A DNA stretch of 30,107 nt, taken from positions 1 through 30,107 of the IMG/VR virus record IMGVR_UViG_2698536535_000005. One strand, 5' to 3'. The DNA comes from a virus (lineage: Duplodnaviria > Heunggongvirae > Uroviricota > Caudoviricetes). Under the pieces are notes generated by a model. The model made no database searches. It saw only the letters and a list, made by a program, of their open reading frames with translations, and had not been told where the DNA came from. The position numbers were made by a program, and so were the translations under genes. How positions within the stretch are numbered: position 1 is the stretch's first letter; the number at the start of each line of letters is the position of its first letter. This document shows positions 1 to 30,107 of this stretch, in pieces.

Positions 1-1254
1 ATGCTGGAACAAATGGGCATTGCCGCGAAGCAAGCCTCGTATAAATTAGCGCAACTCTCCAGCCGCGAAAAAAATCGCGTACTGGAAAAAATAGCCGATG
101 AACTGGAAGCACAAAGCGAAATCATCCTCAACGCTAACGCGCAGGATGTTGCTGACGCGCGTGCCAACGGCCTTAGCGAAGCGATGCTTGACCGTCTGGC
201 ACTGACGCCCGCACGGCTGAAAGGCATTGCCGACGATGTGCGCCAGGTGTGTAACCTCGCCGATCCGGTGGGGCAGGTAATCGATGGCGGCGTACTGGAC
301 AGCGGCCTGCGTCTTGAGCGTCGTCGCGTACCGCTGGGGGTTATTGGCGTGATTTATGAAGCGCGCCCGAACGTGACGGTTGATGTCGCTTCGCTGTGCC
401 TGAAAACCGGTAATGCGGTGATCCTGCGCGGTGGCAAAGAAACGTGTCGCACTAACGCTGCAACGGTGGCGGTGATTCAGGACGCCCTGAAATCCTGCGG
501 CTTACCGGCGGGTGCCGTGCAGGCGATTGATAATCCTGACCGTGCGCTGGTCAGTGAAATGCTGCGTATGGATAAATACATCGACATGCTGATCCCGCGT
601 GGTGGCGCTGGTTTGCATAAACTGTGCCGTGAACAGTCGACAATCCCGGTGATCACAGGTGGTATAGGCGTATGCCATATTTACGTTGATGAAAGTGTAG
701 AGATCGCTGAAGCATTAAAAGTGATCGTCAACGCGAAAACTCAGCGTCCGAGCACATGTAATACGGTTGAAACGTTGCTGGTGAATAAAAACATCGCCGA
801 TAGCTTCCTGCCCGCATTAAGCAAACAAATGGCGGAAAGCGGCGTGACATTACACGCAGATGCAGCTGCACTGGCGCAGTTGCAGGCAGGCCCTGCGAAG
901 GTGGTTGCTGTTAAAGCCGAAGAGTATGACGATGAGTTTCTGTCATTAGATTTGAACGTCAAAATCGTCAGCGATCTTGACGATGCCATCGCCCATATTC
1001 GTGAACACGGCACACAACACTCCGATGCGATCCTGACCCGCGATATGCGCAACGCCCAGCGTTTTGTTAACGAAGTGGATTCGTCCGCTGTTTACGTTAA
1101 CGCCTCTACGCGTTTTACCGACGGCGGCCAGTTTGGTCTGGGTGCGGAAGTGGCGGTAAGCACACAAAAACTCCACGCGCGTGGCCCAATGGGGCTGGAA
1201 GCACTGACCACTTACAAGTGGATCGGCATTGGTGATTACACCATTCGTGCGTAA
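1..1254 (+). CDS. proA: gamma-glutamyl phosphate reductase (glutamate-5-semialdehyde dehydrogenase)
   Basis: Complete 417-aa ORF whose sequence I recognise as enterobacterial ProA; followed by thrW as in E. coli-type chromosomes; GC content by eye higher than downstream accessory DNA. Confidence 0.93.
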
Positions 1255-1368
1255 ATAAAACCGGGTGATGCAAAAGTAGCCATTTGATTCACAAGGCCAT
1301 TGACGCATCGCCCGGTTAGTTTTAACCTTGTCCACCGTGATTCACGTTCGTGAACATGTCCTTTCAGG

Positions 1369-1444
1369 GCCGATATAGCTCAGTTGGTAGAGCAGCGCAT
1401 TCGTAATGCGAAGGTCGTAGGTTCGACTCCTATTATCGGCACCA
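1369..1444 (+). tRNA. thrW: tRNA-Thr (anticodon CGU)
   Basis: 76-nt sequence GCCGATATAGCTCAGTTGGTAGAGCAGCGCATTCGTAATGCGAAGGTCGTAGGTTCGACTCCTATTATCGGCACCA; acceptor stem GCCGATA/TATCGGC pairs, anticodon loop TTCGTAA gives CGT, encoded CCA end. Confidence 0.93.
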
Positions 1445-1610
1445 TTCTAACGTCTCCCCAAGTCTACTCAAGTATTTAAAAACTTCTTATAATCCGCATG
1501 TTATCGCCCCTTTTAGTCTTTTGACGTCTACTTAAGTACCCCAAAATCTACAGTCAATTGGGGGGACTTTTGGGGGTATTTGCTGTTCGGTTTAGTGGAG
1601 GTACCCCCAA

Positions 1611-2825
1611 GTGAAACTCAATGCCCGTCAAATAGACACTGCCAAGCCAAAAGAGAAGGCTTACAAGCTGGCTGATGGTGGTGGTCTGTATCTCCTGGTA
1701 AAACCTAGTGGAGGAAAATACTGGCGCTTTAAATATCGTGTAGCTGGTAAAGAGAAGCTGTTAGCACTAGGTGTGTATCCTGAAGTTACCTTGGCTGATG
1801 CTCGTGCAAAACGTGAAGAAGCTAAAAGGGGTATCGCTGGGGGTATCGATCCGATGGAAGCGAAACGAGAGGAAAAGATTGCCCGGGAAACGCAGTTAAA
1901 CAATACCTTCAAAGATATTGCCCTTGAGTGGCACAGCAGCAAATTAAAAAAATGGTCTGCTGGTTATGCTTCAGATATCCTCGAAGCCTTCAACAAAGAT
2001 GTGTTCCCTTACATTGGCAAAAAACCAATCGCCGAAATCAAACCACTTGAACTTCTGAATGTGCTGCGACGCATCGAGGGGCGCGGTGCTACAGAAAAAG
2101 CCAAAAAAGTGAGGCAGCGGTGCGGGGAAGTTTTCCGCTATGCAATAGTCACTGGTCGCGCAGAGTATAACCCTGCCCCAGATCTTACTAGCGCGATGCA
2201 AGGCCATGAATCTAATCATTATCCTTTCCTCACAGCCAAAGAATTGCCTGATTTTTTCAAGGCATTGTCCAGTTACTCAGGAAGTGCATTGGTTGTTATG
2301 GCGGCTCGTCTACTGATTATCACTGGTTTGCGAACTGGCGAACTGCGCGGTGCATTATGGGATGAAATCGATCTCAACAAGGCTATCTGGGAGATACCTG
2401 CTTCACGGATGAAAATGCGTCGCCCTCATGTGGTGCCTTTGTCTAAGCAGGCTCTTTCTCTTATTGGGCAGATTAAAGAATTAACTGGTAATTATCCGCT
2501 TATGTTTCCCGGCCGTAATGATCCAAGGAAAACAATGAGCGAGGCTAGCATAAACCAAGTATTTAAACGCATCGGCTATAACGGAAAGGTTACTGGTCAT
2601 GGATTCCGGCACACCATGAGCACGATTTTACATGAGCAGGGCTATAACACCGCGTGGATAGAAACGCAGCTTGCACACGTTGATAAGAACTCAATTCGTG
2701 GCACGTACAATCATGCGCAATATCTGGACGGGCGGCGCGAGATGCTCCAGTGGTACGCCGACTATATGGATTCGCTCGAACATGGCGGTAACGTGGTGCA
2801 TGGCAAGTTCGGAAAATGTGGATGA
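1611..2825 (+). CDS. int: tyrosine recombinase, P4-type integrase (N-terminal arm-binding domain plus catalytic domain)
   Basis: 404-aa ORF, GTG start; N-terminus MKLNARQIDTAKPKEKAYKLADGGGLYLLVKPSGGKYWRFKYR is the typical P4-integrase N-terminal domain; C-terminal HGFRHT and trailing tyrosine region; lies directly next to the tRNA. Confidence 0.9.
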   Translation: MKLNARQIDTAKPKEKAYKLADGGGLYLLVKPSGGKYWRFKYRVAGKEKLLALGVYPEVTLADARAKREEAKRGIAGGIDPMEAKREEKIARETQLNNTFKDIALEWHSSKLKKWSAGYASDILEAFNKDVFPYIGKKPIAEIKPLELLNVLRRIEGRGATEKAKKVRQRCGEVFRYAIVTGRAEYNPAPDLTSAMQGHESNHYPFLTAKELPDFFKALSSYSGSALVVMAARLLIITGLRTGELRGALWDEIDLNKAIWEIPASRMKMRRPHVVPLSKQALSLIGQIKELTGNYPLMFPGRNDPRKTMSEASINQVFKRIGYNGKVTGHGFRHTMSTILHEQGYNTAWIETQLAHVDKNSIRGTYNHAQYLDGRREMLQWYADYMDSLEHGGNVVHGKFGKCG

Positions 2826-2953
2826 CTGGTTGCGTATACAGTAGTAGACTTTGAGCGACGAAAGAAAAGGCTGTGTCTAGGGTCGCTCCCGAAAATCCGT
2901 ACACCTCGACGGACTGGTACAGCCACTACAGTAGAGGACGCTGAGGTGTGCGT

Positions 2954-3751
2954 ATGATTGATATTCATGCCGAATTAAACGAATACAAAAAAGATTTTAT
3001 TTCTTTACGTGAATTTCTTGAGGTCGTGCTTAAGGTCGCTGGTGATGATTATGATGTTTCAGATGTCATAACTTGGATACTCAGGAGAATAAGCGGAGAA
3101 CATATCCGCCTGTACACAGTAAATGAATTTAAGCTGTTGGAATCTTTTTGTAACCCGTATCGGGATGAATTTGATTATGATGTTCTTTATAGAAATCTGA
3201 ATGCGGTTCGGAAACGTGGTTGTTTACCTGGTGAGAGGGATGAAAATGGTTTTCTGGTGTCCGGTTATTGGGAAGATCCCGAATTTGAGAACATTGGATT
3301 TATAAGGGGTGAAATTTTCGCAATTTTTCCCGATGTCCTTGACGCGTTAACGAAGCTGGAAGGCGCTAACTCTTCTGAAAATGACGAGGCACAAGGACGC
3401 GATATTGAAAAGAAAGAGTTGCGTACAGAGGATGATTTATTATCCCAAATCGCAATGCTGGAAAAAGAAAACGCAGAGTTAAGGGCAAGGATAGAGCAGT
3501 TAGAGCAAGAGCGCCCGATACACTTATATAAATACTGGGATAAAGACCCATTAGCTAAGGCTATTGAGATTAGAAACAGAGAGTGGGCCAATTACGATCC
3601 AGAAAATGATTTTGCCACTAGGGGAAATCAAGAAGCGATAACCAGGGAGCTTAAGCAGTGGGGGGCAAGTAATGCACTTGCAACGCTCATAGAGAGGACT
3701 GCCTGCCCTATTAACCGAGACAACAGCCAAAAGAACGCAAAGCCGGATTAA
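2954..3751 (+). CDS. hypothetical protein with central coiled coil (integrase-proximal cargo gene)
   Basis: ORF with GAGG Shine-Dalgarno 7 nt upstream of the ATG at 2954 (track ORF begins at GTG 2948); AT-rich; predicted coiled coil LSQIAMLEKENAELRARIEQLEQER; no recognisable catalytic motif. Confidence 0.6.
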   Translation: MIDIHAELNEYKKDFISLREFLEVVLKVAGDDYDVSDVITWILRRISGEHIRLYTVNEFKLLESFCNPYRDEFDYDVLYRNLNAVRKRGCLPGERDENGFLVSGYWEDPEFENIGFIRGEIFAIFPDVLDALTKLEGANSSENDEAQGRDIEKKELRTEDDLLSQIAMLEKENAELRARIEQLEQERPIHLYKYWDKDPLAKAIEIRNREWANYDPENDFATRGNQEAITRELKQWGASNALATLIERTACPINRDNSQKNAKPD

Positions 3752-3766
3752 CGCACCATACCGCAT

Positions 3767-3807
3767 ACCCTGAGGGTGATTTACTGTTACCCTGAGGGTA
3801 TTTTTTT
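3767..3807 (+). terminator. putative intrinsic terminator formed by two ACCCTGAGGGT boxes followed by a T7 run
   Basis: Boxes at 3767..3777 and 3789..3799 can pair as an 11-bp stem with one central mismatch and an 11-nt loop, followed by TTTTTTT (3801..3807); sits 16 nt after the stop of the 2954..3751 gene. Confidence 0.45.
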
Positions 3808-3909
3808 ATCTTCCCCGTCAATTTTACCATCACCCTTAGGGTAGATTTCCTCCCGATTACCATCACCCTTAGGGTTAATTTCCTTCCGGTAACCATTAGG
3901 CCTGAGGGT
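3767..3909. promoter_or_regulatory. array of five palindromic ACCCTnAGGGT boxes between the integrase-proximal gene and alpA
   Basis: Boxes at 3767, 3789, 3832, 3865 and 3899; spacings 22, 43, 33 and 34 bp are close to multiples of the helical repeat. Confidence 0.5.
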
Positions 3910-3978
3910 ATGAAAATATTCGTTATTTCTGTGCCAGGATTACCTCGTCAAATTGAGTAGACGTTATGAGGTAAATAT

Positions 3979-4176
3979 ATGTCAAATACGCTTATTCGTT
4001 TAACAGAAGTTCAGCGTAGAACTGGATATAGCAAGGCATGGATTTATCGCCTTATGGGGCAAGGTAAATTTCCTGCATCAGTTAAAATTGGCTCGCGAGC
4101 TATTGCTTTCGTTGAGAGTGAAATTGACGAGTGGATTAATCAGCGTATTGCGGAATCACGCGGAACAGCTACCTGA
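3979..4176 (+). CDS. alpA: AlpA-family prophage regulatory protein (excisionase-like HTH regulator)
   Basis: 65-aa protein LIRLTEVQRRTGYSKAWIYRLMGQGKFPASVKIGSRAIAFVESEIDEWINQR, the characteristic AlpA sequence pattern; GAGG Shine-Dalgarno upstream. Confidence 0.85.
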   Translation: MSNTLIRLTEVQRRTGYSKAWIYRLMGQGKFPASVKIGSRAIAFVESEIDEWINQRIAESRGTAT

Positions 4177-4253
4177 TTAAATGGCTACGGGGCTATTTCC
4201 CCCAGCTATCCACCAGCAAATAAAAGTAACTTAATTCGATAGCAGGAGTTTTT

Positions 4254-5054
4254 ATGAAATTTCCAAAAACGCCCGTACAGGGGCGGGGCTTCGTTCGGCC
4301 TGAAAACCAGAATCTGCAAAATTTCGGCGAAATTATCCCGATTATTTCCGGCGTTATTGGCGGGAGTGAAACCACTATTGTTAGCGCCAGAGCGTTACAT
4401 AAGGCGTTAGGTGTAGGGCGCGTTTTCCGTTCGTGGATCAAGGGGCGCATTGAAGAATACGGGTTCACGGAAGGCGTGGATTATGAGGTTGTTGAATATT
4501 TGAGCCGACCCGATCCGGTGAGCGCAAAATCTCGCCAGCAAACCGCTCTTGAGTACATCATCACAGTGAACATGGCGAAAGAACTGGCGATGGTCGAACG
4601 TACCGAACAGGGCCGCGCCGTTCGCCAGTACTTTATCAAATGCGAGGAGGAGCTACACAAGGTTGCGCCTGTTCGTTCCGCAGCGTTACGCCGGGAACTG
4701 AAAGCCCGTATCACAGTTGCCAGCTACTTTAAGCCAATGTGTGCCGCGCTGGAGGCGTACCGGGCTGAACTGGGTAAAAACACACTCCAGCACCACTACA
4801 CCACGGAAGCGAACATGCTGGCGCGTATCGTACTGGGTGGCATGACTGCAAAACAGTGGGCACTGGCGAACGGCATTACAGGCGAACCACGCGACCACAT
4901 GAGCACGTTGCAGCTTGAGCACCTTTCTTACCTTGAGCAGAGCAATATCACGCTGATTGAGTTAGGCCAGGACTACCACCAGCGGAAGGCTGAATTAATT
5001 CGTCTTTCGCAGCGTTGGTTAGCCCGTCGCATGGAGGAAAACAGCCATGTGTAA
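4254..5054 (+). CDS. phage antirepressor-like protein (AntA/AntB-type N-terminal domain, KilAC-like C-terminal region)
   Basis: 266-aa ORF with AGGAG Shine-Dalgarno; N-terminal segment TIVSARALHKALGVGRVFRSWIKGRIEEYGFTEGVDYEV resembles the AntA/AntB antirepressor domain; assignment by eye only. Confidence 0.5.
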   Translation: MKFPKTPVQGRGFVRPENQNLQNFGEIIPIISGVIGGSETTIVSARALHKALGVGRVFRSWIKGRIEEYGFTEGVDYEVVEYLSRPDPVSAKSRQQTALEYIITVNMAKELAMVERTEQGRAVRQYFIKCEEELHKVAPVRSAALRRELKARITVASYFKPMCAALEAYRAELGKNTLQHHYTTEANMLARIVLGGMTAKQWALANGITGEPRDHMSTLQLEHLSYLEQSNITLIELGQDYHQRKAELIRLSQRWLARRMEENSHV

Positions 5055-5771
5055 CGCTCTGACCGTTACAAAAAGAGAAAGCGCCCCGTTGCCGGAGCGC
5101 CTTTGTGAACGAATAGCCTACTGCGCCATATTGCTTACTGTCTACGAGGCAGATTATAGCGTTGTGGTCGCACAGAGTGAAGGCGCTGATCACCGTTACT
5201 ACAGCACGCCAGAAATGCAGAATATTTTGCTGCAAAATGTCGTTGGTCACACTGTCCGGAAAGCAAAAAATTTTGCTGGTGGCGCGACTGATGCGATTTT
5301 GTCAGGTCGCCAGGTGCTGATCAATCTGATGTCTGATTTCGTTCTGGATAAAACAAAGGCGACCGCAGAGGGCCGCCAGTGGGAAAGCTACATACTTGAA
5401 CGCATCGCCAACAATGCCAGATTTGCGGCTGGTGGGCAATGTGTCAGCTTTGCACCAATGACTCTATGTTTAACTGAGGGTCATTATGGTGAATATGCTG
5501 GCTTGCTGGTGGGCTATTCCTGCTCTTTAACATTGCCATGCCGCGATGTTTTCCAGGTATGCGACCCCATTTTTGTGCGCCTGTACTCTTTAAGGAATTT
5601 CTCAAGGATAAACGCACAGGGCGCGAATCTGTTTGACTCATGCTCGTACGCTATCTTTCTGCGCTGTCTTTTCCGTGCCGGTGATGGTGTATTGGTTGAT
5701 TCTTTGTTGGTCATGGCGCAGCCCTGTAAAACGATGCACCGTAGTTCCTCACACCACGGCGCTGGTGATGG

Positions 5772-5951
5772 TTACTCCTGTTCTTTGGCCTTGCGGCGCT
5801 GGCGGTATTCAACTTCTCGCTTTAATGCTGCTGTTACAAACTGCCCTGTACTTTCACCAGGCATTTTTACCGCCTCAACATTGTTCATAACTTCATGCGG
5901 AACCCTTGCCGCAACTGTTTGTGATTTTGCGTTTACTGCTTTTGTCGCCAT
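5772..5951 (-). CDS. ribbon-helix-helix (Arc/MetJ/CopG-like) DNA-binding protein, putative repressor
   Basis: 59-aa minus-strand ORF (below the ORF-track cutoff) MATKAVNAKSQTVAARVPHEVMNNVEAVKMPGESTGQFVTAALKREVEYRQRRKAKEQE; beta-strand/helix/G-x-S/T loop/helix pattern typical of RHH proteins; AAGGGG Shine-Dalgarno 8 nt upstream; palindromic boxes in its promoter region. Confidence 0.5.
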   Translation of the reverse strand: MATKAVNAKSQTVAARVPHEVMNNVEAVKMPGESTGQFVTAALKREVEYRQRRKAKEQE

Positions 5952-5999
5952 GTTGTGTACCCCTTACAAAAAACAAATGCAGTATGCAGGAAAAAAAAT

Positions 6000-6051
6000 A
6001 AGTGTTCAACACTTGACGTGTTTAACACCTAGGCTTAAATTGGTGTTCAAC
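6000..6051. promoter_or_regulatory. three palindromic GTGTTCAACAC-type operator boxes in a divergent promoter region
   Basis: GTGTTCAACAC at 6000..6010, GTGTTTAACAC at 6016..6026, GTGTTCAACAC at 6041..6051; each is a GTGTT/AACAC inverted repeat; located between the minus-strand RHH gene and the rightward early operon. Confidence 0.45.
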
Positions 6052-6150
6052 ACCTTGTTGATGCAAGGTGCAGAAACGACAACGCCCCGCAGTGGTGGCA
6101 CACATGCAGGGCGTCTAACCACCAACGATAGCAAGAGTATCGAGGTAGCT

Positions 6151-6354
6151 ATGAGAAATCATACCACACACCCGCAAGGGCGGGACTCGCACAACCTGAA
6201 TAAATACATCTGGCGTTTTATCGCCCTGAGCACGGCACAACCGCGCGTAATTCACATCGAGGCCACCAGCGAACAGGAAGCACGCCAGCAATCTCCTGAT
6301 GGCTGCGTGATGGTATTCGCAGCCCGTATTCGCCAGGAGGTGGAACATGTGTAA
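6151..6354 (+). CDS. small hypothetical protein (likely first gene of the rightward early operon)
   Basis: Internal ATG of the 435-aa track ORF, preceded by GAGGT Shine-Dalgarno; ends in the EVEHV-stop coupling motif shared with neighbouring genes. Confidence 0.35.
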   Translation: MRNHTTHPQGRDSHNLNKYIWRFIALSTAQPRVIHIEATSEQEARQQSPDGCVMVFAARIRQEVEHV

Positions 6355-6571
6355 TGCAACATGGCCTGATGCAGCGGTAGACGCTATCAAAACGCTGATG
6401 GATTCACTTATTGAGATTTCTGCTATCGCTGGTGTGGCGCATAAACACGCAGCCAGAGAATCAGAATGCATCTCCCATTATTTAGCATTTGTGCAGCTAA
6501 AAGCCGATCAGGCACTGGATAAGGCCGGAAAAATTATCATGGCTGATGTGCAGGAGGTGCACCATGCATAA
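6347..6571 (+). CDS. small hypothetical protein, early operon
   Basis: AGGAGG Shine-Dalgarno; start overlaps the upstream stop in the CATGTGTAA coupling motif. Confidence 0.5.
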   Translation: MCNATWPDAAVDAIKTLMDSLIEISAIAGVAHKHAARESECISHYLAFVQLKADQALDKAGKIIMADVQEVHHA

Positions 6572-6929
6572 CCTGTCAATTTCTGACCTTAACAGCATTC
6601 AGTTTGACGAGAAATTTACCGGGCAGTTGCTGGTCAATGTGGAGAACGGGCGCATAGTGCGTAATTACCACCTGCCGGATGGTGCAATTGCCGGAAGCGT
6701 TGAAGCATTGCTGGAACTGGCGGAACGTGCGCGACTGATTAAGCCGTCAACGAGCCATCACGATGATGATCTGCATTTTACCGGGCGTATGGTGAGTCAC
6801 TACGAAAACGGCGTTGAAGTATCCCGCGAACGGCTGCGTGATGATTGCTGTTTCGGCACACTGCCGGAATTTATCGAGTTGCTGACCAGTTGCGGTTATC
6901 AGGTCATTCAGGGGGGTAAACATGCGTGA
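6564..6929 (+). CDS. hypothetical protein, early operon
   Basis: Start moved to the ATG preceded by CAGGAGGTG (track ORF begins at 6546); overlaps neighbours by start/stop coupling. Confidence 0.5.
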   Translation: MHNLSISDLNSIQFDEKFTGQLLVNVENGRIVRNYHLPDGAIAGSVEALLELAERARLIKPSTSHHDDDLHFTGRMVSHYENGVEVSRERLRDDCCFGTLPEFIELLTSCGYQVIQGGKHA

Positions 6930-7155
6930 TGATCGTTTTAATTCCCTGAAACGGGAATTTGATGGCGCACCGGAAGATGCAGCGGGCGCATTGTTGAGCG
7001 TTGCTGACATGATGAAAGCTGCATATTTTCTTATCAATACCAGTGGCTACAAGTCAGAGGGTGAAATGATTCTTAGTATTGCGTCGGACTATGCGGAATA
7101 TGTGGCAGAGACGCGTTACAGAAGAAAATTCACGGAGGATGTAAGCCATGCATAA
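6922..7155 (+). CDS. small hypothetical protein, early operon
   Basis: GGGGGG Shine-Dalgarno; overlapping stop/start with both neighbours. Confidence 0.45.
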   Translation: MRDDRFNSLKREFDGAPEDAAGALLSVADMMKAAYFLINTSGYKSEGEMILSIASDYAEYVAETRYRRKFTEDVSHA

Positions 7156-7348
7156 TCATGAAGCGCATGTACCCGTAGTGCTTAATGTGCCAGATGATTT
7201 CACCGGACGCGTACTGGTTTACCTGGATAAAGGGAAAGTGAAATCACAATGCCGACTGAAAAGTAATGAGATTGTTGGTTCTCCTGAATTTTTTTCTGAA
7301 CTTTGTATTCGTGCGGAAATAAAACCGGAACTGCTGACAGGAAAATAA
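7148..7348 (+). CDS. small hypothetical protein, early operon
   Basis: GGAGGA Shine-Dalgarno; overlapping start/stop with the previous gene. Confidence 0.45.
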   Translation: MHNHEAHVPVVLNVPDDFTGRVLVYLDKGKVKSQCRLKSNEIVGSPEFFSELCIRAEIKPELLTGK

Positions 7349-7352
7349 AACC

Positions 7353-7643
7353 ATGAAAAAGAAAAATTCTGGCTTTACTGCCAGCGGCCTCTCTCGGCCT
7401 GAAATCCGCCCCGGTGATATTTCCCGGGACACCAGACGCGGGGGACGGGTGGTTATTCGTCACGTTACGCCAGGCAATATCACCTACCGCCGTGAGGCTT
7501 ACGAATATGACTGCGTAATGCCGCGCCGTCAGTTTGATCGTGATTTTATTCTGGTGGAAAACAAACAACAGGCAGTGGCGAGACGTGCAGCCACGAATAT
7601 TAAAAAAATCCGGGCAATGTTGGTTGCGGGAGGTAAGAAGTGA
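7353..7643 (+). CDS. hypothetical basic protein, early operon
   Basis: 96-aa ORF beginning 5 nt after the previous stop; its stop overlaps the GTG start of the primase gene. Confidence 0.5.
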   Translation: MKKKNSGFTASGLSRPEIRPGDISRDTRRGGRVVIRHVTPGNITYRREAYEYDCVMPRRQFDRDFILVENKQQAVARRAATNIKKIRAMLVAGGKK

Positions 7644-9445
7644 AAAACGCACCGAGTCTAAAATATCAGCCGAAGGATAAATTCACTGAGGTAATCATTT
7701 TTGCCGGGACGGATGCTTACGCCCATGCTCAACACTGGATTGAAAGTGAAGGACGAAAACACGGCGATAACGTGCCTCCTGTTTACCTGGGGCCAAAGCA
7801 ACTGGCAGACCTGGCGAATATCCGCATTATTGACGAGAAACGCCGTTTTGCGCGTGTCTATATCGCGGGGGAGATAGAGCCAATCCAGATCAATACTATC
7901 GCTGAAAAGCTGGCGCTGGCTGGCGTACAGGAGGCGAAATTATACAAAGGTATCACCGACCAGGAACCGGAGAACTGGCGCGACTACCTGCAACGGATCC
8001 GCGAACAGGCTGAGCACGGGGAAGTTTCAGTGATGAAATTAGCTACAAAAAATAGTGGTCTACCCAAGCCTGCATTAAATCAGATGGGAGCCAGCCAGAG
8101 AGGGGAAGTGTTACTTGAACATTATGGAGGAGCACTGGCGATAAATGATGATTCTGATGTAGTTCACCATTACAACGGAATTGTTTGGGAGCCTGTATCT
8201 GATAAGGAACTCCAGCGGTCTATGGCGAAGATTTTTATTGATGCCGAAATTAGTTATTCGCAAAACGCCATTAAATTTGCCGTAGAGACAATGAAATTGA
8301 GTCTACCTGTTATGGGGGGAGCGGACAGAAATCTTATTGGGTTCAGTAACGGTGTTTTTGATATCAGGACAGGAAATTTTCGGGAACACAACAAAAATGA
8401 CTGGTTGTTAAATGCCAGTGAATTACCGTTCAGCCCGCCAGAAGAGGGGGAAACGCTGGCAACACATGCGCCGAATTTCTGGAAGTGGTTGCGTCGTTCG
8501 GTGGCGGATAATGCTCGTAAAGCGGATCGCGTACTGGCGGCATTATTCATGGTACTGGCGAACCGGTACGACTGGCAGTTATTCCTTGAGGTAACGGGGC
8601 CGGGCGGAAGCGGTAAAAGTGTGATGGCGGAGATTTGTACCATGCTGGCGGGTAAGGCCAACACAGTATCGGCAAGCATGAAGGCTCTGGAAGACGCAAG
8701 GGAACGCGCGTTAGTAGTTGGCTTTTCGCTGATTATCATGCCGGATATGACTCGCTACGCTGGCGATGGTGCAGGAATTAAGGCAATTACTGGCGGCGAC
8801 AAGGTGGCAATTGATCCGAAACATAAAGCCCCCTACTCCACACGTATTCCGGCAGTAGTGCTTGCGGTAAACAATAACGCCATGTCATTCAGTGACCGAA
8901 GCGGGGGGATCTCGCGTCGTAGGGTGATATTTAATTTCTCTGAGGTCGTACCGGAGAACGAACGCGATCCCATGCTGGCGGAAAAGATAGAAGGCGAACT
9001 GGCGGTAGTGATTCGCCATTTGCTAACACGATTTACCGACCAGGACGAAGCTAAAAGACTACTTTATGAGCAGCAAAAATCAGAAGAAGCGCTGTTGATA
9101 AAGCGCGAAGGTGATTCACTGGTGGACTTTTGCGGCTATCTGATGTCGTTGGTTAAATGTGAAGGAATGATGGTGGGCAATGCGGAAATAGTGCCATTTA
9201 GCCCGAGGCGATACCTGTATCATGCTTATTTAGCCTATATGTCAGCGCATGGCCTGGGAAAACCAGTATCACTGACACGCTTTGGTACTGATATGCCAGG
9301 AGCTATGGCGGAATACGGAAAGGAGTATAAGCGGGCTAAATGCACTAAAGGCCCGGATAAAGGGCGAGTGATAACAAATGTTCTGTTAGATGATGATGCT
9401 GATGGCTGGTTGCCAGCAGCTACAGGGATTAACGACAGAACATAA
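7640..9445 (+). CDS. P4-family phage/plasmid primase-helicase (C-terminal P-loop NTPase domain)
   Basis: 601-aa ORF, GTG start after GGGAGG; Walker A VTGPGGSGKS and downstream Walker-B-like hydrophobic-DM stretch; overall resemblance to P4 alpha C-terminal / pri-rep proteins of satellites; iteron array immediately downstream. Confidence 0.75.
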   Translation: MKNAPSLKYQPKDKFTEVIIFAGTDAYAHAQHWIESEGRKHGDNVPPVYLGPKQLADLANIRIIDEKRRFARVYIAGEIEPIQINTIAEKLALAGVQEAKLYKGITDQEPENWRDYLQRIREQAEHGEVSVMKLATKNSGLPKPALNQMGASQRGEVLLEHYGGALAINDDSDVVHHYNGIVWEPVSDKELQRSMAKIFIDAEISYSQNAIKFAVETMKLSLPVMGGADRNLIGFSNGVFDIRTGNFREHNKNDWLLNASELPFSPPEEGETLATHAPNFWKWLRRSVADNARKADRVLAALFMVLANRYDWQLFLEVTGPGGSGKSVMAEICTMLAGKANTVSASMKALEDARERALVVGFSLIIMPDMTRYAGDGAGIKAITGGDKVAIDPKHKAPYSTRIPAVVLAVNNNAMSFSDRSGGISRRRVIFNFSEVVPENERDPMLAEKIEGELAVVIRHLLTRFTDQDEAKRLLYEQQKSEEALLIKREGDSLVDFCGYLMSLVKCEGMMVGNAEIVPFSPRRYLYHAYLAYMSAHGLGKPVSLTRFGTDMPGAMAEYGKEYKRAKCTKGPDKGRVITNVLLDDDADGWLPAATGINDRT

Positions 9446-9472
9446 TACGAAATTTATAAGCTGAAACGTAAA

Positions 9473-9811
9473 GGTAGACGGTTGGTAGACAGATTCACTT
9501 AACCCTCTACCAACCATCTACCAATTAATATTTTGAATTATAAAGATATTTTCAATGTGGTAGAGAGGTAGACAGTTATTTCTATATTCCTAAACCACGG
9601 GGGGTATATAAAAAACAGATAGTTAAGGGGGTATTTTTTAAATTTCTCTTTTAACTGTCTACACTGTCTACCATTTAGTAAAAATCATTAATTATCAATG
9701 TATTAATGCGGTAGACCGTTGGTAGACAGTTTGCAGATTGTTTTTTTGTTATGTGTTAATAACATTAAATAAATCAATCAATTATATCGGTAGACAGTTG
9801 GTAGACAGTTG
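9473..9811. repeat. iteron array, putative replication origin of the element
   Basis: At least ten copies of GGTAGAC(AGTT) in both orientations (e.g. 9473, 9484, 9567, 9708, 9721, 9788, 9800; inverted at 9504, 9515, 9655, 9664) interspersed with AT-rich stretches, directly 3' of the primase gene. Confidence 0.7.
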
Positions 9812-9816
9812 TAACG

Positions 9817-10359
9817 ATGGGGCAAAGCATGACTAAGCTGACCATTAACAGAAAACCAAAAGGTATTTACGGCACGCCACAGAAAACGACGCAGGCGGCA
9901 CAGGAGCAGGATAAAACCACATCGGCGCATAAAGTGATGCCCGGTAACCAGAAAGCGCAGCAGAAGCCTACAGGGGCGACACCGTGGCGGCATATGACCA
10001 AACGCCAGCGCAAAAACCGCAGGCGCGTTAACCGCCTCACTGAGTTGTGGCCTGACTTATTCAGCCGGGAAGCACTGAAGCCGCTTAAGGTGGGGATATT
10101 CGACGACCTGATGCAGGATCTCGCCGTCAGGGGGCTGGCATTCGGGCCAGGGGCATTGCGTGCGACGCTGGCATCTTATGCGCAGTGTCCGCGCTATTAC
10201 CGCGCCTTAATGGCTGGTGGGGTACGCTACGACCTGAAAGGCCAGCCGTGCGGCGAGGTGACACCACAGGAACAACAGGACGCAGAAACGCGGCTGGTGG
10301 CGCTGAATGAGAAGCGCAAACGCCAGCGCCGGGCAGCAAAGGAGACAATAGGCGCATGA
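9817..10359 (+). CDS. FinO/ProQ-family RNA-binding protein
   Basis: Central region ALKPLKVGIFDDLMQDL...LRATLASYAQCPRYYRALMAGGVRYDLKGQPCGEVTPQE aligns by eye with the E. coli ProQ N-terminal FinO domain (PLKIGIF, LR.AL..Y, RY, R.DL.G.PCGE). Confidence 0.6.
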   Translation: MGQSMTKLTINRKPKGIYGTPQKTTQAAQEQDKTTSAHKVMPGNQKAQQKPTGATPWRHMTKRQRKNRRRVNRLTELWPDLFSREALKPLKVGIFDDLMQDLAVRGLAFGPGALRATLASYAQCPRYYRALMAGGVRYDLKGQPCGEVTPQEQQDAETRLVALNEKRKRQRRAAKETIGA

Positions 10360-10643
10360 TTCACGACAGCAAAGCGGAAGCACTGGAAGCGCGTGGTCTG
10401 TACCGGAGAGCGGCGGCGCGGTGGGCTGAGGTCATCATGCTGGCGAATGATGACAAGGCACGGGAACAGGCGGCAAAACGTCGCGCGGAATGTATCCACA
10501 AGGCAGCATGCCCACCAGCAAGGCAGGATAATTTCGGGGAGATGCGCGAAACCATCAGCCGGGCACATGCCGGGATGGGATTACATCAGCCCAATGGTGA
10601 GGCATTCAGGAAATACCAAAAAAAGAACAATTGTAGTCAGTAA
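10356..10643 (+). CDS. PerC-like small transcriptional regulator (tentative)
   Basis: 95-aa ORF with AAGGAG Shine-Dalgarno; N-terminus MIHDSKAEALEARGLYRRAAARWAEV resembles the PerC/Pch family N-terminal pattern as I recall it. Confidence 0.4.
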   Translation: MIHDSKAEALEARGLYRRAAARWAEVIMLANDDKAREQAAKRRAECIHKAACPPARQDNFGEMRETISRAHAGMGLHQPNGEAFRKYQKKNNCSQ

Positions 10644-10777
10644 CAGAGGATGGGATTCTCTTGGTTTTTTGTTGATGCTTTCTGAGGAAATCTACTACGT
10701 TGCTGAGCAGATGAATATTCAATTGCATCTGGGTTCCTGATAAGATTAATCTGAATATTTTCATTTGGAATAGGGAT

Positions 10778-11920
10778 ATGAATAAAACTTTAATTGCAAC
10801 ATTAGTCGGTATAGTAATGTTAACCGGATGTGGGCCAGAAGAGTTAACTCCAGAACAGAAACAGGAAGTAGCGGCTCTTAAAGCTGAACTGTCGCAAACG
10901 GAAGGTGAAATATCAGCAGCTAAGGAAGTTGACCAGCAGTTTTCTGGTGGGTTGATAAAAAATCTGACAACAGCAAGACTGGAAATATTAGGAACTAATA
11001 AAGCGCTTTTGGAACAGCGTATTAATGCTATTGAATCAGGTGCCAAAATTGATGTTGTTGTATCTGGAGTAAAACCTGATCCTGAGCTTGCGGCTTCAAT
11101 TAAAACTGAAATTGACAGCTTAGATGCAAAAATCAACGAAGCCAAAGCTGATGCTCGTCAGTATAGTGGTGGTCTGATAAAGGTACTAAAATTATCTACT
11201 GTTGCCACTGAAGAGCAGACCATGGCAATGTTGCAGCAAAAGTACCTCACAGCCAAGTATGGCCTCGCTGAAGTTAAGCTGGCATCAGTACAAGCTAATG
11301 ACGCAAAAAACAGTACTGAAACGGAAGTAACAGCCAAAAATTCCCAAGAGCAACTTCCTTTACTCCCGCCAGCGGATGGTCCGTTTGGCTTAGAAGCCGG
11401 TCTTACACAGAAAAACATCGAAGATATGATCGGTGCTAAGCTCAAGCCACTACCAGACAGTGTGAATCTGTATACTTCTGATAAATTACCGAAGCAAAAC
11501 GCAGATTTTGAAATGTATGGTTTGCTGATCTCCCCGAAAGCTGGTTTATGTCAAATACGGGCTTTAGGAAAAAATATTGATACTGATAGCTATGGATTGG
11601 CTCTTAAATCCAAGTTTGAAGAATTGAGTAATTCTTTAAGTTCTCTGTATGGAAAGGCTGATACTACAGACTTTTTGCTGGCTGGTTCAATTTGGAAAGA
11701 TCCTCAGGACTGGATGAGGGGGCTAAACAAAAAAGAACGCTTCTTATCTGCCACATGGAAGGGAACAAAAGAAATACCATTAAAAAACAATATCGATACT
11801 ATCTCTATTGAGGCCAGAGCGAACAATTCCACTCAGGGATATGTCTATCTGCAGTACTCATTTACAAATGACGAAATTTGTCAGGCAGAAATTGAAGGGG
11901 CGAAAAAAAGTTCCCTTTAA
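10778..11920 (+). CDS. lipoprotein with coiled-coil region and internal repeat
   Basis: Signal peptide MNKTLIATLVGIVMLTGC with LTGC lipobox; repeated motif QFSGGLIKNL / QYSGGLIKVL; AT-rich; intrinsic terminator directly downstream. Confidence 0.7.
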   Translation: MNKTLIATLVGIVMLTGCGPEELTPEQKQEVAALKAELSQTEGEISAAKEVDQQFSGGLIKNLTTARLEILGTNKALLEQRINAIESGAKIDVVVSGVKPDPELAASIKTEIDSLDAKINEAKADARQYSGGLIKVLKLSTVATEEQTMAMLQQKYLTAKYGLAEVKLASVQANDAKNSTETEVTAKNSQEQLPLLPPADGPFGLEAGLTQKNIEDMIGAKLKPLPDSVNLYTSDKLPKQNADFEMYGLLISPKAGLCQIRALGKNIDTDSYGLALKSKFEELSNSLSSLYGKADTTDFLLAGSIWKDPQDWMRGLNKKERFLSATWKGTKEIPLKNNIDTISIEARANNSTQGYVYLQYSFTNDEICQAEIEGAKKSSL

Positions 11921-11931
11921 ACAATCCGTGC

Positions 11932-11960
11932 AAAGCCCCTTAGTAAGGGGCTTTTATATA
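11932..11960 (+). terminator. intrinsic terminator
   Basis: Perfect inverted repeat AAAGCCCCTTA/TAAGGGGCTTT (11932..11954) followed by a T-rich tail. Confidence 0.55.
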
Positions 11961-11984
11961 TTAATGTTCAACGGGGGGGATTAG

Positions 11985-12308
11985 ATGAAAGATAATCTAG
12001 AAAAACTAATTGAAAATACTTTAAAAGATATTCTATTAGCTAATGCTGCTCTAACATTCATTTTTGCAATACCAATGGCTATTATCAGTAGGCATGGGAT
12101 GGGTATCACAATCTGGTTTATAACTGTGCTCATTGCACCTGCTCTGTGTGCAGTAGGTGCATGGCTTGTATCTCGAACATTCGGTCATGCTGAGGAGTTC
12201 TTTCATCGTCGGTGGGCTAAGCGAATCTATGTTTTTTATACTCTTGCGGCTGCCGAGTTTTTGCTTGTGTACTCAATCGCGCAAATAATGAAAAATCTGA
12301 TGAAATAA
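11985..12308 (+). CDS. small integral membrane protein
   Basis: 107-aa ORF with two or three long hydrophobic segments (ALTFIFAIPMAIIS, ITIWFITVLIAPALCAVGAWLV, IYVFYTLAAAEFLLVYSI); G-rich Shine-Dalgarno. Confidence 0.5.
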   Translation: MKDNLEKLIENTLKDILLANAALTFIFAIPMAIISRHGMGITIWFITVLIAPALCAVGAWLVSRTFGHAEEFFHRRWAKRIYVFYTLAAAEFLLVYSIAQIMKNLMK

Positions 12309-12711
12309 TTAACAAGTTATTATCATGGGGTTTGTGGCTGTTAACCTGCAGTGAGGCGACAATCGTGTATTTATAAAAACTTCCCCTTTTCACTCCCCGC
12401 TGTTTCTTCTGCTATTTCCTTTATGTTTGCATGCAGCAACATCTACCATACCTTTGCAGAAAAATCAGAGCATTTAGTGCCGAAGGTTGGTTTATTGATG
12501 CTTTTTGTTTCATTTATTGCAATTATTGTCATTCAGAAGGGATCATCATGAAAAATCACGGAGTAAAGCCAGTTTTACTTTCCCGGGGGCAGATCGAAGC
12601 CCTGTAACGTATCCAGGCCGAAAAGCGTCAGAAATCTGTGCTTGGTGTGGCACCGTCGATTCATGTTATTGCCCGGCAACTGATGGATAAGGCACTTAAA
12701 GAGGTGAGGCT

Positions 12712-12984
12712 GTGAAATTAAATATCAGTGTGGATAAACGCCAGCTATGGCAGAAAAAAGAGAACAGCGAGGCATTCAGGGCTTTGCTGGTGGAAAATCT
12801 TCGGCACCGGTTCAGTGGAGAGTTGCCTGATGCACTGGGGAAGAAACTGGAATCCCTGACGGTGGAAATTGGCGATTATGGCTTTGTTGATGTTGAAAGC
12901 ACGACTGCCAACACAGAAATCGTAAAGCAGGTCGTCAATGATGTAATGAAAACCACGCTTAGCCAGCCATCCTGGCGCAACTGA
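12712..12984 (+). CDS. hypothetical protein
   Basis: 90-aa ORF with GTG start after GAGGTGAGG; no recognisable motif. Confidence 0.35.
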   Translation: MKLNISVDKRQLWQKKENSEAFRALLVENLRHRFSGELPDALGKKLESLTVEIGDYGFVDVESTTANTEIVKQVVNDVMKTTLSQPSWRN

Positions 12985-13083
12985 ATCAGTAAGGGGCGGT
13001 TATTGCCCCTTTCCTCCATACCCACAACGCATTCCCTTTTCGCATGAAATTATTTTTTATCGTATATGCATGAGGTGAGTTAC

Positions 13084-13608
13084 ATGTTGATGAGTAAAGC
13101 CGAATACGCCAAATACAAAGGCGTAAGCCGCCAGACAGTTTACGACTGGATCGAGAAAGGCGAAGTGATCATGTCTGGCAAAAAAATTGATGTGGAGGCG
13201 ACAGAGCAGCGGAACAGCCCACCGGCACAGGGGAAAGACACCGTTTCTGAAATGTGGCCAGAAAGAACGCTGGAAATGACGTGGGGCGAGTTCTGGAAAG
13301 CAGTTAAGGCCAGAGACGGTAAAATCCCTGCGCCAGTAACGGACGACGACATACAGCAACGTGTGCTGGATGCAGCCGGGGAATTAGACTGGGAAGTGCA
13401 ATTTCTTGATGATGGCGGGATTTGGATGGATGACGGCGATGCTGAGTTTTATTTCGAGCAATATGATCTCAGGCAGAATGCCGAACTGGTGATTGGTACG
13501 CTGCGACGTGAGGTCTGTTATGTGGCTGATGCTTGTCCTGACGAGCTGGATAACTGGAGCGAAGCCGGACTAAACGCCCTGGCTGCATGGGAAAAAACAG
13601 GTCATTAA
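13084..13608 (+). CDS. HTH DNA-binding protein with acidic C-terminal domain (possible small-terminase-like or regulatory protein)
   Basis: Start taken at the ATG preceded by GAGGTGA (track ORF starts 13066); N-terminal MSKAEYAKYKGVSRQTVYDWIEKGEV is a phage-type helix-turn-helix; repeat array immediately downstream. Confidence 0.55.
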   Translation: MLMSKAEYAKYKGVSRQTVYDWIEKGEVIMSGKKIDVEATEQRNSPPAQGKDTVSEMWPERTLEMTWGEFWKAVKARDGKIPAPVTDDDIQQRVLDAAGELDWEVQFLDDGGIWMDDGDAEFYFEQYDLRQNAELVIGTLRREVCYVADACPDELDNWSEAGLNALAAWEKTGH

Positions 13609-13615
13609 CGGCCGC

Positions 13616-13821
13616 AAAAAGTGTCAAGTTGAGCAGCTTGCCAGGTTGGCACTTTACACTCTGAACACGAAAAAGTGTCAACCTCGCTGTAAACCCTGCC
13701 ATTACTGGCCTTGAGCCATATTTACCACGCCAGAAACCCGTGAAAACCGCGAAAAGTGTCAAGTTGTCATGCTTAGAAATGCCAGGGTTTTTCGCGAAAA
13801 AGTGTCAAGTGTGTCAACCTG
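13616..13821. repeat. array of AAAAGTGTCAA boxes (putative protein-binding sites)
   Basis: Five GTGTCAA cores at 13621, 13675, 13756, 13803 and 13811, most preceded by an A-run, between the HTH gene and the next small ORF. Confidence 0.6.
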
Positions 13822-13850
13822 CGATATTAAGATTTCCTAAGGTGTAAACC

Positions 13851-14045
13851 ATGACCATCACCGAAGCCGATTTGCTGGATATAGTGCGCAGCGTGGCTGG
13901 AATTAGCGAATTGCCAAAGAAAGCCAGATTTGCCGATTATGCGGACGTGGTAGCTGCTGCAATGCAGCTAGAAGATCATGCTCCGAATGAAGGAGATTTG
14001 CTGCATATCCGCATCCGATCGGCGGCGATACTGGCAGCCCGTTGA
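13851..14045 (+). CDS. small hypothetical protein
   Basis: 64-aa ORF; weak support only. Confidence 0.3.
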   Translation: MTITEADLLDIVRSVAGISELPKKARFADYADVVAAAMQLEDHAPNEGDLLHIRIRSAAILAAR

Positions 14046-14399
14046 CGCCACCAGCATAGAGAGAACGCCGTGCCTTACGAGTGGAAGAAACCGGACATGC
14101 TGCGGCGATAACCCGTTGATTAAAAGACGGCTCAAAATTGAGCCGGGTAGCAGTTTGTCTGATTTATGCGTTTAGTTGTTGATATTGCCGATGACGAAAA
14201 ATTGCACTCTGTAGCTAGTGGGCGTTTATGTTGAAAACTGCCGATTCTGATAGGCTTTTATCATGCACTTGCATGAAAACTGCTCTGTGTAGCGGGCAGG
14301 CCTGCTGGGGAGAGCATTGCGCGCTTTAGTAGCAATAAAACACATCAATAAGGCTTTTTATTTTCTTGTATTATAAAATTATACTTATTATCTTGTTGA

Positions 14400-14429
14400 T
14401 TGACAGATAAAAACAAGGGATATGCATAA
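14400..14429 (+). promoter_or_regulatory. candidate sigma70 promoter for the 14433..16852 operon
   Basis: TTGACA (14400..14405), 18-bp spacer, CATAAT (14424..14429); so close to the ATG that either the transcript is near-leaderless or another promoter is used. Confidence 0.25.
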
Positions 14430-14432
14430 TAA

Positions 14433-15122
14433 ATGAACAAATCACCTACTGAGATAATTAATATGCTAAGCGATAAGTTCAATAGTAACTTTCGTGAATG
14501 GCAGGGCATACAAGATAAAAAATTAGATAAAGTAATTATCTCAATTTTCACTCTTAACACGATTGCTGAAATTTTGAATAAAAAGAAAACATCAGTTCAT
14601 CATGATGTTTGTATTAAAATTTTTAGTGAGATTATTGCTGATACGTCATCTTCTTTATATCTTTCTGCCTGTGCCATAGATAAACCAGCTAATATTGTTC
14701 TAAGGAGAGTTTTGGAACTAGGTGTCGCATCTATTTATCTTTGGGATATGCCTCATGTTGTATATTCTTGGAAAAATCATGATGAAGACTTAAGTTTCAG
14801 TGATATGTTGAAGCATATAACAAATCAAGGCTATATAGACTACTTCACAGAAAATGAGAAGATAGGAGGGAAAGTATGTGTTATTGATATGAGAAGAGCA
14901 CAGAAAATTTATGGACAATTAAGTGATATCGTTCATGGAAAAATAACCTCATTTGAAACTGATTTGCCTAATAAGTTCACTTTTGAAAGTGAAGATTGGG
15001 AGAGGTTCATAGGTCTGGCTGAGGTTGTTTTGGGTATGATAATTAATTCCAATATTGTTCGTCATAAGATAAGAAAAGAAGTGCTATCTTCATTTCCTAA
15101 ATCTAGTGAGGTAGTTTTATAA
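14433..15122 (+). CDS. hypothetical protein, component A of candidate two-gene system
   Basis: 229-aa ORF, strongly AT-rich; stop overlaps the start of the downstream ATPase gene (TAATG); no recognisable catalytic motif. Confidence 0.7.
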   Translation: MNKSPTEIINMLSDKFNSNFREWQGIQDKKLDKVIISIFTLNTIAEILNKKKTSVHHDVCIKIFSEIIADTSSSLYLSACAIDKPANIVLRRVLELGVASIYLWDMPHVVYSWKNHDEDLSFSDMLKHITNQGYIDYFTENEKIGGKVCVIDMRRAQKIYGQLSDIVHGKITSFETDLPNKFTFESEDWERFIGLAEVVLGMIINSNIVRHKIRKEVLSSFPKSSEVVL

Positions 15123-16852
15123 TGTCTATGTTAGACACTGAGTTATTACATGCAGCACGTACCGAAGATCTTGAGTTGAAACAGGTCAAACAACTGGCTG
15201 TTCTTGGTGAGTTTGAAAAAGATGTTGTAGCAAAACTAAAAATAGCGGGCTCTCATCTGATTCAGGGTGCCAGAGGAATTGGAAAGTCTATGCTTCTAAG
15301 AGCGGCAGAAGCTGAATTAGATAGTGATTTTCCTGTTAAAAAGATTGTGGGGGTATATGTTAATTTCAAAACCAGTACTTTGCTGGAAGGGGTTAAAGCT
15401 GACAATAAAAATGCATTTCAGATATGGGTAAGCGCTAAGTTACTACAAGCTTTGTACGAAAAGTTGATATTTTTAGATGTCATTCGTGACAATAATAGCA
15501 GTGATCCATTTCAAAGAATTTTTGGGATTAAAACTATAACTGGAATGAAAGATGCTCTACAATCTAAAATTCATCTGCTTCAAAGGTTATCAAGAGATCC
15601 TTCTTCAGATAAATTGTTGAATGAAATTGGAGAGGATTTTTTAGATAAGGTTAATGATATAAGTTATGTAAATGACATCATCAAGGAGATAATTCAAGAA
15701 TACCAACTTAATAGAATTGTTTTTTTATTTGATGAGGCTGCTCATACCTTTATACCAGAACAGCAGGAAATATTCTTCGAAATATTTAAATTGCTTCATG
15801 GCGGTAAAATTGCAGTTAAGGCGGCTGTATATCCGTCAATTACATCGTATGGTAAAAATTTTGAAGTTGGTCAAGATGCCATGATGATAAACCTCGGAGG
15901 ATACGAAACTGGAAATATTGGGCGGGAACGAACACGACGTTTATATCGTGATCTATTAGATAAACGGGTCACACAAGGAGCAGCAAAAAAGAGAATATTG
16001 GCTAAAGGTGATTTGCTAGATCAATGTATTCATCTTTCATCCGGAAACCCTAGAGCATTTCTCCATTTATTTAATAAAGTATATGAGAAAGGTTATACTG
16101 AAAGAGATCTTTTAACTTGCACTCAGGATTATGTCAATCAAGAATTATTACCTTATCATTTAGGGCTTTCAAAACGATTACCTAAGTATTCTCACCATGT
16201 TCGCATTGGACTTGATATTCTTAGGGAGTGTATTATCCCTGAGCTTAGATTGAAAAATAACAGAGAGAAAAAGACTCAAACCCAATCTGCTTTTTTTGTT
16301 CTTCCTCCCGTTATTTCTCCAAATCTTAGATTGTCTCTAGATTTGCTTTGTTATTCTGGTGTTCTTTCCAAGCAAGGGTCCGTGAAGATGTCTAATCGAA
16401 AATCGGGTCAGCGCTACATGGTTAATTTATCATTACTTTTCACTGAAAAAGCATTCGTATCTAATAAGTTCGGGGAGATAATAACACTATTATCTCTCGC
16501 TGATTATAAAGAATTTGGCGCAGCAGATTCTGAATTAGAGCGTTTTTTAGAAAAATTGAAAGAATCAGCTGATGAGTGTCAAACTTGTTCCGCTGAGTTA
16601 CCTGGAGATGCGAAGTTTTGTCCTAAGTGTGGGACACCTGTACCAACAAGGTCAATTGTAGGACAACTTCTTGATGATCCGGTTAGTTGCTTGTCAATTA
16701 GTAACGCAATATGCGACCGAATAAAAGAAACCTATCCTAAAGTGGGTGATATCGTTCACTGTTCGAGGGATGATCTGAAAAAAATACCGTACATTAAAAA
16801 TGTTAGGTCAAAAATAATCAAGAACGCAGCGGATGAATATATCTCAGGCTAA
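15122..16852 (+). CDS. Orc1/Cdc6-like AAA+ ATPase with C-terminal zinc ribbon and HhH (RNA polymerase alpha-CTD-like) domain, component B
   Basis: 576-aa ORF; Walker A GARGIGKS, Walker B IVFLFDEAAH, sensor-2-like SGNPRAF; C-terminal CQTC-x11-CPKC zinc ribbon; last ~60 aa resemble the RpoA alpha-CTD; GAGG Shine-Dalgarno; terminator downstream. Confidence 0.8.
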   Translation: MSMLDTELLHAARTEDLELKQVKQLAVLGEFEKDVVAKLKIAGSHLIQGARGIGKSMLLRAAEAELDSDFPVKKIVGVYVNFKTSTLLEGVKADNKNAFQIWVSAKLLQALYEKLIFLDVIRDNNSSDPFQRIFGIKTITGMKDALQSKIHLLQRLSRDPSSDKLLNEIGEDFLDKVNDISYVNDIIKEIIQEYQLNRIVFLFDEAAHTFIPEQQEIFFEIFKLLHGGKIAVKAAVYPSITSYGKNFEVGQDAMMINLGGYETGNIGRERTRRLYRDLLDKRVTQGAAKKRILAKGDLLDQCIHLSSGNPRAFLHLFNKVYEKGYTERDLLTCTQDYVNQELLPYHLGLSKRLPKYSHHVRIGLDILRECIIPELRLKNNREKKTQTQSAFFVLPPVISPNLRLSLDLLCYSGVLSKQGSVKMSNRKSGQRYMVNLSLLFTEKAFVSNKFGEIITLLSLADYKEFGAADSELERFLEKLKESADECQTCSAELPGDAKFCPKCGTPVPTRSIVGQLLDDPVSCLSISNAICDRIKETYPKVGDIVHCSRDDLKKIPYIKNVRSKIIKNAADEYISG

Positions 16853-16859
16853 AGAAAAG

Positions 16860-16883
16860 CCCCATGTAAATGGGGTTTTTTTT
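16860..16883 (+). terminator. intrinsic terminator
   Basis: CCCCAT-GTAA-ATGGGG hairpin (6-bp stem, 4-nt loop) followed by T8, 8 nt after the ATPase stop codon. Confidence 0.8.
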
Positions 16884-16892
16884 AATATGGGT

Positions 16893-17284
16893 TTATACTT
16901 TTAATGCCCGCCAATGCATTAATTCAATTCTTTGTATTAAATAATTAGATCTATTATAAGCTCTTCTGACTTCATTTCTATCAATATGAGATAATGACGT
17001 CTCTATTGCATCTGAATTAAACCCTGCTTCATTTAAAGTTTTACTCGCAATAGAACGCATCCCATGGTAACTAGCTTTCCACCGTAACCAATTCATTTAA
17101 GAGCAGCATTAGCCGTTTGACTATTCATTGGTTGCATAGGATCGTTTCTGCTAGGGAATACATATTCTCGATGACTACTAATAGGTTTCATCACATCCAG
17201 AAATTCTAATGCCTGTGGAAATAAATGAGCAATGTGTTTCCGGTTAGCCTTCATCCGTTCGGTGGGAATTGCGGAGGGCAGCAT
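16893..17284 (-). pseudogene. integrase remnant (C-terminal part of a P4-type tyrosine recombinase, frameshifted and 5'-truncated)
   Basis: Two adjacent minus-strand ORFs (16893..17096, 17093..17284) together align with the C-terminal ~130 aa of the integrase at 1611..2825 (FPSRNDP vs FPGRNDP; HIDRNEVRRAYNRSNYL vs HVDKNSIRGTYNHAQYL); no N-terminal half is present. Confidence 0.7.
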
Positions 17285-17680
17285 AAATGCAGAGGGAAAT
17301 CTGCAAATCCTAGGCTGGCCTTGCCATAAAGCGAAGACGGCGCGGGAGCATACAAGATGATAATTATTATTAGTAACAAAGGGGAGGGCGGGTCAAATCT
17401 CTGTACCCCTAGCTGTTCTGGACCGCCTGCCTCGTCAAATTTTTACACCCGCAAAATTAAAAAAAATACTTCACGCTGGTGGTTATCCTTGGGCATCCAC
17501 TAGCCTTTCATCATTGACTGCTGGTGAGGCTGAGACTCGAAGAAAAAGAGTGCTAGAGAGTCGGTTTTTGCACAGTTTGGGGTAAGGGAAAATTTATTGG
17601 GGGTACATTTGGGGGTATATATAAAAATGCAATGTAAAAATGTCATTAAATATCAATGCGATTGTTGTTTGTGTTTTGTT

Positions 17681-17696
17681 CCTATTATCGCACCAT
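17681..17696. repeat. attR core: degenerate direct repeat of the thrW 3' end
   Basis: CCTATTATCGCACCAT matches tRNA positions 1429..1445 (CCTATTATCGGCACCAT) except for one deleted G. Confidence 0.6.
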
Positions 17697-18302
17697 CAAG
17701 AAAATCAATAACTTAGCTTAACTTCTCTAAGAAATTGTATCTTCTGTTATCACTTACAAACGCCTATACGTTGTTATGGGCTTTGGTAGTGTAACACGTA
17801 TGGGCGAGTAGTTCCCAGGCTCAACCTCGTAACAAGTTCCTTTGAAGCTGGAAGACGTGCCACCGTCTCTAAACCTTCTACCAAAACTCTTAGCAAGATG
17901 TTCCACACCTGGCGCGGTGTCCAATGATGCTACACGTCGAGATGACGTCGCAGAGGATAAACAGGCTAAATGATGGGAAGAGTTTTAAGTGCAATAGTGG
18001 ATTAAAGCCCACCTCTTCAAAACCTAACTTGATCGGGAAAGAATCAAGCTCTAGCACGGTTTCGTCCACCGGAGTACAACGGGTGCCTGATAAGAGAAGA
18101 ACTGCTAAGACTTCATAGCTTTTGTGAAAAAGCCCTTTTTAGTGGATATGCCTACGGCGCTTATTTTTTGGTATAACCATCAAAGGCGCTTTATGGCTCC
18201 TATTGTCTTGAAAATGTATCTTTACTTGTATTGTGTTTTATGCGTAGTCTCCCTGTGTAGTATGTAACTTGTTAATTTTCATATGAATACAGAGGCAACA
18301 CG

Positions 18303-18455
18303 ATGAAAAACATTGCAGCTATAAAACGTAATAACCGCAAGATTCACGCTCGTAAGTTCCTGTCTACGCCAGAGGGAAAAGCCTGGCTAGAGCGTAAACA
18401 GCGAGAGAACGAAGAAAGAAAACTCCTTAGTGAGTTGAAATGGCTTAAGGATTGA
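18303..18455 (+). CDS. small basic hypothetical protein (50 aa)
   Basis: MKNIAAIKRNNRKIHARKFLSTPEGKAWLERKQRENEERKLLSELKWLKD; AGAGG Shine-Dalgarno 8 nt upstream; below the ORF-track cutoff. Confidence 0.25.
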   Translation: MKNIAAIKRNNRKIHARKFLSTPEGKAWLERKQRENEERKLLSELKWLKD

Positions 18456-19005
18456 ATCACCAGTAGGCGCATAACACATCCAGCAATCAAAGATGTGTTT
18501 GTGCGCCTGATAGTGAAATTATTAAAGTTTTTTAGTTAATGTAGCCATTGCATGAACGATGATCGCTAGTGAATCGATTTTATCTCGAGGGGTAAAATAG
18601 ATGAGGTATATGATGGTAACAATTACAGCTAAAGTAATTGTGGTTCTGCAGGTTTTTAAAATGGATAAGATAAAGCGCATAGATACCCCCTATTGATTTA
18701 ACAACAACAAGGTATCATTTATTTTTTATTGCATGCAATGTGCAAATTTTCACATATAATAGCTTACTATTCACTTTGCATGGTGTCAACAAGATGATGT
18801 GTTGTTTTGTTTGATTTGTTCAAGATAATATTTCATTTTCTCATCTATATAACTTGTGTTTTAGATAATTTCACTAATTGTAAAAGTTACGTATTGCTTA
18901 ATAGCTGCCTTTTTATCTGAAATCGGCGCAAACGTGATCAATGTTTAACGCGAAGATCAGCGGCGTCAGGTCCACGCAGCGACAATTCTCAAATATCAGG
19001 AGGCA

Positions 19006-19563
19006 TTACGCTTCCTGCTCTTTCTTGATACGTTGCACCGTCTGTGTGCTGACACTGAAATCTTTTGCTACGCTCCGAATTGATCCACCATTCGCGAGAG
19101 CGGCAACAATTCCCGCTCGATCAATTGCTTTTCCATTACCACGTTTTGCTATACGTCCAGCGGCCTTAGCTGCGGCAATCCCCTCACGTTGCCGCTCAAG
19201 CATCATTTCACGTTCCATTTGTGCCACTGCTGCAAGCACTGTGAGCATCATATTCCCTGCGGGAGAGTTCTTCCCTGTCTTAAAGTCTTCTTTATGGAAA
19301 TGCACAGACACGCCGCGCTCTGTTAATTGCTCAACCGTTGCCAGTAGGTCGGCTGTATTACGGCAAAGTCGATCAATGCTGTGAACATGCAAAACATCAC
19401 CTTCACGCACATAGTTCATCATTGCCTCAAACTGTGGGCGCTGGGTATTCTTGCCTGACGCTTTATCTTCAAAGACTTTATCAAGAGTTACTCCAGCTAA
19501 TTGACGGTCTGTGTTTTGTTGGACAGTCGATACCCTAATGTATCCAATATTAGCCATTTTCAT
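19006..19563 (-). CDS. serine recombinase (resolvase/invertase family)
   Basis: 185-aa protein; N-terminal catalytic motif GYIRVSTVQQNTDRQ with the nucleophilic Ser; small-recombinase length with C-terminal HTH-like region (GGSIRSVAKDFSVSTQTVQRI). Confidence 0.85.
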   Translation of the reverse strand: MKMANIGYIRVSTVQQNTDRQLAGVTLDKVFEDKASGKNTQRPQFEAMMNYVREGDVLHVHSIDRLCRNTADLLATVEQLTERGVSVHFHKEDFKTGKNSPAGNMMLTVLAAVAQMEREMMLERQREGIAAAKAAGRIAKRGNGKAIDRAGIVAALANGGSIRSVAKDFSVSTQTVQRIKKEQEA

Positions 19564-19584
19564 TTTCCTTCTGTGTTGATTTGT

Positions 19585-19688
19585 GTGTAGTGATTATTGA
19601 TCGTGTTGATTAGGTGTGTAAAGGACTTTTTTCACTACGAAATTCGAAGGTTTTTAGTGTGGTGATTTAGCCTGCTTTATCACTACAC
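19585..19688. promoter_or_regulatory. putative res/recombination site upstream of the serine recombinase
   Basis: Four related half-sites: GTGTAGTGA (19585..19593), TCACTAC (19632..19638, inverted), GTGTGGTGA (19657..19665), TCACTACAC (19680..19688, inverted). Confidence 0.4.
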
Positions 19689-20085
19689 GTCTTGCATGAG
19701 AATCATGTAGTTATGTTTTGGTAAAATTAGCAAGCTATTAAATAGCGTGTTTATTTTGAAAAAATTAATTTTTTCAACACGTGAAAGGAACTTGTTCGAC
19801 AAATAATAGATTGATTTTTAATCAACAATTTCTGATAGTGCTCTGTAAGCCACATTACACAAGGCGCAGCGAAAGTGATGTAAAAGTGAAGAAAGCTAAC
19901 ATTGCACTTTTAAGCTACTTTTCATTGAATTTTTAGTATGGAATTACATAGGGATTAATCATCAATTAATCTTGAATTTAAGCCTGTTTTAGATGTTTAA
20001 TTTTTGATAGCAAGAAACACTTTTAGAAGATCATTGCACAGATGTTATGTGATAAATGGATGTAACGGTAGGTCACTGTGAACTA

Positions 20086-20222
20086 CCCCCCACAGAATTC
20101 TGTTATCCTTAACTTTTAAAGAAATATGCACCCTAACAGAAAACTGTTACCCCAACCCTAACAGAATTATGTTAGACACCCCCACAGAAAACTGTTAGCC
20201 ACCCCTACAGAATTTTGTTACC
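20086..20222. repeat. five palindrome-containing iterons (consensus about CCCYAACAGAAWWCTGTTA)
   Basis: Units at about 20086, 20129, 20154, 20180 and 20203; the last four tandem with a ~24-bp period; each contains ACAGAAnnCTGT-type inverted repeat (ACAGAATTCTGT is a perfect palindrome). Confidence 0.7.
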
Positions 20223-20909
20223 TATTAGATCAACTATCAAACTACAATTAAATTATCTTTTATAAATTCTTTTATCTTTAAAGAATAATTATAGGGATAC
20301 CCGTTAGGGGAGTCTTCGACTATCCCTTAATCTATTGGCATTCGCCAGAACCTTGCACAAGTTAGAGTGTTAGTCGTTAGACTGCTTGTCATAACACATA
20401 GTTTTTTGTTTGTTGATGTTAGTTAGTAGATCTATGTTCGCTAATGCCGCTCACAACGAATATGTAATCTACTATGTGCAAATAGCCTACGGCTTGCGTA
20501 AGGCTAAATAGTCTTGCGCTGTGCGCAGAACGATAATTAACTAACTACCATCTAACGATCATCAATCTATTTAAGAGAAAATCTATTGTGCAATACTCTG
20601 ACGAGTGCAATAACCTTGTGTGCTACGCGTTAGCGATGTTAGCACATAGACACAGACAACAACCAACAACAAACAAAAAAGAATGGTTTTAGTAGTTGAA
20701 GGTTAAATAAGATTCTACCGCTTAAATCAAGCCGTAGGCGAGCTAAACAGCCATTACATAAGGGAATGTATTGTTTTTATCAAAACCTCGTTAGAACGCG
20801 TTTTAGAGCGTTTTAGACAATAATAAAGAATAGCACTACACATGAGAGCACGAATTGCTAAGAAATATCATAACTTACTGAAAATCATCAATATTTATAT
20901 GGATAGGGG

Positions 20910-20938
20910 TTGACAAAAGCTTTTAGTCGTGGTAAAGT
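20910..20938 (+). promoter_or_regulatory. candidate sigma70 promoter for the rightward small-gene operon
   Basis: TTGACA (20910..20915), 17-bp spacer, TAAAGT (20933..20938), about 120 nt upstream of the 21059 ATG, which has an AGGAGG Shine-Dalgarno. Confidence 0.4.
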
Positions 20939-21058
20939 AATATTAGGGACAGAAAACATTCTTATCCTCTAAGTAATTAAACCAATGCACCGCACTTTGA
21001 AGCCCAAGGCTTGCAAGGTGTCTTTTTCTTTTAACCAAATAGAATAGGAGGTTAATTA

Positions 21059-21259
21059 ATGAAGTATTACACTCCACAGGATGTAATCGAAGCCTGGAAA
21101 CGTGGTGAGATCAATCGTTTTAAAGTAAGGATGAACAGGAACACAGCGCGACGCTGTGGTTATCCAGAGCGTGAAAAATGCTTTGACGATGCACTAAAAA
21201 TTATTGATGAATTAAGAAAAAATGAAAAAGGATCTGAAAAAGAATCTGAAACAGAGTAA
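21059..21259 (+). CDS. small hypothetical protein
   Basis: 66-aa ORF with perfect AGGAGG Shine-Dalgarno. Confidence 0.5.
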   Translation: MKYYTPQDVIEAWKRGEINRFKVRMNRNTARRCGYPEREKCFDDALKIIDELRKNEKGSEKESETE

Positions 21260-21278
21260 AGAAGAGAAGGAGAAAACT

Positions 21279-21449
21279 ATGAGCGAAACTACAGAAAAGA
21301 AAAGACAACCACGCACTTGCTTTCATATTCCTGATGAAGTATTTCAGGTGTTGTTTAAAGAAGCCAGAAGTAAACGTATCACTGTTACAGATTACATTCT
21401 TGATATGTTGAAAAGAGAGGCTGAAACACTCTCAAACAAAAGCAAGTGA
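21279..21449 (+). CDS. ribbon-helix-helix-like small DNA-binding protein (tentative)
   Basis: Start taken at the ATG preceded by AAGGAG (track ORF starts 21222 and overlaps the upstream gene); segment RTCFHIPDEVFQVLFKEARSKRITVTDYILDMLKRE fits the RHH strand-helix-helix pattern. Confidence 0.45.
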   Translation: MSETTEKKRQPRTCFHIPDEVFQVLFKEARSKRITVTDYILDMLKREAETLSNKSK

Positions 21450-21502
21450 TTTTTATCACCATAGTAGCGCCGTAGAGCGTGATTACATCAAGGAGATTTT
21501 TA

Positions 21503-22072
21503 ATGATTAATGAAGAACAATTTGTAAAAGTTCCTATGTGGATTCTAAAAATAAGCCAAGTAAACGGGCATAAATTTACAGATAGTGCTAAAAACCTTTA
21601 CTGCTATTTGAGAGGGTTTGATCGTGCATTTCCCTCTTACGCTAAGATAGGCGATGTTTTTGGCATAACACCAAGAGCAGCAGAAGAAAGGGTTAAGAAA
21701 TTGCTCGAAATGGGATTAATTATAAAAGATGCACGACCAGGAAGCTCTAACCTTTATCGAGTGCTTGATATTCCAAAAGGAGAATCATCACTACCTGATC
21801 CTTCTGAGAAAGAAGACGAATCTAATGAAATATTGAATGTTTCCGAAATCATCGTTGAAGAAGAAACACAGGAATCAGAGTTCCCTGAGCGGCCCGAAAT
21901 TTTTACTTGGCTTCTTTCCCTTGATAAGAAGAAACCACCGCACGAAGAAACAGAAGATTTTGTAAAACGTGCATTAGATTCAAAGAATATCTATCTTGAG
22001 AAACAGGCTTTTCACGATCTGATAATATCTCTAAGAGAAAAAAGTGAAATATACGATTCAATACCATTCTAA
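21503..22072 (+). CDS. winged-helix/HTH protein with acidic C-terminal region (possible replication initiator or regulator)
   Basis: Start at the ATG preceded by AGGAG (track ORF starts 21479); N-terminal PMWILK...NLYCYLRGF...IGDVFGITPRAAEERVKKLLEMGLI is HTH-like; acidic tail. Confidence 0.5.
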   Translation: MINEEQFVKVPMWILKISQVNGHKFTDSAKNLYCYLRGFDRAFPSYAKIGDVFGITPRAAEERVKKLLEMGLIIKDARPGSSNLYRVLDIPKGESSLPDPSEKEDESNEILNVSEIIVEEETQESEFPERPEIFTWLLSLDKKKPPHEETEDFVKRALDSKNIYLEKQAFHDLIISLREKSEIYDSIPF

Positions 22073-22081
22073 GGAGAATAA

Positions 22082-22351
22082 ATGACTTATAACATCACTA
22101 TAGGAAACAAAACTATTGAAATAACTGAAAGCGGATACAACATTTTAAAAGCTATTTTGGACATAGAGTTCTCACCCCCGACAGTGGTTAGCTTTTGTAG
22201 TTTAGGCGGCTACAGCGCACAACATGTGAATCATTGGTTAAACCATTTTACATCGTTCGGTGTGCTGGATTATGAAGGGATTAACCACACTACATTTCGT
22301 CTTTTGAAATTAAACAAAGATTTTGAATTGTTTATCACAAACAATCAATAA
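22082..22351 (+). CDS. hypothetical protein
   Basis: 89-aa ORF with AAGGAG Shine-Dalgarno. Confidence 0.5.
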   Translation: MTYNITIGNKTIEITESGYNILKAILDIEFSPPTVVSFCSLGGYSAQHVNHWLNHFTSFGVLDYEGINHTTFRLLKLNKDFELFITNNQ

Positions 22352-22447
22352 CAACAGATCGGGCAATACATATGGCAAATGCATTTATGGCGATATTCAT
22401 CGTAACAATGGTATCAAGTTTTTATAATCCACATAAAAAGAAGGAAA

Positions 22448-22831
22448 ATGGGAAGAAAGAAAAAGAACAACTTAAAACGTATTGAAAAAAACAGTAACTT
22501 CAATTCAACAAGACAACGTCCACCGACACACACCAATAACGAAATTCCAGGGGAAGAGATAATATTTATTCTTGAAACAGAATCCCCTGAATTAAGCGAT
22601 GAAGAACAAGAAATAATCAAATCAATGCCAGGCGTTTACTTTCGCCCAAGAACAAGAAAACAAACAATAATTTCTGATGGCACTCTGAAACGTTGGCAGC
22701 TTTTAGGGTTTAGCTCCTATCATCATTTTTTGGGATTTAACGCTTTCAATAATTGTGTAGGTGGTGCATCGGAAGTCGATCTGATGGCTCATTTAGAAGA
22801 TACATTAGCTTCTAACAAACGCTCTAACTAA
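22448..22831 (+). CDS. hypothetical protein
   Basis: 127-aa ORF with AAGGAA Shine-Dalgarno; basic N-terminus. Confidence 0.5.
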   Translation: MGRKKKNNLKRIEKNSNFNSTRQRPPTHTNNEIPGEEIIFILETESPELSDEEQEIIKSMPGVYFRPRTRKQTIISDGTLKRWQLLGFSSYHHFLGFNAFNNCVGGASEVDLMAHLEDTLASNKRSN

Positions 22832-22846
22832 TAAAAGGATGGTCGT

Positions 22847-23092
22847 ATGTATAAGCGCCCAATGAAAATATTCGAAAAAGGAAAAATAATGATTGGCTAT
22901 ATTCAAGAAACACAATTATTTCAGATGATCCTGTCTGATGCAAAAAACTATGCTGAGTTAATCCGACTGGCAAAAGAAACAGAAGACTACGAAGCATTAG
23001 AGCGTTATCGTGATGAAGTGCTGACGCTCAAGACACCTTTTAACATCGTATTGAATATGATTAATGATGCATTACAAGGAGAAGCCGCATAA
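22847..23092 (+). CDS. hypothetical protein
   Basis: 81-aa ORF with AAGGA Shine-Dalgarno. Confidence 0.45.
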   Translation: MYKRPMKIFEKGKIMIGYIQETQLFQMILSDAKNYAELIRLAKETEDYEALERYRDEVLTLKTPFNIVLNMINDALQGEAA

Positions 23093-23403
23093 TGGAAGAA
23101 GATATTAGCAATGCAATGGAACAACTTTTAGATCTGACTATCTCACTACAAACAAGAATAAATCAAGCCTATTCAGATTTATGCGATTACACGCTCTCTC
23201 AATGCGTTATTAGCTTAATGAAGGTGAATGTAAGCCTTGACGATTTTATCTCTCTGGTGAGCGATTTAGAGCTAATTGAGGACGATGCCAAGATGTGCAC
23301 TCAAACCATCACAGACACCGCCAGCACGTTAAAGGCTGCAAGTGAAGAGATTCAGCAATTAGTAGATGATTTAGCAAAAAGTGCTATTCCCTCTAAATGG
23401 TAA
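23092..23403 (+). CDS. hypothetical acidic helical protein
   Basis: 103-aa ORF; start overlaps the previous stop (TAATG). Confidence 0.45.
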   Translation: MEEDISNAMEQLLDLTISLQTRINQAYSDLCDYTLSQCVISLMKVNVSLDDFISLVSDLELIEDDAKMCTQTITDTASTLKAASEEIQQLVDDLAKSAIPSKW

Positions 23404-24391
23404 TGAAAATCATTTGCATTTATATAATAAAAATGTTATATTAGTATTAAGGGTAGATAAAAAGGTTTTGACTGGTGTTAATCCTTCTACTGTCATAAAT
23501 CCCTGCATATGGAAGGTGATAGCCTCAAGGGTTGAGTGGCATTAACCTCTAACAAATATTACCTTCCATCTCTCAAGAAGTTTTAGAATAATCATAACTC
23601 CCTCTTTGATTGTTGATTGTTTCTACGTTGTGTTGATGAATGTTGTTAGGCATTGTGCTTAATTTTGATAAAAGCGGGTAGGTGTTATCTCCTTGCCCTT
23701 CCCGCTCTTATTTTTCATCTATGCTTATCCTAAAGCTCCTTATTTTGTCCGAAAACATTAAAGAGCCTTACACTGATAGTTATATTTTATAACTATTTAC
23801 TAACATCATTAAACTCTTATTTAATGACAGAAGTTAGTAACAGAATAATCTATTAAGTTGTTGTCAAAAAACTATCATCTGCATAGCGTTAGCCGCAAGC
23901 AGAGAGAGTTTAGCTAAGAATTGTGCAATAACCTTTGGAAATATTGATAGCAAAACGGGTTTTATAGACTGCAAATCTATAATCTTTGGTTGTAAAAACG
24001 CTTTTTCTGAAACGGTAGATTATTGTTGGTGTAGTTAATCCCTATTAAAATTTAATCTGTGAGTAGATTGGAATAGTGATTCCTTAAAATCTGACTGGTG
24101 CATCCACACCATGAAAGATAGCGGTTAGCCACCGCACCCGAATAGATATTCCTGATTGATTCCGCATGTTTTCCTAAGAGCATGTTTTCAGGAATATCTG
24201 TTCACCCTTTAAACCTATCTTTAAGCATGTTTAATAAGCATTCTTAGAGATACGTTTAAAACCTCCTCAAGGTTTTACTTATCGCTGTGTATTGCCCGAC
24301 ACGTTAATAAATCCCCCTCGCTATTCTCAGATTGAACCTCTTATAGCCTGGGGGATTTATTAAATTCCAACATAATGGAATCGTTATATAA

Positions 24392-24601
24392 ATGAAACAA
24401 GAAATTATCCTGAAATATGGCAATGAAAAGTTAACACTAACTGAAGATGTGTTGAATGCTACAGCCTACGCGCTTGGTATCACTCCCACAGAATTAAAGA
24501 AACAGTGTGAACGTCTTTATAAGGCTGAAAGCAATAAACCATCTCACCAAGATTTGATTAATGCTAAAGCTCAACAAATCAAACAATCTAAGGAAAAATA
24601 A
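24392..24601 (+). CDS. small hypothetical protein
   Basis: 69-aa ORF; stop overlaps the start of the next gene. Confidence 0.4.
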   Translation: MKQEIILKYGNEKLTLTEDVLNATAYALGITPTELKKQCERLYKAESNKPSHQDLINAKAQQIKQSKEK

Positions 24602-24975
24602 TGGCTATTTTAAAATTAAGCGATGTTTTCCTACATCGTAAAAGCATCACTGACGTAGTGAGCTATGCAACCGACCCTTACGCGGCTGTAGAAAGCAAAA
24701 AATTTGCAGCACTTGCACAAGATGTAACGTGCGGCGACCTCATTGATTCATCCGGCGCTAAATATGTTAGCGGCGCTGATGTTCTTGTCGTTGTGTCTGA
24801 CTTCGTAACTGCTGATTCAAATAAAACAGTTAACGTGCTTCGTGCTAATGCCGGACTCGTTTGCATCAAAGCTGATGCCCTGAATGCCGAAGGCGCTGTA
24901 AAAGAAGCTGCTATTGCAGCTCTCGCTGCTAAAGGCTTCCAGCTTGAAGGCTTCCACTCTGTTTTCACATCTTAA
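24601..24975 (+). CDS. hypothetical protein, possible virion decoration or scaffold-type protein (speculative)
   Basis: 124-aa ORF immediately upstream of a ~340-aa gene, the lambda D-E type arrangement; Ala/Val-rich; no direct motif evidence. Confidence 0.5.
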   Translation: MAILKLSDVFLHRKSITDVVSYATDPYAAVESKKFAALAQDVTCGDLIDSSGAKYVSGADVLVVVSDFVTADSNKTVNVLRANAGLVCIKADALNAEGAVKEAAIAALAAKGFQLEGFHSVFTS

Positions 24976-24991
24976 GAAGGAATAAATAATA

Positions 24992-26020
24992 ATGATTATC
25001 GGAAATGAAGTGGTTGATCTTGCTCCACTGTTCGAATTAAACGACTCACGCAATTACCTACTGTCTACTCTGGATTTTACTGATCCTGTGCCTGTAGAAA
25101 GTCACAAAGTGGCTGTTTCCCAGCTTATCGAGAGCAATGAATCTCTGTTCAACCATCCTACAAGCCGTTTTAGCTCTGAGCATAACGTTACTAAGCGTGA
25201 GAACGGGGAAGAATATCTTATTGAAATCCCGTACTTTTTAAGGGAAGACCTGATCAAACCGCAGGACGTGCAAGGCAAACGCAAAGCCGGAAGCTCTATT
25301 GAAGAAACACTGCCGGATCTGTATGCGGAATATATCGCTAAACACAATGTTGCATTCCAGCGCACTAAAGAAAGCATCCTCGCGGCTTCTCTGTTCTCTG
25401 GCAAGACACACACCCCGAAAACTGACGATGTTCTGATCGATTACAGCACTCTGTTCGGTGTGTCTCCAATGACTGCAACCGTTGACGCATCCAGCACCAA
25501 CACAATGACCGTATTCAAGCAATTTGATCAGATGCATACGGATATGATTGCTAAGGCACAAAGCCAGGCTGCAACCATTGAGCGTGTTGTTGTGTTCTGT
25601 AAACCTGCGGCATTCAACGCTATTCGTTACAGCGTTGGCATGGTTAATGCGTTCCAGTATGCAAGCCCTGTAGACGATGCAAACGTGGTGTTTAATGTGC
25701 GTTCTCTGCTGCCTGGTGTAACTACTTTCACCATTCCAGGAACTAACATTGACCTGATCAAAGTGACTGATCCGCTGCTGCTGGCACATATGACCGCTGA
25801 CGCTGTAGCTATTCCTAAACTTGCTAAGGGGGCAGGTGTTTACCAAGCTATTTTTGGTGCGCCTTCCAGTTCATTCGATCTGCTGTCTCAAGGCGCTAAA
25901 GAGTATTACAGCTATGCTTTCGAATCGAATCGCGGCGACGCAGTGCACGTAGTGACCGAGAATAGCTCGCTTGTGGTTAACCACGGTGTTGGCTTCTCTG
26001 TGCAGATCACAGTAGCGTAA
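24992..26020 (+). CDS. hypothetical protein, possible major capsid-like protein (speculative)
   Basis: 342-aa ORF with strong AAGGAA Shine-Dalgarno; size and position after a ~120-aa gene resemble the lambda gpD/gpE arrangement; similarity to gpE not demonstrable by eye. Confidence 0.55.
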   Translation: MIIGNEVVDLAPLFELNDSRNYLLSTLDFTDPVPVESHKVAVSQLIESNESLFNHPTSRFSSEHNVTKRENGEEYLIEIPYFLREDLIKPQDVQGKRKAGSSIEETLPDLYAEYIAKHNVAFQRTKESILAASLFSGKTHTPKTDDVLIDYSTLFGVSPMTATVDASSTNTMTVFKQFDQMHTDMIAKAQSQAATIERVVVFCKPAAFNAIRYSVGMVNAFQYASPVDDANVVFNVRSLLPGVTTFTIPGTNIDLIKVTDPLLLAHMTADAVAIPKLAKGAGVYQAIFGAPSSSFDLLSQGAKEYYSYAFESNRGDAVHVVTENSSLVVNHGVGFSVQITVA

Positions 26021-26172
26021 AAAGTGTTAAAGACGTTCCCCTACGTCTGGAAATAATCGGGGCAATAAGGGTAAGGGATAATCATATAAGCAAAATATGC
26101 GCTGTCTCTTGCCCTTTTTGTTTTTCTACTGTCTACAAACCTAAATAAAAATATATATGTGAGAGAAAACCA

Positions 26173-26370
26173 ATGAACACAGAAAATTCACAGGCATTAA
26201 TTCTTAAATCTGTAAAAGAACTGGCAGCTATTAGCGATGACTCAATAATCAATGTCAGTGCCTTATGCAGAATGCTTTCAATTGATGCAAATAATGTGCG
26301 TCAGCGTGTCTTTCAGACTGGATGTAGCACTTTCGAAGCAATCCAATATTATTGCTCTAAAAAACAATAA
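26173..26370 (+). CDS. small hypothetical protein
   Basis: 65-aa ORF between two larger genes on the same strand. Confidence 0.4.
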   Translation: MNTENSQALILKSVKELAAISDDSIINVSALCRMLSIDANNVRQRVFQTGCSTFEAIQYYCSKKQ

Positions 26371-26404
26371 CAAATAACAATCATAATACAGGGAAACAAT
26401 TAAC

Positions 26405-28246
26405 ATGTTAGAGCTAAACGTGGCACGCCTCTCGAACGTTGTCACCTTCGAAGTTAACCGACCATCATTAGAGAAAGCAAAAGCAGAAGTAGAAAAACTT
26501 CGTAAACAAATGGCGGCGGTGAAAGATATAGAATTGCGTGTTAAGACACATAAACAATCAACCGCTAAAGCAAAAAAAGACGTAGACGATATTGCTAAAA
26601 AGCAAGCACAGGCTGATAAAGCTAATGCTAAAGCACAATTAGCCGCTCAACGTGTAGTTGCAAGAGAACAAAAAGCCCTGGCAGCACGCAAAGAGAAGGC
26701 AGAATTAAAGCTTTTAGACGTTGGAGCAAGCATTAGTGCAATGCACCGTCTTTCTGTAGCGGAACAATATAAAGCTATTGCACAGGCTAGAGAAATTGCC
26801 CTCCAATATGAAAGAGGCGCTATTAGTCTGGCACGTATGAATAGCCAAATGAAACGCCTACAACAGCAACAACGTAAGATTAATGGCAATCGTAACGCTC
26901 ACGCTAAAGCCTATGCACCTGTTAAGGGTAGCGGGAGTATTGGCGGCGGTGCTGCGGCTGTTATGCTGGGTGGCTTAGGCGCTGGCGCTACGTATATGGC
27001 TATGAGCAAAGCCTCTGAATTTGTTACTAACAGCTTTGCGAATGCTGAAACGCTGGGTGAATTGTATAGCCGTGCGAAGCTGGGCGGTGTAGACGTTAAC
27101 CAGATGAACAATATTGAGCAATGGGCCTACAAAAACGGCGTTGATTCAATGATGGGCGAACAAGGTCGTAGGAAGTATCTCGATCAGATGAAAGATGTAC
27201 GGGAGAAGGCTACTAAATCTTATGATGAGGCTGAATATGTAGTTGATAAGAAAACTGGTAAAGGAGAATGGAAGGGCGGCGATAGCGGCATCAATACTTT
27301 AATGAATGAAGGATTCCTAACTAAAAAGGATCTAAAAGACTTTGCTGATAATCCGGCTGGTCTGGTTAGTAAAGCAGTTCAGGGAATGGTAGCTAAAGGC
27401 TATTCAGATGCACAAATCGGTAGTCGTCTGGAAGATCTGGCTGATGATTTGATGCTCACCTCTAAATACTGGACACGCTCCGCTAAAGAAGTGGAACAAT
27501 CAGCACGAGAACAACGAGAATCAGGGCGCTGGGTAACGCAGGCACAACAGGAAAGCGTTATTAAATTCCGTGAACTGAATAATGCACTTAGTGGGCTTTC
27601 TGACTCACAAGGGATCGCCTTTGTTGATGGCTTTATGAAATCTCTTGATCCGAAAGTGATTGAAGAGTTTAAAAAGAGCATGGTTGCAATGCTGCCAATG
27701 TTTACCAAATTAGGCGAGGCTATCGGCGGATTGGTTAACGCCGTAATGAAAACAATCAACTGGCTGATGAAAAACGACGAGAAGACGGAAGCTATTCAGA
27801 AGAATTTAGGGGATGCACCGCCACTATCTAACGAAGGAATGAAGCAGAATCTTTCTAATCTCACTCCTGATCAATATAAAGGCGCTGGCACCGGAACAAC
27901 TAAGCCAGATAACAGCAATTCCCTGGTTAACACTATTAAAAGCTGGTTTATGCCAGAAGAAACGGTAGGTGGGGCGCAGGCTGTAAATCAATACAGTCTC
28001 GAAGGACAAAATATTGCAAATCTGAAACAGAGTGCAGCACAACAAGCTTTCAAGGCTCCTTCTTACACCTTTGCACCTGTTATTAACTTCAATCCAGAAT
28101 TACAAGTAAATGCAGAAGTGCCGCTAACTATCGAATCAGACACCGGACGATTGAGCGAATTTATCGACTTCAAATCAAAGGCATCTTCCGCTGAGTTTAG
28201 CAAGCTATTAACGCTGGGTGTTATGTCAGGCGGGTCAACCTATTAA
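26405..28246 (+). CDS. large coiled-coil protein with Gly-rich hydrophobic segment (tape-measure-like or internal virion-like; function unknown)
   Basis: 613-aa ORF; N-terminal ~130 aa Lys/Ala-rich coiled coil; GSGSIGGGAAAVMLGGLGAGATYMAM hydrophobic Gly-rich segment; no enzymatic motif. Confidence 0.6.
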   Translation: MLELNVARLSNVVTFEVNRPSLEKAKAEVEKLRKQMAAVKDIELRVKTHKQSTAKAKKDVDDIAKKQAQADKANAKAQLAAQRVVAREQKALAARKEKAELKLLDVGASISAMHRLSVAEQYKAIAQAREIALQYERGAISLARMNSQMKRLQQQQRKINGNRNAHAKAYAPVKGSGSIGGGAAAVMLGGLGAGATYMAMSKASEFVTNSFANAETLGELYSRAKLGGVDVNQMNNIEQWAYKNGVDSMMGEQGRRKYLDQMKDVREKATKSYDEAEYVVDKKTGKGEWKGGDSGINTLMNEGFLTKKDLKDFADNPAGLVSKAVQGMVAKGYSDAQIGSRLEDLADDLMLTSKYWTRSAKEVEQSAREQRESGRWVTQAQQESVIKFRELNNALSGLSDSQGIAFVDGFMKSLDPKVIEEFKKSMVAMLPMFTKLGEAIGGLVNAVMKTINWLMKNDEKTEAIQKNLGDAPPLSNEGMKQNLSNLTPDQYKGAGTGTTKPDNSNSLVNTIKSWFMPEETVGGAQAVNQYSLEGQNIANLKQSAAQQAFKAPSYTFAPVINFNPELQVNAEVPLTIESDTGRLSEFIDFKSKASSAEFSKLLTLGVMSGGSTY

Positions 28247-28293
28247 TCATCACTGTGGGGCGGTTTAGCCCCCTTAAATAAGGATTACAAATT

Positions 28294-28971
28294 ATGGCAA
28301 TGGGTCCGTTAACCATTGGTCGCCCGACTGAGGCGAAAATCAACAGCACAAGCAACGATAGCAACGGTAGAACAACTAAAGGGGGTAACGGCTTTGCGAT
28401 CATTACCTCTAACCTCGGCAGTGGTGCAAATGCTGCTTACAATGACTACCAGGCATTATCATTTGATAGCGTGGAATCGACGAAAATTAGCCGAAATGCA
28501 GACGTTACAAGCTATGCCGTCGAATCAGGATCAGAAGTTAGTGATCATGTTCAAATACGGAATAACAAGTTCACATTACAGGGGCGTATCTCTGAAACAG
28601 TATTGAAGCTCAATCCCGATATGATTAAGAATGCGGGAATTAACGGCAATAGACGTATGCTTATGCTTGAATACCTAAATCAGTTGATGGACAGTCGCCA
28701 ACCTTTCCTACTTGTCACTGAGTTAAAAAATTATGACAACGTTGTGTTAGTTGGCATGTCTTACGAAGAAGAAGCAAGCGAAAGCCTATTGTTTACTCTT
28801 GATTTTGAGCAAATCCGTCTTGTCTCTAAAGCAACTACAAGCGCAATTGCGGTAAAAACAGCACCAAATAAATCTGTAGGAGGTCAGGTTAAAATGCAGG
28901 TAAATACAACAGAACAGAAAAATCAAAAAAGCCCAGGGCAAGACGTTGTAACGCCAGTATTTAAACAATAG
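28294..28971 (+). CDS. hypothetical protein
   Basis: 225-aa ORF with AAGGA Shine-Dalgarno; convergent with the downstream integrase. Confidence 0.55.
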   Translation: MAMGPLTIGRPTEAKINSTSNDSNGRTTKGGNGFAIITSNLGSGANAAYNDYQALSFDSVESTKISRNADVTSYAVESGSEVSDHVQIRNNKFTLQGRISETVLKLNPDMIKNAGINGNRRMLMLEYLNQLMDSRQPFLLVTELKNYDNVVLVGMSYEEEASESLLFTLDFEQIRLVSKATTSAIAVKTAPNKSVGGQVKMQVNTTEQKNQKSPGQDVVTPVFKQ

Positions 28972-29012
28972 CCTTAAACACCTATGAAACGCTCTGTAAC
29001 GAGATAATCATA

Positions 29013-29044
29013 AAAGAGGCATTAGTCTATATTGAAGCCTCTTT
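29013..29044. terminator. possible bidirectional terminator hairpin between convergent genes
   Basis: AAAGAGGC/GCCTCTTT 8-bp stem with a 16-nt loop; weak T tail; low support. Confidence 0.25.
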
Positions 29045-29051
29045 ATTACGT

Positions 29052-30050
29052 CTATAGCGTTGTTTTACGCCTTAAATTTGATTTTTTATTGATTGATAAG
29101 CCTTTCTCTATTTCAGGGTAGCGTAAAAGCTCAATATATTTTTTAAGCTCTACTGGAGAAGCTGCATTCTTGCTATATGTGCGGAATGTTTCTGTATTGC
29201 CGCGCTGATGGCCCAAAATTAAAGCTATGCGGTCCTCTGGAATTTGATTTCGATCAAGAAGCTGTGCTACTCCGTGTCTCAGAGAATGAAACACTTTCCT
29301 TTCTGTTCCCTTTTCCCCTAAAGCCTTTCGTTTAGCTCTTGTAAATCGTTGTGTATGCCACGTAGAGCGTTTACCGTCAGCACGTTCTGTAATGCTGGCG
29401 TGATAGAACAAAAAGCCATTGTGAGGCTTTTCACGAAGAGATAACACCAATGGAGTGATAAGGCTATGCACAGGCACAAGACGTGCCGCAGCTTTCGTTT
29501 TTCCCTGTGTGATTTCAAAACACAGCACACCTTCGATCTCTTTCACATCGTCTATTGTGAGACTTGCTATCTCATTGATCCGCATACCTGTATATAAACC
29601 GATAAGACACAAAGCCGTCATTTCTTTGTTTTCTGCTGAATTACCGGAAAATACTTGCAACACCTGCAATAGCTCTTTGTTAGAAAATGCCTCGTAGCTC
29701 TCTCTACTTTGTGCCACATCAAGCCTATGCCCTCGCCAGGGGGAGAGCGCCCTTTCTGGCGCATCGTGGTAACGTGATGAAGCTAATTCCCATAGCTGGG
29801 CCATTGGGCTGATATAATTTGCAATTGATTGTTGTGAAAGAGTTTTTTGCATATGTTCAATCCAGCCTGTAACAGTGGTGCGGCTTACATCTTGCAATGC
29901 AATATCAGGCTTTTTACGGTAGGAGAGAAACATCTCTACCGCTTTTCTTGCCTTAGCTAAAGTGGCTGGCTTCTTCTTCGTGCTGTTAATTGTCAGGTAG
30001 ATTTCAAGAATTTTAAGCAATGACGGACACGAAGACGCTGTATCTTGCAT
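29052..30050 (-). CDS. tyrosine recombinase / phage integrase (different family from the thrW-proximal integrase)
   Basis: 332-aa minus-strand ORF; C-terminal catalytic region with HSLRHGVAQLL (H-x-x-R) and a downstream tyrosine; lacks the long P4-type N-terminal arm-binding domain. Confidence 0.85.
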   Translation of the reverse strand: MQDTASSCPSLLKILEIYLTINSTKKKPATLAKARKAVEMFLSYRKKPDIALQDVSRTTVTGWIEHMQKTLSQQSIANYISPMAQLWELASSRYHDAPERALSPWRGHRLDVAQSRESYEAFSNKELLQVLQVFSGNSAENKEMTALCLIGLYTGMRINEIASLTIDDVKEIEGVLCFEITQGKTKAAARLVPVHSLITPLVLSLREKPHNGFLFYHASITERADGKRSTWHTQRFTRAKRKALGEKGTERKVFHSLRHGVAQLLDRNQIPEDRIALILGHQRGNTETFRTYSKNAASPVELKKYIELLRYPEIEKGLSINKKSNLRRKTTL

Positions 30051-30107
30051 TCTGGTAGCTGTTTTGGCGTATTTAGCCTTACTGCGTAACTGAACCGCCC
30101 CGGGTTT

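Follow-up and report, generated by a model that had tools for sequence, protein, structure and literature searches.

The nearest tested relative, by integrase, of the element described here is EcCIMP1 of E. coli MP1, which lies in the tRNA-Thr gene between proA and yagU; its excision depends on a helper, on Int and on AlpA, the element circularizes and is transduced, and it is the relative for which helper-dependent induction, specific packaging, transfer at high frequency and interference with the helper have been shown, with Kapi1 as the helper phage (PMC11773190). The only repeat that its authors reported was the 10-nt TCCTATTATC (PMC11773190). [quoted passage not shown] Two of these PICIs, EcCICFT073 and EcCIEDL933, share with the present locus the order int-alpA-replication, rightward transcription, an origin with iterons downstream of the primase gene, a gene for a PerC-like protein, a lack of structural genes and a size of ∼15 kb (PMC6092414). 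Attachment sites of Gram-negative PICIs are said never to be used by prophages (PMC6092414), whereas the thrW core used here is common to the island and a phage-like neighbor. KplE1/IntS and P4 Int resemble the locus in having int directly downstream of the tRNA gene, in the same orientation, and in having Int sites that overlap the start of int, an overlap shown to give autoregulation of intS; they differ in the tRNA gene (argW and leuX) and in the type of element (PMC2951348).

An island in the 3' end of thrW

The window, by which we mean the whole stretch of 30,107 nucleotides analyzed, very probably contains at positions 1446 to 17696 one integrative phage-satellite island of the PICI type, ∼16.25 kb long and inserted into the 3' end of thrW; this judgment covers both the identity and the boundaries of the island. 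In what follows, A denotes this island, B the neighboring element that starts at 17697, and cores the copies of the thrW 3'-end repeat. The finding of the boundaries is correct but ordinary. The INPHARED phage collection held no match to the island, and we found no mention of thrW together with PICIs in the literature searched.

ARAGORN predicted a single tRNA gene in the window, thrW, encoding tRNA-Thr(CGT) (1369 to 1444, plus strand), an intact gene of 76 nt that is the target of integration. It lies downstream of proA (1 to 1254), and a tRNA-Thr is annotated after proA in all related loci. The attL core, TCCTATTATCGGCACCAT (1428 to 1445, plus strand), comprises the thrW 3' end plus one base and carries a GG allele; the attR core, TCCTATTATCG-CACCAT (17680 to 17696, plus strand), carries a single G. 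The repeat was located as CCTATTATCGGCACCAT at 1429 to 1445 and as CCTATTATCGCACCAT at 17681 to 17696, and one further base on the left also agrees, a T at both 1428 and 17680, giving (T)CCTATTATCGGCACCAT at 1428 to 1445 versus (T)CCTATTATCG-CACCAT at 17680 to 17696. The T that follows CACCA (1445 and 17696) lies outside the tRNA.

A pattern allowing a gap of 0 to 2 bases, run on both strands of the window, matched at exactly two sites, which are the two cores. This bears out the claim of an earlier, sequence-only reading that the tRNA 3' end recurs once. An ungapped search with up to three mismatches recovered the tRNA copy alone, showing that an indel, rather than substitutions, distinguishes the second core. 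One might ask whether the copy at 17681 to 17696 is a chance match unrelated to the island end, for which the short length of the repeat, and nothing more, could be invoked. Yet two pattern matches did not arise in any of 100 shuffles that preserved dinucleotides, in agreement with the earlier statement that such a repeat is unlikely by chance, and in other genomes synteny breaks exactly at 17696; the chance match has a negligible probability and is already refuted.

Other genomes agree with these ends. In SCU-316, a near-identical copy matches the window from position 1 to exactly 17696 and then gives way to chromosome. In WWCOL-236, the block is 99.94% identical and stands downstream of element B, and the core to the left of it is intact. 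Overall, the block from 1446 to 17696 was found whole in three different flank contexts at 99.6 to 99.9% identity. To look for empty sites, we used an artificial thrW|flank junction as a query against 5,426 complete E. coli genomes, and the joined flanks were uninterrupted in 948 of them. Together, SCU-316, WWCOL-236 and the empty sites uphold the proposal that 1429 to 1445 and 17681 to 17696 are attL and attR of an integrase-mobilized thrW island of ∼16.3 kb. The ends are thereby fixed to the base, at 1446 and 17696, with one copy of the core included, and the region after 17696 should be annotated as a separate element.

Integrase and attachment module

Directly downstream of thrW lies the gene of IntA, a P4-type tyrosine integrase of 404 amino acids (1611 to 2825, plus strand; Pfam domains Arm-DNA-bind_3, Phage_int_M and Phage_integrase), which over 402 amino acids shares 96.5% identity with its counterpart in EcCIMP1. 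This integrase occurs at full length in 505 of the 5,426 complete E. coli genomes. The locus thus has the arrangement of a tRNA island in the Islander/Williams sense, with an intact tRNA gene at one end, a direct partial copy at the other and an integrase gene inside.

A box search placed four TTGGGGGTA-like boxes in the P' arm (1537 to 1610), at 1537 and 1602 on the minus strand and at 1558 and 1570 on the plus strand; the box at 1602 abuts the GTG start of int. We infer that these boxes are candidate arm-type Int sites and mark a putative region of int autoregulation. The P arm (17576 to 17617, plus strand) also holds TTGGGGGTA boxes; the two perfect ones, at 17597 and 17609, have a spacing of 12 bp and precede the attR core by ∼80 and ∼68 bp. 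Seven of the 12 one-mismatch matches to TTGGGGGTA in the window adjoin the two cores. Spacing and position of these two boxes are conserved among relatives and across 33 species representatives, while the intervening sequence varies. In EcCIMP1, too, a single-G core is preceded in the P arm by two GGGGGTA boxes, at ∼80 and ∼68 bp, and the 10-nt repeat TCCTATTATC of that element also flanks the present island (1428 to 1437 and 17680 to 17689). Inspection by eye for symmetric core-type binding sites near the core gave nothing convincing.

Gene content and class of element

Downstream of int, and also on the plus strand, follow a 265-amino-acid protein (2954 to 3751) without a significant match in Pfam, PHROG, PADLOC or NCBIfam; a regulator of the AlpA family (3979 to 4176; PF05930, E value of 2e-19); an antirepressor of the AntA/AntB type (4254 to 5054; PF08346, phrog_5817); and an open reading frame (ORF) of 435 codons (5047 to 6354; ORF calls and RefSeq) that ends in an Icd-like cell-division-inhibitor region and of which some RefSeq records annotate only the last 67 to 134 codons. 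Five small overlapping ORFs (6347 to 7643, plus strand, as annotated by RefSeq in identical copies), the last of which encodes a DUF4222 protein (7353 to 7643; PF13973), lead to a primase-helicase of 601 amino acids (7640 to 9445, plus strand; Pfam D5_N, DUF5906 and Pox_D5; phrog_864, E value of 3e-156). Directly 3' of the primase gene, 11 GGTAGACNGTT iterons surround an AT-rich stretch, making 9473 to 9810 a candidate replication origin; 11 of the 12 matches in the window fall there, versus 1.0 expected. Beyond it, still on the plus strand, are genes for a ProQ/FinO-family protein (9829 to 10359; PF04352) and a PerC-family regulator (10356 to 10643; PF06069), and then five ORFs mostly without an assigned function in Pfam, PHROG and NCBIfam scans (10778 to 14045). 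One of the five encodes a 174-amino-acid protein (13084 to 13608, plus strand) that has an N-terminal helix-turn-helix (HTH) with weak likeness to those of excisionases and small terminases, the latter (E value of 4e-06) being the sole packaging-related match. The backbone common to many E. coli genomes stops at about 13823.

This content agrees with a PICI in several respects: int (1611 to 2825), alpA (3979 to 4176) and the primase gene (7640 to 9445) follow one another on the plus strand in the order described for PICIs (PMC6092414), iterons lie beside the primase gene, and no structural or lysis genes were found among 20 ORFs scanned with Pfam and 10 with PHROGs, ∼10 ORFs being without assignment. 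At 16.25 kb, the island is slightly above the 12 to 15 kb given for PICIs, which we counted as agreement. EcCIMP1 shares its site, left arm, P-arm boxes and attR core, has homologues of AlpA (81% identical), AntA (59%) and PerC (47%), and likewise stands in tandem with another thrW island. It differs in its size of 19,963 bp, its TOPRIM/DUF927 primase, its P22-like ejection-protein genes and a second alpA. As only Int, AlpA, AntA and PerC match between the two, while replication and accessory genes differ, we rejected the idea that the island is EcCIMP1 itself: the shared gene content is limited to the integration and regulation module plus PerC.

Satellite P4 is similar in its P4-type integrase, its D5/P4-like primase, its integration into a tRNA 3' end and a possible episomal state among relatives of the island. 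These features could mean that the island is not a helper-dependent PICI and is instead a P4-like satellite or a self-replicating, integrative, plasmid-like circle. The primase resembles the C-terminal domain of the P4 family, with a TIGR01613 score of 95.1 bits that is below the cut-off of 108.7, and the assemblies of two relatives, in one of which the integrase is truncated, are free circles, a hint of episomal maintenance. However, homologues of Psu, Sid, Delta and Epsilon were not detected in the ORFs scanned with Pfam and PHROGs, nor were other capsid-size or late-gene regulators among the 20 scanned ORFs; the order int-alpA-antA...primase-ori-perC matches that of E. coli PICIs (PMC6092414, PMC11773190), and EcCIMP1 is helper dependent. 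We therefore regard a P4-like or plasmid-like element as unlikely and treat the island as a PICI-type satellite. If the island behaves like EcCIMP1, AlpA would be turned on by a helper phage, after which Int would excise the element, and its DNA would be replicated by means of the primase and the iteron origin and packaged in helper particles; helper-induced excision, replication and packaging are thus inferred from the relative.

The circular relatives are two contigs whose ends overlap exactly, by 77 and 79 nt, and that carry the P arm, core and P' arm; judged by these overlaps, relatives of the island form circles. Both have GG in attP. The arm of one of them, L007, had no match in the E. 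coli genomes, other viral contigs and loci examined, and no integrated copy of that lineage was found for a comparison of attP with attR.

The single G probably belongs to the island

The sequence-only reading took the one-base difference for a deletion in attR that might impair excision, and neither part is supported: the single G is the majority, element-linked allele of the island family, and EcCIMP1, which in strain MP1 has an identical single-G core at attR, TTCCTATTATCG-CACCAT, excises and is transduced. A single G was present in every A-type right arm examined in E. coli. Against the chromosomal flank, all 56 genomes with one of the A-type arms had G and none had GG, and B-type arms showed GG in ∼389 and G in 34, counts that overstate the number of independent events because genomes with a common arm type may be clonally related. 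Among the species representatives, 24 of 33 carried G and 9 carried GG.

The alleles were also compared with the right flank held constant. At the flank formed by an A remnant and vat, GG was found in all five cases with thrW upstream and also behind B-type arms, whereas G was found in all six cases behind A-type arms, which represent at least four different arms. With the left arm of B as flank, thrW likewise gives GG and A-type arms give G (the window, L118 and L119). Because the allele on one and the same flank depends on the upstream arm, the G travels with the island, and this would place strand exchange in the last 6 to 8 bases of the core. We think it probable, on the basis of these allele comparisons, that the exchange occurs within (G)CACCAT(T), to the right of the single-G stretch.

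The far core of a tRNA island can be read in another way. Williams (2002) reportedly classified tRNA sublocations. The Islander paper gives as a generally used mapping rule for tRNA islands that the far core is the displaced fragment of the tRNA gene (PMC4383910). Applied here, the island would carry a perfect tRNA 3' end that regenerates thrW at attL, and 17681 to 17696 would be the original 3' end, which lost a G after insertion; such an element may decay and excise poorly. The rule's generality speaks for this, as does the fact that the only two circular relatives found both have GG in attP, and thrW of one Buttiauxella metagenome-assembled genome has a single G, as if a mutated fragment had been restored by excision. 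But the G appears to follow the island arm and not the flank, both where A-type arms share a right flank with thrW or B-type arms and in the 56 genomes with one A-type arm; together with its prevalence in the species representatives, this would require recurrent identical deletions. The excision of EcCIMP1 despite an identical attR (PMC11773190) points the same way, and we consider a displaced fragment improbable.

With a right-hand crossover, the single-G TTCCTATTATCG would belong to the attP of the island itself, on the side of the P arm, and would not be a decayed tRNA fragment. IntA would exchange strands to the right of TTCCTATTATCG, within (G)CACCAT(T), such that thrW would retain GG and the island its single G through every cycle of integration and excision. 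The predicted attP is ...GTTTTGTTCCTATTATCGCACCATTCTAACG, with a single G, and the predicted repaired site is thrW...ATCGGCACCAT-CAAGAAAATC, with GG. G is also present at ∼8% of B-type attR sites, for which an extra step is needed. The single G may still alter the efficiency of recombination quantitatively. Decay should not be the default reading of an imperfect tRNA repeat; in this island family, the imperfect copy would be the native attP allele, compatible with mobility, and the same-flank comparisons yield a cheap, testable prediction of the strand-exchange position of a widespread integrase.

The single G in thrW itself of the Buttiauxella genome is not expected from a strictly right-hand crossover.

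The right-end module

Toward its right end, the island carries accessory cargo of low GC content (about 35%; 14433 to 16852, plus strand), consisting of a 229-amino-acid protein and a 576-amino-acid ORC/Cdc6-like AAA ATPase with a C-terminal zinc ribbon. The gene pair is conserved from Enterobacteriaceae to Paenibacillus and Desulfobacter. PADLOC gave no significant match for the cargo, and NCBIfam gave only the DS41_1 anti-phage protein, at 27 bits versus a cut-off of 370. The pair may be an undescribed two-gene anti-phage system, and as a rare cassette spread across phyla it is a reasonable candidate for defense screening.

Next to the cargo, tblastn revealed the fossil of a foreign P4-type integrase gene (16905 to 17269, minus strand), equivalent to residues 262 to 383, ∼40% identical to IntA, frameshifted and with an internal stop; annotated relatives list it as a pseudogene. 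We had considered this pseudogene, at 16.9 to 17.3 kb, as a B-type remnant beside the attR of B and rejected the idea, since it is of the P4 type and unrelated to IntB.

The inverted fossil raises the question of whether the true right end was lost and ∼16.9 to 17.7 kb is the remnant of an older element, in which case two fused elements may not move as one. The module of cargo, integrase fragment and right arm is mosaic and occurs in only 4 to 5 genomes, the common backbone ends before it, and in TUM9757 the same cargo and right arm are joined to a different middle region. Against this stand the right arm, in which the two boxes of the family keep their canonical distance to the core, just as they do in EcCIMP1, and the near-identical whole block in its three flank contexts. 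Swapping of accessory genes at the right end is, moreover, usual in the family: cS108a has other cargo and another arm with the same single-G core. A composite end thus has little probability, and we retain a single island that reaches 17696.

The neighboring element

Element B (17697 to 30107), a second thrW element in tandem, lies outside the island and runs off the end of the window, with its attR predicted ∼370 bp beyond that end. It encodes capsid, tape-measure-like and Dit-like proteins, may be a prophage or another satellite and uses the same thrW core; left arms of its type directly follow thrW in about 500 complete genomes. B is probably CP-933H-like; as in CP-933H, it is at thrW, and its integrase gene lies on the opposite strand at the distal end of the element. 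For CP-933H of E. coli O157:H7 EDL933, thrW-intH is the name given (PMC2951348). Island A would have inserted upstream of a resident B at the same tRNA core, giving thrW-core(GG)-A-core(G)-B, an order that is reconstructed and not observed, as the A-to-B junction of the window is absent from all 5,426 complete E. coli genomes.

Two unrelated integrase families may use one thrW core of 17 to 20 nt with different positions of strand exchange. In satellites of the IntA type, the crossover may take place at the discriminator-CCA end, with a mimic of the tRNA stem, offset by one base, on their P side, and the CP-933H-type integrase may cross over further upstream in the core. The joint reading, with dual crossover positions at the thrW core and anti-phage cargo on the island, is speculative, and we hold it to be possible but rather doubtful. 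If it is true, satellites could stack in either order at one tRNA gene, each keeping its own att allele, and the G or GG state would be a readable record of the order of insertion.

Bounds of the thrW island and its neighbor

The window opens with proA (1-1254), and its sole tRNA gene is a tRNA-Thr(CGT) at 1369-1444, identified as thrW with the help of annotated relatives. The 3' end of thrW (CCTATTATCGGCACCAT, 1429-1445) has a far copy (CCTATTATCGCACCAT) at 17681-17696, and the identity reaches one base farther leftward, to a T at 1428 and 17680. A small-gap pattern search of the window found these two sites only. Since a second match appeared in none of 100 shuffled sequences, a chance match is excluded as the origin of the far copy, and the sequence-only reading that the thrW end recurs once in the window is borne out.

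That reading also took 1429-17696 as the ends of one element, which agrees with the arrangement in other genomes. In SCU-316, a single alignment covers window positions 1-17696 at 99.6% and ends exactly at 17696, beyond which the sequence continues with TTAAATC, followed by a LysR gene and the pao operon. When the thrW end of the window was artificially joined to this right flank and used as an empty-site query, the junction was uninterrupted in 948 of 5,426 complete E. coli genomes. In WWCOL-236, window positions 1426-17696 are matched at 99.94% but lie 3' of another 13.2-kb element, and the DNA directly after thrW matches window positions 17680-18555, giving the order thrW-core-B-core-A-core*-chromosome, where core is the thrW 3'-end repeat and core* its single-G copy. 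Therefore, the island (A, 1446-17696) and the DNA that follows it (B, 17697 onward) are separate modules, and the alignments indicate that they are found in either order, each with a core copy at its bounds. The window's own A-to-B junction occurred in none of the 5,426 complete E. coli genomes; in two other genomes, B comes after an A-type island that differs from A.

Element B fills 17697-30107 and runs past the window end, being ~13 kb long in WWCOL-236; we take it to be probably of the CP-933H type. Its left arm directly follows thrW in ~500 complete E. coli genomes, and thrW-intH is named for CP-933H (PMC2951348). B encodes a resolvase/invertase (19006-19563, minus strand), an O-like replication initiator (21479-22072), a homolog of major capsid protein E (24992-26020), tape-measure-like (26405-28246) and Dit-like (28294-28971) proteins, and a tyrosine integrase of non-P4 type (29052 and past the window end) that shares 98.5% identity with residues 81-424 of its WWCOL-236 counterpart. 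Neither a terminase nor a portal was seen within the window part of B, which may be a defective prophage or a satellite with capsid and tail genes. Upstream of the O-like initiator gene lie five to six copies of a ~22- to 23-bp iteron (CCCCNACAGAANNNTGTTA, 20087-20223), likely the origin of B.

Attachment sites and the single-G allele

With one mismatch allowed, the motif TTGGGGGTA occurs 12 times in the window, and 7 of the 12 occurrences lie next to the cores: a group of four (1537-1610), whose last member borders on the GTG start of int, and a group of three (17576-17617). In relatives and in 33 Enterobacteriaceae species representatives, two such boxes, 12 bp apart, precede the core by ~80 and ~68 bp, with no conservation of the intervening sequence. 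Their position and conservation suggest that the boxes are arm-type integrase binding sites. Because they stand at the family position, the stretch ~17600-17696 is a true arm of the attachment site for this integrase family; the sequence around 17681 is thus not unrelated to the island end, a possibility that the sequence-only reading had considered.

The core has the GG allele at attL (1428-1445) and a single G at attR (17680-17696). Every E. coli A-type right arm examined carries the single G: those of the window itself, of six annotated loci, of five contigs (metagenome or viral), and of two additional tandem arrays. One A-type arm, followed across all complete E. coli genomes, gave 55 exact matches with G, 1 with G plus a substitution, and 0 with GG, although these counts are not independent events, as many genomes with a common arm are probably clonal. 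The 33 bona fide arms from species representatives divide into 24 with G and 9 with GG.

The decisive comparison for the single-G question keeps the right flank constant. Where this flank is the truncated A-type remnant beside the vat island, the core is GG when thrW lies upstream (5/5) or when a B-type arm does (loci L106 and L113), and G when an A-type arm does (6/6, at least four different arms). Where it is the left arm of B, thrW upstream goes with GG (4/4) and an A-type arm upstream with G (3/3: the window and loci L118 and L119). With the same flank, the A-type arm always has G; therefore, G travels with the P arm of the island. Under the usual model, in which the far copy is a displaced and decayed chromosomal tRNA end, insertion of an A-type island at a GG site should leave GG at attR; this never happens, and the explanation is disfavored. 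Instead, the comparisons indicate that what was read as a “deletion” is the island's native att allele.

The closest characterized relative of A is EcCIMP1, a 19,963-bp PICI of E. coli MP1 located in a tRNA-Thr between proA and yagU; its circularization requires helper phage Kapi1, its own integrase, and alpA, and Kapi1 transduces it (PMC11773190). Its authors give the flanking repeats as TCCTATTATC (PMC11773190), and its attR in the MP1 locus reads ...ATGGGGGTACTTTTGGGGGTATC...GTGTATTGTTCCTATTATCG-CACCAT. The single-G attR core is identical to that of A, even though EcCIMP1 excises and transfers. This, together with the G in all E. coli A-type arms examined, does not bear out the earlier suspicion that the one-base deletion might impair excision. 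A single G is thus compatible with mobility in the A family, possibly at an efficiency below that of GG.

Since G is tied to the P arm, strand exchange by the family of IntA, the P4-type integrase of A, would take place on the right side of this G, inside (G)CACCAT(T) at the discriminator-CCA end. Such a crossover agrees with the sublocation termed “asymmetric 3'-end,” reportedly assigned to P4-type integrases by Williams (2002). The window arrangement would have arisen by entry of A into thrW upstream of an already resident B. Among 443 B-type attR sites, ~389 have GG and ~34 have G, an example of the latter being at 31161 of locus L104 (E. coli O104:H4 2009EL-2050); speculatively, B entered an A-type attR at such sites, exchanging strands farther left, and A was then lost. 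The different crossover positions inferred for two integrase families on one tRNA core are one residual novelty of this locus. The sole observation at odds with a strictly right-hand crossover comes from a Buttiauxella MAG (L015, DASXGN010000041.1), in which thrW itself (2064-2137) is single-G: the tRNA has 74 nt, and its acceptor stem is shortened. After it comes a remnant resembling a left arm, without an integrase. The single-G thrW could be a consensus error of the MAG or a deletion between two cores via their shared left part.

Two relatives of A, L007 (IMGVR_UViG_2751185930_000001) and L107 (PPYF01371357.1), were assembled as circular molecules: their ends overlap exactly, by 77 and 79 nt, and the order is P arm-core-P' arm. 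In both, attP is intact and has the GG allele, which is a caveat for the proposed crossover position. As assembled, they show that the A family can form free circles. A search for integrated copies of their lineage for comparison found none. The break of the L007 contig falls precisely at the point from which attP and attL have sequence in common; a culture containing integrated as well as circular forms would be expected to give this. From L107, ~220 bp are missing, among them the first ~40 codons of the integrase gene, suggesting that it is maintained as an episome.

Gene content and kind of element

From left to right, A encodes IntA (404 amino acids, 1611-2825), a 265-amino-acid protein with no assigned function (2954-3751), AlpA (3979-4176), an AntA-type antirepressor (4254-5054), an open reading frame (ORF) ending in an Icd-like region (5047-6354), five small ORFs, the last for a DUF4222 protein (6347-7643), a D5_N/DUF5906/Pox_D5 primase-helicase (7640-9445), a ProQ/FinO-family protein (9829-10359), PerC (10356-10643), five ORFs mostly without assigned function (10778-14045), and a two-gene cargo of ~35% GC (14433-16852). 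Directly 3' of the primase gene, 11 GGTAGACNGTT iterons (9473-9810) flank an AT-rich stretch. No capsid, terminase, tail, or lysis genes were detected in A. The same gene constellation has been described for Gram-negative PICIs (PMC6092414). Compared with EcCIMP1, the integrase is 96.5% identical, AlpA 81%, AntA 59%, and PerC 47%, whereas replication and accessory genes are unrelated. In view of the relatives found as circles, a P4-like or plasmid-like nature of A is a less probable alternative; Psu, Sid, and Delta are nevertheless absent among the 20 ORFs scanned. A is a thrW PICI of the EcCIMP1 type, differing in replication module and cargo and standing in tandem array with a CP-933H-like element; it is thus a new example of an already known sort of element, whose repeat and boundaries had been read correctly.

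The left arm and int are present at full length in 505 of 5,426 complete E. coli genomes, and roughly 570 further ones have a 500-bp remnant. At 5047-6354, the window has a 435-codon open frame with the Icd-like region at its end. Annotation varies among records: many at NCBI give the full 435-amino-acid form, with homologs of 405 to 487 amino acids down to 73% identity, while the RefSeq copies examined show just the final 67 or 134 codons, along with two small antisense genes. The long form is probably the real one. The gap preceding alpA holds a pair of tandem 33-bp repeats (TTACCATCACCCTTAGGGTAGATTTCCTCCCGA, 3824-3889; 88% alike) that may be a control site for this master regulator.

Cargo and right end

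The first 13.8 kb of the island are common, while cargo and right arm occur in four to five genomes only. The cargo (14433-16852) encodes a 229-amino-acid protein, which matched no family, and a 576-amino-acid ORC/Cdc6-like AAA ATPase with a C-terminal zinc ribbon. Same-length homologs of the ATPase, 55 to 70% identical, occur across phyla, and the small partner lies directly upstream of it in Paenibacillus (38% identity) and Desulfobacter (47%). The pair is absent from PADLOC, and in NCBIfam the anti-phage match was far below threshold. We regard it as a candidate for an undescribed defense pair in the island's variable end; an uncharacterized cargo pair spanning phyla is the second residual novelty.

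Between cargo and right arm lies a foreign P4-type integrase gene fragment (16905-17269, minus strand), frameshifted, corresponding to residues 262-383 and ~40% identical to IntA. It accompanies the cargo in all four genomes having it and may be a trace of cargo acquisition. Together with the mosaic right module, the fragment would suit a composite end for A, yet the boxes canonical for the family are present in the right arm, and A moves between contexts as one intact block.

The SCU-316 copy of the cargo (L001, 26433-28852) is 98.9% identical and annotated as three short hypothetical proteins, not as 229- and 576-amino-acid genes, and the locus exceeds that of the window by 21 bp. These differences point either to frameshifting indels or to errors of sequencing in that assembly.

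Follow-up and report, generated by a model that had tools for sequence, protein, structure and literature searches.

Putative integrase arm-type sites on both arms of a thrW-inserted island and their covariation with the integrase N-terminal domain

The DNA analysed here, hereafter the window, is a stretch of 30,107 nucleotides from a Caudoviricetes record of IMG/VR (IMGVR_UViG_2698536535_000005). It starts with proA, after which comes a gene for tRNA-Thr(CGT), thrW. The 3' end of this tRNA gene is repeated further along the window and, as delimited by these two predicted att cores, an island inserted in thrW is shown to span positions ~1427-17696, approximately 16.3 kb (Table 1). The right-end core differs from the tRNA by the absence of one G (TCCTATTATCG-CACCA in place of ...CGGCACCA). 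Other thrW elements likewise end on the right in this core shortened by one base, namely L083 (32371-32387) and, at their attR, L140 and L150. This suggests that the thrW elements' own core differs from attB at this position and that strand exchange takes place to the right of it. The sequence TGTTTTGT, common to these thrW islands, precedes the right-end core.

The gene that follows the tRNA, int, encodes a tyrosine integrase with a full-length identity of 43% to P4 Int; it begins with VKLNARQ, compared with MKLNARQ in P4. Its predicted arm-binding domain (residues 3-88) matches Arm-DNA-bind_3 (PF13356/DUF4102) with an E-value of 3.6e-29. Residues 2-99 can be aligned to PDB entries 3JU0 (E = 9e-28) and 3JTZ (E = 3e-21). 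We take 3JU0 and 3JTZ/3RMP to be the arm-binding domain structures of the HPI and HAI7 integrases of Szwagierczak et al. 2009. The nearest phage relatives of the protein are IntS-type integrases, at ~49% identity. Elsewhere, the island carries genes for AlpA-family, AntA-domain, D5-type primase, ProQ/FinO and PerC proteins. By analogy with P4 Vis, the AlpA-family protein may serve as recombination directionality factor and as regulator. Another E. coli strain has an identical int region, and there an Icd-like gene is annotated in the same block.

Several further features of the island were recorded. The Rfam int-alpA RNA motif (RF02996; gathering score 35.8) is matched just 3' of int (2870-2937, plus strand) with 45.5 bits. 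The region upstream of alpA-like, at 3766-3889, has tandem repeats of 17 nt (3766/3788) and 33 nt (3824/3857), each of which contains the palindrome CCCTnAGGG; they look like operators. Between the primase and proQ-like genes (9473-9811), about 12 GGTAGAC repeats in both orientations look like the iterons of a replication origin. Three CCGCAAAAAGTGTCAAGTTG-like copies are found within 200 bp at 13612-13810, 3' of a 180-aa HTH-like ORF. The low-GC (~35%) gene pair at 14433-16852 (plus strand) encodes a 229-aa protein that matches no family, and an ORC/Cdc6-like AAA ATPase of 576 aa with a zinc ribbon at its C-terminus. This pair is possibly defence cargo; its sole PADLOC match is marginal (E = 0.009). 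Just inside the right end of the island, at 16893-17284 (minus strand), lie two short ORFs that are similar to parts of the catalytic domain of tyrosine recombinases. They are the remnant of a broken integrase, and the region is annotated as a pseudogene in strain SCU-316.

Table 1. Features of the island and of its predicted recombination sites, in window coordinates.
Feature	Position	Strand	Remarks
tRNA-Thr(CGT), thrW	1369-1444	+	ARAGORN, Rfam tRNA
attL core	~1427-1444	+	thrW 3' end; repeated at 17680-17696
Extra inverted partial copy, doubtful as site	1537-1545	-	reads TTTGGGGTA, one mismatch, four G
P'1 arm-type site (putative), degenerate here	1558-1566	+	TTGGGGGGA; relatives have TTGGGGGTA
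P'2 arm-type site (putative)	1570-1578	+	TTGGGGGTA exact, 12 bp after P'1
Shine-Dalgarno-like GGAGG of int	1597-1601	+	between P'2 and P'3; within predicted P'2:P'3 hairpin
P'3 arm-type site (putative), inverted	1602-1610	-	plus strand TACCCCCAA, exact reverse complement of TTGGGGGTA
int, P4-family tyrosine integrase, 404 aa, GTG start	1611-2825	+	Pfam Arm-DNA-bind_3, Phage_int_M, Phage_integrase
Codons of Int residues 29, 50, 53	1695-1697, 1758-1760, 1767-1769	+	diagnostic positions, N-terminal domain
AlpA-family helix-turn-helix protein	3979-4176	+	Pfam Phage_AlpA, E = 2.4e-19
Extra partial P-arm copy, doubtful as site	17576-17584	+	TTTGGGGTA, one mismatch
P1 arm-type site (putative)	17597-17605	+	TTGGGGGTA exact; first half of 12-bp tandem pair
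P2 arm-type site (putative)	17609-17617	+	TTGGGGGTA exact; 62 bp left of attR core
attR core, right end of island	17680-17696	+	thrW 3'-end copy minus one G: TCCTATTATCG-CACCAT

The first-pass annotation of the window had described copies of a G-rich repeat, direct at 1558 and 1570 and inverted at 1537 and 1602, between the tRNA and the integrase start, and had proposed them as candidate arm-type binding sites of the integrase. Direct reading of the sequence confirms all four copies, their orientations and their location between tRNA-Thr(CGT) and int. It also bears out that the last copy abuts the start codon: GGAGG, P'3 and the GTG at 1611 follow one another without a gap. The recurrence of the motif near the other end of the element, likewise claimed, holds as well, since three plus-strand copies occupy 17576-17617 beside the right-end core. 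The P' sites (1558-1610) lie 114-166 bp to the right of the attL core and the far cluster 63-104 bp to the left of the attR core, with P1 and P2 themselves 63-83 bp from it. The P and the P' arms, on either side of the recombination core, therefore share one repeat motif.

The copies are not all equally good. In P'1, the single mismatch falls on the T that defines the motif variant (GGA for GTA), and it is at this base that the site departs from that of a 99%-identical relative (L002). The copy at 1537-1544 has only four C on the plus strand (TACCCCAA) and is shared with just the closest relatives (L002, L008, L010, L012, L013); elsewhere a TTGAAATCTAC element occupies its place. Likewise, nothing corresponds to the copy at 17576-17584 in the P arms of P4, L083, L106, L140 or L150. 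A pattern search of the whole window returned four exact copies of TTGGGGGTA (1570, 1602 on the minus strand, 17597 and 17609), compared with 0.15 expected from simulation. With up to one mismatch allowed, 12 were found where 4.3-4.6 are expected. When a cluster was defined as at least three such matches within 80 bp, the window contained two; among 1000 first-order Markov simulations, one cluster arose once and two clusters never. This excess of copies and the absence of paired clusters from the simulations mean that chance does not explain the repeats. Four lone copies with one mismatch (13019, 15347, 18684 and 20084) do not rise above chance level and were discarded. A copy inside int, CTGGGGGTA at 1837-1845, was rejected as an arm site because its position differs from that of the internal P4 repeat (3632-3621); it is taken as coding sequence since it encodes a conserved GGI.

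As a check, the first-pass annotation had proposed a motif search in homologous elements. We used 80 loci from Enterobacterales, with one genome scanned per species and integrases 61-99% identical to that of the window. Six tRNA targets are represented: tRNA-Thr, two tRNA-Arg species, tRNA-Gly, tRNA-SeC and tRNA-Ser. Most of these 80 att regions contain the motif, with copies near -53, -41 and -9 relative to the start codon of int, and the distance from tRNA to int is usually ~165 bp. In 52 distinct relatives, the copy near -9, the counterpart of P'3, separates the Shine-Dalgarno sequence from the start codon. When 51 non-redundant upstream regions were aligned, the arm copies were among the most conserved segments of the attL arm, together with an RTCTAC repeat and the TTGAAATCTAC element. 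Site logos indicate that the constrained core is GGGGG[T/C]A, and the predicted recognised core of the arm sites in this island is GGGGGTA.

The RTCTAC repeats are as well conserved as the arm sites. They lie between the core and the arm sites, at 1451-1467, 1515-1531 and 1545-1551 in the window and at the same positions in L002-L081, with GTCAAC/ATCAAC replacing them in the GCA thrW clade. These repeats are candidate sites for the AlpA-family factor or a host factor. The hexamer of the GGTAGAC iterons is the reverse complement of the P'-arm GTCTAC; a link between the two was considered and rejected, as islands L083 and L084 have no such iteron cluster.

The repeats closely resemble those of satellite phage P4. 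Six "attP arm sequence repeats" are annotated in the P4 GenBank record (NC_001609), and five of them share the layout of the window. Read in the direction of int, the P arm of P4 has two contiguous 12-nt repeats, cagtGGGGGCAc and aaaaGGGGGCAt (4174-4151), followed at ~55 bp by the 20-bp core. The P' arm has two further contiguous 12-nt repeats, cattGGGGGCAt and aattGGGGGCAt, ~113-115 bp from the core; these are the counterparts of P'1 (3965-3954) and P'2 (3953-3942). The inverted P4 repeat atgTGCCCCCAA (3926-3915) touches the ATG of MKLNARQ, just as P'3 touches the GTG of VKLNARQ. With the exception of the sixth P4 repeat, which is located inside int, the two systems are alike in repeat number, orientation, 12-bp spacing, distance to the core and the run of five G. 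The only difference in the motif is T versus C (GGGGGTA in the window, GGGGGCA in P4), and Int residue 50 is Leu in the window and Arg in P4. On the basis of the shared number, orientation, spacing and core distance, together with the homologous integrases, we regard the window repeats as counterparts of the P4 arm repeats.

In other respects the elements differ. P4 uses its own attachment site, with a core sequence different from that of thrW, and the ~16-kb island of the window has the D5-type primase, ProQ, PerC and AntA genes and no P4 sid/psu/delta set. A promoter-like TTGAAA-18-CATAAT in P4 is not kept in the window. This kind of repeat has been known since the P4 att site was sequenced (Pierson & Kahn 1987), and the island is a further member. 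A full-text literature search with the motif strings returned only primers and unrelated sequences.

The two arms change in concert. In distant relatives, all copies switch together to another variant (GGGGGCA, TGTATAG, GGGGGCC or GGGGTGT) and the layout is kept. Both ends were recovered for nine further elements, with a tRNA-anchored fuzzy search among the means of locating attR. Scans of viral contigs covered 240 loci, few of them with both ends, because most islands are longer than the 10-kb flank. In all ten elements with both ends, including the window, the far arm shows the element's own variant as a 12-bp tandem pair placed ~55-81 bp from the core. This applies to the GTA type (the window, the thrW elements L106, L140 and L150/L248, and L224 at another tRNA), the GCA type (P4 and L083) and the TGTATAG type (the tRNA-Gly islands L084 and L182). 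Control windows of 130 bp within the same islands gave 0-0.09 matches. L083, from E. coli SW4848, is a P4-like satellite in thrW with psu-like and delta-like genes and a TOPRIM primase; it carries retron St85 as cargo (29762-31649).

The motif variant is also linked to the sequence of the integrase. Only three of the 404 alignment positions, residues 29, 50 and 53, fully separate GTA from GCA elements: they are L/L/[LIV] in the former (n = 39) and [EQ]/R/F in the latter (n = 24). Residue 50 is Leu with GGGGGTA, Arg with GGGGGCA, Met with TGTATAG and others, and Lys with GGGGGC(C/T). Across 73 elements, these N-domain residues track the variant without exception. On an N-domain tree built without residues 29, 50 and 53, the motif changes 8 times, compared with at least 17 times on a tree of residues 100-400 and ~36 times when labels are shuffled. 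The motif therefore travels with the N-terminal domain, whereas it follows neither the catalytic part nor the tRNA target. Co-inheritance is likely to have a share in the association, as the N-domain coding region is within 150 bp of the P' sites. Recognition is also favored, given that there are only three diagnostic positions and that the far arm matches.

On the combined sequence evidence, the repeats are very probably arm-type binding sites of the island's P4-family integrase. The earlier proposal to this effect is supported by the Arm-DNA-bind_3 domain, the layout on both arms, the match to P4, the conservation among relatives and the co-variation with the N-domain. [quoted passage not shown] Once the island is excised as a circle, a single core would have one arm on each side (attP). 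By bridging arm and core sites together with DNA-bending host factors and the AlpA-family protein, Int would form an integrating or excising complex. These steps are modelled on the known working of the heterobivalent tyrosine integrases of lambda, KplE1 and P4 (PMC2951348, PMC8138268).

Other explanations of the repeats account for less of the evidence. That they are chance G-runs or the functionless remnant of slippage has next to no probability. Two of the seven copies (1537-1545 and 17576-17584) are indeed imperfect and not conserved, but the excess of exact copies, the two clusters, and the retention of position, spacing and orientation across dozens of genera in which the flanks have diverged are incompatible with this; for the five main copies it is refuted. 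Binding of the repeats by another protein instead of Int, for example a host factor or the AlpA-family directionality factor, is also very improbable. The island does encode an AlpA-family protein, and in KplE1 repeated attL sites are bound by the directionality factor TorI as well (PMC2951348). However, the variant follows the Int N-domain residues and tree, and the layout is that of P4 repeats annotated as attP arm repeats. For accessory proteins, the RTCTAC family between core and arm sites is the more natural candidate.

A further reading places the function of P'2 and P'3 mainly in RNA. In the int leader, the two copies would pair into a hairpin around the ribosome-binding site that extends to the start codon and limits translation or stabilizes the transcript; DNA binding may coexist. 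Positions 1566-1640 can be folded into a 9-bp G-C-rich stem extended over GGAGG (-21.6 kcal/mol), and the inverted copy is maintained ahead of the start codon in the 52 relatives mentioned above. In addition, P4 int is reported to be under post-transcriptional control as well, with Vis binding its mRNA (PMC2951348). We nevertheless consider this reading unlikely. The fold is ordinary for its composition (z = -1.0), with 34 of 200 shuffled sequences folding equally well or better. Beyond the 7-nt core, the flanks of P'2 and P'3 are often non-complementary (two flanking positions differ in 23 and 21 of the 52 relatives), which indicates selection on each copy and not on their pairing. A Xenorhabdus tRNA-Ser clade (L053-L056) has the cluster, but none of its copies abuts the start codon. 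Finally, the hairpin leaves unexplained both P'1 and the tandem pair of the same variant 16 kb away, found in 10/10 complete elements. A translational role may exist besides DNA binding, but it cannot be the main explanation.

If the repeats are Int arm sites, their position raises the possibility of autoregulation, as the first-pass annotation had suggested. Integrases with a promoter overlapping attL are generally self-repressed, and Int supplied in trans has been reported to lower its own promoter for intS, intC, intL and intF (PMC2951348). P4 Int represses Pint by direct DNA binding (Piazzolla 2006, as cited in PMC2951348), and PMC7286903, which also states that P4 Int represses Pint, shows self-repression for the integrase of PAI I536. 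Among 75 distinct relatives, 27, including P4, have the element TTGAAA-18 nt-(C/T)A(T/C)A(A/T)T, which resembles a promoter and is located -71 to -41 upstream of int (L011, L019-L034, P4 and others). Its -10 element falls on the P'1/P'2 junction, which is consistent with repression by site occupancy. With P'1 and P'2 at the place of this element and P'3 separating the ribosome-binding site from the start codon, Int bound to these sites would lower its own expression. In the window and its closest thrW clade, however, the element is degenerate (1541-1570; CCAAAA...GACTTT in the window), and a simple scan of the plus strand over 1300-1700 found no sigma-70-like site. For this island we can only infer self-repression by analogy, since the promoter-like element is degenerate and P'1 is mutated. 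Read-through into int from thrW is possible.

Comparable arrangements have been described in other integrases. In KplE1/HK620 (Panis et al. 2010, PMC2951348), int is likewise adjacent to a tRNA gene, attL overlaps the int regulatory region, and Int and the directionality factor repress int. Binding and repression were demonstrated experimentally in that system, whereas our assignments are drawn from sequence. The IntS arm sites also have another consensus, with a conserved TAAA, and differ in number and layout (PMC2951348). Lambda Int follows the same heterobivalent principle, in which arm sites on either side of the core govern the architecture of recombination and its direction (Ross & Landy 1982, as cited in PMC2951348). 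Its arm-binding domain is of a different family from that of the window, which belongs to DUF4102/PF13356 in the P4 cluster of the IntSXT subgroup (PMC8138268). The motif, number and spacing of the sites also differ, and lambda int is not transcribed from within attL. The integrases of the HPI and HAI7 genomic islands share the arm-binding domain family (Szwagierczak et al. 2009, as cited in PMC8138268), a likeness that concerns protein structures from the integrases of other islands. The PAI I536 integrase of uropathogenic E. coli (Chitto et al. [quoted passage not shown] K-12 IntF was considered as an experimentally tested close relative and dismissed, as its similarity is weak and local (36% over 53 residues). 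The arm motif was not found upstream of K-12 IntF.

The residue-motif correspondence and the repeated exchange of an arm-recognition module are the only results here that may be new. We tentatively propose, with rather less than even confidence, that arm-site specificity across P4-family integrases is a small swappable code, in which the N-domain and the sites of both arms have been repeatedly exchanged while the catalytic domain and the tRNA target were kept. The strict link between three residues and the motif provides a specificity rule that can be put to the test in a very common family of integrases. If it is both true and new, arm sites would be predictable from integrase sequence. If true, it could also give tandem islands that share one tRNA a means of keeping their recombination complexes apart. 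More generally, the predictable positions of the arm sites (-53/-41/-9, and a tandem pair ~55-81 bp from the far core) could guide annotation pipelines and allow the far end of tRNA-linked islands and satellites to be found. For the window itself, the limits of the island (thrW to 17696) are fixed and the parts of its recombination module are identified.

The sequence to the right of the island appears to be a second, different island in tandem (17697-30107). The sequence from 17680 on directly adjoins thrW in hundreds of E. coli genomes, and the assignment follows from this adjacency of 17680-17800. At 20085-20223, this second island contains five 23-24-nt units with the palindrome ACAGAAnnnCTGT, at a spacing of 23-25 bp.

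What the first reader, a model, noticed from the sequence alone, without database searches (positions are those of the whole stretch)
2954..3751. Integrase-proximal AT-rich gene encoding a coiled-coil protein of unknown function
The gene sits between int and alpA, a position that in P4-like and PICI-like elements is occupied by variable cargo or by the element's master repressor. The product has an N-terminal globular region, a central coiled coil and no HTH, so it does not look like a classical repressor. It is followed by the array of palindromic boxes.
Basis: inference. Interest (0 to 1): 0.45.

Follow-up and report, generated by a model that had tools for sequence, protein, structure and literature searches.

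The report
Candidate switch protein controlling a phage satellite
The gene between the integrase and alpA of this 16-kb phage-satellite island is real, and it looks less like cargo than like an undescribed modular DNA-binding regulator that sits on the repeated boxes in front of alpA, which makes it a testable candidate for how such satellites in Gram-negative bacteria sense their helper phage.

Summary
The ORF (2954-3751, +, 265 aa) is real. It lies in a 16.2-kb EcCIMP1-like satellite at thrW. No Pfam, NCBIfam, PADLOC or PDB relative was found, and only 123 clusters in 1.84 billion proteins match.

In about 40 loci from Enterobacterales and Pasteurellaceae the family, or an analogue, sits in one fixed module: int, the Rfam int-alpA RNA, the slot gene, a repeat array, then alpA.

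The repeat type follows the C-terminal domain class:
- C1: ACCCTnAGGGT.
- C2: ACCGCAATTGCGGT.
- C3: direct repeats ACTTCCA.
- Two further classes, one locus each.

It does not follow the N-domain or the AlpA recognition helix, which recombine freely on either side. Classes with a coiled coil have palindromes; C3 has none and has direct repeats. Boxes keep fixed, helically phased positions, the nearest about -42 from a predicted -35-less alpA promoter.

Best reading: a sequence-specific regulator of the alpA promoter with a swappable sensor domain, probably an activator, possibly an Stl-like repressor. DNA binding is inferred from comparison only. This is a new variant of a known kind.

The parts
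1369..1444 (+). tRNA-Thr(CGT), thrW. The attL core TCCTATTATC lies at 1428-1437.
   Evidence: ARAGORN. The core repeat reported for EcCIMP1 (PMC11773190) occurs at 1428-1437 and again at 17680-17689.
1611..2825 (+). Tyrosine integrase of the island, P4/CP4-57 type with an arm-binding domain.
   Evidence: Pfam Arm-DNA-bind_3, Phage_int_M and Phage_integrase. It is 96% identical to the EcCIMP1 integrase.
2870..2937 (+). Structured RNA motif 'int-alpA RNA' (Rfam RF02996). Here it is the conserved leader that ends about 16 nt before the start codon of the slot gene.
   Evidence: cmscan 45.5 bits against a gathering score of 35.8. The motif holds the same position before slot genes of classes C1, C2 and C3 in 15 other loci, and it is absent from EcCIMP1, which has no slot gene.
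2954..3751 (+). The target gene (265 aa). N-terminal acidic domain aa 1-140 (2954-3373); disordered linker aa 141-156; parallel-dimer-type coiled coil aa 157-186 (3422-3511); basic four-helix C1 domain aa 187-255 (3512-3718).
   Evidence: ORF and translation; homologues and alignment; AlphaFold2 models; identity and pI by domain.
3767..3777 (.). Box 1, ACCCTGAGGGT. Centre about -206 from the alpA ATG.
3789..3799 (.). Box 2, ACCCTGAGGGT. Centre about -184 from the alpA ATG.
3832..3842 (.). Box 3, ACCCTTAGGGT. Centre about -141 from the alpA ATG.
3865..3875 (.). Box 4, ACCCTTAGGGT. Centre about -108 from the alpA ATG.
3892..3909 (.). Proximal composite, degenerate box (ACCATTAGGCC overlapping GGCCTGAGGGT). 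Its centre is about -74 from the alpA ATG, which is about -42 from the predicted transcription start.
   Evidence: It is conserved in register in 8 C1 loci (alignment A3).
3932..3940 (+). Predicted extended -10 of the alpA promoter (TGcCAGGAT), with no recognisable -35. The predicted start is near 3947. This is an inference only.
   Evidence: TG and A..AT are the conserved columns between the last box and the leader hairpin in 10 loci of classes C1 and C3. The consensus promoter scan found nothing on the + strand.
3940..3974 (+). Hairpin in the alpA leader that pairs the alpA Shine-Dalgarno sequence (GAGG, 3968-3971). A transcript starting at the predicted promoter would lack the 5' arm.
   Evidence: RNAfold of this locus and 20 related loci. 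SD-sequestering stems appear in two unrelated leader sequence types.
3979..4176 (+). alpA, the master activator of Gram-negative PICIs.
   Evidence: Pfam PF05930. Its role is shown in PMC6092414 and PMC11773190.
17680..17689 (+). attR core repeat. The island therefore spans about 1438-17689 (16.2 kb).
   Evidence: Chromosomal genes resume after this point in the identical SCU-316 locus.

Best explanation
The protein is a sequence-specific DNA-binding regulator of the island's master gene alpA, and a member of an undescribed modular family.

Proposed mechanism:
1. The basic C-terminal four-helix domain (C1, aa 187-255), dimerised by the leucine-zipper-like coiled coil, binds the five helically phased ACCCTnAGGGT palindromes between its own stop codon and alpA.
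2. The acidic, rapidly exchanged N-terminal domain is the input module. I infer that it senses a helper-phage product.
3. The gene is probably made constitutively with int, behind the int-alpA RNA leader.
4. My committed reading of the sign is that it is a latent activator. When triggered it recruits RNA polymerase to a weak, -35-less alpA promoter from a site centred near -42, helped by upstream sites on the same face of the DNA. AlpA then autoactivates and drives excision and replication.
5. Read-through transcripts from int and the slot gene would stay silent, because the alpA ribosome-binding site is locked in a leader hairpin that a promoter-initiated transcript would lack.

Shown by computation: the module, the co-variation of domain and boxes, the conserved positions, and the domain architecture.

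Inferred, not shown: DNA binding itself, the promoter and transcription start, the sign of regulation, and the phage input.
For: (1) Synteny. In all 11 Enterobacterales loci found with the family profile, the order is int, homologue, 70-310 bp, alpA, with integrase identity as low as 38%. An AlpA-like gene also follows the homologue in the Pasteurellaceae loci read through.

(2) Box class follows C-domain class.
- The C1 box (at most 1 mismatch) occurs 26 times in 3.3 kb of C1 intergenic DNA, against 1 in 157 kb of flanks, and 0 in C2, C3 or EcCIMP1 intergenic DNA.
- The C2 box occurs 14 times in 0.83 kb against 1 in 45 kb.
- C3 proteins (P0095, P0102, P0115) share the window protein's N-domain. 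Their box is instead ACTTCCA, as 3-6 direct repeats.
- Proteins with other N-domains but the C1 domain keep ACCCTnAGGGT.
- P0108 has a Pasteurellaceae-type N-domain with a C2 domain and has ACCGyArTTrCGGT boxes.

(3) AlpA is not the determinant. The same recognition helix (RRTGYSKAW[I/L]YRL) occurs with C1, C2 and C3 boxes, and with none in EcCIMP1. The alpA leader types also reassort relative to the box classes.

(4) Classes with a coiled coil (C1, C2) have palindromes. C3 has no coiled coil and has direct repeats.

(5) Fine co-variation within C1. Proteins with TRGNQ go with ACCCTnAGGGT, those with S[IT]P[ST]Q with ACCaTnAtaGT, and those with APKA (Pasteurellaceae) with ACTATnATAGT.

(6) The C-domain is the only basic part (pI 8.1, against 4.5 for the N-domain).

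(7) Box centres keep fixed positions from the alpA ATG across genera (-205, -173, -150, -107, -73). Spacings are multiples of about 10.7 bp (resultant R 0.78, against 0.31 for the random 95th percentile).

(8) Reverse search. Five of the six IMG/VR loci with at least 3 boxes within 300 bp carry a C1 gene upstream and alpA downstream; the sixth, L132, is the exception discussed below.

(9) Points favouring an activator:
- No box overlaps the predicted -10 or the start.
- Proximal sites lie near -42 (C1), near -40.5 and -61.5 (C2), and near -38.5 and -59.5 (C3).
- Decayed slot genes coexist with intact boxes and alpA (L020, L010, L013). That would be hard to tolerate for a lost repressor, since AlpA over-expression causes uncontrolled replication (PMC6092414).

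(10) The N-part and C-part occur as two separate ORFs in three genera and are fused in E. coli, which suggests interacting modules.

(11) One genome (F9792) carries two near-identical island backbones, one with a C1 cassette and one with a C2 cassette.
Against: - The C-domain coding region and the boxes are physically adjacent. Part of their co-occurrence could therefore be simple linkage.
- The promoter and transcription start are predictions from conservation only, and the consensus scan found no + strand promoter. In C3 locus L035 the proximal pair of sites lies nearer -31.
- Functional satellites without this gene (EcCIMP1, EcCICFT073) are still silent without a helper phage and induced by one. 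The protein is therefore not a universal requirement.
- A 127-kb phage contig (L132) uses the same palindrome next to at least 15 promoters and has no C1 homologue in the 14 kb held. Another factor may therefore read this box.
- No phage in INPHARED encodes a relative. No link to a specific helper phage was found.
Confidence: 0.55

Rival explanations
1. Same DNA binding, opposite sign. The protein is the island's master repressor, a Gram-negative counterpart of SaPI Stl. Dimers coat the phased boxes and keep the alpA promoter shut (or block read-through from int), until a helper-phage protein binds the N-domain and releases it.
For: All the co-variation evidence above applies equally. Further points:
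- Likely constitutive expression downstream of int.
- A multi-site array.
- Diversification of the DNA-binding domain and its operator, and coexistence of different classes in one genome, which recall phage immunity regions.
- Precedent from Stl. PMC6092414 states that a global repressor in Gram-negative PICIs is 'unclear'.
Against: - No box overlaps the predicted -10 or start, in C1, in C2 or in C3 locus L038.
- The predicted promoter lacks a -35, so it would be weak even when unrepressed.
- Remnant or truncated slot genes persist next to intact alpA and boxes.
- Slot-less satellites are silent without any such repressor.
Confidence: 0.22
2. The boxes are read by another factor, such as a helper-phage or host transcription factor. 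The slot protein would then act at protein level (for example on AlpA, Int or a phage protein), or would compete with or mimic that factor.
For: - The same palindrome sits 8-9 nt upstream of consensus TTGACA -35 elements at at least 15 promoters of an unknown 127-kb phage contig.
- alpA is known to be switched on by helper phages through an unknown route.
- The C1 fold is not a recognised DNA-binding fold.
Against: - Box class changes with the slot protein's C-domain within one species, and even within one genome, while AlpA and the island backbone stay the same.
- The link between coiled coil and palindromes, and between no coiled coil and direct repeats, would be a coincidence under this reading.
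- The Arg-containing TRGNQ motif co-varies with the G-rich half-site.
Confidence: 0.12
3. The gene is accessory cargo in the 5' hotspot of the satellite, for example a new single-gene anti-phage or interference function, and is unrelated to alpA control.
For: - PICIs are reported to carry immune systems at their 5' or 3' ends (PMC11364771).
- The slot differs between close relatives.
- The gene is AT-rich.
- EcCIMP1-like islands give unexplained superinfection immunity.
Against: - No PADLOC hit and no enzymatic or effector domain.
- The gene is always a single gene inside a fixed RNA-gene-boxes-alpA module, across two bacterial orders.
- The cognate repeats keep conserved positions relative to alpA, which free cargo would not need.
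Confidence: 0.07
4. The protein and its repeats are a DNA-handling pair of another kind, such as a small-terminase-like protein with a pac site, a centromere-binding protein with its centromere, or an initiator with iterons.
For: Oligomerising DNA-binding proteins with adjacent repeat arrays are typical of these systems. The 21-23 bp spacings recall iterons.
Against: - No terminase, ParB/ParR or Rep model hits the protein.
- No partner ATPase gene is present.
- The island has its own D5-type primase-helicase.
- C2 cassettes have only two boxes, lying within about 100 bp upstream of the alpA ATG.
- Box positions are fixed relative to alpA.
Confidence: 0.04

Closest known systems
SaPI Stl / PICI Rpr master repressors (Gram-positive phage-inducible chromosomal islands)
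   Same: Encoded next to int in a phage satellite. Highly divergent and modular between related islands. Proposed here, as for Stl, to couple the island's master switch to a specific helper-phage protein through a variable sensing part.
   Different: - Stl is transcribed divergently from the genes it controls and uses a classical HTH. This gene is co-directional with alpA.
- This protein has no detectable HTH and carries its conserved domain at the C-terminus behind a coiled coil.
- Its target is the promoter of an activator (AlpA), and it may itself activate.
- No sequence or fold similarity to Stl was found.
Immunity regions of lambdoid phages (repressor plus cognate operators exchanged as a block)
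   Same: The DNA-binding specificity domain and its sites are swapped together between otherwise near-identical backbones. Elements of different specificity coexist in one cell.
   Different: There is no cI/Cro pair and no divergent promoters. The sites lie upstream of the core promoter instead of over it. The input domain recombines separately.
OmpR/PhoB-type and class II activators (phased upstream sites, proximal site near -41)
   Same: The geometry matches: a proximal site near -40 abutting a missing -35, with further sites at whole helical turns upstream.
   Different: No receiver or winged-helix OmpR domain is present. The resemblance is one of arrangement only and rests on a predicted promoter.
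EcCIMP1 (E. coli MP1 satellite at the same thrW site; helper phage Kapi1; PMC11773190)
   Same: Same att core, 96% identical integrase, 81% identical AlpA, and AntA, Icd-like and PerC genes. alpA is its master regulator and is helper-induced.
   Different: EcCIMP1 has a 428-bp int-alpA gap with no such gene, no boxes and no int-alpA RNA.
LuxR-family co-regulator next to alpA in PIME1 integrative mobilizable elements (bioRxiv 10.64898/2026.01.12.698999)
   Same: A second regulator in the alpA regulatory region of an int-alpA element, required for excision together with AlpA.
   Different: It belongs to a different protein family (LuxR), is divergently oriented, and responds to a conjugative helper rather than a phage.

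Membership tests
SaPI Stl / PICI Rpr master repressor | Encoded beside int and transcribed divergently from the operon it represses. | tested here: not met
   The gene is beside int but co-directional with int and alpA.
SaPI Stl / PICI Rpr master repressor | Recognisable N-terminal HTH (XRE-type) DNA-binding domain. | tested here: not met
SaPI Stl / PICI Rpr master repressor | Binds operators at the promoter of the island's lytic-cycle genes. | tested here: inconclusive
   Cognate boxes upstream of alpA co-vary with the C-domain. Binding itself was not observed.
SaPI Stl / PICI Rpr master repressor | Repression is lifted when a helper-phage protein binds the repressor. | not testable with these tools
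   This needs genetics or biochemistry. The only supporting observation is that the N-domain is variable and shuffled.
AlpA / Vis / excisionase family (PF05930, HTH_17) | Match to the family model. | tested here: not met
   The target does not hit PF05930. The neighbouring gene at 3979-4176 does, at 2.4e-19.
Known anti-phage defence proteins (PADLOC-DB 2.0) | Match to any defence-system model. | tested here: not met
   No families matched at E up to 1.
bZIP-type leucine-zipper DNA binders | Dimeric leucine zipper immediately preceded by a basic DNA-contacting region. | tested here: not met
   A zipper-like helix is present (aa 159-186, Asn172 at an 'a' position). The segment before it is acidic and disordered, and the basic domain lies after it.
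Small terminase (TerS) | Match to terminase small-subunit models, and location in a packaging module. | tested here: not met
   No Pfam or PHROG terminase hit. The gene lies between int and alpA, not in the position downstream of the primase gene that one search gives as typical for packaging genes.
Rfam RF02996 int-alpA RNA (applies to the leader at 2870-2937, not to the protein) | Score above the family gathering threshold with the full model. | tested here: met
   45.5 bits against 35.8, model positions 1-71 of 71.
Gram-negative PICI (applies to the host island) | int, alpA and pri-rep co-oriented; roughly 10-20 kb; flanked by att repeats; no phage structural or lysis genes. | tested here: met
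   int, alpA and a D5_N/DUF5906 primase-helicase are present. att cores lie at 1428 and 17680, giving 16.2 kb. No gene of the identical SCU-316 island is annotated as structural or lytic, though many are 'hypothetical'. Mobilisation by a helper phage was not tested.

The most novel reading that the evidence does not exclude
This family, with its C2, C3 and further analogues, would be the missing helper-phage sensor of a large subset of Gram-negative phage satellites. It would be a plug-and-play one-protein (sometimes two-protein) switch. An exchangeable N-terminal domain would recognise a particular helper-phage protein. An exchangeable, structurally novel C-terminal domain would read a private set of boxes and fire the alpA promoter. 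Satellites could then re-tune which phage induces them, and avoid cross-talk with co-resident satellites, by domain swapping.
Probability: 0.3. Interest if true: 0.8.

Novelty: new variant of a known kind. Interest (0 to 1): 0.62.

Why it matters
How Gram-negative PICIs sense their helper phage has been open since 2018. alpA is switched on only when a helper phage grows, and no repressor or sensor is known (PMC6092414; the 2025 EcCIMP1 study PMC11773190 still does not identify the inducing factor).

This analysis gives a concrete candidate with defined parts: the protein domains, five boxes, a predicted promoter and an RNA leader. It also gives natural swap variants (C1, C2, C3; fused and split forms) that make the hypothesis testable with reporters, EMSA and domain swaps.

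It would add two or more DNA-binding domain types without a recognisable fold. It would give a role to the context of the orphan Rfam motif int-alpA. It would also help predict helper range and cross-talk of satellites that move virulence and defence genes in E. coli. The gene is present in about 2.7% of complete E. coli genomes.

Tried and rejected
**Profile searches.** Pfam, PHROGs, NCBIfam and PADLOC gave only coiled-coil noise or nothing for the target. The same held for C2, C3 and the split forms in Pfam.

**Structure searches.**
- Foldseek against the PDB found nothing with E below 2.
- An HMM search against PDB sequences returned only leucine zippers.

**Homology between C1, C2 and C3.** hhalign probabilities were about 5%. 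I treat them as separate domain types.

**AlpA as the box reader.** Rejected, because the same AlpA recognition helix occurs with three box classes and with none.

**The N-domain as the box reader.** Rejected, for three reasons: the same N-domain family occurs with C1 and C3 boxes; unrelated N-domains occur with C1 boxes; and the N-domain is acidic.

**Integrase arm sites.** Rejected, because the boxes lie 2.3 kb from attL and keep their register with alpA instead.

**Boxes as RNA hairpins or terminators.** The scan flagged two boxes as terminator-like. They have only 5-bp arms around a single base, and the T-run is not conserved in other loci.

**Relatives in sequenced phages.** tblastn against INPHARED found none.

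**Scan of IMG/VR for one exact box.** Most of the 87 loci were single chance hits. The scan was useful only as a reverse check, and for the odd contig L132.

**Literature.** The Cell 2022 paper on PICI immune systems could not be read. Its claim of 5' and 3' cargo is taken second-hand from PMC11364771. No paper in the library mentions this protein. 'int-alpA' appears in only two papers: one uses it in a gene-order string, the other was not opened.
Full report
**Context.** The window opens with proA (1-1254) and thrW (tRNA-Thr, 1369-1444). An island follows, bounded by the 10-bp core TCCTATTATC at 1428-1437 and 17680-17689, so it is 16.2 kb long. This is the att core reported for the functional E. 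coli satellite EcCIMP1, which sits at the same site (PMC11773190). The island carries a P4-type integrase, the target ORF, alpA, an AntA-like gene, DUF4222, a D5-type primase-helicase, ProQ/FinO-like and PerC-like genes. None of its genes is annotated as structural, though many are 'hypothetical'. I treat it as an EcCIMP1-like phage-inducible chromosomal island (PICI). An identical copy is in E. coli SCU-316, where the target is annotated 'hypothetical protein' WP_000565286.1.

- The ORF runs 2954-3751, has a GAGG 7 nt before the ATG, and encodes 265 aa.
- Its GC is 0.414, against 0.473 for int and 0.446 for the island.
- The gene with its flanks is present in 145-153 of 5,426 complete E. coli genomes.
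- Homologues form 43 clusters at 90% identity, all from Enterobacteriaceae.
- A profile search of 1.84 billion representatives finds only 123 clusters.
- Pfam, PHROGs, NCBIfam and PADLOC give nothing beyond coiled-coil noise.

**Architecture.** AlphaFold2 gives four parts:
- a confident N-terminal alpha/beta domain (aa 10-140, pLDDT 85-90);
- a disordered linker (aa 140-156);
- one long helix (aa 159-186);
- a four-helix C-terminal domain (pLDDT 87.5 when modelled with 39 sequences).

Against the window protein, C-domain identity stays at 46-75% in relatives whose N-domain identity falls to 10-30%. The C-domain is the only basic part (pI 8.1), and the N-domain is acidic (pI 4.5).

**A fixed module, not free cargo.** A scan of one genome per species returned 20 loci: Kluyvera, Raoultella, Pantoea, Symbiopectobacterium, Xenorhabdus, Cedecea, Photorhabdus, Atlantibacter, Sodalis and several Pasteurellaceae. 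In every Enterobacterales locus the order is int, homologue, 70-310 bp, alpA, even where the integrase shares only 38-66% identity. In the Pasteurellaceae loci I read through, an AlpA-like gene follows the homologue, and a primase follows in three of them.

The Rfam motif 'int-alpA RNA' (RF02996) hits 2870-2937 at 45.5 bits (gathering score 35.8). Its 3' end lies about 16 nt before the start codon. The same motif precedes the slot gene in 15 other loci, whatever the gene's class. It is absent from EcCIMP1, which has no slot gene.

**The slot varies, but in a structured way.**
- EcCIMP1 has a 428-bp int-alpA gap with no substantial ORF and no boxes.
- E. coli ZF8-1 and eleven IMG/VR loci carry an unrelated 251-aa protein (WP_016262924.1, class C2). 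It also has a coiled coil and also sits between int and alpA.
- P0095, P0102 and P0115 share the window protein's N-domain (profile E-values 2e-15 to 5e-8). They carry a third C-terminal domain (C3) and have no coiled coil. They again sit between int and alpA.
- P0108 joins a Pasteurellaceae-type N-domain to a C2 domain. P0103 and P0094 carry further C-domains.
- In Kluyvera, Raoultella and Symbiopectobacterium the N-part and the C-part (motif, zipper and C1) are two adjacent ORFs. In E. coli P0031 and P0034 they are fused.

**The decisive comparison.** The repeats between the slot gene and alpA follow the C-terminal domain class.

| Class | Repeat | Copies |
|---|---|---|
| C1 | ACCCTnAGGGT (degenerate in Cedecea and Atlantibacter; ACTATnATAGT in Pasteurellaceae) | 3-6 |
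| C2 | ACCGCAA[T/C]TGCGGT (ACCGyArTTrCGGT behind P0108) | 2 |
| C3 | ACTTCCA, direct repeats, all on one strand | 3-6 |
| P0094 | TACCAAT | 6 |
| P0103 | AATATTACGA | 3 |

The counts are clear. The C1 box with at most one mismatch occurs 26 times in 3.3 kb of C1 intergenic DNA. It occurs once in 157 kb of flanking DNA, and never in C2, C3 or EcCIMP1 intergenic DNA. The C2 box occurs 14 times in 0.83 kb against once in 45 kb.

The boxes do not follow AlpA. The recognition helix RRTGYSKAW[I/L]YRL is the same in the window (C1), in L026-L033 (C2), in L035, L038 and L040 (C3) and in EcCIMP1 (no boxes). The boxes do not follow the N-domain either. Two unrelated alpA leader types also reassort against box classes.

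Recombination is therefore frequent on both sides of the unit made of the C-domain and its boxes. It was never seen inside that unit in about 40 loci. This argues against linkage alone as the explanation, though linkage surely contributes.

Three further details fit direct binding by the C-domain:
- Coiled-coil classes have palindromes, and C3, which lacks a coiled coil, has direct repeats.
- Within C1, loss of the TRGNQ motif goes with loss of the G-rich inner positions of the half-site.
- In a reverse search, five of the six IMG/VR loci with at least 3 boxes within 300 bp have a C1 gene upstream and alpA downstream. The sixth, L132, is the exception described below.

**Geometry.** C1 box centres keep the same distances from the alpA ATG across genera (about -205, -173, -150, -107 and -73). 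Spacings cluster at 21-23, 29-35, 42-44 and 52-56 bp, which puts the sites on one face of the helix (R = 0.78; random 95th percentile 0.31).

Between the last box and alpA, the conserved columns spell an extended -10 (TGnCATCAT; TGcCAGGAT at 3932-3940 here), with no -35. This places the start near 3947 and the proximal box near -42.

By the same reasoning the C2 boxes fall near -40.5 and -61.5. The C3 repeats of L038 fall near -38.5, -59.5 and -90.5. In L035 the proximal pair lies nearer -31. The generic promoter scan found nothing on this strand, so the promoter is an inference.

The alpA Shine-Dalgarno sequence is paired in a leader hairpin (3940-3974). Similar SD-sequestering stems occur in two unrelated leader sequence types. 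A transcript starting at the predicted promoter would lack the 5' arm, while read-through from int and the slot gene would contain it.

**Mechanism.** I conclude, at about 0.55, that the protein is a dimeric, sequence-specific regulator that binds the box array and controls the alpA promoter. The exchangeable N-domain would be its input.

Published work shows three relevant things: AlpA is the master activator of Gram-negative PICIs; alpA is switched on only when a helper phage grows; and no repressor or sensor is known (PMC6092414; PMC11773190). The obvious input is therefore a helper-phage product.

For the sign I lean to a latent activator, for three reasons:
- All sites lie upstream of a promoter that lacks a -35.
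- The proximal site sits at class II distance.
- Decayed slot genes coexist with intact boxes and alpA (L020, L010, L013). A lost repressor should be harmful, because AlpA over-expression causes uncontrolled island replication.

An Stl-like repressor remains a serious rival (about 0.22). It is favoured by precedent and by the immunity-region-like swapping of domain and sites. Strain F9792, for example, carries two near-identical islands, one with a C1 cassette and one with a C2 cassette.

**Other rivals.**
- Another factor could read the boxes. A 127-kb IMG/VR phage contig (L132) has 27 copies of the same palindrome in 8 kb. At least 15 of them lie 8-9 nt upstream of a consensus TTGACA, ahead of small genes. 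No C1 homologue is present in the 14 kb held, and the contig has no relative in INPHARED.
- Cargo or defence has literature precedent for the 5' end of PICIs (PMC11364771). It does not explain the module, and there is no PADLOC hit.
- Packaging, partition or replication roles lack any supporting model hit.

**Limits.**
- Nothing here shows DNA binding, the transcription start, the sign of regulation or the phage input.
- The C1, C2 and C3 domains are not detectably related to each other or to known folds.
- Slot-less satellites work without such a protein, so it is an optional layer. The window's allele is in about 150 of the roughly 1,330 E. coli genomes that have a related alpA, and C2 is in 8.

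**Verdict.** The 'cargo' reading is unlikely and the 'regulator' reading is supported by comparison. The family is undescribed: a new variant of a known kind of mobile-element switch. It offers a direct experimental handle on how Gram-negative satellites are induced.

Noticed in passing
window 2870-2937 (+): The Rfam motif int-alpA RNA (RF02996, 45.5 bits) lies between int and the target gene. In related loci it always ends about 16 nt before the slot gene's start codon, whatever the gene's class. It is missing from EcCIMP1, which lacks a slot gene. It therefore looks like the slot gene's leader and not an alpA element.
   Followed up: partly
window 3940-3974 (+): A hairpin pairs the alpA Shine-Dalgarno sequence. 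Equivalent SD-sequestering stems occur in two unrelated leader sequence types in related islands. This suggests that read-through transcripts from int are translationally silent for alpA.
   Followed up: partly
L132 (IMGVR_UViG_3300037313_000197, contig positions 48792-63139): A 127-kb viral contig with no relative in INPHARED carries 27 TACCCTSAGGGTA palindromes in 8 kb. At least 15 are arranged as hairpin, box, 8-9 nt, TTGACA, in front of a string of small genes. An unknown factor reads the same box at many phage promoters.
   Followed up: partly
L004 3651-4447; L005 3920-4855; L007 3537-4270: In Kluyvera, Raoultella and Symbiopectobacterium the slot holds two adjacent ORFs. One is an N-domain protein that ends in DDDIPF or GDIPF. 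The other has the YGFRRSEL motif, the coiled coil and the C1 domain. The two parts are fused in E. coli relatives P0031 and P0034.
   Followed up: partly
L041 and L042 (E. coli F9792, NZ_CP024273.1): One genome carries two islands with near-identical backbones. One, at tRNA-Gly, has a C2 cassette. The other has a C1 cassette (WP_000565285.1).
   Followed up: partly
L003, L004, L005, L007, L015, L026, L030, L032, L036 (downstream of antA): Related islands carry isrK (RF01394) followed by C4 antisense RNA (RF01695) next to an Icd-like gene, a phage P1 immI-like module. Neither RNA reaches the gathering score in this window, although an Icd-like gene is annotated at window 6151-6354.
   Followed up: no
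window 5047-6354 (+) against 5514-5714 (-) and 5772-5951 (-): The mechanical 435-aa ORF on the + strand is probably spurious. RefSeq annotates small genes across this stretch instead: two on the opposite strand, one of them of the YlcI/YnfO family, and an Icd-like gene on the + strand.
   Followed up: no
window 9829-10643 (+): ProQ/FinO-family and PerC-family genes lie downstream of the primase. The PerC homologue of EcCIMP1 was reported to repress LEE1 expression in Citrobacter rodentium (PMC11773190).
   Followed up: no
window about 16909-17285 (-): A frameshifted fragment of a second tyrosine recombinase lies just inside attR. The coordinates are taken from the annotation of the identical SCU-316 locus.
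   Followed up: no
L020 (Sodalis MAG), L010 and L013 (Xenorhabdus, Photorhabdus), L022 (Pasteurellaceae): Remnant or C1-only versions of the slot gene (18-84 aa) persist next to boxes and an intact alpA. C1-only proteins of 64-67 aa also exist as separate clusters (P0085, P0092, P0099).
   Followed up: no

Follow-up and report, generated by a model that had tools for sequence, protein, structure and literature searches.

The window, that is the whole stretch of 30,107 nucleotides analyzed here, carries an E. coli phage-inducible chromosomal island (PICI) inserted at tRNA-Thr. It starts with proA and the tRNA-Thr(CGT) gene, and the island continues with int, ORF267, a group of palindromic boxes, alpA and the primase gene (Table 1). 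On the 3' side of alpA we find genes for an AntA-domain protein, the small protein YlcI/YnfO, an Icd-like gene, DUF4222, the primase, ProQ/FinO and PerC. This gene order matches that of the Gram-negative PICIs described previously (PMC6092414, PMC10111431, PMC11773190), and the island occupies the same proA/thrW site as the published EcCIMP1. [quoted passage not shown]

Table 1. Positions in the window of the boxes, the neighbouring signals and selected island genes
Feature	Position	Strand	Details
tRNA-Thr(CGT)	1369-1444		at the start of the window, with proA
int	1611-2825		tyrosine integrase; before ORF267
ORF267	2954-3751	+	RefSeq start 2954; 265 aa hypothetical protein WP_000565286
Intrinsic terminator of the int-ORF267 transcript (by fold)	3765-3807	+	hairpin 3765-3801 (box 1 pairs with box 2), T7 3801-3807
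Box 1	3767-3777	.	exact ACCCTGAGGGT; sequence read and pattern search
Box 2	3789-3799	.	exact ACCCTGAGGGT; sequence read and pattern search
33-bp tandem repeat	3824-3896	.	2.2 copies, cores are boxes 3 and 4; TRF, repeat family D1
Box 3	3832-3842	.	exact ACCCTTAGGGT; degenerate half-site ACCAT just before
Box 4	3865-3875	.	exact ACCCTTAGGGT
Box 5 (imperfect, promoter-proximal)	3899-3909	.	within site 3892-3909, ACCATTAGGCCTGAGGGT; box GGCCTGAGGGT, 2 mismatches
Candidate weak alpA promoter	3910-3940	+	-35 ATGAAA 3910-3915, 19-bp spacer, TG 3932-3933, -10 CAGGAT 3935-3940
alpA leader element	3942-3972	+	inverted repeat ACCTCGT ... ATGAGGT over the Shine-Dalgarno sequence; conserved
alpA	3979-4176	+	65 aa, Phage_AlpA/HTH_17 (Pfam Phage_AlpA, E 2.4e-19)
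YlcI/YnfO	5772-5951	opposite	small RHH protein
Primase	7640-9445		stop at 9445

The exact palindrome ACCCTNAGGGT is present in four copies, against 0.00 expected from 100 dinucleotide-preserving shuffles of the 30-kb window, and a pattern search of the whole window found no further exact copy outside positions 3767-3875. Nine ACCCT/AGGGT half-sites lie within 200 bp at the array, which is their sole cluster in the window. The preliminary description of this DNA had listed five such palindromic boxes upstream of alpA, with centre-to-centre spacings of 22, 43, 33 and 34 bp. The coordinates agree with these spacings, the Pfam match confirms the start of alpA at 3979, and the five boxes stand as four exact copies and one with two mismatches. 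The array is thus real and, as shown below, conserved, and it has the look of a functional element. The 33-bp tandem repeat around boxes 3 and 4 had been absent from that description. Across E. coli strains its unit is present once (L003, L006, L048), twice (the window) or three times (L002, L036), and in two further loci (L051, L023) boxes 1 and 2 are fused into one by a 22-bp deletion, with loss of the hairpin that these two boxes form. The copy-number variants and the fused-box variant are natural alleles for effects of dose and phase.

The preliminary description had suggested a search for the motif in related elements, which we carried out and which showed that the boxes are conserved among the relatives in sequence and in position. 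Of 5426 complete E. coli genomes, 164 (about 3%) contain the 601-bp region, and this subclass of islands is present in further Enterobacterales. Islands inserted at tRNA-Gly have an integrase 66% identical to that of the window, a diverged upstream ORF and different DNA between the boxes, and they keep identical boxes at spacings of 22, 44 and 34 bp. When 2.9 million viral contigs were scanned for pairs of boxes at a distance of 9-35 bp, 47 loci were obtained, 35 of which are islands of the window's type. In 11 of these 35 the AlpA protein is 74-85% and the ORF267 homologue 34-43% identical to that of the window. Their spacers can be aligned only at two to five exact boxes, at the right half TGAGGGTATGA of the imperfect box and at a block before the alpA start, so that dyad sites of the form ACCCT-N-AGGGT are kept in spacers which are otherwise unalignable. 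Among the pentamers of 16 representative spacers, ACCCT/AGGGT ranks far ahead of all others (115 occurrences in 3616 positions, about 7 expected).

The arrangement of the boxes is conserved as well. In the family the box centres lie at about -75 (the imperfect box), -108, -151, -174 and -205 from the alpA ATG and in the window at -75, -109, -142, -185 and -207; the distances in the window differ because it has one extra 33-bp unit. Of 32 spacings between adjacent boxes in 16 diverged loci, 31 fall into the ranges 21-23, 32-34, 42-44 or 54-55 bp. Tested against a period of 10.8 bp, the spacings have a mean resultant of 0.85 and a mean phase of about zero, and this resultant was reached by none of 20,000 random spacing sets (the 16 loci are related and their spacings not independent, so that this figure is no true probability). 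Since the spacings hold in spite of divergence and of small indels between the spacers, we conclude that the phase is maintained. The helical phasing in multiples of about 11 bp, which had been noted from this single sequence, is therefore a property of the whole family. At the diverged loci the central base of the box can be any of the four, and T5 and A7 are invariant. A single box is not able to pair fully, and together these features are better explained by a symmetric protein dimer on the duplex than by a hairpin. The earlier proposal of sites for a dimeric regulator on one face of the helix is accordingly upheld for the layout of the sites, namely their dyad symmetry, the free central base, the period of 10.8 bp and the fixed distance to alpA, and their occupation by such a dimer stays a prediction made from the sequence.

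Boxes 1 and 2 have in addition the properties of an intrinsic terminator. The hairpin formed by the two boxes starts 14 nt past the ORF267 stop codon, has a predicted energy of -23.9 kcal/mol (z -5.58, reached by 0 of 200 shuffles) and is followed by U7, so that a stable stem–loop with a U-tract lies on the same strand 3' of the gene. An inverted repeat (I4) and matches of a terminator-like scan also support the terminator. The suggestion that the first two boxes and T7 terminate the upstream gene thus agrees with the fold. Eight of 16 lineages retain a pair of boxes 21-23 bp apart that is capable of pairing into a hairpin (-18 to -28 kcal/mol), and only the E. coli-type lineages L036, L016 and L027 have a U-rich tail (at least five T in nine positions). 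We therefore regard the pair of sites as the conserved feature and the terminator as a lineage-specific second use of it.

From these observations one could also argue that the boxes act mainly as RNA, i.e., that hairpins in the 3' UTR of ORF267 or in a read-through leader serve as terminator, attenuator or stabilizer and that DNA binding is irrelevant. The strong hairpin of boxes 1 and 2 with its U-tract, its retention as a hairpin-capable pair in half of the lineages and the folding of the whole spacer, which is better than that of shuffled sequences (z -3.1), are in line with such a role. Against it, T5 and A7 are invariant even though a single box with its loop of 1 nt cannot form all five pairs, the central bases of paired boxes are often non-complementary, and the U-tract is missing from most lineages. 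Moreover, spacing by helical turns and a fixed distance to the promoter are properties of DNA, and no Rfam family was matched (the sole hit, RAGATH-25, reached 16 bits and is below its gathering score of 49). We consider a role at the RNA level quite unlikely.

Downstream of the array a position weight matrix scan of the 16 diverged spacers gave the same candidate promoter in 12 of them, with a -35 element at 64-69 bp and an extended -10 element TG-N-(C/A)A(T/G)NAT at 39-44 bp from the alpA ATG. With a stricter consensus scan no sigma-70 promoter was detected between 3500 and 4300. If the candidate is used, transcription of alpA would start near 3947. The imperfect site 3892-3909 abuts the candidate -35 element and is centred near -43 from this putative start, and boxes 4, 3, 2 and 1 would lie near -77, -110, -153 and -175. 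The array has thus the fixed position and the helical phasing of an operator array, next to a promoter which is itself only predicted. Between the candidate promoter and alpA there is a further conserved element in the leader, (A/T)CTCGTAAACCGCAATAGACGTTACGAGG, reading ACCTCGTCAAATTGAGTAGACGTTATGAGG in the window and containing a 7-bp inverted repeat. It is found in islands with and without boxes, and RNAalifold detected no covariation that would indicate an RNA structure at 3942-3972. This leader element may be a site for AlpA itself or may control translation.

Several proteins encoded by the island have been suggested as binders of the boxes. In EcCICFT073 and EcCIMP1 the alpA promoter is activated by AlpA itself (PMC6092414, PMC11773190), and the boxes are upstream of alpA; they could accordingly be autoregulatory or excisionase sites of AlpA. 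The boxes do not follow the AlpA lineage, however. Loci with zero or one half-site in the upstream 300 bp encode AlpA proteins which share 95-97% identity with those of loci that have boxes (L068 compared with L071, L083 with L086), whereas among the latter the identity between AlpA proteins can be as low as 60-69%. Both PICIs with demonstrated autoactivation lack ORF267 as well as the boxes, and the leader element, which is present in all alpA leaders, is a better candidate for an AlpA site. We therefore judge it very improbable that the boxes are bound by AlpA, as had been proposed. The AlpA antiterminator of Pseudomonas was considered as a model and set aside; this protein is unrelated and of larger size, its site GGGACG is located within the promoter (PMC9371919), and the two have only the name in common.

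Being repeated and phased, and located in an integrative element beside int and a Xis-like gene, the boxes could also be taken for integrase/excisionase arm-type sites, as the preliminary description had it, or for replication iterons. Arm sites of integrases are usually directional repeats, whereas the boxes are palindromic. The distance of the boxes from the attachment core in tRNA-Thr is about 2.3 kb and not a few hundred base pairs, and they do not vary together with the integrase, as the identical boxes next to the 66% identical integrases at tRNA-Gly show. The arm-site proposal was thus not borne out, and the integrase is disfavored as binder. Nor are the boxes beside or downstream of the primase gene, being located 3.7 kb upstream of it. 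The iteron-like repeats of the island, GGTAGACAGTT, are found instead just past the primase gene at 9694-9810; there, 250 bp past the primase stop, are two 38-nt repeats each containing GGTAGAC(C/A)GTT twice, which are likely the replication origin of the island. This is also where PICI origins have been found (PMC6092414). The arm-site and iteron readings appear scarcely credible to us. The third protein that had been named, the RHH protein YlcI/YnfO, was dropped as a candidate, its presence and identity being uncorrelated with the boxes; the presence of the AntA gene is likewise uncorrelated with them.

The gene that does go along with the boxes is ORF267. We assembled 80 loci, one genome per species across the Enterobacterales, whose AlpA is 68-87% identical to that of the window. 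A homologue of the C-terminal domain of ORF267 is encoded immediately upstream at all four loci with at least two exact boxes in the 450 bp 5' of alpA, and likewise at every other locus of the set that has a box within the 300 bp preceding alpA. Among the nine loci with the homologue, four have at least two exact boxes, three have a single exact or one-mismatch box and two (L097 and L100) have none; L097 contains five ACCCT/AGGGT half-sites and L100 one. Exact boxes are found in none of the 71 loci of the set that lack the homologue, one of which (L067) has a single match with one mismatch at -351.

The association extends to distant relatives. An exhaustive HMMER search with the C-terminal domain gave only 49 cluster representatives among 1.84 billion proteins, and in every full-length match the domain is at the extreme C-terminus after a coiled coil, preceded by differing N-terminal parts. 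Seven distant members could be placed on contigs (C-terminal domain 39-62% identical). In six of the seven the gene is followed by a spacer of about 150-240 bp and a gene of the Phage_AlpA type; L150 has an integrase gene called upstream, and the seventh contig (L149) shows int and the ORF267-like gene before it ends. ACCCT/AGGGT half-sites are present downstream of the gene in six of the seven; at L139 and L141 they are rearranged as AGGGTGAYAG-N10-CTATCACCCT, and L142 has other repeats instead, TCCCCGATATT twice. A prophage-like contig (L047, IMGVR_UViG_2919046199_000002) contains at 5476-6350 an ORF267-family gene for a protein of 258 aa ending in VACPINRGR, with four boxes directly 3' of it. 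There the next gene encodes a convergent XRE-type regulator, and no alpA adjoins the boxes, so that the module of gene and boxes occurs also outside the int–alpA context. Together with the distant members this locus indicates that the boxes travel with the ORF267 gene family.

ORF267 consists of a variable N-terminal part, a leucine-zipper-like coiled coil (about residues 160-190) and the conserved C-terminal domain, which ends in VACPI(N/K)R. Searches of Pfam, NCBIfam and PADLOC found no family for it and PHROG no informative one, two AlphaFold models and three fold searches yielded nothing significant, and neither a helix-turn-helix nor another known DNA-binding fold was recognizable. Sequence profiles of PDB entries matched only bZIP and bHLH-zip coiled coils, at residues of about 160-190. 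The protein is probably a coiled-coil dimer, and its co-occurrence with the boxes, the coiled coil and the dyad symmetry of the sites suggest that it is probably also the protein which binds them. DUF6387, which takes the same slot in other islands, was rejected as kin of the C-terminal domain (hhalign probability 0.1).

The absence of a recognizable DNA-binding domain in ORF267 also leaves room for another binder, for instance a factor of the host, conserved in Enterobacterales, or a DNA-binding protein of the helper phage whose operators are copied by the island, with ORF267 merely linked or co-acting. Induction of alpA by helper phages is established (PMC6092414), and the palindrome itself is not confined to these islands. 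An unrelated viral contig of 127 kb (L058) has 21 copies of it in promoter-like units TGTCAA-N10-12-ACCCTSAGGGTA, and in several unrelated viral contigs it forms iterons; proteins recognizing the palindrome thus exist elsewhere. On the other hand, the boxes are absent from all the alpA loci without ORF267 even though these come from the same host genera, the scan of the viral contigs gave PICIs and unrelated contigs and not a single lambdoid or P22-like enterobacterial phage, and a BLAST comparison of L058 with 50,697 deposited phages gave no match. We hold another binder to be unlikely; should ORF267 not be the binder, the array would still be a conserved and phased operator for another protein.

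As to the contigs themselves, the copies in L058 (IMGVR_UViG_3300037313_000197, positions 1-8100) are of the form ACCCT(C/G/A)AGGGT and lie within 8 kb, most of them with TGTCAA 10-12 bp upstream. They resemble repeated promoter/operator units of an unknown large phage, and no ORF267-like domain was detected at this locus. Seven further unrelated contigs of very different G+C content (L015, L020, L043, L045, L052, L054, L055) contain tandem repeats with periods of 21-34 bp whose core is this 11-bp palindrome, which may reflect either convergence on a common recognition sequence or chance.

The explanation that we prefer, and that has in our estimate somewhat better than an even chance of being right, is that the boxes form an operator array for the adjacent ORF267 which controls the alpA promoter, boxes 1 and 2 doubling as a terminator. 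Each ACCCT-N-AGGGT dyad would take one ORF267 dimer. As the sites are whole helical turns apart (two, three, four or five), the dimers would share one face of the DNA and could bind cooperatively. The last site of the array is weak and half-conserved; it abuts the -35 element of the predicted weak alpA promoter, about 43 bp before the putative start, and occupancy of the array would for this reason set whether alpA is transcribed. Many activators have this layout of strong distal sites and a weak site beside the -35 element of a poor promoter, for example cI at PRM and AraC at I2. Of the two possible signs of control, we slightly prefer activation by way of the weak -35-proximal site to repression by occlusion. 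The variable N-terminal part of ORF267 would then be the likely input domain, possibly for a signal of the helper phage, and in this E. coli lineage the RNA hairpin of boxes 1 and 2 would insulate alpA from int–ORF267 transcription.

A phased operator array beside a regulator gene is of a familiar kind. For the box sequence we found no prior description; a literature search for the box sequences returned only unrelated eukaryotic or viral primer or sequence matches. The array resembles the lambda cI/OR arrays and class II activator sites (cI at PRM, AraC at I1-I2) in having several dyad sites for a dimer at whole-turn spacing, strong distal sites together with a weak one by the -35 element of a weak promoter, and the regulator gene adjacent. 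It differs from cI/OR in its 5-bp half-sites, which are 1 bp apart and form a dyad of 11 bp, in its spacings of 22-55 bp and in the presumed binder, which from its sequence has no recognizable helix-turn-helix or known DNA-binding fold. Operators of the MqsA type are compact 11-bp palindromes, ACCT-N3-AGGT. The boxes share with these the length, the outer ACC...GGT and the presence of more than one copy in the promoter region; the inner bases are not the same and the proteins belong to unrelated families, so that the likeness is one of site architecture only. As for Stl, the master repressor of the SaPIs in Gram-positive bacteria, the gene of ORF267 is located beside int, the protein would control the promoter which starts the island cycle, and the sequence is highly variable between islands, as expected for a part recognizing different helper-phage proteins. 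Unlike Stl, to which it has no relation in sequence or fold, it is co-oriented with alpA and not divergent from it.

The closest known elements, EcCICFT073 and EcCIMP1, are of the same type, with the order int, alpA, Icd-like gene, DUF4222, primase and PerC, and EcCIMP1 shares the thrW site. In contrast to the island described here they have neither ORF267 nor the boxes; EcCIMP1_002, located between int and alpA in EcCIMP1, is a small different protein and was excluded as an ORF267 homologue. Spacers of the EcCIMP1 type have nut-like boxA/boxB units instead of boxes. In E. coli MP1 (L145; EcCIMP1, NZ_CP139039) and in E. coli ABW_A19 (L010, positions 3120-3270) these units form a tandem array in the int–alpA spacer without ORF267. 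They comprise a lambda-like boxB GCCCTGGAGAAGGGC, a second hairpin with a GAAAA loop and a boxB, GCGCTGACAAAGCGC, identical to the annotated nutL boxB of mEp234, HK106, 933W and H-19B. Each unit is flanked by boxA-like sequences, CGCTCTTTTA or TGTTCTTTAA(C/A)A, and a hairpin-plus-T terminator comes after them. This arrangement suggests that antitermination by the N protein of the helper may switch on alpA in EcCIMP1-type islands; our literature search found no paper linking boxB with PICIs. The boxes of the window are no nut sites by the criterion of a boxA CGCTCTT(T)A and a 5-bp stem with a GNRA-like pentaloop, for there is no boxA in 3752-3978 and the box loops would be 1-3 nt with no pentaloop.

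The alpA upstream regions of yet other loci, which lack both ORF267 and nut-like units, make up a third class; they contain (A)CTTCCA(C/T) three times in direct orientation, about 21-23 bp apart, and then TTTTGCTGAAATAT. To this class belong L060, L065, L066, L085, L086, L095, L096 and L105, where the repeats are about 130 bp before alpA (at about 3870-4000), and L007 (3343-3512). These repeats are probably another interchangeable control cassette in the int–alpA interval. The int–alpA spacer of EcCICFT073 (L153, E. coli CFT073, positions 8161-8525), which of all E. coli PICIs has been studied best, contains short repeats of the GAACAAC type and a stretch CACTCTTAAAAA resembling lambda boxA.

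With respect to the island cycle, a broader interpretation can be put forward tentatively, and we would rather bet against it than for it. ORF267 would represent an undescribed family of regulators with the C-terminal VACPI(N/K)R domain, would sense the helper phage of one subclass of Gram-negative PICIs by its N-terminal part and would switch on alpA by occupancy of the array. It would thereby be the counterpart of Stl and one of at least three interchangeable sensing cassettes of the int–alpA interval, the others being the nut-site arrays and the CTTCCA direct repeats. For one PICI subclass the array provides a concrete cis-element and ORF267 a candidate trans-factor. The different spacers suggest that the int–alpA interval is a swappable sensing cassette, which, if true, would help to explain helper specificity and could guide the engineering of PICI-based delivery vehicles.

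Two other groups of repeats were observed in the window. Between 20085 and 20223 there are five tandem repeats of 23-25 bp, CACCCTAACAGAAAACTGTTACCC, each with the palindromic core AACAGAAnnCTGTTA and with no long ORFs around; they are another iteron- or operator-like array. A 20-nt repeat, CCGC(A/G)AAAAGTGTCAAGTTG, is present in two copies at 13612-13631 and 13747-13766, 135 bp apart.

Follow-up and report, generated by a model that had tools for sequence, protein, structure and literature searches.

On balance, we consider it likely that positions 5047 to 6354 of the 30,107-nucleotide stretch of DNA analysed here (the window) are where a phage-inducible chromosomal island (PICI) controls both its immunity and its induction, with a ribbon-helix-helix (RHH) repressor switch combined with a read-through open reading frame (ORF) of the eta/kil type found in the satellite phage P4. 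The immunity element embedded in this frame is best read as an antisense RHH cassette that takes the place of a CI RNA. Translation of the long frame probably prevents termination, with selection keeping the frame uninterrupted, as comparison of related loci and the analogy with P4 both suggest. As judged across those loci, it is the continuity of the 435-aa ORF that is conserved, and not its amino-acid sequence.

By gene content, the window is a Gram-negative PICI, an E. coli phage satellite, adjoining a tRNA-Thr gene (1369-1441). Such islands are recognised by int, alpA and pri genes that are co-oriented at an attachment site, by a size of about 10-20 kb and often by a capsid gene. Here int (1611-2825), alpA (3979..4176, plus strand; Pfam Phage_AlpA, E = 2.4e-19) and a D5-type primase gene (7640-9445) share one orientation beside the attachment site, an int-alpA RNA is present, and a capsid E gene is found at 24992-26020. 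A search of phage databases returned no DNA match to the window. The alpA gene encodes an AlpA-family activator, whose role we take from PMC6092414, and is the first gene of a rightward unit that extends to the primase gene; terminator scans place a plus-strand terminator just 5' of it, at 3788-3800, and find no strong plus-strand terminator from alpA to the primase gene. The antA gene (4254..5054, plus strand; Pfam AntA, E = 2.5e-23) encodes an AntA/AntB antirepressor, a Bro-network protein.

The long eta-like ORF (435 codons, 5047..6354, plus strand), which has the same layout as P4 eta, occupies a reading frame, frame F, that is open from stop to stop between 5023 and 6354. A first-pass annotation, every listed feature of which we found where it had been placed, held that this ORF has the start of a real gene with a GGAGG Shine-Dalgarno (SD) sequence, and GGAGGA is indeed seen at 5033-5038. 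The ORF begins with an ATG at 5047 that shares bases with the antA stop codon (junction ATGTGTAA at 5047-5054), an overlap through which the ORF is predicted to be translationally coupled to antA. Frame F then runs across two minus-strand terminators, the antisense genes orf66 and ylcI, the operators, the rightward promoter PR and a leader before entering, in frame, an icd-like gene nested at its 3' end (6151..6354, plus strand). This gene, proposed earlier as a plausible small gene starting at 6151, encodes a 67-aa protein equivalent to P4 Kil, with a GAGG SD at 6142-6145; it scores 71.7 bits against NF033153 (Icd-like host cell division inhibitor, a family that includes P4 Kil; curated cut-off 25 bits) and matches phrog_6196 (E = 3e-45). 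Its stop, the TAA of the long ORF, overlaps the ATG of the next gene at 6347, again as ATGTGTAA.

Two minus-strand genes lie antisense to the frame, and both are called, as is the 6151-6354 gene, by the NCBI annotation (PGAP) of an E. coli record with 100% identity. The first, ylcI (5772..5951), encodes a protein of 59 aa and has, as had been noted earlier, its own SD, AAGGGG (complement of 5960-5965), 8 nt 5' of the start. Its product scores 59.7 bits (E = 2.1e-16, residues 9-50) against NCBIfam NF041551 (YlcI/YnfO), for which the curated cut-off is 30 bits, and PGAP also names it YlcI/YnfO. Its predicted topology over about 45 residues is beta strand-helix-helix, which is that of RHH proteins, and by this predicted fold together with its context we class YlcI as an RHH protein. 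No Pfam RHH family matched it, a profile search of PDB sequences returned nothing relevant by which to relate it to a solved RHH structure, and tblastn gave no match in phage databases. Nor did a literature search on YlcI, YnfO and DUF3950, on PICIs with RHH proteins and on Icd-like proteins with satellites return a functional study of the cassette. The plus-strand RNA over ylcI has only a moderate excess of C over G, which weighs against the involvement of Rho considered below.

The second gene of the leftward operon, orf66 (5514..5714, minus strand, 66 aa), shares its minus frame with ylcI. The first-pass annotation had listed it simply as a small ORF following the RHH gene; it belongs to a conserved family (phrog_21027, E = 7.8e-32), carries the conserved motif RFAPCAF.LEKFLKEY, and is a hypothetical protein in PGAP. 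Other loci have variable homologues at its position, in the same phase. The terminator scan places an intrinsic terminator of the ylcI-orf66 operon at 5348..5377 on the minus strand, with a stem at 5358-5377 and a T-run at 5348-5357. In frame F this terminator translates as the recurrent peptide 'DKTKAT', a motif that recurs at the left end of the frame in many loci with varying stems, and the patch that holds it is conserved in three related loci (L005, L002 and L004). A second minus-strand element, a GC-rich hairpin with an 11-pair stem and a T-run (5078..5103, terminator scan), could act as a back-up terminator on leftward transcripts. The patch of DNA that contains this hairpin (5070-5126) is common to other island types and is 91% identical to L002 and L004, in which the flanks are unrelated.

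Three 11-bp operators, O1 (6002..6012, GTGTTCAACAC), O2 (6018..6028, GTGTTTAACAC) and O3 (6043..6053, GTGTTCAACAC), are predicted upstream of ylcI, with centre-to-centre spacings of 16 bp (O1-O2) and 25 bp (O2-O3). The three palindromes noted earlier in the promoter region of the RHH gene are thus where they had been placed, but they are not all identical: two are exact copies, and the third, O2, is a variant that differs at the central base. The pattern GTGTTNAACAC has three exact matches, all inside 52 bp and none elsewhere in the 30 kb; with up to one mismatch, 0.82 matches would be expected over the whole window. The palindromes straddle or overlap a sigma-70-like promoter, PR, predicted by a promoter scan at 6013..6041 on the plus strand (TTGACG, 17-nt spacer, TAAATT; 9/12 matches), with transcription starting around 6048. 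O1 abuts the PR -35 element, O2 lies in the spacer and O3 covers the predicted start; TTGAC and TAnnnT are conserved at the PR position in all related loci. The leftward promoter PL, which the automatic scan of the window did not call, we infer from the sequence to lie at 5981..6009 on the minus strand, with a -35 element TTGAAC (6009-6004) within O1, a 17-nt spacer and a -10 element CATACT (5986-5981). Relatives have TATACT at the -10 place, within ACAGTATAC, where it overlaps a further operator-like site.

The question of what the long ORF is for can be approached through its composition. Residues 157-302, the portion antisense to both minus-strand genes, contain 18% Cys plus Ser, no Glu and a single Lys, and so the middle of the ORF is Cys/Ser-rich, as had been remarked earlier. 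Over 5047-5513, codon usage compared frame by frame is best in the frame of the long ORF. Such gene-like codon usage is what would be expected were the long ORF a genuine multi-domain protein, for example a long Icd or Bro-network isoform for induction or host take-over, with anti-termination secondary or absent. That in L004 and L012 the frame starts with a Bro-N/Ant-like N-terminus, that PGAP names 176-310-aa versions of the frame 'Icd-like protein', and that P4 Eta has been counted as a Bro-network gene (PMC10111431) would also suit a protein of this kind. However, the antisense genes, the operators, the promoter and the leader hairpins between them dictate over half of the product, and the overlapped portion is swapped wholesale among islands with the same icd. 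The N-terminal 104 residues, which we considered as a conserved domain, are very narrowly distributed: they have only 17 matches among 1.8 billion representative proteins, and these are the same E. coli frame save for a few spurious repeat proteins. Finally, L010, L012 and L021 have an open frame that does not match the phase of icd and that nevertheless runs on without a stop across icd and into the following gene, which fits a need for translation and not for a particular product. We therefore think it improbable, though worth keeping in mind, that a multi-domain protein is the main purpose of the frame, and prefer the reading in which translation itself is what matters.

The evidence that YlcI is a repressor acting at the three palindromes comes mostly from comparison. 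RHH proteins bind as dimers, whose N-terminal strands pair and enter the major groove at operators that are palindromic or repeated. Across about 20 other immunity types, the sequence of the palindrome and residues 11-15 in the beta strand of the repressor co-vary: KSQTVAAR occurs with GTGTTCAACAC, KSKKLEAR with GTGGCTGACAC (in E. coli and Xenorhabdus/Pectobacterium alike), KSQK(L/V)QAR with GTGGAGTCCAC, KSQKMSAR with CTGGGTGCCAG, KSAKKNIR with TGTGCGCACA and KSQSVTAR with GTGTAAGACAC. Because the palindrome changes along with the residues of the strand, the repressor/operator reading, in which YlcI would bind this DNA, is well supported. Taken with the overlap of the palindromes and PR, the co-variation also speaks for the earlier proposal of a repressor/operator switch that would control the rightward operon.

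The layout resembles the immI region of phage P22, where the RHH repressors Mnt and Arc control Pant: in both, a small RHH repressor gene diverges from the repressed operon, palindromic operators overlap the promoter, and an antirepressor gene is nearby. The two differ in that YlcI/YnfO is a different sequence family from Mnt/Arc, that there are three 11-bp sites in the island as against a single operator, and that the operon controlled in the island would be icd and the replication genes, not ant; P22 is also not known to have an overlapping read-through ORF. It is quite unlikely, in our view, that YlcI instead regulates the helper phage or is an RHH protein of the antitoxin-like or partition type, and that the palindromes serve autoregulation only. 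O1 does overlap the inferred PL -35 element, and the K-12 proteins YlcI and YnfO are located in lambdoid late regions, both of which would be in keeping with such a role. Against it, a toxin-like partner is absent, orf66 being small, basic and of a variable family; O2 and O3 lie within PR or over its start and outside PL; unrelated Arc-like repressors in other loci occupy the same position, the same promoter being covered in each case by repeats particular to that repressor; and the arrangement is like that of Mnt, its operator and Pant.

We turn now to the continuity of frame F. L002-L004 all have an open frame, as do about 18/25 distant loci. For a broader sample, 80 IMG/VR loci were picked by icd similarity alone, regardless of whether the frame was open, and their upstream sequences fall into at least 38 different clusters. 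The open run 5' of icd is at least 100 codons long in 78 of the 80, with a median of 293 codons, as compared with medians of 1 and 7 codons for the other two frames. From this sample, the run-length statistics alone count as evidence; a codon-context count on its minus-strand ORFs was set aside as circular, the choice of these ORFs having been restricted to the open span. Counted by phase, intergenic stop triplets in 23 distinct loci number 19, 128 and 130, and the loci that have no intergenic stop number 18, 0 and 0. Repressor-to-icd distances are nearly always 3n+1 (106, 136, 139, 178, 187, 190, 193, 196, 199 and 205), the minus-strand genes are all in a single phase relative to frame F, and the frame stays open through different antisense repressor cassettes. 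In most relatives the long ORF is kept in frame with icd. The start of the frame is coupled to alpA or ant or follows closely behind, at 20-100 nt after alpA in other loci, and in many cases it has a strong SD; in some loci its first ATG has no obvious SD.

The genes on the opposite strand bear on the same point. Stops in the antisense frame arise from the contexts NNY-TAN and NNT-CAN, and in 28 ylcI alleles a T-ending codon precedes a CAN codon in 0/110 cases, where 34-36% would be expected. When synonymous codons are resampled, the frame survives as an open one in only 23% (ylcI) and 19% (orf66) of the trials. An ordinary shadow ORF was considered and rejected: the frame is not codon-aligned antisense, and it is the third codon positions that coincide. 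K-12 ynfO, from a lambdoid prophage and meant as a negative control, has only a single codon context that is informative, and there too the antisense frame is open. Openness is frequent and not obligatory, since the frame is closed intergenically in several distant loci (5/23 distinct loci, or 7/25 in a wider scoring; these include L005, L011, L014, L016, L018, L020 and L024).

The first-pass annotation had taken the 435-aa ORF to be probably chimeric, a view that we do not share, given a frame that is open in relatives, constrained synonymous sites, intergenic lengths that vary in frame and the match to P4. Conservation of the full 435-aa product, which it had named as evidence against that view, is found for the frame and is not found for the protein sequence. 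That the ORF is an accident stitched from unrelated pieces, with only ylcI, orf66 and icd functional, is strongly disfavoured and would surprise us greatly: PGAP does leave the ORF uncalled in the identical record, Pfam and PHROG matches are confined to its Icd part, its N-terminus has those 17 matches and its middle has an antisense-type composition, but resampling puts the chance of the open frame in the window alone at about 1e-7, and the openness of the frame across the 80 loci and their upstream clusters, the avoidance of antisense-stop contexts in ylcI, the frame-keeping intergenic indels and the same nested arrangement in P4, where its function is documented, all stand against it.

P4 provides the closest parallel. 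Translation of P4 eta, according to the account of Forti et al. 1999 given in PMC10111431, prevents termination of transcripts from the late promoter; the CI RNA and seqA lie within the nested eta/kil genes. The start of eta, ATGATGATG, overlaps the stop of vis, an alpA homologue, and its C-terminus scores 73.1 bits (E = 1.4e-20) against NF033153; a direct BLASTP comparison of this C-terminus with the Icd-like protein of the island is weak (28% identity, E = 0.086). In both elements, the long ORF is coupled to the upstream gene (the alpA-family vis in P4, the Bro-network antA in the island), the 3' end of this ORF contains, in the same frame, a short Icd-like gene (kil in P4) that has an SD of its own, a promoter (the predicted PR in the island) and the immunity determinant lie within the ORF, and the downstream operon runs to the primase gene. 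The immunity element of P4, however, is a same-strand RNA (C4, isrK) that acts by premature termination, whereas that of the island would be a cassette of two protein-coding genes on the opposite strand, one of them for the RHH repressor, and DNA operators that cover the internal promoter. In the island, the long ORF must thus stay open antisense to real genes, so that the synonymous sites of those genes are constrained. The island differs further in having an ant gene between alpA and the long ORF. The C4 and isrK RNAs are found inside eta by Rfam, with the same tool as was used on the window; a C4/CI-type antisense RNA 5' of icd was considered and rejected, since Rfam matches neither C4 nor isrK in the window, even at E <= 5, nor in any of 20 related loci, and we therefore file the island as a variant and not as a P4-type immunity system.

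We propose that the region works in two layers. In the first, the leftward operon, from PL through ylcI and orf66 to the terminator near 5358-5377, would make the RHH repressor, which would occupy the three palindromes, with O2 in the PR spacer and O3 over the PR start, and so silence the icd-to-primase operon in the resting island; the position of O1 at the PL -35 element suggests autoregulation. In the second, the 435-codon ORF would be the island's counterpart of the nested eta and kil genes of P4. Once a helper phage turns on alpA, the alpA-antA transcript would extend from the alpA promoter into the region, and ribosomes would move from antA to the long ORF via the ATGTGTAA overlap. Their unbroken translation over the terminators, the antisense orf66 and ylcI, the operators and the leader, ending at the icd stop that overlaps the next start, would shield roughly 1.1 kb of otherwise untranslated and largely antisense RNA from termination, most likely by Rho, and may also help RNA polymerase past bound repressor. 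The replication operon could in this way be expressed from upstream even with PR repressed, while convergent transcription would lower ylcI expression. Transcripts from PR would yield only the short 67-aa Icd-like protein.

More tentatively, and at somewhat less than even chances, this arrangement may be general. Gram-negative PICIs might have a master repressor in the form of a swappable RHH cassette, YlcI-type or Arc-like, with its own operators, which lies antisense in a stop-free eta-like ORF; the frame would serve as a translated bridge past the repressor, shutting off the repressor by convergent transcription. The founding paper on Gram-negative PICIs left the repressor open (PMC6092414), and the YlcI-type cassette would, if we are correct, supply it. 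Immunity specificity would then be modular, with one icd/leader backbone and many repressor-operator pairs. The island would also offer a testable case of an ORF in which continuity is selected and sequence is not, and in which this selection leaves a measurable footprint on opposite-strand synonymous sites, the codon choice of the repressor gene and the length of the operator region both being constrained by translation of the other strand. An inconsistency of annotation would be explained, the same frame being an 'Icd-like protein' of 176-310 aa in some genomes and uncalled in others. That translation protects a read-through transcript of a satellite is already known from P4, of which the island would be an extension and not a new principle.

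Two further systems invite comparison. In P1 and P7, translation of the icd ORF is needed against Rho-dependent polarity on downstream genes. The immI region of P1/P7, which Biere, Citron and Schuster are said to have described in 1992, reportedly comprises the c4 RNA, icd and ant. It is like the island in that a small Icd-family ORF comes first in the operon and that an antirepressor belongs to the module; it is unlike it in that the c4 antisense RNA blocks the icd ribosome-binding site, where the island would use a DNA-binding repressor, and in gene order, ant being upstream in the island and downstream in P1. As with Stl/Rpr of the Gram-positive PICIs (SaPIs), a divergent repressor gene stands between the integrase side of the satellite and its replication and packaging operon. 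The Stl/Rpr master repressors, whose alleles are variable (PMC6092414), are large helix-turn-helix proteins lifted off DNA by helper-phage proteins, whereas the candidate repressor of the island is a 59-aa RHH protein encoded antisense within a co-directional ORF.

The icd-like gene has its own SD and ATG at 6151, conserved in relatives, so PR alone could suffice for expression of the operon. A longer Icd from the in-frame ATG at 6061 was rejected; this ATG lacks an SD, is missing in relatives and sits at a distance of ∼12 nt from the predicted start of transcription. Upstream of the gene is a structured leader (6051..6142, plus strand) that has no Rfam family match, and that consists of hairpins H1 (6051-6070), H2 (6082-6114) and H3 (6126-6142), with an invariant sequence, TCTAACCAC, at 6114-6122. 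H1 is found in every sequence and is not alignable, and H3 adjoins or surrounds the icd SD. RNAalifold applied to an alignment of 23 leaders shows compensatory changes in H2 and H3, in 11/15 predicted pairs.

Every feature listed in the first-pass annotation is present in the window. On the minus strand lie ylcI (5772-5951; 59 aa; AAGGGG lies 8 nt ahead of the ATG) and, in the same frame, orf66 (5514-5714; 66 aa), both opposite a plus-strand ORF of 435 aa (5047-6354; open from stop to stop over 5023-6354). The ORF ends in the small plus-strand gene that had been proposed to start at 6151. PGAP calls this gene 'Icd-like' (6151-6354) and leaves 5055-5513 empty; of the pair on the minus strand, which it also calls, it labels one hypothetical and the other 'YlcI/YnfO family'. 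YlcI scores 59.7 bits on the NCBIfam model YlcI_YnfO_N, whose cut-off is 30, and also matches phrog_949; neither a Pfam match nor a sequence-level match to a solved structure was found for it. In its AlphaFold2 model (32 homologues, pLDDT 83), an extended N-terminal segment leads into two helices joined by a GES turn.

The three palindromes noticed earlier upstream of ylcI are all present at 6002-6053, although they are not identical: O1 (6002-6012) and O3 (6043-6053) are exact copies of GTGTTCAACAC, while O2 (6018-6028) is a central-base variant, GTGTTTAACAC. The remainder of the 30 kb has no copy of GTGTTNAACAC. A promoter scan predicts a rightward, plus-strand promoter, PR, at 6013-6041 (TTGACG, 17-nt spacer, TAAATT), placed such that O1 abuts the -35 element, O2 fills the spacer and O3 lies over the predicted start. 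A predicted leftward, minus-strand promoter, PL, with -10 element CATACT (5981-5986) and -35 element TTGAAC inside O1, was read directly from the sequence and not called by the scanner.

Co-variation across loci is the strongest evidence for the repressor/operator reading. In 27 loci from other Enterobacterales, and likewise in E. coli islands with an icd gene in common, the layout does not vary, and the palindrome and the repressor strand residues change together: KSQTVAAR, the window type, is paired with GTGTTCAACAC, KSKKLEAR (independently in E. coli and in Xenorhabdus/Pectobacterium) with GTGGCTGACAC, KSQK(L/V)QAR with GTGGAGTCCAC, KSQKMSAR with CTGGGTGCCAG, KSAKKNIR with TGTGCGCACA and KSQSVTAR with GTGTAAGACAC, and there are further pairs of the same kind beyond these six. 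At the same position, other loci carry unrelated Arc-like repressors, each with its own repeats. Judged from sequence, this co-variation and the position of the palindromes over the predicted PR support the switch that had been proposed; a role for YlcI as the repressor acting at the palindromes is well supported, binding itself being predicted.

Two minus-strand terminators found by a terminator scan (5358-5377 and 5078-5103) lie within short DNA patches that are kept in otherwise unrelated island backgrounds. Between ylcI and orf66 there is also a terminator-like minus-strand hairpin (5736-5762; 10 pairs, tail ATCGTTTTAC), which may attenuate orf66 expression. The second gene of the leftward operon (orf66; counterparts in L036-L115) is variable, apart from the short motif [RK]FA..(A/D)F.LE.FL and an N-terminus that stays basic. 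Small minus-strand genes of this kind number three or four in some loci and always share one phase. L021, L025, L027, L032 and the Xenorhabdus loci carry clusters of short palindromes between ylcI and the upstream plus-strand gene, immediately after the ylcI stop codon. Examples are CCCTCTTTAAGAGGG ('PSLRG' in the open frame) and TTGTGCGTnACTnnTAGTnACnCACAA, and the clusters could represent RNA hairpins or a binding site in repeated copies.

The first-pass annotation regarded the 435-aa ORF as probably chimeric. We reject a chance chimera or shadow ORF on the grounds of frame openness across loci, avoidance of T before CAN, and repressor-to-icd distances. The frame differs from the usual codon-aligned antisense (shadow) arrangement: the third codon positions of both strands coincide, so that antisense stops can arise only from a T-ending codon before CAN, or a T- or C-ending codon before TAN. 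The 28 distinct ylcI alleles contain 110 codons directly before CAN for which a T-ending synonym exists. None of these ends in T, compared with T use of 34% for the same amino acids elsewhere in ylcI and 36% before CAN in the island's other genes. Single ylcI sites before CAN hold up to eight different codons, T-ending never among them. Counted by phase across 23 distinct loci, the 'non-coding' DNA separating ylcI from icd contains 19, 128 and 130 stop triplets, and the loci without any stop number 18, 0 and 0; the repressor-to-icd distances (106, 136, 139, 178, 187, 190, 193, 196, 199 and 205 nt) are almost always 3n+1.

The same holds for 80 IMG/VR loci chosen solely by similarity to the 67-aa Icd protein. 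Upstream of icd, its frame has a median open length of 293 codons and reaches 100 codons or more in 78 of the 80, against medians of 1 and 7 codons in the other two frames. By upstream sequence, these loci group into at least 38 clusters, which differ in their antisense cassettes, and their minus-strand genes are all in one phase relative to the frame. For the window alone, the chance of the whole frame being open is ~1e-7 when synonymous codons are resampled and non-overlapped parts shuffled; because many sampled loci are related, raw probabilities overstate independence, and counts of distinct codon states, lengths and cassettes are safer. Three further E. coli islands, one of them with a different ylcI allele of 101 aa, also keep the frame open (430-536 codons), as do ~18 of 25 distant loci. 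The frame is closed within the intergenic region in 5 of 23 distinct distant loci in one scoring and in 7 of 25 in another, so openness is frequent but not obligatory. In L010, L012 and L021, oriented as the window, the intergenic length is not 3n+1 and the open frame does not share the reading frame of icd; it runs without a stop through the entire icd gene and joins the next gene's frame.

The long-ORF ATG (5047) is preceded by GGAGGA (5033-5038) and, within ATGTGTAA, overlaps the preceding gene's stop codon. Codon usage over 5047-5513 is best in the long-ORF frame, at a level similar to icd, which again argues against a chimera. The middle is Cys/Ser-rich, as had been remarked: residues 157-302 are 18% Cys+Ser and contain no Glu. 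The open frame is kept in most loci but the protein sequence, by the comparisons made here, is not conserved; a search of 1.8 billion representative proteins with the N-terminal 104 residues gave only 17 relatives, and the middle part is swapped between islands. Annotation of the frame is inconsistent (L002 2619-3551; P0075-P0118): versions of 176-310 aa are named 'host cell division inhibitor Icd-like protein' in some genomes, a call by PGAP and other pipelines that sometimes replaces the repressor gene, and in other genomes the 67-aa gene alone is called.

Within the 5' part of the ORF, the best-conserved segment contains two related palindromes, ATTTTGC-T-GCAAAAT (5224-5238; found in 16 retrieved loci) and GCAAAA-AA-TTTTGC (5263-5276), which may be a protein-binding site. 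In the 5181-5068 region, a minus-strand promoter match (TTCACT, 17-nt spacer, TATAAT, 10/12) with the strong terminator at 5103-5078 ~45 nt further on could give a ~70-nt small RNA antisense to the long-ORF start; its promoter part is not conserved in the E. coli islands L002 or L004.

The phage P4 ORF that follows vis, an alpA homologue, has 214 codons and starts at ATGATGATG, overlapping the vis stop. Its residues 161-208 match the Icd-like model (E = 1.4e-20), an internal start (AGGAGG and ATGGCT) lies ahead of that part, and the Rfam families C4 (CI RNA) and isrK (seqA region) fall inside it. This ORF is eta, with kil nested. As Forti et al. [quoted passage not shown] P4 and the window share a long ORF coupled to the upstream gene's stop and an Icd-like part nested at its 3' end. 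They differ in the embedded immunity element, which in P4 is a same-strand RNA, whereas in the window it is predicted to be an opposite-strand protein repressor cassette with DNA operators; neither C4 nor isrK was found in the window or 20 related loci. By analogy, the region appears to be a new form of the P4 eta/kil read-through design with an antisense ribbon-helix-helix immunity cassette. In Gram-negative phage-inducible chromosomal islands (PICIs), alpA is induced by helper phages, and AlpA by itself sets off pri-dependent replication (PMC6092414).

We infer that a YlcI switch is combined with translated read-through. At rest, YlcI from PL would sit on O1-O3 and keep PR off. On induction, alpA-antA transcripts would run on into the region. 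Ribosomes leaving antA would enter the long frame and keep translating as far as the icd stop codon, with which the start codon of the following gene overlaps. Translation would cover the antisense and leader RNA, such that Rho-type termination is avoided, and may also aid polymerase past bound repressor; convergent transcription would reduce ylcI expression. Transcripts from PR would yield the short Icd-like protein only. Gene junctions from alpA to the primase gene all overlap, and no strong plus-strand terminator was found between these genes in the window.

Between O3 and icd, the plus-strand leader has three predicted hairpins, H1 (6051-6070), H2 (6082-6114) and H3 (6126-6142). Alignment of 23 leaders reveals compensatory changes in 11 of 15 predicted pairs, and in most relatives the icd Shine-Dalgarno sequence lies in the third-hairpin loop. 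The leader (6051-6142) matched no Rfam family; it contains the invariant sequence TCTAACCAC, which loosely resembles a boxA element.

The island adjoins proA and tRNA-Thr, a proA site also occupied by EcCIMP1, and its gene order (integrase, hypothetical gene, alpA, antA, long-ORF region, five small co-directional genes, D5-type primase, ProQ/FinO and PerC genes, with a capsid gene further right) is the layout of a Gram-negative PICI. Over 4200-7700 the window matches the chromosome of E. coli SCU-316 at 100% identity, and related sequence is present in 1,612 of 5,426 complete E. coli genomes. The window's right half is unlike SCU-316, which carries chromosomal genes there. Just 3' of the integrase gene is the Rfam int-alpA RNA motif RF02996 (2870-2937, plus strand; 45.5 bits against a gathering score of 35.8), also seen in three related IMG/VR loci (L052 32-99, L053 284-351, L113 1118-1184). 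Two tandem TACCCTGAGGGT(G/A) hairpins (3766-3800, plus strand), the second followed by TTTTTTT, look like a terminator splitting the int-hypothetical unit from alpA, so that alpA starts its own transcription unit. The cargo and late zone (9817-10643, 15122-16852, 24992-26020, 28294-28971 and 29052-30050) encodes ProQ/FinO-like and PerC-like proteins, an ORC/CDC6-like AAA protein bearing a zinc ribbon, which may act in defence, capsid E, a Dit-like tail protein and, on the minus strand, a second integrase.

Follow-up and report, generated by a model that had tools for sequence, protein, structure and literature searches.

An iteron array beside a P4-alpha-type initiator gene as the probable replication origin of a PICI-type satellite at thrW of Escherichia coli

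Described replication modules and the locus at thrW

An iteron origin placed directly after a pri-rep gene is already known from Gram-negative PICIs, the core repeat of EcCICFT073 included (PMC6092414). In that island (NC_004431, 1377930-1388700), replication at the restrictive temperature is seen with plasmids that carry both pri and ori and is lost in delta-pri or delta-ori derivatives (PMC6092414, Fig. 2), and replication of the island after expression of AlpA, the master activator in Gram-negative PICIs, requires pri (PMC6092414). This 'primase-ori' has been reused as a primase-dependent conditional origin (PMC11338833). When it was described in 2018, the PICI ori was said to be shared with 'no other known bacterial replicon' (PMC6092414; Fillol-Salom et al. 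2018). The window analysed here, a stretch of DNA of 30,107 bases, holds a new, rearranged example of this arrangement; we propose, with a probability of about 0.85, that its positions 9446-9828 are the vegetative replication origin of a PICI-type satellite of ~16.3 kb at thrW.

EcCICFT073 resembles the window island in its order of int, alpA, YlcI, an Icd-like gene, small ORFs, DUF4222, rep, ori, perC and further genes, and in its Rep, which is 44% identical over the full length, N-terminal domain included (E 7e-176). In both, the ori comes right after the rep stop and carries, in either orientation, sets of the GGTAGA(C/T)A core that are separated by AT-rich DNA; the 288-bp region after pri-rep in EcCICFT073 contains ten such units, oriented both ways. 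The differences lie in the integration site (ycfD-phoQ in EcCICFT073, thrW in the window), in the size and layout of the ori (288 bp with the usual family layout, against 383 bp with six dimers in the window), in a 5-residue insertion, TKGPD, that is found in the C-terminal segment of the origin-binding domain (OBD) of the window Rep and is absent in CFT073, and in the downstream gene, which is a hypothetical protein plus SSB in EcCICFT073 and ProQ/FinO in the window. Because the iteron layout differs in the window, functional equivalence with the EcCICFT073 ori is an assumption.

The second system to which the locus can be related is P4. Its alpha protein is 50% identical to Rep across D5_N, the SF3 helicase and the OBD (Rep residues 146-592, alpha 327-769), and the OBD of Rep matches PDB 1KA8. 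Both have iterons of 8-11 nt (GGTAGACAGT in the window, GGTGAACAGT in P4) arranged in tandem 9-11-nt dimers, and P4 crr lies directly downstream of alpha, the same position as the array in the window. The type-1 repeat annotated in P4, TGTTCACC, is GGTGAACA, which the window core GGTAGACA matches at 6 of 8 bases (AG in place of GA); likewise, each unit of dimer 4 of the window, GGTAGACAGTGTAGACAGTT, has AG where the crr dimer of P4, GGTGAACAGTGTGAACAGTT, has GA, and the two dimers are otherwise the same. However, P4 is bipartite, with ori and crr 4.5 kb apart (clusters at 4291-4590 and 9310-9413), whereas the window has a single cluster. In P4, the crr iteron array alone is insufficient. Rep also lacks the Zn-ribbon and Toprim primase of alpha, and Pfam and PHROG scans of the island ORFs gave no matches to the P4 genes sid, psu, delta and epsilon.

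The Rep/ori modules of SaPIs (Qiao et al. 2022, PMC9371898) share with the window a helicase of the self-loading SF3 type that has a winged-helix domain at its C-terminus, and 6-12 iterons placed right after rep, around an AT-rich centre with at least two iterons per side in opposite directions (PMC9371898). They differ in that SaPI iterons are 5-6 nt long and unrelated in sequence, the OBD in the window being P4-type, and in that SaPIs have a primase (Pri), either separate or fused, whereas the window Rep has no recognisable catalytic primase domain. Theta plasmids of the pSC101, R6K and RK2 class are alike in having direct and inverted short repeats, an initiator of their own and adjoining AT-rich DNA. 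The initiators of iteron theta plasmids are RepA-type winged-helix proteins, without helicase activity and dependent on a DnaA box; in contrast, the window array has no match to the DnaA box (TTWTNCACA searched in 9400-9860) and its initiator is itself an SF3 helicase. No GATC site was found in 9400-9860 either.

As in Gram-negative PICI modules, the array lies right 3' of the initiator gene, sets of iterons flank AT-rich DNA, and the initiator is homologous to a validated Pri-Rep. What the comparison adds to the known PICI ori is an explicit homology to P4 alpha and crr, which ties this ori directly to the P4 alpha/crr system, together with a putative set of iteron/OBD-segment specificities, cassette swaps and the lack of a recognisable primase domain.

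The island and its repeats

The window opens with E. coli proA and tRNA-Thr (thrW), and its bases 1-17696 are 99.6% identical to E. coli strain SCU-316. Since TCCTATTATC recurs at 1428 and at 17680, where the homology to SCU-316 stops, the island measures ~16.3 kb. The same TCCTATTATC core has been given for EcCIMP1 and CnCIND14b at the thrW site (PMC11773190; PMC6092414 Table S1). EcCIMP1, which occupies the same site, is ruled out as the element, since its primase is TOPRIM-DUF927 and its downstream module is not that of the window, and the window element is absent from the 2018 list of E. coli PICIs (PMC6092414).

Read from the tRNA, the island carries a P4-type integrase, AlpA (PF05930), an AntA protein, an Icd-like gene, small ORFs, DUF4222, a 'DNA primase family' gene (rep, encoding Rep), the repeats, a ProQ/FinO gene, a PerC gene (PerC being a typical accessory gene of Gram-negative PICIs, PMC6092414), unknown ORFs and a possible cargo pair; the genes between int/alpA and 16852 all lie on the + strand (Table 1). 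The possible cargo pair encodes a protein of 229 aa and a 576-aa ORC/CDC6-like ATPase with a Zn ribbon, and PADLOC gave no convincing match on these putative cargo genes. No capsid, tail or lysis matches were found inside 1428-17689. Because int, alpA and the att repeats are present without structural or lysis genes, and the length falls within the ~8-20 kb of PICIs, the anatomy is that of a PICI, and judging from this gene content the element is a PICI-type satellite, a classification that would place the thrW island among the replication-competent phage satellites.

The initial annotation had described at least ten GGTAGAC-type units in both orientations, interspersed with AT-rich DNA and located immediately downstream of a primase gene. 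The description of the array proved accurate, position included: twelve GGTAGACAGTT-like 11-base units (eight forward, four reverse) fall within ~340 bases (9473-9810), the spacers have 11-29% GC against 49% and 58% in the flanking genes, and the first iteron begins 28 nt past the TAA (9443-9445) of the ORF at 7640-9445. The motif GGTAGAC occurs exactly 11 times in the 30,107 bases, against 1.42 +/- 1.18 in shuffles, and 8 of the 11 copies are within 9473-9806. With up to two mismatches, GGTAGACAGTT has 19 matches in the window where 5.4 are expected, 12 of them within 9473-9810; the chance expectation for such units in a 338-base stretch is ~0.06. All 12 units have GTAGA at iteron positions 2-6 and G at position 9.

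The units are arranged as six dimers, with a spacing of 11 nt in four of them and 8-9 nt in the other two. Right after the rep stop, dimers 1 and 2 together make up an inverted repeat of 17 nt that is 94% complementary, while the convergent dimers 3 and 4 stand at the edges of a central 75-bp segment that has six units on each side. The least stable DNA of the array is found in the side spacers rather than in this central segment, and array spacers account for three of the ten 40-mers with the lowest stability in the whole 30-kb window. In the strain FDAARGOS_1058, the place of dimer 6 is taken by three terminal 11-bp units instead of two, a difference that identifies the 11-mer as the unit of repetition.

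Single-strand DNA folding of the repeat region gave z = -5.0, which merely reflects the inverted iterons. An Rfam scan of 9000-10500 at permissive thresholds returned two sub-threshold chance matches only (a plastid 3'UTR and a miRNA), so that an RNA gene or a FinO-partner sRNA in this interval is unsupported. Copies of TGGGGGTA adjoin attL and attR. A G-run motif, GGGGGTAT, at the centre of the region (9600 and 9627) was considered as an integrase arm-type site like TGGGGGTA; this idea was dropped because the context differs and the copy at 9627 is not conserved in E. coli variants.

Table 1. Features of the thrW island and of the putative origin region, in window coordinates
Feature	Position	Strand	Remarks
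tRNA-Thr(CGU) thrW	1369-1444		
attL core TCCTATTATC	1428..1437	+	inside thrW 3' end; left end of island
Tyrosine integrase, P4-type	1611..2825	+	Arm-DNA-bind_3 + Phage_int_M + Phage_integrase
AlpA-family regulator	3979..4176	+	PF05930, E 2.4e-19
Rep ('DNA primase family protein')	7640..9445	+	601 aa; Toprim-like N-terminal domain (res 1-130), D5_N, SF3 helicase, C-terminal origin-binding domain
Origin-binding domain (OBD) coding region	9110..9415	+	res 491-592; P4 alpha OBD homologue, PDB 1KA8, E 6e-19
OBD C-terminal segment	9275..9424	+	res 546-595 (...EYKRAKCTKGPDKGRVITN...); sole Rep part tracking iteron type across relatives
Whole intergenic region, putative ori	9446..9828	.	383 bp, 32% GC
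Iteron dimer 1: GGTAGACGGTT GGTAGACAGAT	9473..9494	+	units start at 9473, 9484; 11-nt spacing
Iteron dimer 2: GGTAGAGGGTT, GGTAGATGGTT on - strand	9501..9522	-	units start at 9501, 9512
AT-rich spacer	9523..9558	.	11% GC; among least stable 40-mers of window
Iteron dimer 3: GGTAGAGA GGTAGACAGTT	9559..9577	+	units start at 9559, 9567; 8-nt spacing; directed into central AT-rich segment
Central 75-bp AT-rich segment	9578..9652	.	29% GC; candidate melting region
Iteron dimer 4: reads GGTAGACAGTGTAGACAGTT on - strand	9653..9672	-	units start at 9653, 9662
AT-rich spacer	9673..9709	.	16% GC; IHF-consensus match at 9693
Iteron dimer 5: GGTAGACCGTT GGTAGACAGTT	9710..9731	+	units start at 9710, 9721
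AT-rich spacer	9732..9788	.	19% GC; IHF-consensus match at 9772
Iteron dimer 6: 2 x GGTAGACAGTT	9789..9810	+	units start at 9789, 9800
ProQ/FinO-family gene	9829..10359	+	directly 3' of array; context
PerC-family regulator	10356..10643	+	context
attR core TCCTATTATC	17680..17689	+	homology to same island in SCU-316 stops at 17696

Rep and the iteron types of its relatives

The rep ORF is intact and encodes the Walker A motif GPGGSGKS; Pfam identifies D5_N, DUF5906 and Pox_D5 in the protein, and residues 232-434 match the self-loading helicase PriRep of SaPI5 (7OLA, E 9e-9). A replication gene does therefore lie upstream of the array, as had been annotated, but the label of primase gene is imprecise, as neither a catalytic domain nor motifs of a primase are recognisable in Rep. 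The first 326 residues of alpha, a Zn-ribbon plus Toprim primase by Pfam, are absent from it. Since the homology to alpha covers the helicase and the OBD without this primase part, Rep is, on sequence grounds, better described as a P4-alpha-type helicase/initiator, primase activity being unsupported; the 'DNA primase' annotation of such proteins derives from the non-primase part of P4 alpha. The functions ascribed to the alpha domains are partly those reportedly assigned by Ziegelin et al. (1993/1995) and Yeo et al. (2002), and also rest on the annotation of the P4 record and on the PDB match.

The N-terminal domain of Rep is found in other contexts as well. In ETEC1747 an unrelated RepA/AAA_25 helicase carries, as a fusion, a domain of this type (61% identical), and DUF927 proteins are further fusion partners. 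Among the relatives described below, Rep has one of three N-terminal domain types (the window type, a second type of ~135 aa and Zn-ribbon/Toprim), which are distributed independently of iteron type.

To describe how iterons vary, one genome per species was scanned, yielding 23 homologous Rep loci in other Enterobacterales (49-97% identity), and iterons were counted with the 8-nt core of each clade, one mismatch allowed, in the 650 bases past the rep stop. There are 7-13 core units after the stop in 21 of the 23 loci, among them L023, which has a shortened array; L014 has a degraded set of four units, and L027, which encodes a P4-like Toprim protein, has no iterons in the 650 bases after the stop. 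The core is GGTAGACA in the window, L005, L009, L013, L015 and L020; GGTAGATA in L024, L025 and CFT073; the P4-type GGTGAACA in L006-L012, L014, L022 and L023; GGTGGAGA in L016, L021 and L026; GGTGGACA in L018; and GCGGACAG in L017 and L019. The exact P4 iteron is present in the sister loci L006-L012, L022, L023 and L032.

The core thus switches by clade, while the layout of orientation and spacing is kept in most loci and in EcCICFT073. Given as nucleotides after the stop, with the strand in brackets, this common pattern is roughly 15 (-), 25 (-), 68 (+), 89 (-), 100 (-), 108 (-), 152 (+), 183 (-), 228 (+) and 236 (+); in the comparison of the window with EcCICFT073, the usual units stand at 15 (-), 24 (-), 72 (+), 92 (-), 103 (-), 112 (-), 145 (+), 156 (+), 224 (+) and 233 (+). 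The layout of the window, with its six dimers spread from +28 to +365 over 371-383 bp, departs from this ~290-bp layout of most relatives.

Within Rep, it is the C-terminal end that follows the iterons. The proteins of L022 (GGTGAACA iterons) and L026 (GGTGGAGA) share 100% identity in almost all 40-residue windows up to residue ~460, and at least 95% in the others, and diverge at the C-terminus alone; by the same sliding-window identity, L018 and L017 likewise diverge at the C-terminus only. Over its last 60 residues the window Rep is 28-57% identical to that of L006 (GGTGAACA) and 78-82% identical to that of L009, which has the same iteron type. Across 276 pairs, identity between proteins of unlike iteron type is as high as 99-100% in D5_N, the helicase and the first half of the OBD, while in residues 546-595 its maximum is 70%. 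The OBD C-terminal segment contains KRKT-KHGIRSN with GGTGAACA iterons, KRAKCTKGPDKGRVITN with GGTAGACA iterons and IRKKSTKGNMRSN with GGTGGAGA iterons. These apparent swaps show that, in the loci compared, a change of iteron is always accompanied by a change of the OBD segment and of nothing else in Rep. From the winged-helix fold of 1KA8, the specificity segment would correspond to the wing; a single-sequence AlphaFold model of the OBD (residues 470-601) has a pLDDT of 41.

At the DNA level, L022 and L026 align to ~15 nt beyond the stop codon and no further. Because the alignment ends there, the divergent OBD end and the ori form a cassette that moves as a whole, and part of the association between iterons and OBD is therefore linkage, that is, co-inheritance of adjacent DNA.

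A broader reading joins these observations; we offer it tentatively and rate its chances at a little below even. The alpha-type Rep/ori modules of enterobacterial satellites would form at least five mutually orthogonal specificities (GGTAGACA, GGTGAACA, GGTGGAGA, GGTGGACA and GCGGACAG), set by ~50 end residues of the OBD and swapped together with the adjacent ori as a single recombination cassette, so that several satellites could share a cell without interfering with each other's replication. The window would hold one of these specificities in an expanded, rearranged 12-iteron architecture, and the 'primase' encoded there would be an initiator that does not prime, with a portable Toprim-like N-domain that RepA-type and DUF927 helicases also carry and that would act as an adaptor and not as an enzyme.

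Replication from the array and competing readings

The earlier proposal that the array belongs to a pri-rep/ori module of a satellite finds support in homology together with iteron/OBD co-variation, since the element has the anatomy of a PICI, EcCICFT073 has a tested ori with the same core, the OBD is P4-type and its C-terminus co-varies with the iterons. According to the mechanism that we propose, a helper phage would activate AlpA, upon which the island would excise and Rep would be made. The P4-alpha-type C-terminal winged-helix OBD of Rep would then recognise the GGTAGACAGTT iterons, and Rep hexamers, as SF3 self-loading helicases, would assemble on iteron dimers oriented towards one another on the two sides of AT-rich DNA; this DNA would melt and the host replisome would take over. 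Priming would probably depend on the host DnaG, because no primase catalytic domain can be recognised in Rep. What the sequences themselves show is the architecture of the repeats, the homologies and the way in which the iterons co-vary with the OBD C-terminal segment; for the window element, we infer binding, melting and replication from these, and the loading of Rep is modelled, by homology, on the self-loading helicases of SaPIs.

Three other readings of the array were weighed against that of a working origin. The one that survives best, unlikely as it is, holds that the repeats descend from an ori that no longer fires, the island being defective and its origin decayed or orphaned. Orphan copies do exist: ETEC1747 has, in this order, the RepA-type helicase with its own AAGTGAGGA array, a truncated proQ, the last codons of an alpha-type gene and an orphan GGTAGACA array without a cognate alpha-type gene, an arrangement that is the scar of a rep-ori cassette replacement at the same position. 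The truncated array of L023 and the unusual layout of the window agree with decay as well. In the window, however, the 601-aa Rep ORF with its Walker A is intact, int, alpA and the att repeats are all present, and the GTAGA core is kept in every unit. Moreover, of 5,426 complete E. coli genomes, 125 carry the module, always in the chromosome and in 39 cases at >=95% identity, and in an E. ruysiae copy Rep is 97% identical and the ori differs at few positions. With Rep so similar and the ori nearly unchanged, this copy points to recent transfer. These points make a dead origin a possible but disfavoured reading.

We consider it still less probable that the array is a crr-like cis enhancer that binds Rep and depends on a second origin at another place in the island. 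The position directly downstream of an alpha-type gene is that of P4 crr, Rep is 50% identical to alpha, and the dimer at 9653-9672 differs from that of P4 crr by two bases per unit. Nevertheless, the single region of EcCICFT073 alone supports Rep-dependent plasmid replication (PMC6092414, PMC11338833), and searches with GGTAGAC and GGTAGACAGTT revealed no second iteron cluster anywhere in the window, and hence none in the island, finding only three scattered single GGTAGAC sites. It is the lack of a second cluster and the fact that the EcCICFT073 counterpart works alone that make a crr-type role unlikely.

Least probable of all is that the repeats are not an origin and serve mainly as operators of a promoter or attenuator for proQ/FinO-perC, or in the termination of rep transcription: the iterons of plasmids often serve in autoregulation as well, 18 nt separate the end of the last dimer from the annotated ATG (9829) of the proQ-like gene, a sigma-70-like match overlaps dimer 3 and the inverted repeat of dimers 1 and 2 directly follows the rep stop, but a purely regulatory role is unlikely because the arrays persist in relatives with unlike downstream genes (SSB, a capsid gene, hypothetical proteins) and co-vary with the DNA-binding end of the helicase and not with any regulator, and the promoter/terminator scan found promoter-like matches no commoner than in shuffles and no terminator-like site. 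A regulatory side role is compatible with the preferred reading as an origin, and some units may act as operators, because the last dimer abuts the RBS of the next gene.

The table gives exact coordinates for a minimal clonable pair of Rep plus ori. Therapeutic DNA payloads that do not replicate already make use of the EcCICFT073 pair as their conditional replicon (PMC11338833); a catalogue of related pairs that differ in iteron/OBD specificity would therefore provide candidate orthogonal conditional origins. Within the family, a sibling PICI with a Rep 77% identical and a canonical GGTGAACA ori has been deposited as a 10.79-kb circular plasmid, and another sibling, of 16.5 kb, was sequenced as an 'induced prophage'; both records are consistent with episomal replication and packaging in this family.

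Replacement and possible diversification of rep-ori cassettes

In Escherichia coli ETEC1747, the locus compared here (L031) carries two iteron origins in tandem. The first is a AAGTGAGGA repeat array of the RepA-helicase type. After it come a truncated proQ, the final few codons of a rep gene of the alpha type (related to the phage P4 alpha helicase) and, as the second origin, an orphan GGTAGACA array. This tandem arrangement is the scar left by replacement of the rep-ori cassette upstream of the conserved proQ-perC genes. The recombination junction of the cassette in this strain is the 5' end of the gene for the ProQ/FinO-family RNA chaperone, a gene that in the window lies directly 3' of the origin. 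A search of positions 9000-10500 against Rfam found no partner small RNA for it.

Two alpha-type Rep genes (loci L023 and L026) were found within a single metagenome-assembled genome, Enterobacterales SMAGNO137. Their N-terminal regions are near-identical, and the L026 Rep is 95% identical overall to that of L022, a near-twin of L023. The iteron types differ, being GGTGAACA in L023 (a truncated array) and GGTGGAGA in L026, and the pair fits a diversification of specificity that enables both elements to coexist.

Another relative, a complete sibling PICI of 10.79 kb (L032), was deposited as the circular "plasmid" pZ1323HEC0475-3 (NZ_CP148328). It codes for int, alpA, an Icd-like protein, DUF4222, rep and a capsid-protease fusion, and is evidently a sibling PICI sequenced in its excised, episomal form.

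Repeats adjoining the attachment sites

The motif TGGGGGTA occurs six times in the whole window (0.37 expected). Its copies near attL and attR are candidates for arm-type sites to which the integrase or AlpA would bind. A G-run resembling it, GGGGGTAT, is found in the center of the origin at 9600 and 9627; it looks unrelated to the att-adjoining motif, and the copy at 9627 is not conserved.

Features of the window and of the ETEC1747 locus
Feature	Location	Strand	Remark
TGGGGGTA by attL	1571, 1602	+, -	within 1571-1609
ProQ/FinO-family gene	9829-10359		
Cargo candidates	14433-16852		two island genes, co-oriented
Integrase remnant	16893-17284	-	frameshifted; inside island, just before attR
TGGGGGTA by attR	17598, 17610	+, +	within 17598-17617
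Serine resolvase	19006-19563	-	past attR
Major capsid protein E	24992-26020		past attR
Dit-like tail protein	28294-28971		past attR
Second tyrosine integrase	29052-30050	-	past attR
Tandem iteron origins	L031 2040-3040 (NZ_CP122722)		two origins

Putative cargo and the region beyond attR

Two genes of the island resemble accessory cargo, perhaps with an anti-phage role. The product of the first (229 aa) had no matches; the second codes for a 576-aa ORC/CDC6-like STAND-type ATPase with a C-terminal Zn ribbon, matching weakly the NCBIfam models "anti-phage protein" and Sll1717 ATPase. PADLOC gave no convincing match for the pair.

The integrase remnant, which the annotation of strain SCU-316 lists as a pseudogene, suggests that the same site once took up an earlier insertion, since decayed. 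Past attR (17697-30107) the match to SCU-316 is lost, and this stretch is a further element, prophage-like or a satellite, that has inserted in tandem.

Follow-up and report, generated by a model that had tools for sequence, protein, structure and literature searches.

Among bacterial RNA chaperones, FinO/ProQ proteins form the third major class. To our knowledge, the characterized members encoded by mobile elements, namely FinO, FopA, and PcnR, are each plasmid-borne and each restrain the plasmid that carries them. A locus in the IMG/VR record IMGVR_UViG_2698536535_000005, whose 30,107 nucleotides are referred to here as the window, raises the question of what such a protein might do on a mobile element of another kind. 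An earlier, sequence-only reading had assigned the open reading frame (ORF) at 9817–10359 to a FinO/ProQ-domain RNA chaperone, encoded by a mobile element and implying post-transcriptional control by a partner small RNA (sRNA). In this study, we address the identity of the protein, the nature of its carrier, its genomic context across related elements, the evidence for a partner RNA, and the roles that these data would allow.

Identity and structural features of the FinO/ProQ protein

The plus-strand ORF comprises 180 uninterrupted codons. The Pfam search that had been proposed as a check returned a significant match of its product to PF04352 (ProQ/FINO), with an E-value of 2.4e-23 and a score of 82.6 bits against a cut-off of 27 bits. 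The match covers residues 68–172 and profile positions 5–108 of 109, spanning the entire FinO/ProQ domain of about 105 residues; the by-eye alignment to ProQ over about 60 residues is confirmed and extends to the whole domain. By BLASTP, the product shares 38% identity with the N-terminal domain of E. coli ProQ over 88 residues (E = 1e-15). A phmmer search against all PDB chains retrieved FinO-domain proteins only, namely ProQ (5nb9, 1e-11), NMB1681 from Neisseria (3mw6), F-plasmid FinO (1dvo, E = 3.6e-9), and Legionella RocC (7rgu/7rgt) and Lpp1663.

An AlphaFold2 model built from 21 family members reaches a pLDDT of about 90 over residues 62–150, where helices and a beta-hairpin are laid out as in the FinO domain, followed by a long C-terminal helix (residues 150–179). 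Residues 1–54 have a pLDDT below 50 and are predicted to be disordered. When the model was compared with the PDB using Foldseek, the top 26 matches were all FinO-domain structures, with target TM-scores of at most 0.85 and rmsd values of 2.1–2.4 Å, and the next matches had E-values above 2. ProQ residues Tyr70 and Arg80 are cited as essential for RNA binding. In the numbering of the 180-aa ORF, ProQ K35, R58, R69, and Y70 correspond to K91, R115, R126, and Y127, and ProQ R80, D82, G85, and C88 to R137, D139, G142, and C145. The RNA-binding residues Y127, R137, K91, R115, and R126 are invariant or nearly so across the subfamily. Sequence, profile, and fold comparisons all agree with the original domain assignment, and on these grounds the product is almost certainly an RNA binder of the FinO-domain type.

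Because the N-termini of homologues, all reading MT(K/T)LTI(N/S)RKP, align to M5 of the 180-aa ORF, and a GGGG Shine–Dalgarno-like run is positioned 6 nt before the ATG at 9829, the true coding sequence is most likely 9829–10359 (176 aa) rather than the maximal ORF from 9817. RefSeq annotates a coding sequence with the same coordinates as WP_032194282.1, 'ProQ/FINO family protein'. The N-terminal extension of about 60 residues is rich in K, R, Q, and T, carries a net charge of about +12, is predicted to be disordered, and is specific to the family; it is closed by the invariant basic motif KRQRKNRRRVNRL and is conserved within the subfamily and constrained by purifying selection (dN/dS 0.15–0.34). 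Along the gene, dN/dS is 0.2–0.3 in tail and domain alike, indicating purifying selection. The coding evidence shows the gene at 9829–10359 to be functional and to encode a FinO/ProQ-domain protein.

The carrier element

The window is E. coli chromosome, in which proA and the tRNA-Thr gene thrW are followed by an island; over its first 17.7 kb, the window shares 99.6% identity with strain SCU-316. The features of the island are listed in Table 1.

Table 1 Features of the island and of the FinO/ProQ-family gene in the window
Feature	Position	Strand	Evidence
tRNA-Thr (CGU), thrW, attachment site of the island	1369..1444	+	Rfam, RefSeq
Tyrosine integrase	1611..2825	+	Pfam Arm-DNA-bind_3, Phage_int_M, Phage_integrase
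int-alpA RNA motif	2870-2937	+	Rfam RF02996, 45.5 bits
Gene for a 267-aa protein	between int-alpA motif and AlpA-like gene		
AlpA-like HTH regulator	3979..4176	+	RefSeq CDS, 100%-identical SCU-316 locus
AntA/AntB antirepressor-family gene	4254..5054	+	Pfam PF08346
Two small genes	between AntA and Icd-like gene	-	
Conserved non-coding block, ~92 nt	5348..5446	-	between antirepressor genes and icd
Icd-like gene, head of replication operon	6151..6354	+	RefSeq annotation
DUF4222 gene, end overlaps primase start	7353..7643	+	Pfam PF13973
D5_N/DUF5906/Pox_D5 primase-helicase, satellite replication protein	7640..9445	+	Pfam, TIGR01613, PHROG 864
AT-rich intergenic spacer, probable iteron origin	9446..9816	.	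iteron GGTAGACNGTT scan
FinO/ProQ-family CDS	9829..10359	+	ORF, PF04352, RefSeq, homologue N-termini, dN/dS
N-terminal extension	9829..10017	+	pLDDT, composition, subfamily conservation, dN/dS
FinO/ProQ domain (residues 68-172 of 180-aa ORF), leading into long C-terminal helix	10018..10332	+	Pfam, phmmer, AlphaFold2, Foldseek
PerC-family regulator gene	10356..10643	+	Pfam PF06069, E=8.8e-31

Homologues of the AlpA-like HTH regulator in the related loci L005 and L017 match PF05930 (Phage_AlpA), and this protein is a candidate master activator, as in Gram-negative phage-inducible chromosomal islands (PICIs). Upstream of its gene, four perfect ACCCTNAGGGT palindromes, against 0.38 expected, lie at 3767–3875 and are likely operator sites. 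Of 80 related satellite loci, 77 contain the Icd-like gene, which in the window is separated from the DUF4222 gene by several small ORFs. The overlap between the DUF4222 and primase genes recurs in L003, L005, L011, and L017, which suggests translational coupling. The primase-helicase contains the C-terminal region of the P4-family primases (TIGR01613) and matches the DNA primases of PHROG 864 with an E-value of 3e-156. Downstream of the PerC-family gene lie a lipoprotein-like gene and further cargo.

The element combines an integrase at a tRNA attachment site, an AlpA-like regulator, and a primase with an adjacent origin within a size range of 10–17 kb, and it lacks lysis genes. Its backbone is common to 117 IMG/VR contigs and to the verified EcCIMP1. 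Judged by its genes, the island is a Gram-negative PICI-type phage satellite, and its presence at thrW bears out the suggestion that the FinO/ProQ protein is encoded by a mobile element. EcCIMP1 is an experimentally mobilized PICI that occupies the same proA–thrW site, and helper-phage-dependent excision, replication, and packaging have been demonstrated experimentally for this relative only (PMC11773190). The two elements share the int/AlpA/AntA/Icd/DUF4222/primase backbone and a PerC-family gene, EcCIMP1_025, whose product is 47% identical to PerC of the window; unlike the window element, EcCIMP1 has no FinO-family gene.

Several further observations were made along the window. Two overlapping plus-strand cargo genes at 14433–16852, for proteins of 229 aa and 576 aa, resemble a defence system and have no PADLOC match; the 576-aa protein is an ORC/CDC6-like NTPase of the AAA+/STAND type whose C-terminus carries a zinc ribbon. 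A minus-strand integrase remnant at 16909–17285 marks the satellite end. From about 17.7 kb onward (17700–30107), the window diverges from SCU-316 and contains a second element encoding an HTH_36 protein, a major capsid protein E (24992–26020), a Dit-like tail protein (28294–28971), and a minus-strand integrase (29052–30050). This element, in tandem with the first, may be a satellite that forms capsids or what remains of a prophage. Chi sites (GCTGGTGG) are dense, with 12 in the island part (4210–17475), including three in non-coding 5275–5505 and two within the FinO ORF (10213 and 10293). Across 1.37 Mb of related satellites (L018–L134), Chi density is about 0.84 per kb and skewed to the primase strand, possibly shielding replicating or packaged DNA from RecBCD.

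Position relative to the replication module

An iteron origin just 3′ of a replication gene is the classical placement. The spacer of about 370 nt that follows the primase gene contains 11 copies of GGTAGACNGTT in both orientations and an AT-rich core; 11 of the 12 matches in the window fall within it, compared with 1.0 expected for the entire window. Inverted iterons form strong hairpins (z of −5 to −7), the first pair (9473–9522) yielding a 17-bp hairpin directly after the primase stop codon. The spacer ends 6–18 nt upstream of the FinO start and probably serves as the replication origin of the satellite.

To compare the context of the gene, a protein-retrieved set of loci was combined with 117 IMG/VR satellite contigs found independently through the conserved non-coding block, and loci were retained if their sequence continued for at least 2.5 kb beyond the primase gene, which left 90. 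The FinO gene is present in 33 of these 90, about two thirds of the related satellites lacking it. In all 33 it lies directly after ssb, after PerC, or, in loci that have lost ssb, after the origin, and the gap between ssb and FinO is 31–36 nt with no promoter or terminator. The FinO gene is an accessory gene that opens the variable region after the replication module, usually within the primase–ssb operon.

A placement invariably beside ssb or the origin, together with the highly basic tail, would suit a nucleic-acid chaperone of the origin, which would bind single-stranded DNA, primer RNA, or R-loops alongside SSB and the primase-helicase with no part in gene regulation. We regard this as highly unlikely, however, since the gene is missing from most satellites with the same replication module and the characterized family members are all RNA regulators (PMC9977716).

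Coupling to PerC

In the window, the FinO stop codon and the PerC start codon overlap as ATGA, an arrangement that implies a single operon with translational coupling. Among the 90 loci, 23 carry both genes, 10 FinO only, 8 PerC only, and 49 neither; these counts are inflated by near-identical elements and the loci are not phylogenetically independent, so the association is suggestive rather than proven. In satellites with FinO, the gene usually forms a single operon with PerC. The adjacency is retained in E. ruysiae, E. albertii, Pantoea, and Citrobacter, with the order reversed in L011 and L025, and the pairing recurs with different integrases and with primases of either the D5_N or the DUF927 type. 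The most distant pair, in a Pantoea locus, shows 43% identity for FinO and 41% for PerC. A 138-aa product encoded after FinO in the commonest lineage was considered as a further PerC relative and rejected, as it is not one. In that lineage, very large proteins are encoded after FinO (L005–L010, 9564–16498; L136, 13481–18649); they resemble the proteins annotated in EcCIMP1 as phage DNA-ejection and lytic-transglycosylase proteins, which suggests hijacking of a P22-like helper. PADLOC returned no defence-system match for FinO and its neighbours.

The coupling to PerC could reflect a lysogenic-conversion module, in which the FinO-like protein and PerC act from the resident island on host genes, PerC at promoters such as LEE1 and the FinO-like protein on host sRNAs or 3′UTRs as an extra ProQ-like chaperone. 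The arrangement in the window lineage would fit, as the origin and its strong hairpin separate the pair from the primase operon and make a promoter of its own possible. Furthermore, PerC of the related EcCIMP1 alters LEE1 expression in C. rodentium (PMC11773190), and FopA and FinO occasionally bind chromosomal RNAs (PMC9977716). In most lineages, however, the gene lies about 35 nt after ssb with neither promoter nor terminator and so forms part of the induced replication operon, most E. coli carriers need not have LEE, and mobile-element FinO proteins are usually highly specific (PMC9977716). We therefore consider action on host genes unlikely. It is also improbable that the pair constitutes a portable two-tier regulatory cassette that reprograms the development of the helper or virulence loci of the host, such as LEE. 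In such a cassette, the FinO-like protein would capture host or helper sRNAs or terminators, competing with or extending ProQ, and PerC would act at the level of transcription; this would make it the first FinO-family protein with a role in the conflict between phages and satellites.

Search for a partner RNA

Post-transcriptional control through a partner sRNA, as put forward in the sequence-only reading, is a fair inference from family precedent (PMC9977716), but the window offers no direct support for it: Rfam, terminator, and fold scans for structured sRNA candidates with terminator hairpins gave nothing specific. At gathering as well as permissive thresholds, Rfam identified only tRNA-Thr and the int-alpA motif in the window, and no known family of the FinO-partner type. 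The int-alpA motif was rejected as a partner, as it tracks one integrase type and has no U-tail here; it ends in AGAGG just before the start of the 267-aa gene, abuts the ribosome-binding site of that gene, and so resembles a 5′ leader. When folding was scanned in sliding windows, only the origin iterons showed significant structure. Neither the terminator region that follows perC nor the antisense strand of the ORF was more stably folded than its shuffled controls (z about +0.7). Synonymous-site identity is flat along the FinO ORF, with no extra conservation. In a k-mer co-inheritance test across nine lineages, no non-coding sequence travelled with FinO.

Three individual candidates were also rejected. 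A terminator-like hairpin with a 5-bp stem on the minus strand of the ORF (10037–10021) was discarded because its T-run is forced by conserved Lys-Asn codons and its changes are mixed, one being compensatory (L005) and one disruptive (L003). A putative antisense RNA of about 70 nt at the antA start has no more structure than expected by chance. The third was the conserved minus-strand block at 5348–5446, which also occurs in L003, L005, L011, and L013 and in the 117 IMG/VR contigs and has no Rfam match. It consists of an invariant 13-mer, TTGCCCACCAGCC, a middle part that varies and occurs in 39 variants, and an intrinsic terminator, GGCGACC...GGTCGCC TTTGTTTT, which is again invariant and is the sole part supported as structure. 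It was rejected as an sRNA dedicated to FinO with an invariant seed, since the 'seed' turned out to be Chi, in complement, with its flanks, and the block is equally common in FinO-negative satellites. The block may represent a small or 3′-end RNA or a Chi site beside a terminator, and the terminator may be a FinO ligand in the way that any terminator would be, not a dedicated one.

As a separate observation, the E. albertii satellite L003 carries isrK and a C4 antisense RNA, which are immunity RNAs of the P4/P1 type, upstream of icd (2242–2430). Both are absent from the window element, so immunity modules differ between otherwise similar satellites.

A partner sRNA for the FinO-like protein is a reasonable but unsupported proposal. 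A dedicated partner, if there is one, would be common to all satellites of the family or encoded outside the element, by helper phage or host, and the target of the protein could equally be an element, helper-phage, or host RNA. That no cis-encoded partner is co-inherited would also fit a helper-directed factor, which would bind antisense or terminator RNAs of the helper phage and hinder or aid its developmental switch for the benefit of the satellite. The gene is accessory and lineage-variable, as helper-specific functions would be, and it occupies the stretch beyond the primase gene where the authors of the EcCIMP1 study place packaging candidates of PICIs (PMC11773190). Nevertheless, no helper is known for the element, there is no sequence evidence for such a target, and PADLOC yields no match, making a dedicated helper-directed function rather improbable.

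Distribution of the subfamily

A tblastn search of 72,556 plasmids found no close relative, the best matches being less than 45% identical across the domain; a single closer match in this set is a 4.8-Mb record of chromosome rather than plasmid size. The same search of 50,697 phage genomes likewise found no close relative. Escherichia has close relatives in abundance, and a few occur in Salmonella, Citrobacter, Shigella, and Pantoea. A scan confined to species-representative genomes gave three loci only, and a profile search of 1.84 billion representatives gave 4624 superfamily members, 17 of them at E ≤ 1e-30. At the DNA level, a homologue is present in 1,159 of 5,426 complete E. coli genomes (21%), at 1,637 places and with up to nine per genome, all chromosomal and none on plasmids; carriers include O104:H4. 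The subfamily is chromosomal and satellite-borne, and it is present in about one fifth of complete E. coli genomes, sometimes in several copies.

Every E. coli entry among the matches listed is named 'ProQ/FINO family protein'. For these copies RefSeq already contains the domain call, and the sequence observation itself is captured by routine annotation. ProQ/FinO and PerC genes are also listed as PICI accessory genes, ProQ/FinO for instance in E. cloacae (PMC13612085), and our literature search found no functional study of the satellite-borne FinO/ProQ subfamily. The present work delimits this subfamily as chromosomal and satellite-borne and establishes how common it is. It also shows that the gene keeps a fixed place behind the replication module and is recurrently coupled to PerC, and that the search for a cis-encoded partner RNA was negative.

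Proposed role in the satellite cycle

FinO-domain proteins grip terminator-type 3′ hairpins, and flexible basic extensions supply their chaperone activity; members encoded by mobile elements bind one or very few RNAs and typically restrain the replication or transfer of their own replicon (PMC9977716). We somewhat favour the view that the protein is a specialized chaperone that acts on a transcript of the satellite or the helper once the satellite cycle is induced. Like FinO, FopA, PcnR, and RocC, it would clamp the 3′ hairpin and U-tail of one or a few transcripts, and its basic tail would then stabilize the bound RNA or promote pairing with a target mRNA. It would most likely act during the induced cycle, because its gene is co-transcribed with the primase and ssb genes. 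In doing so, it could tune the replication or late genes of the satellite itself, or genes of the helper phage, in the way that plasmid-borne members hold their replicon in check.

A narrower reading, in which the protein specifically controls replication or late genes of the satellite itself, is more doubtful. About two thirds of related satellites, the verified EcCIMP1 among them, do without the gene, so it is not needed for the basic satellite cycle, and this weakens the case for a core role in replication control. If the subfamily does control satellite replication, helper development, or, together with PerC, host virulence, then control by RNA chaperones reaches phage satellites, and many E. 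coli strains possess a fourth FinO-domain protein.

Comparison with FinO, ProQ, FopA, and PcnR

FinO of F-like plasmids resembles the satellite protein in its FinO domain (1dvo, E = 3.6e-9), similar length, and basic N-terminal region, which in FinO drives RNA duplexing. However, the score against the NCBIfam FinO model NF010317 is 58.6 bits, below the cut-off of 136, and the satellite gene is chromosomal, lies outside any tra operon, has no FinP or traJ in the window, and never occurs on plasmids; no known partner RNA family of FinO appears among the Rfam matches. These features do not place it within FinO sensu stricto. The shared domain, length, and basic N-terminus might also suggest a trans-acting fertility inhibitor, a chromosomal substitute for FinO that stabilizes FinP-like RNAs of incoming F-like or IncI plasmids, and FinO can adopt foreign RNAs such as RepX (PMC9977716). 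Nevertheless, similarity to FinO is weak, limited to the domain, and far under the family cut-off, the gene is never plasmid-borne, and the N-terminal helix region of FinO is not conserved, leaving such a function with very little probability.

ProQ and the minimal ProQ NMB1681, the latter being the top Foldseek match, are the best sequence and fold matches of the satellite protein. Yet its score against the NCBIfam ProQ equivalog NF003434 is 56.1 bits against a cut-off of 127, PF04352 is the sole domain detected, and the C-terminus is a single helix. Unlike enterobacterial ProQ, which belongs to the core genome, it has neither the ProQ linker nor the C-terminal Tudor-like domain, and it is encoded by an accessory island gene; it is not a member of the ProQ group.

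FopA (YafB), encoded by the IncI plasmid pCol1B9 of Salmonella, shares more of the overall plan. It is likewise encoded by a mobile element, is about 200 aa long, and has a FinO domain without a Tudor domain, a disordered N-terminus with basic stretches, and the Tyr and Arg residues for RNA binding. In contrast, its identity to the satellite protein is 32% over 112 domain residues only, the N-termini are unrelated, and IncI plasmids are absent among the tblastn matches, so that the satellite protein falls outside the FopA clade. FopA is plasmid-borne and has as its partner Inc, the antisense RNA of repZ, whereas the carrier here is a chromosomal satellite.

PcnR of IncI2 plasmids is another FinO-domain protein of a mobile element, and the analogy with it is positional only. 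The RNA element recognized by PcnR is a stem-loop within a leader ORF that is coupled to the replication gene (PMC9977716). In the satellite, the counterpart would be the DUF4222 ORF coupled to the primase gene, where a CTGGC-loop-GCCAG hairpin (7368–7384) just past the DUF4222 start codon is conserved, with no covariation, and recalls the leader-ORF control of plasmid rep genes. Overall, the architecture of the satellite protein is of the plasmid type, with a basic tail and a FinO domain as in FinO and FopA, but its lineage and carrier differ. The profile scores and genomic distribution show it to belong to a distinct subfamily, one that by sequence occurs on chromosomal islands only.

What the first reader, a model, noticed from the sequence alone, without database searches (positions are those of the whole stretch)
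12548..12711. Short ORF interrupted by an in-frame stop upstream of the 12712 gene
An ATG at 12548 opens a reading frame that hits TAA at 12605..12607 and continues in frame to 12711, ending just before the GTG start at 12712. This may be a decayed gene, so the small cargo ORFs here could be remnants of a former module.
Basis: seen in the sequence. Interest (0 to 1): 0.2.

Follow-up and report, generated by a model that had tools for sequence, protein, structure and literature searches.

The report
Nonsense-mutated small regulator gene in satellite
The interrupted reading frame is a real but broken gene: one C-to-T change turned codon 20 of a conserved 55-residue, probably DNA-binding protein of a phage-satellite island into a stop, an ordinary lineage-specific pseudogene found in 4 of 131 E. 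coli genomes that carry the gene.

Summary
ATG 12548 opens a frame that hits TAA at 12605-12607 and continues in frame. It ends at TGA 12713-12715, overlapping the GTG of the next gene by 4 nt, not at 12711.

Relatives have CAA (Gln) at this codon and encode an intact, annotated 55-aa protein. Of 5,426 complete E. coli genomes, 131 carry the gene. Exactly four, from four countries, carry TAA, so this is neither a sequencing error nor recoding. The same four also lack 39 bp just upstream.

In every locus examined it is the first gene after a conserved promoter that carries a 17-bp palindromic box, inside a PICI-type phage satellite at tRNA-Thr. The genes downstream of it vary. I infer, without proof, that it regulates this operon, possibly its own expression.

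The neighbouring 90-aa and 174-aa genes are intact, so the module as a whole is not decayed. Verdict: an ordinary pseudogene of an undescribed small regulator family, of low interest.

The parts
12548..12604 (+). 5' part of the pseudogene: codons 1-19 (MKNHGVKPVLLSRGQIEAL), all that can still be translated from the ATG
   Evidence: identical to residues 1-19 of the intact protein in L001
12605..12607 (+). TAA nonsense codon. Relatives have CAA (Gln20), so this is a C-to-T transition at 12605
   Evidence: alignment. Four of 73 closely matching E. coli genomes are identical over this 63-nt stretch and 69 differ by one base. Every intact copy read has CAA
12608..12715 (+). 3' remainder of the frame (codons 21-55 plus TGA). 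It encodes most of helix 1 and all of helix 2 of the intact protein and is now untranslated
12537..12541 (+). Shine-Dalgarno AAGGG, 6 nt before the ATG
   Evidence: sequence
12507..12523 (+). The only surviving copy of the conserved 17-bp box (GTTTCATTTATTGCAAT; imperfect palindrome ATTTCA-N5-TGCAAT). Relatives in Escherichia have two copies about 30 bp apart
12516..12526 (+). ATTGCAATTAT, the junction of a 39-bp deletion. Relatives carry two copies of this repeat 39 bp apart, and the window keeps one copy and lacks the DNA between them
   Evidence: The deletion junction is found in exactly the four TAA genomes
12524..12529 (+). TATTGT, a -10-like hexamer directly after the box. It sits where other genera have an exact TATAAT (inferred promoter element)
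   Evidence: inference
12712..12984 (+). Intact 90-aa gene with a GTG start overlapping the pseudogene's TGA and its own Shine-Dalgarno GAGGTGAGG at 12701-12709. It carries R6S, a change found only in the TAA lineage
13084..13608 (+). Intact 174-aa gene with an N-terminal winged helix-turn-helix of the TerS/Xis/Rpp type and a C-terminal domain of unknown function
1369..1444 (+). tRNA-Thr (CGT), the integration site of the island that holds the pseudogene
1611..2825 (+). Tyrosine integrase of the island
3979..4176 (+). AlpA-like 65-aa gene. The Rfam int-alpA RNA motif lies at 2870-2937
   Evidence: The AlpA call rests on my reading of the sequence
7640..9445 (+). D5_N/DUF5906/Pox_D5 primase-helicase (pri-rep)
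9817..10643 (+). ProQ/FinO-domain gene (9817-10359) and PerC-family activator gene (10356-10643). In other islands these lie directly upstream of the small gene

Best explanation
The interval 12548-12715 is a pseudogene made by a single nonsense mutation (CAA to TAA, codon 20) in a conserved 55-aa gene. The intact protein is predicted to be a small ribbon-helix-helix-like DNA-binding protein. It is the first gene of an operon that lies downstream of the replication/ProQ/PerC block of a PICI-type phage satellite integrated at tRNA-Thr (thrW). Translation now stops after 19 residues, before either helix, so the product cannot fold or dimerise and its function is lost. The next gene keeps its own ribosome-binding site and start codon and can still be translated, although coupling to the upstream frame is lost. 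The same lineage also lost 39 bp of the promoter region, which reduces two conserved 17-bp palindromic boxes to one. I infer that the protein normally binds these boxes, which occupy the spacer next to the -10 element, and so regulates the operon, most likely by autorepression. On that reading both the regulator and one of its sites are gone here. Shown: the stop, the intact homologues, purifying selection, lineage restriction, synteny, and conservation of the boxes. Inferred: the RHH fold (from a structure model), DNA binding, and the regulatory role.
For: Stop and frame. Intact homologues with CAA. An identical intact protein is seen on at least 1000 contigs.

Lineage: 131 of 5,426 E. coli genomes carry the gene. 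Exactly 4 have TAA, from the USA, Ecuador, South Korea and Switzerland. The same 4 have the 39-bp deletion and R6S in the next gene.

Real gene: dN 0.088 against dS 0.62 between L001 and L006. There are 57 family representatives at 50% identity and 14 further loci in 12 genera.

Operon-leader position with variable downstream genes.

Conserved box: it lies at -48 to -59 from the ATG in 17 of the 18 intact-gene loci examined, and at -49/-50 in 12 of them. It is followed directly by TATAAT in 9 of the 13 non-Escherichia loci.

The downstream genes have their own Shine-Dalgarno sequences and are intact.

Against: The residues of the putative beta-strand (VKPVLLS) are unusually hydrophobic for a base-reading ribbon, and the inter-helix loop is longer than in classic RHH proteins.

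The boxes could equally be the target of PerC, AlpA or a helper-phage factor.

The three lineage-specific changes are not denser than the background divergence (7 differences in 1,727 nt upstream). Their co-occurrence may simply reflect common descent.
Confidence: 0.8

Rival explanations
1. Sequencing or assembly error: the T at 12605 is an artefact and the gene is really intact.
For: It is a single-base difference from the majority allele.
Against: Four independent complete assemblies from four countries share the T, together with two linked markers: the 39-bp deletion and a T at 12729.
Confidence: 0.02
2. The stop is functional. Either it is read through or recoded to give the full protein, or the two halves (a 19-aa peptide and a 25-aa GTG-started ORF at 12638-12715) are made separately.
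For: The frame stays open after the stop, and an in-frame GTG at 12638 exists.
Against: TAA is not a known recoding signal in E. coli (established knowledge). Only 4 of 131 genomes have it, and all others use a sense codon: Gln, and Arg or His in other genera. There is no unusual RNA structure around or after the stop (z = 0.29). No Shine-Dalgarno sequence precedes GTG 12638. Neither fragment contains both helices.
Confidence: 0.03
3. The 55-aa protein is the RHH antitoxin of a type II toxin-antitoxin pair whose toxin is the overlapping 90-aa gene. The nonsense mutation was tolerated because the toxin (R6S) or the promoter (39-bp deletion) was disabled as well.
Against: The protein is only the RHH core, with no C-terminal toxin-binding tail. 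The 90-aa gene is absent from most loci that have the small gene: it occurs only in Escherichia among the loci compared, with one Citrobacter protein in the database. In other genera the next gene is unrelated, a DUF5681 protein or a tape measure protein. The 90-aa protein matches no toxin family and has no net charge (charge counted from the sequence). Position 6 is Gln in one homologue, so it is not invariant.
Confidence: 0.06
4. The frame is not a gene at all. It is a chance ORF that annotation pipelines call in relatives.
For: It is very short, has no family annotation, and is always named 'hypothetical protein'.
Against: dN/dS is about 0.14: 13 synonymous against 9 non-synonymous codon changes in the most distant E. 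coli copy, with residues 27-53 unchanged. It is conserved across at least 12 genera in the same synteny and with a proper Shine-Dalgarno sequence. By contrast, the minus-strand ORF annotated just upstream shows 8 non-synonymous to 1 synonymous changes.
Confidence: 0.02

Closest known systems
Ribbon-helix-helix (MetJ/Arc/CopG superfamily) transcriptional repressors, e.g. Arc and Mnt of phage P22, CopG of pMV158, omega of pSM19035
   Same: Size of about 50 aa. Predicted N-terminal extended segment plus two helices. The best structural matches are RHH proteins. It is the first gene of its operon, downstream of a promoter with a palindromic 6-N5-6 box beside the -10 element. That is the usual arrangement for autoregulating RHH repressors (established knowledge).
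   Different: No detectable sequence similarity to any RHH family. The putative strand is hydrophobic with an invariant proline, and the inter-helix loop is 8 residues long. Dimerisation and DNA binding are untested.
Gram-negative phage-inducible chromosomal islands (PICIs) such as EcCICFT073 and their Rpp packaging-redirection gene (Fillol-Salom et al. 2019, PMC6739421)
   Different: The 174-aa protein shows no sequence similarity to RppC or TerS chains in the PDB, even with a profile. Its C-terminal domain is unrelated. No lambda-type cosN was found near the module. No small RHH-like gene is described for EcCICFT073 in the papers read.
RHH-type antitoxins of type II toxin-antitoxin systems (ParD, RelB, MazE6, TacA)
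   Same: Fold-level resemblance and a 4-nt overlap with a downstream gene of about 90 aa.
   Different: No C-terminal toxin-neutralising extension and no conserved toxin partner.

Membership tests
Pseudogene by nonsense mutation | Orthologues with an uninterrupted frame exist, and the stop replaces a sense codon at the homologous position | tested here: met
   CAA in L001 and L006-L011 against TAA in the window. 127 of 131 E. coli genomes do not carry the TAA allele.
Pseudogene by nonsense mutation | The intact orthologues evolve as a protein-coding gene under purifying selection | tested here: met
   dN 0.088, dS 0.62. The family is conserved across genera.
Pseudogene by nonsense mutation | The truncated product lacks essential parts of the protein | tested here: met
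   The stop comes after residue 19. The model places the helices at 13-29 and 38-54.
Ribbon-helix-helix superfamily | Beta-alpha-alpha topology of about 45-50 residues | tested here: met
Ribbon-helix-helix superfamily | Sequence match to a curated RHH family (e.g. Pfam RHH_1, CopG, Arc) | tested here: not met
   No Pfam hit for any of 33 members at E up to 1. No PDB hit by sequence or by profile.
Ribbon-helix-helix superfamily | Intertwined dimer whose paired beta-strands read the major groove; sequence-specific DNA binding | not testable with these tools
   Only single-chain prediction is available, and there is no binding assay.
Type II antitoxin (RHH class) | C-terminal extension that binds and neutralises a cognate toxin | tested here: not met
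   The protein ends right after helix 2, at residue 55.
Type II antitoxin (RHH class) | Conserved toxin gene immediately downstream | tested here: not met
   The downstream gene differs between genera. The 90-aa protein matches no toxin family.
PICI-type phage satellite (context of the gene) | int, alpA and a primase-replicase gene in the same orientation next to a tRNA or other att site, without a full set of virion genes | tested here: met
   tRNA-Thr 1369-1444, int 1611-2825, int-alpA RNA 2870-2937, alpA 3979-4176, primase 7640-9445. No virion genes were found between 1.6 and 21 kb.
PICI-type phage satellite (context of the gene) | Induction, replication and packaging by a helper phage | not testable with these tools
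   Requires experiments.
Rpp (redirecting phage packaging) proteins, considered for the 174-aa neighbour | N-terminal winged-HTH that mimics the TerS DNA-binding domain | tested here: met
Rpp (redirecting phage packaging) proteins, considered for the 174-aa neighbour | Sequence homology to RppA/B/C and heterodimerisation with the helper phage TerS | tested here: not met
   No PDB hit to RppC with the single sequence or with a 36-sequence profile. Heterodimerisation cannot be tested here.

The most novel reading that the evidence does not exclude
The 55-aa protein and its 17-bp boxes form the on/off switch of the satellite's post-replication (interference and packaging) operon. In this lineage, losing the regulator together with one operator is not neutral decay. 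It is a selected change that deregulates the downstream TerS-like gene, for example by expressing it constitutively, and so turns a mobilisable satellite into a fixed anti-phage locus.
Probability: 0.08. Interest if true: 0.45.

Novelty: new member of a known kind. Interest (0 to 1): 0.15.

Why it matters
The pseudogene itself matters little. It is a routine lineage-specific nonsense mutation that automatic annotation silently drops. Two things have modest value. First, the small gene defines an unannotated Enterobacterales family of RHH-like proteins. Second, that gene heads a variable operon in PICI-type satellites, behind a promoter and operator conserved across genera. This gives a concrete, testable candidate for how these satellites control their late or interference genes, a point the papers read here do not address (no paper was found linking an RHH protein to an E. 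coli PICI). The natural TAA plus 39-bp-deletion allele is a ready-made loss-of-function variant for that test.

Tried and rejected
1. Family assignment by sequence. Pfam, PHROGs, NCBIfam and PDB searches, with the single sequence and with profiles, found nothing for the 55-aa and 90-aa proteins. The LRR-kinase hits to the 90-aa protein add up many sub-threshold repeats and are spurious.
3. Rpp identity of the 174-aa neighbour was not supported by sequence. Only the generic winged-HTH superposes.
4. Lambda-type cosN search. The single 1-mismatch hit at 24729 is what chance predicts (mean 1.01) and lies inside an ORF with no cos-like context. Rejected.
5. Consensus sigma-70 and terminator scans of the window found nothing around the gene. 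The promoter was recognised only by comparing genera.
6. RNA explanations. There is no Rfam family in the interval and no unusually stable fold around the stop.
7. I asked whether the three lineage-specific changes cluster more than expected. They do not. Background divergence from the nearest intact relative is 7 in 1,727 nt.
8. The minus-strand 66-aa CDS that PGAP annotates upstream in relatives is interrupted by TAG in the window. Its substitutions are 8 non-synonymous to 1 synonymous, so it is probably not a gene and this is not a second pseudogene.
9. The literature search for an RHH protein in E. coli PICIs returned nothing relevant.
10. A related-loci search with the broad alignment A4 failed because no stretch was conserved enough. 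It was repeated with A3.
11. PADLOC found no known defence system among the island's larger ORFs.

Full report
OBSERVATION. The window has ATG at 12548-12550, six bases after a Shine-Dalgarno AAGGG (12537-12541). The frame reads MKNHGVKPVLLSRGQIEAL, then TAA at 12605-12607, then a further 35 sense codons (RIQAEKRQKSVLGVAPSIHVIARQLMDKALKEVRL), then TGA at 12713-12715. The frame does not stop at 12711. It overlaps the GTG start of the next gene (12712) by four bases (GTGA), the usual signature of two genes translated in tandem.

IS IT A BROKEN GENE? Yes. A megablast of 12300-13100 against 5,426 complete E. coli genomes found the region in 131 of them. In the close relative Res13-Lact-PEB20-37-A the same frame is annotated as a 55-aa CDS (WP_001723129.1) that overlaps the next CDS by 4 nt. 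Its translation equals the window's frame with Gln in place of the stop. The DNA alignment shows one C/T difference at that codon, CAA against TAA. All other intact copies read (O104:H4, APEC IMT5155, MS8345, WP2-W18-CRE-03 and others) also have CAA. The repaired protein is identical to a public cluster seen on at least 1000 contigs (P0001).

HOW COMMON IS THE STOP, AND IS IT AN ERROR? A 63-nt query centred on the stop matched 73 genomes. Four were identical and 69 differed by one base. The four are SCU-316 (USA; identical to the window over the 801-bp query, one gap over 3.8 kb), PCP06173 (Ecuador), WWCOL-236 (South Korea) and N921 (Switzerland). In none of them does RefSeq annotate the frame. 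Four independent assemblies rule out a sequencing error.

The same four genomes, and no others, share two further changes:
- They carry a 39-bp deletion just upstream. A junction-spanning 41-nt query hits exactly these four.
- They carry a T at 12729, which changes Arg6 to Ser in the next gene.

The window differs from its nearest intact relative at 7 of 1,727 upstream positions. These linked changes are therefore no denser than background and simply mark one lineage of the island.

IS THE INTACT ORF A REAL GENE? Between the two most distant E. coli copies there are 13 synonymous and 9 non-synonymous codon changes. dN is 0.088 and dS is 0.62, and residues 27-53 are unchanged.

The word-indexed protein search found 27 clusters. 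An exhaustive profile search of 1.84 billion representatives found only 57, almost all 45-80 aa long. Where a source names the organism, members are Enterobacterales: Escherichia, Citrobacter, Pantoea, Mixta, Rosenbergiella, Rouxiella, Erwinia, Serratia, Rahnella, Leclercia, Lonsdalea, Chimaeribacter and Symbiopectobacterium.

Invariant or nearly invariant positions include K7, P8, L10, Q15, I22, Q23, R27, S30, G33, A35, P36, H39, R43, D47 and L50. Codon 20 is Gln, Arg or His in the family. A few other members are independently frameshifted or truncated (P0010, P0024, P0025, P0027).

WHAT IS THE PROTEIN? No Pfam, PHROG, NCBIfam or PDB sequence match exists for it or for 32 relatives. An AlphaFold model built on 20 homologues has mean pLDDT 78.9, with an extended N-terminus (1-12), helix 13-29, a loop, and helix 38-54. 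Foldseek found nothing significant.

This is an inference from a monomer model. The hydrophobic strand (VKPVLLS) and the eight-residue inter-helix loop are atypical, and dimerisation and DNA binding could not be tested. The stop after residue 19 removes most of helix 1 and all of helix 2. The only in-frame restart, GTG 12638, has no ribosome-binding site and would give helix 2 alone. The allele is therefore a null.

CONTEXT. The window begins with proA-like sequence and tRNA-Thr(CGT) at 1369-1444. The following features come next:
- a tyrosine integrase (1611-2825);
- the Rfam int-alpA RNA motif (2870-2937);
- a 267-aa ORF;
- an AlpA-like 65-aa gene (3979-4176);
- an AntA-domain gene;
- a DUF4222 gene;
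- a D5_N/DUF5906 primase-helicase (7640-9445);
- a ProQ/FinO gene (9817-10359);
- a PerC-family gene (10356-10643).

This is the gene order of Gram-negative phage-inducible chromosomal islands (PICIs), as described in PMC6739421 and PMC9026076.

In other E. coli islands the 55-aa, 90-aa and roughly 174-aa genes follow PerC directly. In the window's type, a 380-aa lipoprotein-like gene and a 107-aa membrane-protein gene are inserted between them.

In Mixta the small gene follows primase and a ProQ-PerC fusion (with two further uncharacterised ORFs in between) and precedes a DUF5681 protein. In Rosenbergiella it follows primase, SSB and, in one of the two loci, ProQ and PerC, and overlaps a 948-aa tape measure gene.

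I ran an HMM scan of all plus-strand ORFs in 20 loci. The small gene was present in every one. The 90-aa gene was present only in Escherichia loci, and the 174-aa gene only in Escherichia and Rouxiella. The small gene is thus the constant head of an operon whose body varies.

THE NEIGHBOURS. The 90-aa gene has only 8 database clusters and no family match. It is very strongly conserved: 15 nucleotide differences give 2 amino-acid changes.

Neither the single sequence nor the profile finds RppC in the PDB, and the C-terminal domain is unmatched. The protein may work like Rpp, but membership is not shown. Both neighbours are intact in the window, so the module as a whole is not a remnant.

THE PROMOTER AND THE 39-bp DELETION. 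I compared the 110-120 bp upstream of the small gene across genera. There is a 17-bp imperfect palindrome, (A/G)TTTCA-N5-TGCAAT. In 17 of the 18 intact-gene loci examined it starts 48-59 bp before the ATG, and in 12 of them at -49 or -50. In 9 of the 13 non-Escherichia loci it is followed directly by an exact TATAAT at -31 to -38 and then a strong Shine-Dalgarno sequence. A second copy lies at -79/-80 in Escherichia and Serratia silvae and at -85 in Leclercia.

The box therefore fills the spacer next to the -10 element. A repressor operator, or a MerR-like activator site, would be expected there.

Escherichia relatives have two boxes plus a short ATTGCAAT duplication. Two 16-nt direct repeats 39 bp apart flank the segment that the window lacks. 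After the deletion, one box (12507-12523) abuts a -10-like TATTGT (12524-12529).

The protein is RHH-like, is encoded first in the operon, and is inherited together with the boxes while downstream genes change. For these reasons I propose that it binds them and regulates, most likely autorepresses, the operon. The boxes could instead serve PerC, AlpA or a helper-phage factor. Nothing here discriminates between these.

RIVALS.
- Sequencing error is excluded by four independent genomes with linked markers.
- Readthrough or recoding is very unlikely. TAA has no known recoding role in E. coli, the allele is rare, there is no stimulatory RNA fold (z = 0.29), and Rfam finds nothing there.
- A chance ORF is excluded by the substitution pattern. 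By contrast, the minus-strand 66-aa CDS that PGAP calls just upstream in relatives, which the window interrupts with TAG, shows 8 non-synonymous to 1 synonymous changes and is probably spurious.
- A toxin-antitoxin pair is unlikely. There is no C-terminal extension and no conserved partner, and the 90-aa protein shows no toxin signature.

COMPARISON AND NOVELTY. The finding is an ordinary nonsense pseudogene. The gene it disables belongs to a family that is not in Pfam, PHROGs or NCBIfam and is always named 'hypothetical protein'. It looks like a new sequence family of a well-known kind, the small RHH regulators, in a well-known kind of element, the PICI-type satellites. I found no paper describing it. 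I rate interest low, at 0.15. The most novel reading still open is that loss of the regulator plus one operator is a selected deregulation of the satellite's interference operon. I give that about 8% probability.

Noticed in passing
window 12516-12526 (junction); L001 1712-1766: A 39-bp deletion relative to all other Escherichia copies, between two 16-nt direct repeats (CATTTATTGCAATTAT / CAATAATTGCAATTAT). It removes the promoter-proximal copy of a conserved 17-bp box. It is present in exactly the four genomes that carry the TAA allele.
   Followed up: yes
window 12507-12529; L012, L014, L017-L030 upstream of the small gene: A promoter architecture conserved across genera: the palindromic box (A/G)TTTCA-N5-TGCAAT starting 48-59 bp before the ATG (at -49/-50 in most loci), followed directly by TATAAT in most non-Escherichia genera. 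A second box lies about 30 bp upstream in some genera. The binding factor is unknown.
   Followed up: partly
window 12371-12532, minus strand (TAG at 12443-12445): RefSeq annotates a 66-aa minus-strand CDS here in relatives. The window interrupts it with TAG, and the 39-bp deletion shortens it in frame. Its substitutions are 8 non-synonymous to 1 synonymous, so it is probably not a real gene.
   Followed up: yes
window 12727-12729: Arg6Ser (AGA to AGT) in the otherwise extremely conserved 90-aa gene. It is found only in the four TAA genomes, and one distant homologue has Gln at this position. Its significance is unknown.
   Followed up: partly
window 10778-12308: A 380-aa lipoprotein-like gene and a 107-aa membrane-protein gene lie between PerC and the small gene's promoter. 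Other islands (L006-L008) lack this insertion. It looks like accessory cargo, and neither gene matches a family.
   Followed up: partly
window 14433-16852: Overlapping 229-aa and 576-aa genes. The larger is an ORC/Cdc6-like AAA ATPase with a C-terminal zinc ribbon and a weak NCBIfam hit to an anti-phage protein (DS41_1, E 2e-6, far below the family cut-off). There is no PADLOC match. It is a candidate defence cargo of the satellite.
   Followed up: partly
window 2870-2937: Rfam int-alpA RNA motif (45.5 bits, above the gathering score) between the integrase and a 267-aa ORF. The AlpA-like gene itself lies further on, at 3979-4176.
   Followed up: no
window about 21479-30050: A second compact phage-like element follows the satellite. 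It has an O-like replication initiator (21479-22072), a major capsid protein E (24992-26020), a tape measure-like gene (26405-28246), a Dit-like tail protein (28294-28971) and a minus-strand tyrosine integrase (29052-30050). Its nature is undetermined: a second satellite or a prophage remnant.
   Followed up: partly
L014 6001-9020 and L015 6001-9011 (Rosenbergiella): In a Rosenbergiella satellite-like island the small RHH-like gene overlaps a gene of about 948 aa for a lambda-type tail tape measure protein. That is unusual cargo for an element that otherwise has only replication genes.
   Followed up: no
L003 (PCP06173), corresponding to window 13003-13701: One of the four TAA genomes has additionally lost about 700 bp, including the whole 174-aa winged-HTH gene. 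The operon is therefore eroding further in that strain.
   Followed up: partly
L016 500-736 (APEC20/16): In this strain the small gene is intact but the 90-aa gene is annotated only from a later start (78 aa). This suggests an independent lesion at its 5' end.
   Followed up: no
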